DNA of 31,202 bases from contig NEEC01000331.1 of the NCBI GenBank assembly GCA_002189035.1, forward strand, positions 1 through 31,202, given 5' to 3'. The stretch is from Utricularia gibba. Lineage: Eukaryota; Plantae; Magnoliophyta. Below the pieces are notes generated by a model, which worked only from the letters and a program-made list of their open reading frames with translations, searched no databases and had not been told where the DNA came from. The stretch's first letter is position 1. The number at the start of each line of letters is the position of its first letter. Below, piece after piece: positions 1-31,202 of the stretch. Both the position numbers and the translations under genes were made by a program.

Positions 1-545
1 AAAATTCGGTGTGCCACGAGGGAAAGGACGTGGCACCGACGCGCGCGCCGCTTTGACAACCCGATGGCGTGCCGCATAAAGAAAAAAAAAGAAAAAGAAA
101 AAAAAAAAAAAAATGCAACACGAGGACTCCAGGGGGTTAGAAAATTCGGTGGCCACGAGGGCAAGAGGGGTTTTCACGTGGAACGCGCGCGCCGCTGCAG
201 CGCACGTTGAGATGGCGTGCCGCATAAAGAAGAAAAAAAAAAAAAAAAAAAAAAGGGATTTCCAGGGGGTTAGAAAATTCGGTGTGCAAGGGCAAGAGGG
301 GTGATGCGGCCCAGCACGTTGACAACCGATGACAAAAGAAAAAAAAAAAGGGATGCAACACGAGGACTTCCCAGGGGGTTAGAAAATTGGTGTGCCACGA
401 GGGCAAGAGGGGTTTTCACGTGGCCGACGCGCGCGCCGCTGCACGCACGTTGACAACCCGATGGCGTGCGCATAAAGAAGAAAAAGAAAAAGAAAAAAAA
501 AAAAGGGATGCAACACGAGGACTTCCAGGGGTTAGAAAATTCGGT

Positions 546-580
546 GTGCCACGAGGGCAAGAGGGGTTTTCACGTGGCAC
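546..580. repeat. Inverted repeat within the monomer, GTGCCACG-N19-CGTGGCAC (representative copy)
   Basis: Perfect 8-bp arms at 546-553 and 573-580. The stem extends to TCGGTG(TG)CCACG / CGTGGCACCGA with a 2-nt bulge. Confidence 0.85.
571..578. promoter_or_regulatory. G-box/ABRE-like motif CACGTGGC in each monomer (motif match only, function untested)
   Basis: CACGTGGC at 571-578 and at the equivalent position in most monomers. It matches the plant bZIP/bHLH G-box and ABRE core ACGTGGC. Confidence 0.3.
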
Positions 581-1084
581 CGACGCGCGCGCCGCTGCAC
601 GCACGTTGACAACCGATGGCGTGCCGCATAAAGAAAAAAAGAAAAAGAAAAAAAAAAAAAAAGGGATGCAACACGAGGACTTCCAGGGGGTTAGAAAATT
701 CGGTGTGCCACGAGGGCAAGAGGGGTTTTCACGTGGAGACGCGCGCGCCGCTGCACGCACGTTGACAACCCGATGGCGTGCCGCATAAAGAAGAAAAAGA
801 AAAAGAAAAAAAAAAAAGGATGCAACACGAGGACTTCCCAGGGGGTTAGAAATTCGGTGTGCCACGAGGGCAAGAGGGGTTTTCACGTGCACCGACGCGC
901 GCGCCGCTGCACGCACGTTGACAACCCGATGGCGTGCGCATAAAGAAAAAAAAGAAAAAAAAAAAAAAAAAAAGGGATGCAACACGAGGACTTCCCAGGG
1001 GTTAGAAAATTCGGTGTGCCACGAGGCAAGAGGGGTTTTCACGTGGACGCGCGCGCCGCTGCACGCACCGATGGCGTGCCGCAT

Positions 1085-1116
1085 AAAGAAGAAAAAGAAA
1101 AAGAAAAAAAAAAAAA
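1085..1116 (-). terminator. Oligo(dT) RNA polymerase III terminator of the 5S unit, representative copy; repeated in each monomer
   Basis: The minus strand reads T13-CTTTTTCTTTTTCTTCTTT immediately after the 5S 3' end, the canonical position of the 5S Pol III terminator. Confidence 0.85.
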
Positions 1117-1146
1117 GGGATGCAACACGAGGACTTCCCAGGGGGT
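1117..1146 (-). pseudogene. 5S_rRNA: 5S rRNA gene 3' fragment (about +90 to +119), representative copy; present in nearly every monomer
   Basis: The minus strand reads ACCCCCTGGGAAGTCCTCGTGTTGCATCCC. This matches from memory the conserved 3' end of land-plant nuclear 5S rRNA (...GGATGGGTGACC(T/C)CCTGGGAAGTCCTCGTGTTGCATCCC). An oligo-T run follows directly. Upstream the match breaks (GAATTTTCTA instead of GGATGGGTG). Confidence 0.92.
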
Positions 1147-4100
1147 TAGAAAATTCGGTGTGCCACGAGGGCAAGAGGGGTTTTCACGTGGCACCGACGC
1201 GCGCGCCGCTGCACGCACGTTGACAACCCGATGGCGTGCCGCATAAAGAAGAAAAAGAAAAAGAAAAAAAAAAAAAAAAAGGGATGCAACACGAGGACTT
1301 CCAGGGGGTTAGAAAATTCGGTGTGCCACGAGGGCAAGAGGGGTTTTCACGTGGCACCGACGCGCGCGCCGCTGCACGCACGTTGACAACGATGGCGTGC
1401 CGCATAAAGAAGAAAAAGAAAAAGAAAAAAAAAAAAAAGGGATGCAACACGAGGACTTCCCAGGGGGTTAGAAAATTCGGTGTGCCACGAGGGCAAGAGG
1501 GGTTTTCACGTGGCACCGACGCGCGGCCGCTGCACGCACGTTGACAACCGATGGCGTGCCGCATAAAGAAAAAAAGAAAAAGAAAAAAAAAAAAAGGGAT
1601 GCAACACGAGGACTTCCCAGGGGGTTAGAAAATTCGGTGTGCCACGAGGGCAAGAGGGGTTTTCACGTGGCACCGACGCGCGCGCCGCTGCACGCACGTT
1701 GACAACCCGATGGCGTGCCGCATAAAGAAGAAAAAGAAAAAAAAAAAAAAAAAAGGGATGCAACACGAGGACTTCCCAGGGGGTTAGAAAATTCGGTGTG
1801 CCACGAGGGCAAGAGGGGTTTTCACGTGGCACGACGCGCGCCGCTGCACGCACGTTGACAACCCGATGGCGTGCGCATAAAGAAGAAAAGAAAAAAAAAA
1901 AAAAAAAGGGATGCAACACGAGGACTTCCCAGGGGGTTAGAAAATTCGGTGTGCCACGAGGGCAAGAGGGGTTTTCACGTGGCACCGACGCGCGCGCCGC
2001 TGCACGCACGTTGACAACCCGATGGCGTGCCGCATAAAGAAAAAAGAAAAAGAAAAAAAAAAAAAAGGGATGCAACACGAGGACTTCCCAGGGGGTTAGA
2101 AAATTCGGTGTGCCACGAGGCAAGAGGGGTTTTCACGTGGCACCGACGCGCGCGCCGCTGCACGCACGTTGACAACCCGATGGCGTGCCGCATAAAGAAA
2201 AAAAGAAAAAGAAAAAAAAAAAAAAGGGGATGCAACACGAGGACTTCCCAGGGGGTTAGAAAATTCGGTGTGCCACGAGGGCAAGAGGGGTTTTCACGTG
2301 GCGACGACGCACGTTGGATGGCGTGCCGCATGCAACACGAGGACTTCCAGGGGGTTAGAAAATTCGTGTGCCACGAGGGCAAGAGGGGTTTTCACGTGTG
2401 CACGCACGTTGACAACCCGATGGCGTGCCGCATAAAGAAGAAAAAGAAAAAAAAAAAAAAAAAAAAGGGATGCAACACGAGGACTTCCCAGGGGGTTAGA
2501 AAATTCGGTGTGCCACGAGGGCAAGAGGGGTTTTCACGTGGCACCGACGACGCGCGCGCCGCTGCACGCACGTTGACAACGATGGCGTGCCGCATAAAGA
2601 AGAAAAAGAAAAAGAAAAAAAAAAAAAAGGGATGCAACACGAGGACTTCCAGGGGGTTAGAAAATTCGGTGTGCCACGAGGGCAAGAGGGGTTTTCACGT
2701 GGCACCGACGCGCGCGCCGCTGCACGCACGTTGACAACCCGATGGCCCGCATAAAGAAAAAAAAAGAAAAAGAAAAAAAAAAAAAGGGATGCAACACGAG
2801 GACTTCCCAGGGGGTTAGAAAATTCGGTGTGCCACGAGGGCAGAGGGGTTTTCACGTGGCACCGACGCGCGCGCCGCTGCACGCACGTTGACAACCGATG
2901 GTGCCGCATAAAGAAGAAAAAGAAAAAGAAAAAAAAAAAGGGATGCAACACGAGGACTTCCCAGGGGGTTAGAAAATTCGGTGTGCACGAGGGCAAGAGG
3001 GGTTTTCACGTGGCATGCACGCACGTTGACAACCCGATGGCGTGCCGCAAAAGAAGAAAAAGAAAAAAAAAAAAAAAAGGGATGCAACACGAGACTTCCA
3101 GGGGGTTAGAAATTCGGTGTGCCACGAGGGCAAGAGGGGTTTCACGTGGCACTGCGCGCCGCTGCACGCACGTTGACAACCGATGGCGTGCCGCATAAAG
3201 AAGAAAAAGAAAAAGAAAAAAAAAAAAAAGGGATGCAACACGAGGACTTCCAGGGGGTTAGAAAATTCGGTGTGCCACGAGGGCAAGAGGGGTTTTACGT
3301 GGCCGACGCGCGCGCCGCTGCACGCACGTTGACAACCGATGGCGTGCCGCATAAGAAGAAAAAGAAAAAGAAAAAAAAAAAAAAGGGATGCAACACGAGG
3401 ACTTCCAGGGGTTAGAAAATTCGGTGTGCCACGAGGGCAAGAGGGTTTTCACGTGGCACCGACGCGCGCGCGCTGCACGCACGTTGACAACCCGATGGCG
3501 TGCCGCATAAAGAAAAAAGAAAAAGAAAAAAAAAAAAAAAAGGGATGCACACGAGGACTTCCAGGGGGTTAGAAAATTCGGTGTGCCACGAGGGCAAGAG
3601 GGGTTTTCACGCCGCGCGCGCGCGCTGCACGCACGTTGACAACCCGATGGCGTGCCGCATAAAGAAGAAAAAGAAAAAGAAAAAAAAAAAGGGATGCAAC
3701 ACGAGGACTTCCCAGGGGGTTAGAAAATTCGGTGTGCCACGAGGGCAAGAGGGGTTTTCACGTGGCACCGACGCGCGCGCCGCTGCACGCACGTTGACAA
3801 CCCGATGGCGTGCCGCATAAAGAAAAAAAAGAAAAAGAAAAAAAAAAAAAAGGGATGCAACACGAGGACTTCCCAGGGGGTTAGAAAATTCGGTGTGCCA
3901 CGAGGGCAAGAGGGGTTTTCACGTGGCACCGACGCGCGCGCCGCTGCACGCACGTTGACAACCCGATGGCGTGCCGCATAAAGAAGAAAAAGAAAAAGAA
4001 AAAAAAAAAAAAGGGATGCAACACGAGGACTAGGGGGTTAGAAAATTCGGTGTGCACGAGGGCAAGAGGGGTTTTCACGTGGCCGACGCGCGCGCCGCTG

Positions 4101-7100
4101 CACGCACGTTGACAACCCGATGGCGTGCCGCAAAAAAAAAAAGAAAAAGAAAAAAAAAAAAAAAGGGATGCAACACGAGGACTTCCCAGGGGGTTAGAAA
4201 TTCGGTGTGCCACGAGGGCAAGAGGGTTTTCACGTGGCAGCGCGCGCGCCGCTGCACACGTTGACAACCGATGGCGTGCCGCATAAAGAAGAAAAAGAAA
4301 AAAAAAAAAAAAAAAAAGGGATGCAACACGAGGACTTCCCAGGGGGTTAGAAAATTCGGTGTGCCAGAGGCAAGAGGGGTTTTCACGTGGCACCGACGCG
4401 CGCGCCGCTGCACGCACGTTGACAACCCGATGGCGTGCCGCATAAAGAAGAAAAAGAAAAAGAAAAAAAAAAAAAAGGGATGCAACACGAGGACTTCCCA
4501 GGGGGTTAGAAAATTCGGTGTGCCACGAGGGCAAGAGGGTTTTTCACGTGGCACCGACGCGACGCACGTTGACAACCCGTTGGATGCAAAAAAAAAGAAA
4601 AAGAAAAAGAAAAAAAAAAAAGGGATGCAACACGAGGACTTCCCAGGGGGTTAGAAAATTCGGTGTGCCACGAGGGCAAGAGGGGTTTTCACGTGGCCGA
4701 CGCGCGCGCCGCTGCACGCACGTTGACAACCCGATGGCGTGCCGCATAAAGAAGAAAAGAAAAAGAAAAAAAAAAAAAAAAGGGATGCAACACGAGGACT
4801 TCCCAGGGGTTAGAAATTCGGTGTGCCACGAGGGCAAGAGGGTTTCACGTGGCACCGACGCGCGCGCCGCTGCACACGTTGACAACCCGATGGCGTGCCG
4901 CATAAAGAAAAAAAGAAAAAGAAAAAAAAAAAAAAAGGGATGCAACACGAGGACTTCCAGGGGGTTAGAAAATTCGGTGTGCCACGAGGGCAAGAGGGGT
5001 TTTCACGTGGCACCGACGGCGCGCCGCTGCACGCGCACGTTGACAACCCGATGGCGTGCCGCATAAAGAAGAAAAAGAAAAAGAAAAAAAAAAAAAGGGA
5101 TGCAACACGAGGACTTCCCAGGGGGTTAGAAAATTCGGTGTGCCACGAGGGCAAGAGGGGTTTTCACGTGGCACCGACGCGCGCGCCGCTGCACGCACGT
5201 TGAAACCGATGGCGTGCCGCAAAAGAAAAAAAGAAAAAGAAAAAAAAAAAAAGGGATGCAACACGAGGACTTCCCAGGGGGTTAGAAAATTCGGTGTGCC
5301 ACGAGGGCAAGAGGGGTTTTCACGTGGCACCGACGCGCGCCGCTGCACGCACGTTGACAACCCGATGGCGTGCCGCATAAAGAAGAAAAAGAAAAAGAAA
5401 AAAAAAAAAAAAGGGATGCAACACGAGGACTTCCCAGGGGTTAGAAATTCGGTGTGCCACGAGGGCAAGAGGGGTTTTCACGTGCGACGCGCGCCGCCGC
5501 TGCACGCACGTTGACAACCCGATGGCGTGCCGCATAAAGAAGAAAAAGAAAAGAAAAAAAAAAAAAAAGGGATGCAACACGAGGACTTCCAGGGGGTTAG
5601 AAAATTCGGTGTGCCAGAGGGCAAGAGGGGTTTTCACGTGGCACCGACGCGCGCGCCGCTGCACGCACGTTGACAACCCGATGGCGTGCCGCATAAAGAA
5701 GAAAAAGAAAAGAAAAAAAAAAAAAAGGGGATGCAACACGAGGACTTCCCAGGGGGTTAGAAAATTCGGTGTGCCACGAGGGCATTTTCACGTGGACGCG
5801 CGCGCCGCTGGCACGTTGACAACCCGATGGATAAAGAAAAAAAAAGAAAAAGAAAAAAAAAAAAAGGGATGCAACACGAGGACTTCCCAGGGGGTTAGAA
5901 AATTCGGTGTGCCACGAGGGCAAGAGGGGTTTTCACGTGGCACCGACGCGCGCGCCGCTGCACGCACGTTGACACCCGATGGCGTGCCGCATAAAGAAGA
6001 AAAAGAAAAAGAAAAAAAAAAAAAGGGATGCAACACGAGGACTTCCCAGGGGGTTAGAAAATTCGGTGTGCCACGAGGGCAAGAGGGTTTTCACGTGGCA
6101 CCGACGCGCGCGCCGCTGCACGCACGTTGACAACCGATGGCGTGCCGCATAAAGAAAAAAAAAAAAAGAAAAAAAAAAAAAAAGGGATGCAACACGAGGA
6201 CTTCCCAGGGGGTTAGAAAATTCGGTGCCACGAGGGCAAGAGGGGTTTTCACGTGGCACGCGCGCGCCCGCTGCACGCACGTTGACAACCCGATGGCGTG
6301 CCGCATAAAGAAAAAAAAGAAAAAGAAAAAAAAAAAAGGGATGCAACACGAGGACTTCCCAGGGGGTTAGAAAATTCGGTGTGCCGAGGGCAAGAGGGTT
6401 TTCACGTGGCACCGACGCGCGCGCCGCTGCACGCACGTTGACAACCGATGGCGTGCCGCATAAAGAAGAAAAAGAAAAAAAAAAAAAAGGGATGCAACAC
6501 GGACTTCCCAGGGGGTTAGAAAATTCGGTGTGCCACGAGGGCAAGAGGGGTTTTCACGTGGCACCGACGCGCGCGCCGCTGCACGCACGTTGACAACCCG
6601 ATGGCGTGCCGCATAAAGAAGAAAAAGAAAAAGAAAAAAAAAAAAAAAAAGGGATGCAACACGAGGACTTCCCAGGGGTTAGAAAATTCGGTGTGCCACG
6701 AGGGCAAGAGGGGTTTTCACGTGGCACCGACGCGCGCGCCGCTGCACGCACGTTGACAACCCGATGGCGTGCCGCATAAAGAAAAAAAAAAGAAAAAGAA
6801 AAAAAAAAAAAGGGATGCAACACGAGGACTTCCCAGGGGGTTAGAAAATTCGGTGTGCCACGAGGGCAAGAGGGGTTTTCACGTGGCAGACGCGCGCGCC
6901 GCTGCACGCACGTTGACAACCGATGGCGTGCCGCATAAAGAAGAAAAAGAAAAAGAAAAAAAAAAAAAAGGGATGCAACACGAGGACTTCCCAGGGGTTA
7001 GAAAATTCGGTGTGCCACGAGGGCAAGAGGGGTTTTCACGTGGCACCGACGCGCGGCCGCTGCACGCACGTTGACAACGATGGCGTGCCGCATAAAGAAG

Positions 7101-10100
7101 AAAAAAAAGAAAAAAAAAAAAAGGATGCAGGGGTTAGAAAATTCGGTGTGCACGAGGGCAAGAGGGTTTTCACGTGGGAATTGACAACCCGATGGCGTGC
7201 CGCATAAAGAAGAAAAAGAAAAAAAAAAAAGGGATGCAACACGAGGACTTCCCAGGGGGTTAGAAAATTCGGTGTGCCACGAGGGCAAGAGGGGTTTTCA
7301 CGTGGAACCGACGCGCGCGCGCCGCTGCACGCACGTTGACACCGATGGCGTGCCGCATAAAGAAGAAAAAGAAAAAGAAAAAAAAAAAAGGGATGCAACA
7401 CGAGGACTTCCCAGGGGTTAGAAAATTCGGTGTGCCACGAGGGCAAGAGGGGTTTCACGTGGCACCGACGCGCGCCGCGCGCTGCACGCACGTTGACAAC
7501 CCGATGGCGTGCCGCATAAAGAAAAAAAAGAAAAGAAAAAAAAAAAAAAGGGATGCAACACGAGGACTTCCCAGGGGGTTAGAAAATTCGGTGTGCCACG
7601 AGGGCAAGAGGGGTTTTCACGTGGCCGACGCGCGCCGCTGCACGCACGTTGACAACCCGATGGCGTGCCGCATAAAAAGAAAAAGAAAAAGAAAAAAAAA
7701 GGGATGCAACACGAGGACTTCCCAGGGGTTTAGAAAATTCGGTGTGCCACGAGGGCAAGAGGGGTTTTCACGTGGCACCGACGCGCGCGCCGCTGCACGC
7801 ACGTTGACAACCCGATGGCGTGCCGCATAAAGAAGAAAAAGAAAAAAAAAAAAAAAAAAAAAAGGGATGCAACACGAGGACTTCCCAGGGGGTTAGAAAA
7901 TTCGGTGTGCCACGAGGGCAAGAGGGGTTTTCACGTGGCACCGACGCGCGCGCCGCTGCACGCACGTTGACAACCCGATGGCGTGCCGCATAAAGAAGAA
8001 AAAAAAAAGAAAAAAAAAAAAGGGATGCAACACGAGGACTTCCCAGGGGGTTAGAAATTCGGTGTGCCACGAGGGCAAGAGGGGTTTTCACGTGGCACCG
8101 ACGCGCGCGCCGCTGCACGCACGTTGACAACCGATGGCGTGCCGCATAAAGAAGAAAAAGAAAAAGAAAAAAAAAAAAAAGGGATGCAACACGAGGACTT
8201 CCCAGGGGTTAGAAAATTCGGTGTGCCACGAGGCAAGAGGGGTTTTCACGTGGCACCGACGCGCGCGCCGCTGCACGTGACAACCCGATGGCGTGCCGCA
8301 TAAAGAAGAAAAAGAAAAAGAAAAAAAAAAAAAGGGATGCAACACGAGGACTTCCCAGGGGTTAGAAAATTCGGTGTGCCACGAGGGCAAGAGGGGTTTT
8401 CACGTGGCACGACATGCGACAACAACCCGATGGCGTGCCGCATAAAGAAAAAAAGAAAAAAGAAAAAAAAAAAAAAAGGGATGCAACACGAGGACTTCCC
8501 AGGGGGTTAGAAAATTCGGTGTGCCACGAGGGCAAGAGGGGTTTTCACGTGGCACCGACGCGCGCGCCGCTGCACGCACGTTGACAACCCGATGGCGTGC
8601 CGCATAAAGAAGAAAAAGAAAAAGAAAAAAAAAAAAAAGGGATGCAACACGAGGACTTCCCAGGGGGTTAGAAAATTCGGTGTGCCACGAGGGCAAGAGG
8701 GGGTTTTCACGTGGCACCGACGCGCGCGCCGCTGCACGCACGTTGACAACCCGATGGCGTGCCGCATAAAGAAGAAAAAGAAAAAGAAAAAAAAAAAAAA
8801 GGGATGCAACACGAGGACTTCCCAGGGGGTTAGAAATTCGGTGCCACGAGGCAAGAGGGGTTTTCACGTGTTTGGGTGCCGCATAAAGAAAAAAAGAAAA
8901 GAAAAAAAAAAAAGGGATGCGGACTTCCAGCGGTGTGCCACGAGGGCAAGGGGTTTCACGTGGAACCGACGCGCGCGCCGCTGCACGCACGTTGACAACC
9001 CGATGGCGTGCCGCATAAAGAAGAAAAAGAAAAGAAAAAAAAAAAAAAGGGATGCAACACGAGGACTTCCCAGGGTTAGAAAATTCGGTGTGCCACGAGG
9101 GCAAGAGGGGTTTTCACGTGGCCGACGCGCGCGCCGCTGCACGCACGTTGACAACCGATGGCGTGCCGCATAAAGAAGAAAAAGAAAAAGAAAAAAAAAA
9201 AAGGGATGCAACACGAGGACTTCCCAGGGGTTAGAAAATTCGGTGTGCCACGAGGGCAAGAGGGGTTTTCACGTGGCACCGACGCGCGCGCCGCTGCACA
9301 CGCACGTTGACAACCCGATGGCGTGCCGCATAAGAAGAAAAAAAAAAAGAAAAAAAAAAAAAGGGATGCAACACGAGGACTTCCCAGGGGTTAGAAAATT
9401 CGGTGCCACGAGGGCAAGAGGGGTTTTCACGTGGCGACGCGCGCGCCGCTGCACGCACGTTGACAACCCGATGGCGTGCGCATAAAGAAGAAAAAGAAAA
9501 AGAAAAAAAAAAAAAAGGGATGCAACACGAGGACTTCCAGGGGTTAGAAAATTCGGTGTGCCACGAGGGCAAGAGGGGTTTTCACGTGGCACCGACGCGC
9601 GCGCGCTGCACGCACGTTGACAACCCGATGGCGTGCCGCATAAAGAAAAAAGAAAAAGAAAAAAAAAAAAAAAGGGGATGCAACACGAGGACTTCCCAGG
9701 GGGTTAGAAAATTCGGTGTGCCACGAGGGCAAGAGGGGTTTTCACGTGGCGACGCGCGCGCCGCTGCACGCACGTTGACAACCCGATGGCGTGCCGCATA
9801 AAGAAGAAAAAGAAAAGAAAAAAAAAAAAAGGGATGCAACACGCTTCCAGGGGGTTAGAAAATTCGGTGTGCCACGAGGGCAAGAGGGTTTTCACGTGTG
9901 CAAGTTGACAACCCGATGGCGTGCCATAAAGAAAAAAGAAAAAGAAAAAAAAAAAAAAAGGGATGCAACACGAGGACTTCCCAGGGGGTTAGAAAATTCG
10001 GTGTGCACGAGGGCAAGAGGGGTTTTCACGTGGGACGCGCGCGCCGCTGCACGCACGTTGACAACCGATGGCGTGCCGCATAAAGAAGAAAAAGAAAAAG

Positions 10101-13100
10101 AAAAAAAAAAAAAGGGATGCAACACGAGGACTTCCCAGGGGGTTAGAAAATTCGGTGTGCACGAGGGCAAGAGGGGTTTTCACGTGGACCGACGCGCGCG
10201 CCGCTGCACGCACGTTGACAACCGATGGCGTGCCGCATAAAGAAAAAAAAGAAAAAGAAAAAAAAAAAAAAAAGGGATGCAACACGAGGACTTCCCAGGG
10301 GGTTAGAAAATTCGGTGTGCCCACGTGTGTGCACGCACGTTGACAACCCGATGGCGTGCCGCATAAAGAAGAAAAAGAAAAAAAAAAAAAAAAAGGGATG
10401 CAACACGTGGACTTCCAGGGGGTTAGAAAATTCGGTGTGCCACGAGGGCAAGAGGGGTTTTCACGTGGCACCGACGCGCGCGCCGCTGCACGCACGTTGA
10501 CAACCCGATGGCGTGCCGCATAAAGAAGAAAAAGAAAAGAAAAAAAAAAAAAAGGGATGCAACACGAGGACTTCCAGGGGGTTAGAAAATTCGGTGTGCC
10601 ACGAGGGCAAGAGGGGTTTTCACGTGGACGCGCGCGCCGCTGCAGCACGTTGACAACCCGATGGCGTGCCGCATAAAGAAAAAAAAAAGAAAAAAAAAAA
10701 AAAAAGGGGATGCAACACGAGGACTTCCAGGGGGTTAGAAAATTCGGTGTGCCACGAGGGCAAGAGGGGTTTCACGTGGCACCGACGCGCGCGCCGCTGC
10801 ACGCACGTTGACAACCCGATGGCGTGCCGCATAAAGAAGAAAAAGAAAAAGAAAAAAAAAAAAAGGGATGCAACACGAGGACTTCCCAGGGGGTTAGAAA
10901 ATTCGGTGTGCCACGAGGGCAAGAGGGGTTTTCACGTGGCACCGACGCGCGCGCCGCTGCACGCACGTTGACAACCCGATGGCGTGCCGCATAAAGAAAA
11001 AAAAGAAAAAGAAAAAAAAAAAAAAGGGGATGCAACACGAGGACTTCCAGGGGTTAGAAAATTCGGTGTGCCACGAGGGCAAGAGGGGTTTTCACGTGGC
11101 ACCGACGCGCGCCGCCGCTGCACGCACGTTGACCCGATGGCGTGCCGCATAAAGAAGAAAAGAAAAAGAAAAAAAAAAAAAAGGGATGCAACACGAGGAC
11201 TTCCAGGGGGTTAGAAAATTCGGTGTGCCACGAGGGCAAGAGGGGTTTTCACGTGGCCGACGCGCGCGCCGCTGCACGCACGTTGACAACCCGATGGCGT
11301 GCCGCATAAAGAAAAAAAAGAAAAAGAAAAAAAAAAAAAAAGGGATGCAACACGAGGACTTCCCAGGGGGTTAGAAAATTCGGTGTGCCACGAGGGCAAG
11401 AGGGGTTTTCACGTGGCACCGACGCGCGCGCCGCTGCACGCACGTTGACAACCCGATGGCGTGCCGCATAAAGAAGAAAAAGAAAAAGAAAAAAAAAAGG
11501 GATGCAACACGAGGACTTCCAGGGGTTAGAAAATTCGGTGCCACGAGGGCAAGAGGGGTTTTCACGTGGCACCGACGCGCGCGCGCTGCACGCACGTTGA
11601 CAACCGATGGCGTGCAAAAAGAAGAAAAAGAAAAAGAAAAAAAAAAAGGGATGCAACACGAGGACTTCCAGGGGTTAGAAAATTCGGTGTGCCACGAGGG
11701 CAAGAGGGGTTTTCACGTGGCACCGACGCGCGCGCCGCTGCACGCACGTTGACAACCCGATGGCGTGCCGCATAAAGAAAAAGAAAAAGAAAAAAAAAAA
11801 AAAAGGGGATGCAACACGAGGACTTCCCAGGGGGTTAGAAAATTCGGTGTGCCACGAGGGCAAGAGGGGTTTTCACGTGGAACCGACGCGCGCGCCGCTG
11901 CACGCACGTTGACAACCCGATGGCGTGCCGCATAAAGAAGAAAAAGAAAAAGAAAAAAAAAAAAGGGATGCAACACGAGGACTTCCCAGGGGGTTAGAAA
12001 ATTCGGTGTGCCACGAGGGCAAGAGGGGTTTTCACGTGGCACCGACGGCGCGCCGCTGCACGCGTTGACAACCGATGGCGTGCCGCATAAAGAAGAAAAA
12101 GAAAAGAAAAAAAAAAAAGGGATGCAACAGGACTTCCCAGGGGGTTAGAAAATTCGGTGTGCACGAGGGCAAGAGGGGTTTTCACGTGGCACCGACGCGC
12201 GCGCCGCTGCACGCACGTTGACAACCCGATGGCGTGCCGCATAAAGAAGAAAAAGAAAAAGAAAAAAAAAAAAAGGGATGCAACACGAGGACTTCCCAGG
12301 GGTTAGAAAATTCGGTGTGCCACGAGGGCAAGAGGGGTTTTCACGTGGCACGACGCGCGCGCCGCTGCACGCACGTTGACAACCCCGATGGCGTGCCGCA
12401 TAAAGAAAAAAAAGAAAAAAAAAAAAAAAAAAGGATGCAACGAGACTTCCAGGGGGTTAGAAAACGGTGTGCCACGAGGGCAAGAGGGGTTTTCACGTGG
12501 CACCGACGCGCGCGCCGCTGCACGCACGTTGACAACCCGATGGCGTGCCGCATAAAGAAGAAAAAGAAAAAGAAAAAAAAAAAAAAGGGATGCAACACGA
12601 GGACTTCCCAGGGGGTTAGAAAATTCGGTGTGCCACGAGGGCAAGAGGGGTTTTCACGTGGCACCGACGCGCGCGCGCGCACGCGTTGACAACCGATGGC
12701 GTGCATAAAGAAAAAAAAGAAAAAGAAAAAAAAAAAAAAGGGGATGCAACACGAGGACTTCCCAGGGGGTTAGAAAATTCGGTGTGCCGAGGGCAAGAGG
12801 GGTTTTCACGTGGCACCGACGCGCGCGCCGCTGCACGCACGTTGACAACCCGATGGCGTGCCGCATAAAGAAGAAAAAGAAAAAGAAAAAAAAAAAAAAG
12901 GGATGCAACACGAGGACTTCCAGGGGTTAGAAAATTCGGTGTGCCACGAGGGCAAGAGGGGTTTTCACGTGGCACCGACGCGCGCGCCGCTGCACGCACG
13001 TTGACAACCCGATGGCGTGCCGCATAAAGAAAAAAAAGAAAAAAAAAAAAAAAAAAGGGATGCAAACGAGGACTTCCCAGGGGTTAGAAAATTCGGTGTG

Positions 13101-15930
13101 CCACGAGGGCAAGAGGGGTTTTCACGTGGCCGACGCGCGCGCCGCTGCACGCACGTTGACAACCCGATGGCGTGCCGCATAAAGAAGAAAAAGAAAAAGA
13201 AAAAAAAAAAAGGGATGCAACACGAGGACTTCCCAGGGGGTTAGAAAATTCGGTGTGCACGAGGGCAAGAGGGGTTTTCACGTGGACGCGCGCGCCGCTG
13301 CACGCACGTTGACAACCCGATGGCGTGCCGCATAAAGAAGAAAAAGAAAAGAAAAAAAAAAAAAGGGATGCAACACGAGGACTTCCCAGGGGTTAGAAAA
13401 TTCGGTGTGCCACGAGGGCAAGAGGGGTTTTCACGTGGCACCGACGCGCGCGCCGCTGCACGCACGTTGACAACCCGATGGCGTGCCGCATAAAGAAGAA
13501 AAAGAAAAAGAAAAAAAAAAAAAAGGGATGCAAACGAGGACTTCCAGGGGTTAGAAAATTCGGTGTGCCACGAGGGCAAGAGGGGTTTTCACGTGGCACC
13601 GACGCGCGCGCCGCTGCACGCACGTTGACAACCGATGGCGTGCCGCATAAAGAAGAAAAAGAAAAAAAAAAAAAAAAAAAAGGGATGCAACACGAGGACT
13701 TCCCAGGGGTTAGAAAATTCGGTGTGCCACGAGGGCAAGAGGGGTTTTCACGTGGCACCGACGCGCGCGCCGCTGCACGCACGTTGACAACCCGATGGCG
13801 TGCCGCATAAAGAAGAAAAAGAAAAAGAAAAAAAAAAAAGGGATGCAACACGAGGACTTCCGGGGGTTAGAAAATTCGGTGTGCCACGAGGGCAAGAGGG
13901 GTTTTCACGTGGCAACGCGCGCGCCGCTGCACGCACGTTGACAACCGATGGCGTGCCGCATAAAGAAAAAAAAGAAAAAGAAAAAAAAAAAAAGGGATGC
14001 AACACGAGGACTTCCCAGGGGGTTAGAAAATTCGGTGTGCCACGAGGGCAAGAGGGTTTTTCACGTGGCGACGCGCGCGCCGCTGCACGCACGTTGAGAT
14101 GGCGTGCCGCATAAAGAAAAAAAGAAAAAGAAAAAAAAAAAAAGGGATGCAACACGAGGACTTCCCAGGGGGTTAGAAAATTCGGTGTGCCACGAGGGCA
14201 AGAGGGGTTTTCACGTGTGCGCGCCGCTGCACGCACGTTGACCCGATGGCGTGCCGCATAAAGAAAAAAAGAAAAAGAAAAAAAAAAAAAAGGGATGCAA
14301 CACGAGGACTTCCCAGGGGGTTAGAAAATTCGGTGTGCCACGAGGGCAAGAGGGTTTTCACGTGGCCGACGCGCGCGCCGCTGCACGCACGTTGACAACC
14401 GATGGCGTGCCGCATAAAGAAGAAAAAGAAAAAAAAAAAAAAAAAGGGATGCAACACGCTTCCAGGGGGTTAGAAAATTCGGTGTGCCACGAGGGCAAGA
14501 GGGGTTTTCACGTGGCACCGACGCGCGCGCGCTGCAACGACAACCCGATGGCGTGCCGGAAGAAAAAGAAAAAAAAAAAAAAGGGATGCAACACGAGGAC
14601 TTCCCAGGGGTTAGAAATTCGGTGTGCACGAGGGCAAGAGGGGTTTTCACGTGGCACCGACGCGCGCGCCGCTGCACGCACGTTGACAACCCGATGGCGT
14701 GCCGCATAAAGAAGAAAAAGAAAAAGAAAAAAAAAAAAAAGGGATGCAACACGAGGACTTCCCAGGGGGTTAGAAAATTCGGTGTGCCACGAGGGCAAGA
14801 GGGGTTTTCACGTGGCACCGACGCGCGCCGCTGCACGCACGTTGACAACCGATGGCGTGCCGCATAAGAAGAAAAAAAAGAAAAAAAAAAAAAAAAGGGA
14901 TGCAACACGAGGACTTCCCAGGGGGTTAGAAAATTCGGTGTGCCACGAGGGCAAGAGGGGTTTTCACGTGGCACCGACGCGCGCGCCGCTGCACGCACGT
15001 TGACAACCCGATGGCGTGCCGCATAAAGAAAAAAAAGAAAAAGAAAAAAAAAAAAAGGGATGCAACACGCCAGGGGGTTAGAAAATTCGGTGTGCCACGA
15101 GGGCAAGAGGGGTTTTCACGTGGAACCGACGCGCGCGCCGCTGCACGCACGTTGACAACCGATGGCGTGCCGCATAAAGAAGAAAAAGAAAAAGAAAAAA
15201 AAAAAAAGGGATGCAACACGAGGACTTCCCAGGGGGTTAGAAAATTCGGTGTGCCACGAGGGCAAGAGGGGTTTTCACGTGGCACCGACGCGCGCCGCTG
15301 CACGCACGTTGACAACCGATGGCGTGCCGCATAAAGAAAAAAAAGAAAAAGAAAAAAAAAAAAAAAGGGATGCAACACGAGGACTTCCCAGGGGGTTAGA
15401 AAATTCGGTGTGCCACGAGGGCAAGAGGGGTTTTCACGTGGAACGACGCGCGCGCCGCTGCACGCACGTTGACAACCCGATGGCGTGCCGCATAAAGAAG
15501 AAAAAGAAAAAGAAAAAAAAAAAAAGGGATGCAACACGAGGACTTCCCAGGGGGTTAGAAAATTCGGTGTGCCACGAGGGCAAAGGGGTTTTCACGTGGC
15601 ACCGACGCGCGCCGCTGCACGCACGTTGACAACCCGATGGCGTGCCGCATAAAGAAGAAAAAGAAAAAGAAAAAAAAAAAAAAAAGGGATGCAACACGAG
15701 GACTTCCAGGGGTTAGAAAATTCGGTGTGCCACGAGGGCAAGAGGGGTTTTCACGTGCACCGACGCGCGCGCCGCTGCCGCACGTTGACAACCGATGGCG
15801 TGCCGCATAAAGAAGAAAAAGAAAAAGAAAAAAAAAAAAAGGGATGCAACACGAGGACTTCCAGGGGGTTAGAAAATTCGGTGTGCCACGAGGGCAAGAG
15901 GGGTTTTCACGTGGCACCGACGCGCGCGCG

Positions 15931-16010
15931 CCCCCACGAAAAAAAAAAAAAAAAAAAAAAAACGTGGTAACGGGGCAAAAAACAAGCTGAAACGAAAGAA
16001 TTTTTCCCAC
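15931..16010. other. Non-monomer interruption of ~80 bp with an A24 run (origin unclear; possibly low-quality sequence)
   Basis: CCCCCACG-A24-CGTGGTAACGGGGCAAAAAACAAGCTGAAACGAAAGAATTTTTCCCAC replaces most of one monomer, including its 5S fragment. Confidence 0.45.
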
Positions 16011-18756
16011 ACGAGGGCAAGACGTGGCACCGACGCGCGCCGCTGCACGCACGTTGACAACCGATGGCGTGCCGCATAAAAAAAAAAGAAAAAGAAAAAA
16101 AAAAAAAAGGGATGCAACACGAGGACTTCCCAGGGGTTAGAAAATTCGGTGTGCCACGAGGGCAAGAGGGGTTTTCACGTGGACCGACGCGCGCGCCGCT
16201 GCACGCACGTTGACAACCCGATGGCGTGCCGCATAAAGAAGAAAAAGAAAAAGAAAAAAAAAAAAAGGGATGCAACACGAGGACTTCCCAGGGGGTTAGA
16301 AAATTCGGTGTGCACGAGGGCAAGAGGGGTTTTCACGTGGCACCGACGCGCGCGCCGCTGCACGCACGTTGACAACCCGATGGCGTGCCGCATAAAGAAA
16401 AAAAAAAAAAGAAAAAAAAAAAAAAAGGGATGCAACACGAGGACTTCCCAGGGGGTTAGAAAATTCGGTGTGCCACGAGGGCAAGAGGGGTTTTCACGTG
16501 GACCGACGCGCGCGCGCTGCACGCACGTTGACAACCCGATGGCGTGCCGCATAAAGAAGAAAAAGAAAAAGAAAAAAAAAAAAAGGGATGCAACACGTGG
16601 ACTTCCAGGGGGTTAGAAAATTCGGTGTGCCACGAGGGCAAGAGGGGTTTTCACGTGGCACCGACGCGCGCGCCGCTGCACGCACGTTGACAACCGATGG
16701 CGTGCCGCATAAAGAAAAAAAGAAAAAGAAAAAAAAAAAAAAGGGATGCAACACGAGGACTTCCCAGGGGTTAGAAAATTCGGTGTGCCACGAGGGCAAG
16801 AGGGGTTTTCACGTGGCACCGACGCGCGCGCGCTGCTGCACGTTGACAACCCGATGGCGTGCCGCATAAAGAAGAAAAAGAAAAAAAAAAAAAAAAAAAG
16901 GGATGCAACACGAGGACTTCCCAGGGGGTTAGAAAATTCGGTGTGCCACGAGGGCAAGAGGGGTTTTCACGTGGCACGACGCGCGCGCGCCGCTGCACGC
17001 ACGTTGACAACCGATGGCGTGCCGCATAAAGAAGAAAAAAAAAGAAAAAAAAAAAAAGGGATGCAACACGAGGACTTCCAGGGGTTAGAAATTCGGTGTG
17101 CCACGAGGGCAAGAGGGGTTTTCACGTGGCACCGACGCGCGCGCCGCTGCATTGACAACCGATGGCGTGCCGCATAAAGAAAAAAAAGAAAAAAAAAAAA
17201 AAAAAAAGGGATGCAACACGAGGACTTCCAGGGGGTTAGAAAATTCGGTGTGCCACGAGGGCAAGAGGGGTTTTCACGTTGCCCGGCCCGCGACGCACGT
17301 TGAGATGGCGTGCCGCATAAAGAAGAAAAAGAAAAAGAAAAAAAAAAAAAAAGGGATGCAACACGAGGACTTCCCAGGGGGTTAGAAATTCGGTGTGCCA
17401 CGAGGGCAAGAGGGGTTTTCACGTGGCCCGACGCGCGCGCCGCTGCACGCACGTTGAAACCCGATGGCGTGCCGCATAAAGAAAAAAAAAAAGAAAAAAA
17501 AAAAAAAGGGATGCAACACGAGGACTTCCAGGGGGTTAGAAATTCGGTGTGCACGAGGGCAAGAGGGGTTTTCACGGCCGACGCGCGCCGCTGCACGCAC
17601 GTTGACAACCCGATGGCGTGCCGCATAAAGAAGAAAAAGAAAAAGAAAAAAAAAAAAGGGATGCAACACGAGGACTTCCCAGGGGTTAGAAAATTCGGTG
17701 TGCCACGAGGGCAAGAGGGGTTTTCACGTGGCACCGACGCGCGCGCGCCGCTGCACGCACGTTGACAACCCGATGGCGTGCCGCATAAAGAAGAAAAAGA
17801 AAAAAAAAAAAAAAAAAAGGGATGCAACACGAGGACTTCCCAGGGGTTAGAAAATTCGGTGTGCCACGAGGGCAAGAGGGGTTTTCACGTGCACGACGCG
17901 CGCCGCTGCACGCACGTGGCCGATGGCGTGCCGCATAAAGAAGAAAAAGAAAAAGAAAAAAAAAAAAAGGGATGCAACACGTGGACTTCCAGGGGGTTAG
18001 AAAATTCGGTGTGCCACGAGGGCAAGAGGGGTTTTCACGTGGCACCGACGCGCGCGCCGCTGCACGCACGTGGATGGCGTGCCGCATAAAGAAAAAAAGA
18101 AAAAGAAAAAAAAAAAAAGGGATGCAACACGAGGACTTCCCAGGGGTTAGAAAATTCGGTGTGCCACGAGGGCAAGAGGGTTTCACGTGGCACCGACGCG
18201 CGCGCCGCTGCAGCGCACGTTGACAACCCGATGGCGTGCCGCATAAAGAAGAAAAAGAAAAAGAAAAAAAAAAAAGGGATGCAACACGAGGACTTCCCAG
18301 GGGTTAGAAAATTCGGTGTGCCACGAGGGCAAGAGGGGTTTTCACGTGGCACCGACGCGCGCGCCGCTGCACGCACGTTGACAACCGATGGCGTGCCGCA
18401 TAAAGAAAAAAAAGAAAAAGAAAAAAAAAAAAAAAGGGATGCAACACGTGGACTTCCCAGGGGGTTAGAAAATTCGGTGTGCACGAGGGCAAGAGGGGTT
18501 TTCACGTGGCACCGACGCGCGCGCCGCTGCACGCACGTTGACAACCCGATGGCGTGCCGCATAAAGAAGAAAAGAAAAAAAGAAAAAAAAAAAAGGGATG
18601 CAACACGTGGACTTCCCAGGGGGTTAGAAAATTCGGTGTGCCACGAGGGCAAGAGGGGTTTTCACGTGGCACCGACGCGCGCGCCGCTGCACGCACGTTG
18701 ACAACCCGATGGCGTGCCGCATAAAGAAGAAAAAGAAAAAGAAAAAAAAAAAAAAA

Positions 18757-19017
18757 GGGATGCAACACGAGGACTTCCCAGGGGGTTAGGGGGAGTTATG
18801 GGAATTAATGACGCAACCGATCGCGCGACCAAGTGAGGAAGCGACGCTTTGATCCGCAAGCACCCGCATCGTTTCGAAGCTCCTTTGGGCTCGCTTGTGG
18901 AGCACGAAACGATGCTGCGTCCCTCGAAACGCAGCCGCACGGGGGACGACGCAGCAGCGGCGGCGCGTGACGAAGACCGCGATCAGCGAAGATGCGAACG
19001 GATGGGCATGTGGGAGG
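18757..19017 (-). pseudogene. 5S_rRNA: Long unit 1: degraded or mis-assembled near-full 5S rDNA unit (gene remnant ~18757-18818 plus extra spacer)
   Basis: A ~228-bp insert (18790-19017) lies exactly at the monomer junction. GGAGTTATGGGAATTAATG resembles the 5S reverse complement GGAGTTCTGATGGGATCCGGTGCATTAGTG, and CGCAACCGAT resembles the gene start. Spacer blocks are shared with the other three inserts. Confidence 0.6.
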
Positions 19018-19147
19018 TAGAAAATTCGGTGTGCCACGAGGGCAAGAGGGGTTTTCACGTGGCACCGACGCGCGCGCCGCTGCACGCACGTTGACAACCC
19101 GATGGCGTGCCGCATAAAGAAAAAAAGAAAAGAAAAAAAAAAAAAAA

Positions 19148-19372
19148 GGGATGCAACACGAGGACTTCCCAGGGGGTGGCCAATGGGATGGGGTGCACTG
19201 GCGCACCCGATTGGTGCGCGCGATGAGGCGTCAACAGACGCTTTGATCCGCGTGAAGCACCGCGCATCGTTTCGAAGGAGCCCGACGCAGGGGCTTAGCA
19301 CGAAACGATGCTGCGTTGACGAAGAGATGTTCGCGATCAGCGAAGATGCCACGAGACGGGATGGCAAGAGAC
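19148..19372 (-). pseudogene. 5S_rRNA: Long unit 2: degraded or mis-assembled near-full 5S rDNA unit (gene remnant 19148-19208 plus extra spacer)
   Basis: Insert 19178-19372 contains ATGGGATGGGGTGCACTGG, similar to the 5S reverse complement ATGGGATCCGGTGCATTAG. It also contains CGCACCC (19202-19208), the reverse complement of the 5S start GGGTGCG, with C at -1 on the minus strand. Confidence 0.7.
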
Positions 19373-20441
19373 TAGAAAATTCGGTGTGCCACGAGGGCAA
19401 GAGGGGTTTTCACGTGGCACCGACGCGCGCGCCGCTGCACGCACGTTGACAACCCGATGGCGTGCCGCATAAAGAAGAAAAAGAAAAAGAAAAAAAAAAA
19501 GGGATGCAACACGTGGACTTCCCAGGGTTTAGAAAATTCGGTGTGCCACGAGGGAAAGAGGGTTTTCACGTGCACGACGCGCGCGCCGCTGCAGCACGTT
19601 GACAACCCGATGGCGTGCCGCATAAAGAAGAAAAAGAAAAAAAAAAAAAAAAGGGATGCAACACGTGGACTTCCAGGGGGTTAGAAAATTCGGTGTGCCA
19701 CGAGGGCAAGAGGGGTTTTCACGTGGCACCGACGCGCGCGCCGCTGCACGCACGTTGACAACCCGATGGCGTGCCGCATAAAGAAGAAAAAGAAAAAGAA
19801 AAAAAAAAAGGGATGCAACACGTGGACTTCCAGGGGTTAGAAAATTCGGTGTGCCACGAGGGCAAGAGGGGTTTTCACGTGGCACGACGCGCGCGCCGCT
19901 GCACGCACGTTGACAACCCGATGGCGTGCCGCATAAAGAAGAAAAAGAAAAAGAAAAAAAAAAAAAAAGGGATGCAACACGAGGACTTCCCAGGGGTTTA
20001 GAAAATTCGGTGTGCCACGAGGGCAAGAGGGTTTTCACGTGGCACCGACGCGCGCGCCGCTGCACGCACGTTGACAACCCGATGGCGTGCGCATAAAGAA
20101 GAAAAAGAAAAAGAAAAAAAAAAAAGGGATGCAACACGAGGACTTCCCAGGGGGTTAGAAAATTCGGTGTGCCACGAGGGCAAGAGGGGTTTTCACGTGG
20201 CACCGACGCGCGCGCCGCTGCACGCACGTTGACAACCCGATGGCGTGCCGCATAAAGAAGAAAAAGAAAAAGAAAAAAAAAAAGGGATGCAAACGTGGAC
20301 TTCCCAGGGGGTTAGAAAATTCGGTGTGCCGAGGGCAAGAGGGGTTTTCACGTGGCACCGACGCGCGCGCCGCTGCACGCACGTTGACAACCCGATGGCG
20401 TGCCGCATAAAGAGAAAAAGAAAAAAAAAAAAAAAAAAAAA

Positions 20442-20693
20442 GGGATGCAACACGAGGACTTCCCAGGGGGTCAGCCCAAAGCAAACTTCGGTGCCGGTGC
20501 ACTGCGTTGCGCGCGACAACATGCGTCGAAGCATAATTTCAGACCGGACGCGTGAAGCACCGCGCAAAGCGAGACGGGGCTCGCTTGGTGGAGCAAGAAC
20601 GAAAACGCAGCCGCACGGGGGGACGACGCAGCAGCGGCGCGGCGTGACGAAAGATGTTCGCGATCAGCGAGGATGGGCATTGGCAACTTGAGA
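20442..20693 (-). pseudogene. 5S_rRNA: Long unit 3: degraded or mis-assembled near-full 5S rDNA unit (gene remnant ~20442-20503 plus extra spacer)
   Basis: The 5S match extends past the usual junction (GGGGGTCA). It continues with GCCCAAAGCA, AACTTCGG and CCGGTGCACT, which are collinear pieces of the 5S reverse complement (GCCCAAGCACGCTTAACTTCGGAG...ATCCGGTGCA). Confidence 0.72.
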
Positions 20694-20824
20694 AGAAAAT
20701 TCGGTGTGCCACGAGGGCAAGAGGGGTTTTCACGTGGCACCGACGCGCGCGCCGCTGCACGCACGTTGACAACCCGATGGCGTGCCGCATAAAGAAGAAA
20801 AAGAAAAAAAAAAAAAAAAAAAAA

Positions 20825-20993
20825 GGGATGCAACACGAGGACTTCCCAGGGGGTGTAAGCTTTTGGGAATTAACGCACCCGATTGGTGTTGACATGCGTC
20901 GTGCAAAGCGGCGGCGTTAAAGAACGGGGGCAACGAAACGAAAAAGCCGCACGATGACGAAGAAGAATGAAATGGAGACGGGAAAACTTGAGA
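20825..20993 (-). pseudogene. 5S_rRNA: Long unit 4: degraded or mis-assembled near-full 5S rDNA unit (gene remnant 20825-20880 plus extra spacer)
   Basis: Insert 20855-20993 contains CGCACCCGATTGGTG (5S start plus upstream flank, identical to long unit 2). It ends in AACTTGAGAAGAAA as in long unit 3. Confidence 0.62.
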
Positions 20994-23900
20994 AGAAATT
21001 CGGTGTGCCACGAGGGCAAGAGGGGTTTTCACGTGGCACCGACGCGCGCGCCGCTGCACGCACGTTGACAACCCGATGGCGTGCCGCATAAAGAAGAAAA
21101 AAAAAAGAAAAAAAAAAAAAGGGATGCAACACGAGGACTTCCCAGGGGGTTAGAAAATTCGGTGTGCCACGAGGGCAAGAGGGGTTTTCACGTGGCACGA
21201 CGCGCGCGCCGCTGCACGCACGTTGACAACCCGATGGCGTGCCGCATAAAGAAAAAAGAAAAAGAAAAAAAAAAAAGGGATGCAACACGTGGACTTCCCA
21301 GGGGGTTAGAAAATTCGGTGTGCCGAGGGCAAGAGGGGTTTTCACGTGGCACCGACGCGCGCGCCGCTGCACGCACGTTGACAACCCGATGGCGTGCCGC
21401 ATAAAGAAGAAAAAGAAAAAAAAAAAAAAAAAAAGGGATGCAACACGTGGACTTCCCAGGGTTAGAAAATTCGGTGTGCCACGAGGGCAAGAGGGGTTTT
21501 CACGTGGCACCGACGCGCGCGCCGCTGCACGCACGTTGCCCGATGGCGTGCCGCATAAAGAAGAAAAAGAAAAAGAAAAAAAAAAAAGGGATGCAACACG
21601 TGGACTTCCCAGGGGGTTAGAAAATTCGGTGTGCCACGAGGGCAAGAGGGGTTTTCACGTGGCACGACGCGCGCGCCGCTGCACGCACGTTGACAACCCG
21701 ATGGCGTGCCGCATAAAGAAGAAAAAAGAAAAAAAAAAAAAAAAGGGATGCAACACGAGGACTTCCCAGGGGGTTAGAAAATTCGGTGTGCCACGAGGGC
21801 AAGAGGGGTTTTCACGTGCACTGCACGCACGTTGACAACCCGATGGCGTGCCGCATAAAGAAGAAAAAGAAAAAAAAAAAAAAAGGGATGCAACACGTGG
21901 ACTTCCCAGGGGGTTAGAAAATTCGGTTGCCACGAGGGCAGAGGGGTTTTCACGTGGCAACCGCTGCACGCACGTTGACAACCCGATGGCGTGCCGCATA
22001 AAGAAGAAAAGAAAAAAGAAAAAAAAAAAAGGGATGCAACACGGGACTTCCAGGGGGTTAGAAAATTCGGTGTGCCACGAGGGCAAGAGGGGTTTCACGT
22101 GGCACCGACGCGCGCGCCGCTGCACGCACGTTGACAACCCGATGGCGTGCCGCATAAAGAAGAAAAAGAAAAAGAAAAAAAAAAAAGGGATGCAACACGT
22201 GGACTTCCCAGGGGGTTAGAAAATTCGGTGTGCAACGAGGGCAAGAGGGGTTTCACGTGGCACCGACGCGCGCGCTGCACGCACGTTGACAACCCGATGG
22301 CGTGCCGCATAAAGAAAAAAAAAAAAGAAAAAAAAAAAAAAAGGGATGCAACACGAGGACTTCCCAGGGGTTAGAAAATTCGGTGTGCACGAGGGCAAGA
22401 GGGTTTTCACGTTGCACGCACGTTGACAACCCGATGGCGTGCCGCATAAAGAAGAAAAAGAAAAAGAAAAAAAAAAAAAGGGATGCAACACGTGGACTTC
22501 CCAGGGGGTTAGAAAACGAGGGCAAGAGGGGTTTTCACGTGGCACACGCGCGCGCCGCTGCACCGTTGACAACCGATGGCGTGCCGCATAAAGAAGAAAA
22601 AGAAAAGAAAAAAAAAAAAAGGGATGCAACACGTGGACTTCCCAGGGGGTTAGAAAATTCGGTGTGCCACGAGGGCAAGAGGGGTTTTCACGTGGCACGA
22701 CGCGCGCGCCGCTGCACGCACGTTGACAACCCGATGGCGTGCCGCATAAAGAAGAAAAAGAAAAAGAAAAAAAAAAAGGGATGCAACACGTGGACTTCCA
22801 GGGGGTTAGAAAATTCGGTGTGCCACGAGGGCAAGAGGGGTTTTCACGTGGCACCGACGCGCGCGCCGCTGCACGCACGTTGACAACCCGATGGCGTGCC
22901 GCATAAAGAAGAAAAAGAAAAAGAAAAAAAAAAAAGGGATGCAACAAATTCCCAGGGGTTAGAAATTCGGTGTGCAACGAGGCAAGAGGGGTTTTCACGT
23001 GCACCGACGCGCGCGCCGCTGCACGCACGTTGACAACCGAATAAAGAAGAAAAAGAAAAAGAAAAAAAAAAAAAAGGATGCAACACGAGGACTTCCAGGG
23101 GGTTAGAAAATTCGGTGTGCCACGAGGGCAAGAGGGGTTTTCACGTGGCACGACGCGCGCGCCGCTGCACGCACGTTGACAACCCGATGGCGTGCCGCAT
23201 AAAGAAGAAAAGAAAAAGAAAAAAAAAAAAAGGGATGCAACACGAGGACTTCCCAGGGGGTTAGAAAATTCGGTGTGCACGAGGGCAAGAGGGGTTTTCA
23301 CGTGGCACCGACGCGCGCGCCGCTGCACGCACGTTGACAACCCGATGGCGTCCGCATAAAGAAGAAAAAGAAAAAGAAAAAAAAAAAAAAAGGGATGCAA
23401 CACGTGGACTTCCCAGGGGGTTAGAAAATTCGGTGTGCCACGAGGGCAAGAGGGTTTTCACGTGGCACGACGCGCGCGCCGCTGCACGCACGTTGACAAC
23501 CGATGGCGTGCCGCATAAAGAAGAAAAAGAAAAAGAAAAAAAAAAAAGGGATGCAGGACTTCCCAGAGAAAATTCGGTGTGCCACGAGGGCAAGAGGGGT
23601 TTTCACGTGGCACCGACGCGCGCGCCGCTGCACGCACGTTGACAACCCGATGGCGTGCCGCATAAAGAAGAAAAAAAAAAGAAAAAAAAAAAGGAATGCA
23701 ACACGAAGGGGGTTAGAAAATTCGGTGTGCCACGAGGGCAAGAGGGTTTCACGTGACGCGCGCGCCGCTGCACGCACGTTGACAACCCGATGCGTGCCGC
23801 ATAAAGAAGAAAAGAAAAAGAAAAAAAAAAAAGGGATGCAACACGTGGACTTCCAGGGGGTTAGAAATTCGGTGTGCAACGAGGGCAAGAGGGGTTTTCA

Positions 23901-26900
23901 CGTGGCACGACGCGCGCGCCGCTGCACGCACGTTGACAACCCGATGGCGTGCCGCATAAAGAAGAAAAAGAAAAAGAAAAAAAAAAAGGGATGCAACACG
24001 GACTTCCCAGGGGTTAGAAAATTCGGTGTGCCACGAGGGCAAGAGGGGTTTTCACGTGGACCGACGCGCGCGCGCCACGCACGTTGACAACCCGATGGCG
24101 TGCCGCATAAAGAAAAAGAAAAAGAAAAAAAAAAAAAAGGGATGCAACACGAGGACTTCCAGGGGTTAGAAAATTCGGTGTGCCACGAGGCAAGAGGGGT
24201 TTACGTGGTTGTGCCGCATAAAGAAGAAAAAGAAAAAGAAAAAAAAAAAAAAGGGATGCAACACTTCCCAGGGGGTTAGAAAATTCGGTGTGCCACGAGG
24301 GCAAGAGGGGTTTTCACGTGGCACCGCGCGCGCGCCGCTGCACGCACGTTGACAACCCGATGGCGTGCCGCATAAAGAAGAAAAAGAAAAAGAAAAAAAA
24401 AAAAGGGATGCAACACGTGGACTTCCCAGGGGGTTAGAAAATTCGGTGTGCCACGAGGGCAAGAGGGGTTTCACGTGCCGACGCGCGCGCGCTGCACGCA
24501 CGTTGACAACCCGATGGCGTGCCGCATAAAGAAGAAAAAGAAAAAGAAAAAAAAAAAAAGGGATGCAACACGTGGACTTCCCAGGGGGTTAGAAATTCGG
24601 TGTGCCACGAGGGCAAGAGGGGTTTTCACGTGGACCGACGCCGCGCCGCTGCACGCACGTTGACAACCCGATGGCGTGCCGCATAAAGAAGAAAAAGAAA
24701 AAAGAAAAAAAAAAAAGGGATGCAACACGAGGACTTCCCAGGGGTTAGAAAATTCGGTGTGCCACGAGGGCAAGAGGGTTTTCACGTGGCACCGACGCGC
24801 GCGCCGCTGCCGCACGTTGACAACCGATGGCGTGCCGCATAAAGAAAAAAAAGAAAAAGAAAAAAAAAAAAAGGGATGCAACACGAGGACTTCCAGGGGG
24901 TTAGAAAATTCGGTGTGCCACGAGGGCAAGAGGGGTTTTCACGTGGCACCGAGCGCGCGCCGCTGCACGCACGTTGACAACCCGATGGCGTGCCGCATAA
25001 AGAAGAAAAAGAAAAAGAAAAAAAAAAAAGGGATGCAACACGAGGACTTCCCAGGGGGTTAGAAAATTCGGTGTGCAACGAGGGCAAGAGGGGTTTTCAC
25101 GTGGCACCGACGCGCGCGCCGCTGCACGCACGTTGACAACCCGATGGCGTGCCGCATAAAGAAGAAAAAGAAAAGAAAAAAAAAAAAAAGGGATGCAACA
25201 CGAGGACTTCCCAGGGGGTTAGAAAATTCGGTGTGCCACGAGGGCAAGAGGGGTTTTCACGTGGCACCGACGCGCGCGCCGCTGCACGCACGTTGACAAC
25301 CCGATGGCGTGCCGCATAAAGAAGAAAAAGAAAAAAAAAAAAAAAAAAAGGGATGCAACACGAGACTTCCCAGGGGTTAGAAAATTCGGTGTGCCACGAG
25401 GGCAAGAGGGTTTTCACGTGGCACCGACGCGCGCGCCGCTGCACGCACGTTGACAACCCGATGGCGTGCCGCATAAAGAAGAAAAAGAAAAAGAAAAAAA
25501 AAAAAAGGGATGCAACGAGGACTTCCCAGGGGTTAGAAAATTCGGTGTGCCACGAGGGCAAGAGGGGTTTTCACGTGGCACCGACGCGCGCGCGCTGCAC
25601 GCACGTTGACACCCGATGGCGTGCCGCATAAAGAAGAAAAAGAAAAAAAAAAAAAAAAAAAGGGATGCAACACGAGGACTTCCCAGGGGGTTAGAAAATT
25701 CGTGTGCCACGAGGGCAAGAGGGGTTTTCACGTGGCACCGACGCGCGCGCCGCTGCACCACGTTGACAACCCGATGGCGTGCCGCAAAAGAAAAAAGAAA
25801 AAGAAAAAAAAAAAAAGGGATGCAACACGAGGACTTCCCAGGGGGTTAGAAAATTCGGTGTGCCACGAGGGCAAGAGGGGTTTTCACGTGGCACCGACGC
25901 GCGCGCCGCTGCACGCACGTTGACAACCCGATGGCGTGCCGCATAAAGAAAAAAAAAGAAAAAGAAAAAAAAAAAGGGGATGCAACACGAGGACTTCCCA
26001 GGGGGTTAGAAAATTCGGTGTGCCACGAGGGCAAGAGGGGTTTTCACGTGGCACCGACGCGCGCGCCGCTGCACGCACGTTGACAACCCGATGGCGTGCC
26101 GCATAAAGAAGAAAAAGAAAAAGAAAAAAAAAAAAAGGGATGCAACACGAGGACTTTCCCAGGGGGTTAGAAAATTCGGTGTGCCACGAGGGCAAGAGGG
26201 GTTTTCACGTGGCACCGACGCGCGCGCCGCTGCACGCACGTTGACAACCCGATGGCGTGCCGCATAAAGAAGAAAAAGAAAAAGAAAAAAAAAAAAAGGG
26301 ATGCAACACGAGGACTTCCCAGGGGGTTAGAAAATTCGGTGTGCCACGAGGGCAAGAGGGGTTTTCACGTGGCACCGACGCGCGCGCCGCTGCACGCACG
26401 TTGACAACCCGATGGCGTGCCGCATAAAGAAAAAAAGAAAAAAAAAAAAAAGGGATGCAACACGTGGACTTCCAGGGGGTTAGAAAATTCGGTGCCACGA
26501 GGGCAAGAGGGTTTTCACGTGGCACCGACGCGCGCGCCGCTGCACGCACGTTGACACCCGATGGCGTGCCGCATAAAGAAGAAAAAGAAAAAGAAAAAAA
26601 AAAAAAGGATGCAACACGAGGACTTCCCAGGGGTTAGAAAATTCGGTGTGCCACGAGGGCAAGAGGGGTTTTCACGTGGCACCGACGCGCGCGCCGCTGC
26701 ACGCACGTTGACAACCCGATGGCGTGCCGCATAAAGAAAAAAAGAAAAAAAAAAAAGGGATGCAACACGAGGACTTCCAGGGGTTAGAAAATTCGGTGTG
26801 CCACGGGGCAAGAGGGTTTTCACTGGCACGACGCGCGTGCACGCACGTTGACAACCCGATGGCGTGCCGCATAAAGAAGAAAAAGAAAAAGAAAAAAAAA

Positions 26901-29900
26901 AAGGGATGCAACACGGGACTTCCCAGGGGGTTAGAAAATTCGGTGTGCCACGAGGGGAGGGGTTTCACGTGGCACCGACGCGCGCGCCGCTGCACGCACG
27001 TTGACAACCCGATGGCGTGCCGCATAAAGAAGAAAAAGAAAAAGAAAAAAAAAAAGGGATGCAACACGAGGACTTCCCAGGGGTTAGAAAATTCGGTGTG
27101 CCACGAGGCAAGAGGGGTTTTCACGTGGCACCGACGCGCGCGCCGCTGCACGCACGTTGACAACCGATGGCGTGCCGCATAAAGAAGAAAAGAAAAAGAA
27201 AAAAAAAAAAGGGATGCAACGAGGACTTCCCAGGGGGTTAGAAAATTCGGTGTGCCACGAGGGGGGGTTTTCACGTGGCACCGACGCGCGCGCCGCTGCA
27301 CGCACGTTGACAACCATGGCGTGCCGCATAAAGAAAAGAAAAAGAAAAAAAAAAAAAAAGGGATGCAACACGAGGACTTCCCAGGGGGTTAGAAAATTCG
27401 GTGTGCCACGAGGGCAAGAGGGGTTTTCACGTGCCGACGCGCGCGCCGCTGCACGCACGTTGACAACCCGATGGCGTGCCGCATAAAGAAGAAAAAGAAA
27501 AAGAAAAAAAAAAAAAAGGGATGCAACACGAGGACTTCCCAGGGGGTTAGAAAATTCGGTGTGCCACGAGGGCAAGAGGGGTTTTCACGTGGCACCGACG
27601 CGCGCGCCGCTGCACGCACGTTGACAACCGATGGCGTGCCGCATAAAGAAGAAAAAGAAAAAAAAAAAAAAAAAAAGGGATGCAACACGAGGACTTCCCA
27701 GGGGGTTAGAAAATTCGGTGTGCCAGGGGCAAAGGGGTTTTCACGTGACCGACGCGCGCGCCGCTGCACCACGTTGACAACCCGATGGCGTGCCGCATAA
27801 AGAAGAAAAAGAAAAAAAAAAAAAAAAGGGATGCAACACGAGGACTTCCCAGGGGTTAGAAATTCGGTGTGCTTTTCACGTGGCACCGACGCGCGCGCCG
27901 CTGCACGCACGTTGACAACCCGATGGCGTGCCGCATAAAGAAGAAAAAGAAAAAGAAAAAAAAAAAAGGGATGCAACACGGACTTCCCAGGGGGTTAGAA
28001 AATTCGGTGTGCCACGAGGGCAAGAGGGGTTTTCACGTGGCACCGACGCGCGCGCCGCTGCACGCACGTTGACAACCCGATGGCGTGCCGCATAAAGAAG
28101 AAAAGAAAAAGAAAAAAAAAAAGGGATGCAACACGAGGACTTCCCAGGGGGTTAGAAAATTCGGTGTGCCACGAGGGCAAGAGGGGTTTTCACGTGGCAC
28201 CGACGCGCGCGCCGCTGCACGCACGTTGACAACCCGATGGCGTGCCGCATAAAGAAGAAAAAGAAAAAAAAAAAAAAAAAGGGATGCAACACTTCCCAGG
28301 GGGTTAGAAAATTCGGTGTGCCACGAGGGCAAGAGGGTTTTCACGTGGCACCGACGCGCGCGCCGCTGCACGCACGTTGACAACCCGATGGCGTGCCGCA
28401 TAAAGAAGAAAAGAAAAAGAAAAAAAAAAAAGGGATGCAACACGAGGACTTCCCAGGGGTTTAGAAAATTCGGTGCCACGAGGGCAAGAGGGGTTTTCAC
28501 GTGGCACCGACGCGCGCGCCGCTGCACGCACGTTGACAACCCGATGGCGTGCCGCATAAAGAAGAAAAAGAAAAGAAAAAAAAAAAAGGGATGCAACACG
28601 TGGACTTCCCAGGGGTTAGAAAATTCGGTGTGCCACGAGGGCAAGAGGGGTTTTCACGTGGCACCGACGCGCGCGCCGCTGCACGCACGTTGTGGCGTGC
28701 CGCATAAAGAAGAAAAAGAAAAAGAAAAAAAAAAAAAAGGGATGCAACACGAGGACTTCCCAGGGTTAGAAAATTCGGTGTGCCACGAGGGCAAGAGGGG
28801 TTTTCACGTGGACCGACGCGCGCGCCGCTGCACGCACGTTGACAACCCGATGGCGTGCCGCATAAAGAAGAAAAAGAAAAAGAAAAAAAAAGGGATGCAA
28901 CACGAGGACTTCCCAGGGGGTTAGAAAATTCGGTGTGCCACGAGGGCAAGAGGGTTTTGGCACCGACGCGCGCGCCGCTGCACGCACGTTGACAACCCGA
29001 TGGCGTGCCGCATAAAGAAGAAAAAGAAAAAAAAAAAAAAAAAGGGATGCAACACGACTTCGGGGGTTAGAAAATTCGGTGTGCCACGAGGCAAGGGGTT
29101 TTCACGTGGCACCGACGCGCGCGCCGCTGCACGCACGTTGACAACCCGATGGTGCCGCATAAGAAAAAAAAAGAAAAAAAAAAAAAAGGGATGCAACACG
29201 AGGACTTCCCAGGGGGTTAGAAAATTCGGTGCCACGAGGGCAAGAGGGCACGTGTGCACGCACGTTGAGGCGTGTAAAGAAAAAGAAAAAGAAAAAAAAA
29301 AAAAAAGGGATGCAACACGAGGAACGGTGTGCACGAGGGCAAGAGGGTTTTCACGTGGACGCGCGCGCCGCTGCACGCACGTTGACAACCGATGGCGTGC
29401 CGCATAAAGAAAAAAGAAAAAGAAAAAAAAAAAAAAGGGATGCAACACGAGGACTTCCAGGGGTTAGAAAATTCGGTGTGCCACGAGGGCAAGAGGGGTT
29501 TTCACGTGGCACCGACGCGCGCGCCGCTGCACGCACGTTGACAACCCGATGGCGTGCCGCATAAAGAAGAAAAAGAAAAAGAAAAAAAAAAAAAAAAGGG
29601 ATGCAACACGAGGACTTCCAGGGGGTTAGAAAATTCGGTGTGCCACGAGGGCAAGAGGGGTTTCACGTGGCACCGACGCGCGCGCCGCTGCACGCACGTT
29701 GACAACCCGATGGCGTGCCGCATAAAGAAGAAAAAGAAAAAGAAAAAAAAAAAAAAGGGATGCAACACGTGGACTTCCCAGGGGGTTAGAAAATTCGGTG
29801 TGCCACGAGGGCAAGAGGGGTTTTCACGTGGACCGACGCGCGCGCGCTGCACGCACGTTGACAACCCGATGGCGTGCCGCATAAAGAAGAAAAAGAAAAA

Positions 29901-31202
29901 GAAAAAAAAAAAAAGGGATGCAACACGAGGACTTCCCAGGGGGTTAGAAAATTCGGTGTGCCACGAGGGCAAGAGGGGTTTTCACGTGCTGCAACGTTGA
30001 CAACCCGATGGCGTGCCGCATAAAGAAGAAAAAGAAAAAGAAAAAAAAAAAAAAGGGGATGCAACACGAGGACTTCCAGGGGTTAGAAATTCGGTGTGCC
30101 ACGAGGGCAAGAGGGTTTCACGTGGCACCGACGCGCGCGCCGCTGCACGCACGTTGACAACCCGATGGCGTGCCGCATAAAGAAGAAAAAGAAAAGAAAA
30201 AAAAAAAAGGGATGCAACACGAGGACTTCCCAGGGGGTTAGAAAATTCGGTGTGCCACGAGGGCAAGAGGGGTTTTCACGTGGCATGCACGCACGTTGAC
30301 AACCCGATGGCGTGCCGCATAAAGAAGAAAAAGAAAAAGAAAAAAAAAAAAGGGATGCAACACGGGACTTCCCAGGGGTTAGAAAATTCGGTGGCCACGA
30401 GGGCAAGAGGGTTTTCACGTGGCACCGACGCGCGCGCCGCTGCACGCACGTTGACAACCGATGGCGTGCCGCATAAGAGAAGAAAAAGAAAAAAAAAAAA
30501 AAAAAAGGATGCAACACGAGGACTTCCCAGGGGTTAGAAAATTCGGTGTGCCACGAGGGCAAGAGGGGTTTTCACGTGGCACCGACCGCGCGCCGCTGCA
30601 CGCACGTTGACAACCCGATGGCGTGCCGCATAAAGAAGAAAAAAAAAAGAAAAAAAAAAAAAGGATGCAACACGAGGACTTCCCAGGGGGTTAGAAAATT
30701 CGGTGTGCCACGAGGCAAGAGGGGTTTTCACGTGGCACCGACGCGCGCGCCGCTGCACGCACGTTGACCCGATGGCGTGCGCATAAAGAAGAAAAGAAAA
30801 AGAAAAAAAAAAAAAGGATGCAACACGAGGACTTCCCAGGGGTTAGAAAATTCGGTGTGCCACGTTTTCGTGGCACCGACGCGCGCGCCGCTGCACGCAC
30901 GTTGACAACCCGATGGCGTGCCGCATAAAGAAAAAAGAAAAAGAAAAAAAAAAAAAGGGATGCAACACGAGGACTTCCCAGGGGGTTAGAAAATTCGGTG
31001 TGCCACGAGGGCAAGAGGGGTTTCACGTTGGCAACACACCGCACATTGACCCATGGGAGAAAAACGCACAACAAGACTTTGAGGCACACAGAGAAAATTC
31101 GGTGTGCCACGAGGGCAAGAGGGGTTTTCACGATTGCCCGATGGCGTGCCGCACGAACGGTGTGCAACGAGGCAAGGGGTGGGCACCGACGCGCGCGCCG
31201 CT

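What the first reader, a model, noticed from the sequence alone, without database searches (positions are those of the whole stretch)
1..31202. A satellite made of promoter-less 5S rDNA tails: 5S 3' end plus terminator plus proximal spacer, amplified ~200-fold
Seen: every monomer carries, on the - strand, about +90 to +119 of plant 5S rRNA, the oligo-T tract and ~95 bp of spacer, then rejoins at GAATTTTCTA|ACCCCC. Established: 5S genes are transcribed from an internal control region (A box, intermediate element, C box, roughly +50 to +90 in plants) bound by TFIIIA/TFIIIC. 5S-derived satellites are known, e.g. frog PcP190, fish 5SHindIII and the spacer-derived jumper repeat in Phaseolus. Inference: one deletion removed the 5' ~89 nt of the gene and the distal spacer, and this short unit then spread. 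The product is an array of Pol III terminators with no promoter. I do not recognise this monomer as a described family, so it may be a new lineage-specific 5S-derived satellite.
Basis: partly seen in the sequence, partly recalled or inferred. Interest (0 to 1): 0.8.

Follow-up and report, generated by a model that had tools for sequence, protein, structure and literature searches.

The report
Cut-down 5S rDNA repeat array
This plant contig is about 190 head-to-tail copies of a 160-base repeat left when one deletion removed most of a 5S ribosomal RNA gene and its far spacer; it is real and young, but this way of making satellite DNA is already known.

Summary
The window is one ~160-bp tandem array of about 190 units. 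The minus strand of each unit carries positions 90-119 of a plant 5S rRNA gene (29/30 to an Rfam-verified gene), the T-rich terminator tract and ~98 nt of spacer. About 176 units rejoin at the same junction.

Contigs of older public runs of the same organism contain that junction exactly, so it is not a long-read assembly artefact. The same runs hold a ~545-bp parent unit with the identical tail, terminator and near spacer. Four copies of this parent sit inside the array (18.8-21.0 kb). In the window they are riddled with deletions, and the short units also carry ~7% indel-dominated differences from their consensus. The "decay" is therefore most likely assembly noise.

One ~387-bp deletion explains the short unit. 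In one run the junction has about 0.3 times the depth of the parent-specific sequence. Junction words appear only in runs of two studies of this organism.

Verdict: a real, young, probably inert, promoter-less 5S rDNA derivative and a new member of a known kind (PcP190, 5SHindIII, PLsatB). This scan already reported the same 160-base repeat on another contig of this genome (s1-246631). Interest is low to moderate.

The parts
1..31202 (-). Whole window: one head-to-tail array of ~190 units of ~160 bp; both window ends lie inside the array
8639..8668 (-). Example unit: 5S rRNA gene tail, positions 90-119 (30 nt, 29/30 to a verified plant 5S gene)
   Evidence: primer match in PMC4542322
8606..8638 (-). 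Example unit: T-rich tract directly after the gene end (T13-15, then CT5 CT5 CTTCTTT); the native 5S Pol III terminator region
   Evidence: the same tract follows the tail in the long-unit contig X3 record 11
8508..8605 (-). Example unit: ~98 nt of near (proximal) 5S spacer ending in CCGAATTTTCTA
   Evidence: X1 record 2 matches 94 nt of this spacer exactly at 19018-19111
20132..20185 (-). Short-unit junction (spacer end joined to 5S position 90), matched without any difference by a 60-nt contig of another run (X1 record 3, depth 11.4)
18782..19021 (-). Long unit A insert: far spacer plus 5S-body remnants, with block deletions relative to the accurate contig
19173..19376 (-). Long unit B insert (same, with different blocks missing)
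20467..20696 (-). Long unit C insert; keeps the 5S words TGCACCGG, CCGAAGTT, TTTGGGC and TGACC in order
20850..20995 (-). Long unit D insert (the most reduced copy)
16586..29758 (-). Zone holding 20 of the 21 units with the one clear substitution variant (tail TCCTCG to TCCACG); local clustering as expected from unequal exchange
   Evidence: the variant is also seen in an X4 loose end
30982..31202 (-). Irregular units at the right end: spacer pieces without a 5S tail and a ~75-nt stretch unlike both the short and the long unit

Best explanation
The window is a block of a 5S rDNA-derived tandem repeat. The parent is a ~545-bp 5S-type unit of this plant: a 5S gene, a T-rich terminator, ~98 nt of near spacer and ~300 nt of far spacer. 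A single ~387-bp deletion, from just after ...GAATTTTCTA in the spacer of one unit to just before position 90 (ACCCCC...) of the next gene, left a 160-bp unit. That unit keeps only the last 30 nt of the gene, the terminator and the near spacer. The join is blunt or has at most 1 nt of shared sequence. The short unit then multiplied in place, most likely by unequal exchange within the array (inferred). The result is a nearly pure block of ~190 units that still encloses four parent-type units. Because box A, the intermediate element, nearly all of box C and the upstream TATA-like region are gone, the units should not be transcribed by Pol III. The array is most likely inert, CG-methylated repeat DNA (inferred). 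Most of the sequence variation in the window, including the apparent decay of the four long units, is most likely deletion-biased long-read consensus noise rather than biology.
For: Array and consensus. The tail equals 5S positions 90-119 at 29/30 (score 55 against a shuffle maximum of 27). The CCCCC variant is allowed by the Genlisea 5S primer in PMC4542322. Junction in other data: X1 record 3 covers 20132-20185 with 0 differences, X4 contigs span it, and junction-only words are held by X1, X2 and X5 fully and by X4 at half. Parent unit: X1 record 1 (446 nt, depth 38.1) runs from the 5S tail, through 157 nt missing from the window, into far-spacer pieces found separately in long units A and B, and on into the near spacer. 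X3 record 11 runs tail, T tract, near spacer, far spacer. X1 and X3 agree on the native boundary GAATTTTCTA^GTCTCAAG. Depths add up: shared spacer 46.4 against 38.1 (long-specific) plus 11.4 (junction). 5S-body words are collinear in the long units: sum 54 nt against a shuffle mean of 16 and a maximum of 47 in 3000 shuffles. Noise: 8 deletions, 2.9 insertions and 1.1 substitutions per monomer, uniform along the window. Long units A-C differ from the accurate sequence by 4-6 substitutions but many block deletions, different in each copy. Youth: almost no real substitutions and one clustered variant. Junction words are absent from X3, which holds the parent at depth 412-826, and from organisms B-G.
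Against: The 127 nt of the X1 contig that should contain the 5S body and its upstream region were never seen. A full-length gene there rests on the length budget and on fragments in the noisy long units. Rfam finds no 5S gene in any long unit. Scan notes describe a 535-bp satellite with a 'decayed' 5S gene in this genome, which could be the true parent instead of the active 5S rDNA. Copy number and array length come from one noisy contig; short reads cannot confirm 190 consecutive units, and the other contig with 82 units may be the same locus. Absence from X3 rests on 2 sampled words and on contigs, which by the tool's own warning do not prove absence. No transcription data were examined. The methylation hint rests on a handful of sites. 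Block deletions in short and long units could in part be real.
Confidence: 0.85

Rival explanations
1. Assembly artefact: the genome has only full-length 5S units, and the short unit was created by the assembler's consensus step, which collapses or deletes sequence in a tandem array.
For: The contig is very noisy and deletion-biased. The long units have lost blocks of up to 42 nt relative to accurate contigs.
Against: The exact junction stands in a contig of X1 with no difference over 54 nt, and in X4 contigs from a different study. About 176 units share the same breakpoint, which random consensus errors would not produce. X1 depths are additive (46.4 against 38.1 + 11.4).
Confidence: 0.03
2. 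The short unit is real, but its parent is not the active 5S rDNA. It descends from an already dead 5S-derived satellite (the ~535-bp repeat that scan notes report in this genome), so it is a second-generation satellite.
For: The long unit here is ~545 bp, close to 535 (notes). No note reports an intact 5S array in this genome. Rfam sees no gene in the long units.
Against: The tail is 29/30 to a working plant 5S gene and fits the family's primer sequence. All 5S-body words visible in the long units are exact matches to a working gene. This window shows that this assembly's noise alone can make a 5S gene invisible to Rfam, so the 'decay' reported elsewhere may be partly the same artefact.
Confidence: 0.15
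3. Retroposed or SINE-like origin: a 5S-related RNA with an A-rich tail was copied back into DNA and then tandemly amplified (the plus strand of each unit ends in a long A-rich tract).
For: The plus-strand A-rich tract of ~33 nt at the end of each unit.
Against: That tract is the complement of the native terminator and lies in the same place in the long unit (X3 record 11). The unit contains non-transcribed spacer. 5S-derived SINEs and Cassandra elements carry the 5' promoter part of the gene, which is absent here. All copies are tandem and in one orientation.
Confidence: 0.02
4. The array has a function of its own. Examples: a nucleosome-sized repeat recruited to a centromere or heterochromatin block (as reported for a 5S-derived array in switchgrass), or a stack of Pol III terminators or protein-binding sites acting as a barrier.
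For: The unit length of 160 bp is nucleosome-sized, the array is highly homogeneous, and there is a hint of CG methylation. Precedent: the reference to Yang et al. 2018 in PMC12692304.
Against: No positional, chromatin or expression data exist. Junction words were missing from a sample that holds the parent unit, which argues against an essential role. Homogeneity is expected from youth alone.
Confidence: 0.05

Closest known systems
5SHindIII-DNA satellite of the fish Hoplias malabaricus (Martins et al. 2006, as described in PMC2713275)
   Same: A tandem satellite whose unit is a truncated 5S gene segment plus spacer derived from the species' own 5S rDNA, and which is species-restricted.
   Different: Its unit is 360 bp with 95 bp of gene and 265 bp of spacer, and it has spread to many centromeres. 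Here the unit is 160 bp with only the last 30 nt of the gene, it still encloses parent units, and its location is unknown. The two are in different kingdoms and have no sequence relation beyond 5S.
PcP190 satellite of hyloid frogs (PMC11675491, PMC4201667)
   Same: A ~190-bp satellite descended from 5S rDNA.
   Different: PcP190 keeps a 120-bp region similar to the whole transcribed 5S sequence and is old and widespread across frog families. Here only the 3' quarter of the gene is kept, and the repeat looks young and confined to one species' samples.
PLsatB / cluster CL4 of Plantago lagopus (Kumke et al. 2016, as summarised in PMC6410184)
   Same: A plant (Lamiales) tandem repeat that arose by amplification of sequence including 5S rDNA fragments.
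   Different: That repeat has a 325-bp monomer, is specific to a B chromosome and is described only as having 'some similarity' to 5S. Here the breakpoints and the parent unit are resolved to the base.
The ~535-bp 5S-derived satellite and the 82-copy 160-base array noted by this scan on other contigs of the same genome (s1-227909, s1-246631)
   Same: Same genome. The 160-base array is by description the same repeat, and the 535-bp repeat is close in size to the ~545-bp long unit found here.
   Different: I could not read those contigs. Whether the 535-bp repeat equals the long unit here, and whether its 'decay' is real or assembly noise, remains open.

Membership tests
5S rDNA-derived satellite DNA (the kind that includes PcP190, 5SHindIII and PLsatB) | Long head-to-tail array of a short unit | tested here: met
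   ~190 units of ~160 bp in one orientation across 31 kb
5S rDNA-derived satellite DNA (the kind that includes PcP190, 5SHindIII and PLsatB) | Unit contains a segment homologous to the 5S rRNA gene | tested here: met
   29/30 to positions 90-119 of the Rfam-verified gene L001:365-483, score 55 against a shuffle maximum of 27; fits the Genlisea 5S primer (PMC4542322)
5S rDNA-derived satellite DNA (the kind that includes PcP190, 5SHindIII and PLsatB) | Rest of the unit is homologous to the same species' 5S spacer | tested here: met
   Contigs of X1 and X3 carry the same tail, T tract and near spacer continuing into the far spacer of a ~545-bp unit
5S rDNA-derived satellite DNA (the kind that includes PcP190, 5SHindIII and PLsatB) | Gene part is no longer a working 5S gene | tested here: met
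   Only positions 90-119 are left; there is no Rfam 5S match at any threshold tried
5S rDNA-derived satellite DNA (the kind that includes PcP190, 5SHindIII and PLsatB) | Amplified as its own array, distinct in location from the working 5S locus | not testable with these tools
   Both window ends lie inside the array. Four long units inside it (18.8-21.0 kb) suggest it is part of, or next to, a 5S-type array. FISH or a complete assembly is needed.
Functional 5S rRNA gene (Rfam RF00001) | Full-length ~120-nt gene with internal control region (box A, intermediate element, box C), scoring above Rfam's threshold | tested here: not met
   0 matches in the window at gathering score and at E up to 10 or 1, while the control loci L001 and L002 score 46-111 bits
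5S-derived SINE or Cassandra-type retroelement | Carries the 5' promoter-bearing part of 5S; dispersed copies or LTR context | tested here: not met
   Only the 3' tail is present; copies are strictly tandem; the A-rich tract is the complement of the native terminator
Sequence membership in PcP190, 5SHindIII or PLsatB themselves | Sequence similarity outside the 5S-derived part | not testable with these tools
   None of these sequences is available in the tools. Membership is unlikely, because the non-gene part here is this plant's own spacer.

The most novel reading that the evidence does not exclude
The 160-bp cut-down unit is a very recent, still polymorphic expansion: junction words are present in runs of two studies of the species but not seen in a third sample that holds the parent unit. 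It may be on its way to becoming a chromosome-structural repeat (heterochromatin block or centromere-associated), as reported for a 5S-derived array in switchgrass. [quoted passage not shown]
Probability: 0.06. Interest if true: 0.6.

Novelty: new member of a known kind. Interest (0 to 1): 0.3.

Why it matters
Satellites derived from 5S rDNA are known, so the class is not new. What this case offers is resolution. The parent unit, both breakpoints, the size of the single deletion (~387 bp) and the product (a nucleosome-sized 160-bp unit) can all be read. Parent units are still embedded in the array, and public samples seem to differ in whether they hold the junction. That makes it a convenient natural example for studying how a gene array sheds its gene and turns into satellite DNA. 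There is also a practical lesson for this genome. The contig carries about 7% deletion-biased noise, enough to hide 5S genes from Rfam and to make intact units look decayed. Other '5S decay' readings in this assembly should be checked against accurate reads.

Tried and rejected
(1) Rfam on the whole window at gathering score, and on 8400-9000 and 18600-21300 at permissive E-values, gave no 5S match. This does not test a 30-nt fragment, so I replaced it with a direct alignment to a verified gene.

(2) A metagenome scan with a 32-nt species-specific spacer pattern gave 0 hits. The allowed second scan, with the 25-nt 5S tail, gave two plant 5S loci that served as reference.

(3) Local alignment of the long units to the 5S body scored no better than shuffled controls under gap-tolerant scoring. 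A longest-common-subsequence test had no power, since any 40-mer scores about 34/40. Both were dropped in favour of a chain of exact words of 6 nt or more, which was significant.

(4) A look-up of earlier findings by sequence with a far-spacer piece was blank. Look-ups by words for an intact 5S array and for assembly noise in the 535-bp repeat turned up nothing of that kind.

(5) Paper searches for a Utricularia 5S satellite, for truncated 5S units in plants and for U. gibba centromere repeats found no description of this repeat. Cloix et al. 2002 on Arabidopsis 5S loci is not held, so my recollection of truncated 5S units there is unverified and was not used.

(6) ORFs of up to 395 aa are listed across the array. 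I rejected them as genes: they are run-throughs of a stop-poor repeat whose frame changes with the indel noise.

(7) A retroposition origin was considered because of the A-rich tract and rejected (see rivals).
Full report
WHAT IS IN THE WINDOW. Tandem Repeats Finder reports a single array of period 157-160 from 339 to 31033. Searching for a 19-nt anchor with up to 3 edits gives 184 hits on the plus strand and none on the minus strand, with spacings centred on 153-161 bp. A MAFFT consensus of 152 clean units is 160 nt long. Units differ from it almost only by indels: in a second count, 8.0 deletions, 2.9 insertions and 1.1 substitutions per unit, uniform along the window. The underlying array is therefore nearly homogeneous. 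I attribute the visible variation mostly to deletion-biased consensus noise, because X1's contigs match clean stretches of the window exactly and the long units differ from the accurate contigs almost only by deletions.

THE 5S CLAIM. Rfam finds nothing in the window at gathering score or at permissive E-values. This is not a fair test of a 30-nt fragment. I fetched real plant 5S genes by scanning metagenome contigs for the claimed tail and verified them with Rfam: L001:365-483 scores 111 bits over the full length. The minus strand of the consensus aligns to positions 90-119 of that gene at 29/30, with a local score of 55 against at most 27 for shuffles. The one mismatch gives ACCCCC in place of ACCTCC. 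The Genlisea (same family as the species named in the scan's notes) 5S reverse primer published in PMC4542322 has a degenerate base at this position and matches the monomer exactly, so the variant is native to the family. The tail is followed by a 33-nt T-rich tract and ~98 nt of spacer. About 176 units rejoin at GAATTTTCTA|ACCCCCTGGGAAG, with only homopolymer-length noise.

LONG UNITS AND THE PARENT. Only four units carry extra sequence between the spacer end and the tail: 145-239 nt, at 18782-19021, 19173-19376, 20467-20696 and 20850-20995. They are homologous to each other, but each lacks different pieces, while their flanks equal the array consensus.

Laying contigs of four public runs on 18560-21060 settled what they are. 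Run X1 (organism A, 2013) has a 446-nt contig at depth 38.1. It starts in the 5S tail, continues through 157 nt that the window lacks, then through pieces found separately in units B and A with 34 and 15 further letters between them, and ends in the near spacer with 23 more inserted letters. Run X3 (a plant metagenome, 2016) has a 184-nt contig running tail, T tract, near spacer, far spacer.

From these pieces I rebuilt 289 nt of the accurate long unit. Window units A, B and C match it with only 4-6 substitutions but many block deletions of 1-42 nt, different in each copy. The long units in the window are therefore deletion-riddled renderings of one ~545-bp unit, not independently decayed relics. 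Some real deletions cannot be excluded.

The native boundary reads GAATTTTCTA^GTCTCAAG in both X1 and X3. The unseen 127 nt of the X1 contig fit about 38 nt of upstream spacer (about 35 nt can be pieced from units B, C and D) plus the 89-nt 5S body.

A word-chain test shows that the stretch before the tail in the long units keeps exact 5S words in the right order. Examples are GCGATC at 5, TGCACCGG at 24, ATCCCAT at 32, AACTCC at 42, CCGAAGTT at 46 and TTTGGGC at 61. The sum is 54 nt against a shuffle mean of 16 and a maximum of 47 in 3000 shuffles. Two earlier statistics were uninformative.

IS THE SHORT UNIT REAL? Yes. X1 holds a 60-nt contig that covers 20132-20185, across the junction, with no difference, at depth 11.4. 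X4 (organism A, 2021), whose contigs show C-to-T changes as in bisulfite data, also spans the junction. In X1 the shared spacer contig has depth 46.4, close to the sum of the long-specific (38.1) and junction (11.4) depths. In that sample, short units are therefore about 0.3 times as frequent as long ones.

A 60-nt query in which every 31-mer spans the junction (2 sampled words) is held by X1, X2 and X5 (one study) and half by X4 (another study). It is not held by X3, which carries the long unit at depth 412-826. It is also not held by three 2019 DNA runs of organism A or by organisms B-G. X3 also showed no contig over the junction bins. These absences are weak evidence by the tools' own warnings, but they fit a young repeat that may be polymorphic.

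MECHANISM. Shown: the short unit equals the long unit minus one contiguous ~387-bp segment (far spacer plus 5S positions 1-89). The join is blunt or has at most one shared base.

Inferred: after this deletion, the unit multiplied in place by unequal exchange. Three things support this: the near-pure block, the embedded parent units, and the clustering of the single clear substitution variant (tail TCCTCG to TCCACG). That variant is in 21 of 152 units, 20 of them between 16.6 and 29.8 kb, and it is also visible in an X4 read end.

Also inferred: no Pol III transcription. Plant 5S genes need the internal promoter (boxes A, I, C) and a TATA-like motif at -28 (PMC5887818), and both are removed apart from a few bases of box C (positions from my knowledge of the Xenopus gene).

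A methylation hint comes from X4. All five listed C-to-T sites are CHH, while the CG sites lying between them (20165, 20175, 20196) are not listed as changed. This is consistent with CG methylation.

COMPARISON WITH WHAT IS KNOWN. rRNA gene spacers and 5S rDNA are recognised sources of satellites (review PMC12692304). Examples are the fish 5SHindIII repeat (360 bp: 95 bp gene-like plus 265 bp spacer-like; PMC2713275), frog PcP190 (PMC11675491), Plantago lagopus PLsatB (PMC6410184) and a switchgrass centromere repeat (reference only). The present repeat meets the features of this kind that could be tested, and it fails the tests for a working 5S gene and for a 5S-derived retroelement. I found no paper describing it. 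This scan has already reported the same 160-base repeat on another contig of the genome and reached the same reading (s1-246631). Another note on this very window proposed embedded ancestral units (s1-210031); I confirm them, with the correction that their apparent decay is most likely assembly noise.

OPEN POINTS. The organism name (Utricularia gibba) comes from scan notes. It fits a 2016 plant metagenome and a 2021 bisulfite run holding this DNA, and a 2021 methylome paper cited in PMC10663240, but I did not verify it. Whether the ~545-bp long unit is the active 5S rDNA or the 535-bp '5S-decayed' satellite noted elsewhere in the genome is unresolved. True copy number and chromosomal position are unknown.

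VERDICT. Interest is low to moderate.

Noticed in passing
window 18560-21060 (run X4): Run X4 behaves like bisulfite data. All five listed C-to-T sites are in CHH context (92-97% converted at four sites, 60% at 18663). CG sites lying between them (20165, 20175, 20196) are not listed as changed, which hints at CG methylation of the array with little CHH methylation.
   Followed up: partly
window 30982-31202: The right end of the window has irregular units: spacer pieces joined without a 5S tail, and a ~75-nt stretch after CCGAATTTTCT that resembles neither the short unit nor the far spacer of the long unit. It could be a real variant, the array edge or contig-end noise.
   Followed up: no
whole window: Assembly quality: about 7% deletion-biased error per unit, plus block deletions of 10-60 nt (unit lengths of 100-145 bp occur). 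This hides 5S genes from Rfam in the four long units, so other '5S decay' findings in this genome (the 535-bp satellite) may be affected in the same way.
   Followed up: partly
L002:978-4330 (metagenome contig Ga0041059_1007350): Another plant's 5S array in a metagenome contig. It has eight full-length 5S genes about 470-510 bp apart with Rfam scores from 94 down to 46 bits, plus one extra gene only 302 bp after its neighbour (2423 to 2725). This shows unit-length and sequence heterogeneity within one array.
   Followed up: no
window 16586-29758: A single real substitution subfamily (tail TCCTCG to TCCACG, at about 5S position 106) marks 21 of 152 units and clusters in the right half of the window, next to and around the long units.
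   Followed up: partly
one search run list: RNA runs from mouse-gut and food metagenomes, and DNA runs of other coded organisms, hold 7-18% of the monomer's sampled words but none of the junction words. Most likely they share only the conserved plant 5S tail plus T-run.
   Followed up: partly

Follow-up and report, generated by a model that had tools for sequence, protein, structure and literature searches.

A 5S rDNA-derived satellite array of Utricularia gibba with four long units that are probably relics of its parent repeat

Can a satellite array that carries a piece of the 5S rRNA gene still hold, among its short monomers, the unit from which it was derived? This question is raised by a contig of Utricularia gibba (NEEC01000331.1 of GenBank assembly GCA_002189035.1), positions 1 to 31,202 of which, read on the forward strand and referred to here as the window, contain four units that are longer than the monomers surrounding them. 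An earlier note on this DNA had proposed that the four are complete ancestral 5S repeats and that the satellite expanded inside a working 5S locus. The analysis presented here retains the ancestry and gives up the completeness: the four long units are dead relics rather than rare complete units, and their layout and residual gene sequence suggest that they are probably remnants of a longer 5S-rDNA-type unit that was the parent of the 159-bp satellite by way of one internal deletion.

The window (31.2 kb) is a single tandem array for which TRF returned a period of 157-160 and a monomer of ~159 bp in about 190 copies, and for which monomer anchors (n=187) had a modal spacing of 158-159. Read on the minus strand, the short monomer consists of the tail of the 5S gene (positions ~89-119), a T-run terminator, and a proximal spacer of ~115 nt. 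Each monomer retains the final 30 nt of the plant 5S rRNA gene on that strand and closes with ACCCCCTGGGAAGTCCTCGTGTTGCATCCC before the run of T; the run itself comprises 11-21 T after GCATCCC and is present in all monomers and in the long units. A search with nhmmer, using a profile built from 13 natural plant 5S genes, yielded 188 matches in the window, every one of them on the minus strand and nearly all confined to model positions 89-118, with a best E for the monomer 5S tails of 8e-07. The natural plant references were obtained by scanning metagenome contigs for the 30-mer tail with two degenerate positions; the exact 30-mer tail pattern also recovers genuine plant 5S genes from such contigs, and the natural plant 5S genes of these metagenome loci score 72-116 bits with the Rfam 5S model. 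Monomer sequence beyond the 5S tail was absent from the 55 metagenome loci scanned. One of the metagenome contigs with a plant 5S array (L042) matched the bacterial SSU rRNA model at positions 1-152 (85 bits), a stretch that may be an organellar rRNA fragment or the sign of a chimeric contig.

Substitutions among monomers are few (0.5 per 116 nt), and the units run head to tail across 31 kb. The array is thus a satellite in the ordinary sense, long, homogeneous, arranged head to tail, and with a 5S-similar segment in each unit. Homopolymer length aside, the junction GGGGGTTAGAAAATTCGG is common to nearly all of the ~190 short monomers, which indicates a single founding deletion.

Several features of the array are recorded here in their own right. 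The variant CACGTGG, derived relative to the 5S-like state CACGAGG, occurs in 26 monomers, 21 of which lie within 16.5-24.5 kb (window 16585-24560), and the first 16 kb of the array are almost purely of the ancestral CACGAGG type. The long units are located inside this more heterogeneous, CACGTGG-bearing domain, and all four carry CACGAGG, as real 5S genes do. At the right edge (31034-31202) the units are rearranged, with a 58-bp stretch that is not monomer followed by monomer fragments in a different order; this may represent the array boundary or a variant domain. The putative centromeres of U. gibba have been reported to be without satellite repeats (PMC8333044), a report that has no bearing on this array.

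Table 1. Coordinates of the satellite array and of the long units within it; positions are those of the window.
Feature	Positions	Strand	Layout
Satellite array	1..31033	minus	~190 monomers of ~159 bp; TRF, anchors, nhmmer
L1 long unit, 391 bp	18757..19147	minus	tail 18757-18786; 5S 5' remnant 18787-18818 (32 nt); distal spacer 18819-19017; monomer part to 19147
L2 long unit, 353 bp	19148..19500	minus	tail 19148-19177; 5S 5' remnant 19178-19208 (31 nt); distal spacer 19209-19372; then monomer part
Six ordinary short monomers	19501..20441	minus	between the two long-unit pairs
L3 long unit, 383 bp	20442..20824	minus	tail 20442-20471; 5S 5' remnant 20472-20506 (35 nt); distal spacer 20507-20693; then monomer part
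L4 long unit, 296 bp	20825..21120	minus	tail 20825-20854; 5S 5' remnant 20855-20880 (26 nt); shortened distal spacer 20881-20995; then monomer part

When the window was masked by BLAST with the monomer consensus, the only stretches left uncovered inside the array were 18790-19011, 19178-19372, 20475-20693, and 20855-20995, with one further uncovered stretch at the right edge (31034-31091). The insert of L1 extends over 18790-19017 when the TAG that flanks it is counted once, and TAG stands at both of its ends. All four inserts start directly after the end of the 5S tail (plus strand ...CCCAGGGGGT) and all four stop directly before (T)AGAAAATTCGG, that is, at the same position of the monomer. 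The earlier note had placed four inserts at the monomer junction, and masking recovered them there to within a few bases of the coordinates it gave; the ten sequence blocks that it quoted are likewise all exact, confined to the units to which they were assigned, and found nowhere else in the 31 kb. The long units lie side by side in two pairs, with six short monomers between one pair and the other. The uncovered stretch at the right edge (58 bp) was considered as a fifth relic and was rejected, having no significant similarity to any of the inserts.

Multiple alignment indicates that the four inserts are collinear homologs that differ by many indels, and exact collinear blocks of at least 7 nt that are common to at least one other insert make up 65-75% of each. 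For example, ATCGGGTGCG is common to L4 and L2 and TTAATTCCCA to L4 and L1. Two deletion junctions are also held in common, TAAT^TCCCA by L1 and L4 and CAG^TGCACC by L2 and L3, so that some erosion of the gene predates the separation of these copies. That the inserts descend from one longer unit, as had been proposed, is borne out by these relationships and by the fact that they continue the gene immediately 5' of its 30-nt tail. The monomer parts of the four long units (~159 bp) are identical to the satellite consensus and are free of the small deletions that are common elsewhere in the array; whole long units have only 70-77% identity over aligned columns, which places the inserts roughly 25-45% apart. 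Groupings within the inserts conflict, since the gene remnant pairs L1 with L4 and L2 with L3, whereas the other end of the insert pairs L1 with L2 and L3 with L4. Taken together, we infer that the abundant short monomers homogenize the sequence that they have in common with the long units and that the older inserts recombined among themselves.

The distal spacers contain some local structure. The distal spacers of L1 (18866-18915) and L2 (19264-19311) both contain an inverted repeat with perfect arms of 11 bp (GCATCGTTTCG / CGAAACGATGC), which is conserved although the loops of 26-28 nt differ between the two units, and L3 and L4 have weaker inverted repeats elsewhere. The minus-strand start of the L2 insert (19347-19372) reads CTCTTGCC...CTCGTGGCA, a near-repeat of a monomer-spacer motif ~30 nt upstream, and this marginal similarity (p 0.07) hints at a possible short sub-repeat in the spacer.

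The link between the inserts and the missing part of the gene comes from the 26-35 nt that adjoin the 5S tail, which consist of ordered pieces of 5S positions 1-88 in the correct orientation. With a natural plant gene (metagenome locus L047:411-529) as the 5S reference for alignments, gapped local alignment of positions 1-88 to the 100 nt beside the tail gave z values of 3.6 (L1), 4.8 (L2), and 5.7 (L3) against a dinucleotide-shuffle null. L4 taken alone had no significant similarity to positions 1-88, either by gapped local alignment or by the block-chain test described below. When gap extension was made more expensive and the full insert served as target, only L2 still aligned significantly to 5S. 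It should be noted that the gapped alignment used a cheap gap extension picked after the sequences had been seen, and for this reason the comparison was repeated with a statistic free of gap parameters, the block-chain score, defined as the summed length of exact matches, each k nt or longer (k = 6), that follow one another collinearly in the 60 nt beside the tail, and evaluated against dinucleotide shuffles. Scores were 18, 20, 16, and 7 nt for L1 to L4, respectively, against shuffle nulls of 3-5 nt (2.7 for L1, 5.4 for L2, and 4.2 for L3), with p <=0.007 in three of the four inserts and a summed z of 5.9. Scores stayed near null when the sequence was reverse-complemented or simply reversed and when the 60 nt at the distal end of each insert were used instead, the corresponding 60 nt of the short monomer scored 0, and three other natural plant 5S genes used as reference gave summed z values of 3.3-5.5. 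The pieces retained are roughly positions 1-7, 9-12, 21-24, 33-38, and 42-47 in L1, positions 1-7, 14-17, 24-29, and 32-38 in L2, and positions ~24-31, 46-53, 59-67, and 87-88 in L3, in which the nhmmer match reaches model position 85 (matches in the window end at 84-89). The remnants of L2 and L4 open with the exact start of the gene, GGGTGCG (5S +1..+7), with C at -1. These ordered blocks uphold the earlier proposal that the left parts of the inserts match pieces of 5S +1..+89.

What is left of the gene falls far short of a gene. The front of 88 nt has been cut to 26-35 nt, with 26-39 of its 88 positions matching. The Rfam 5S family (RF00001), for which membership is set by a sequence of ~120 nt with its structure at a score of at least 38 bits, gave no match at its gathering score in the whole window, nor any at E up to 10 with permissive filters within 18300-21300. 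The 5S gene is transcribed from an internal type-1 Pol III promoter that comprises box A (~50-64), an intermediate element (~67-72), and box C (~80-97), as described for Xenopus and Arabidopsis. By these generally given positions, the long units have lost box A and the intermediate element together with most of box C: L1, L2, and L4 are without positions ~48-88, L3 has only 46-53 and 59-67 of this region, and box C is represented in all units by ~89-97 only. As judged from their sequence, the long units would thus be left without most of the internal Pol III promoter.

These observations bear directly on the proposal that the four units are complete, possibly functional ancestral 5S repeats and that the satellite around them grew within a working 5S locus. 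The inserts do occupy the place of 5S +1..+88 and hold ordered pieces of it, and the gene start in L2 and L4 is exact to the base preceding it. However, natural plant genes reach scores with the Rfam model that no sequence in the window approaches closely enough to be reported, only the fraction of front positions given above is left, the profile matches end at model positions 84-89, and intact 5S is absent from the 31 kb. Completeness is consequently highly improbable, and the idea of a satellite grown inside a working 5S locus finds no support in this window. The earlier note had also asked how the number of functional 5S copies is maintained; because the window is without an intact 5S gene, this question does not arise here, and with no working 5S gene the window is uninformative about it. 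As to the size that was proposed for the parent unit, the monomer (159 bp), a distal spacer of 115-200 bp, and the missing gene front (88 bp) add up to roughly 400-450 bp, and a parent of more than 450 bp is plausible.

Other origins for the inserts were considered and rejected. A dimer or chimera of two diverged 5S-derived subunits, with the monomer as a crossover product, is not borne out, as the monomer body compared to 5S 1-88 gave a z of only 0.2 and comparisons of the inserts to the monomer and to 5S 60-119 were also non-significant. Insertion of a transposon, such as a Cassandra-type element bearing 5S sequence, was rejected since all four inserts lie at one and the same position and extend the 5S tail in collinear order. 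Searches of the inserts for other RNA genes returned a single chance-level lncRNA match in Rfam at E up to 10, a tRNA search of the inserts found none, exact look-up of the five ORF translations that span the inserts gave no match, and a protein search with a 204-aa ORF across L1-L2 gave none either.

A history that would account for these observations begins with a parent unit that, on the minus strand, ran from a 5S gene through a T-run terminator, a proximal spacer, and a distal spacer to the next gene. In this model, the monomer spacer and the distal spacer are both putative homologs of the 5S spacer of U. gibba. A single deletion would have taken out the distal spacer together with gene positions 1 to about 88, fusing ...GAATTTTCTA to ACCCCCTGGG... 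and leaving a unit that had no promoter and consisted of the gene tail, the terminator, and the proximal spacer. The deletion may have occurred in an L1-like unit between two TAG triplets, although a match of 3 nt can be due to chance; a deletion between the two TAG triplets of L1 would yield exactly the junction of the short monomer. The promoter-less unit would then have been amplified about 200-fold, presumably by unequal crossing-over, with four undeleted units persisting as the two adjacent pairs. The gene was probably already eroding when the short unit arose, its front passing from 88 nt to 26-35 nt through several small deletions, some of them common to more than one copy. Gene conversion or unequal exchange may keep the monomer parts of the long units identical to the satellite, while the inserts, with few partners, would have drifted and recombined among themselves. 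By this account, the sequence supports the long form as ancestral in structure and the short monomer as its deletion derivative.

Two features sit less comfortably with this history. It is odd that the gene pieces retained should differ from one to the next of four neighboring units and yet add up to a similar total length. Moreover, identical monomer parts beside diverged inserts would require efficient homogenization with a sharp boundary. The basis for such a boundary is that ~159 bp match the consensus up to the deletion junction, and the 140-228 bp between are diverged and mosaic. A stricter version of the scenario, in which the exchange that homogenizes the array is confined strictly to homologous sequence and stops at a boundary sharp to the base, and in which the gene front was whittled from 88 to ~30 nt almost exclusively by many small deletions with few substitutions, is offered as a tentative possibility rather than as a probable outcome. 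A strong deletion bias has been proposed for this very small plant genome. If reads confirm the inserts, loss of the gene front would offer a direct local read-out of that bias.

The quality of the sequence is pertinent to these arguments. Variation among monomers, measured across 167 of them, is dominated by deletions, at 2.0 events per 116 nt, mostly in homopolymers and up to 21 nt long, versus the 0.5 substitutions noted above (a ratio of four to one), and 103 of the 174 monomer variants are singletons. Occasional deletions of 12-21 nt occur in monomers (window 1-31033) beside the homopolymer deletions. The excess of deletions and the singletons probably represent residual long-read consensus error in a poorly polished contig, and such long-read-type deletion noise makes single-base differences and small indels in the inserts unreliable. 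It could be argued further that the inserts themselves are an artifact, in which a noisy consensus rendered one real longer sequence, or several from elsewhere in the genome, with dropouts and mosaics, so that the differences among the inserts and the loss of 5S sequence would for the most part be technical. This would fit the deletion-rich error profile, the fact that the inserts differ mainly by missing blocks with few substitutions in the retained 5S blocks, and the absence of independent insert copies from the ORF-translation look-ups. Against this, deletions are sparser in the 18-21 kb interval than anywhere else in the window, none occurs in the monomer part of any of the four long units, and reads should be anchored more reliably by unique inserts than by monomers. 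Monomer deletions of at least 5 nt occur at ~1.3 per kb, a rate at which the 352 nt of gene fronts should contain less than one, yet a dozen or more are seen there, and true substitutions and common junctions are present between copies. An artifact of this kind is quite unlikely.

A further alternative accepts the long units as real and as 5S-derived but has them arrive late, through ectopic exchange with an older array of long 5S-derived units elsewhere, for example the canonical 5S locus. The sharp contrast between homogenized monomer parts and diverged, mosaic inserts is what such an event could leave, as is the occurrence of the long units as two adjacent pairs in a more heterogeneous domain. 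The location of all four inserts exactly at the junction of the founding deletion, however, is more simply explained by local survival, and secondary acquisition seems improbable to about the same degree as the artifact. Descent of the satellite from the long units by an internal deletion, with local persistence of a few undeleted copies, is the reading carried forward here.

The birth of satellites from 5S rDNA is an established principle, with examples in fish, frogs, and Plantago among the references given in PMC12692304. In fish, 5SHindIII-DNA of Hoplias malabaricus is cited there as a satellite derived from 5S rDNA (Martins et al., 2006, Genetica 127:133; cited in PMC12692304). The array described here resembles it in being a tandem satellite from a 5S rDNA unit. 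5SHindIII-DNA reportedly combines a truncated portion of the gene with a portion of the spacer. Unlike the present array, it belongs to an animal, is centromeric, and has a unit of ~360 bp in which most of the gene is kept, whereas the 159-bp unit described here has lost all of the gene but its final 30 nt and shares its array with longer relic units. The PcP190 satellite of frogs also arose from 5S rDNA and comprises a gene-like and a variable region (Vittorazzi et al., 2011; PMC11675491, PMC4201667). It shares a 5S rDNA origin with the U. gibba satellite but keeps a region of ~120 bp similar to the whole transcribed 5S, whereas the monomer described here amounts to a quarter of the gene and has no internal promoter. 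Among plants, a B chromosome of Plantago lagopus carries a satellite derived from 5S rDNA (Kumke et al., 2016; PMC6410184). Both are plant satellites amplified from 5S rDNA, that of Plantago being linked to the B chromosome. We know of no relic long units in the P. lagopus satellite, and, to the best of our knowledge, it is rare for such intermediates to share an array with the satellite to which they gave rise. What the U. gibba array would add to these systems is four undeleted, eroded units inside the array that fix both the direction and the breakpoints of the founding deletion, and with them a base-level picture in which one internal deletion leaves tail, terminator, and proximal spacer, the product is amplified, and a few decaying undeleted units are left behind.
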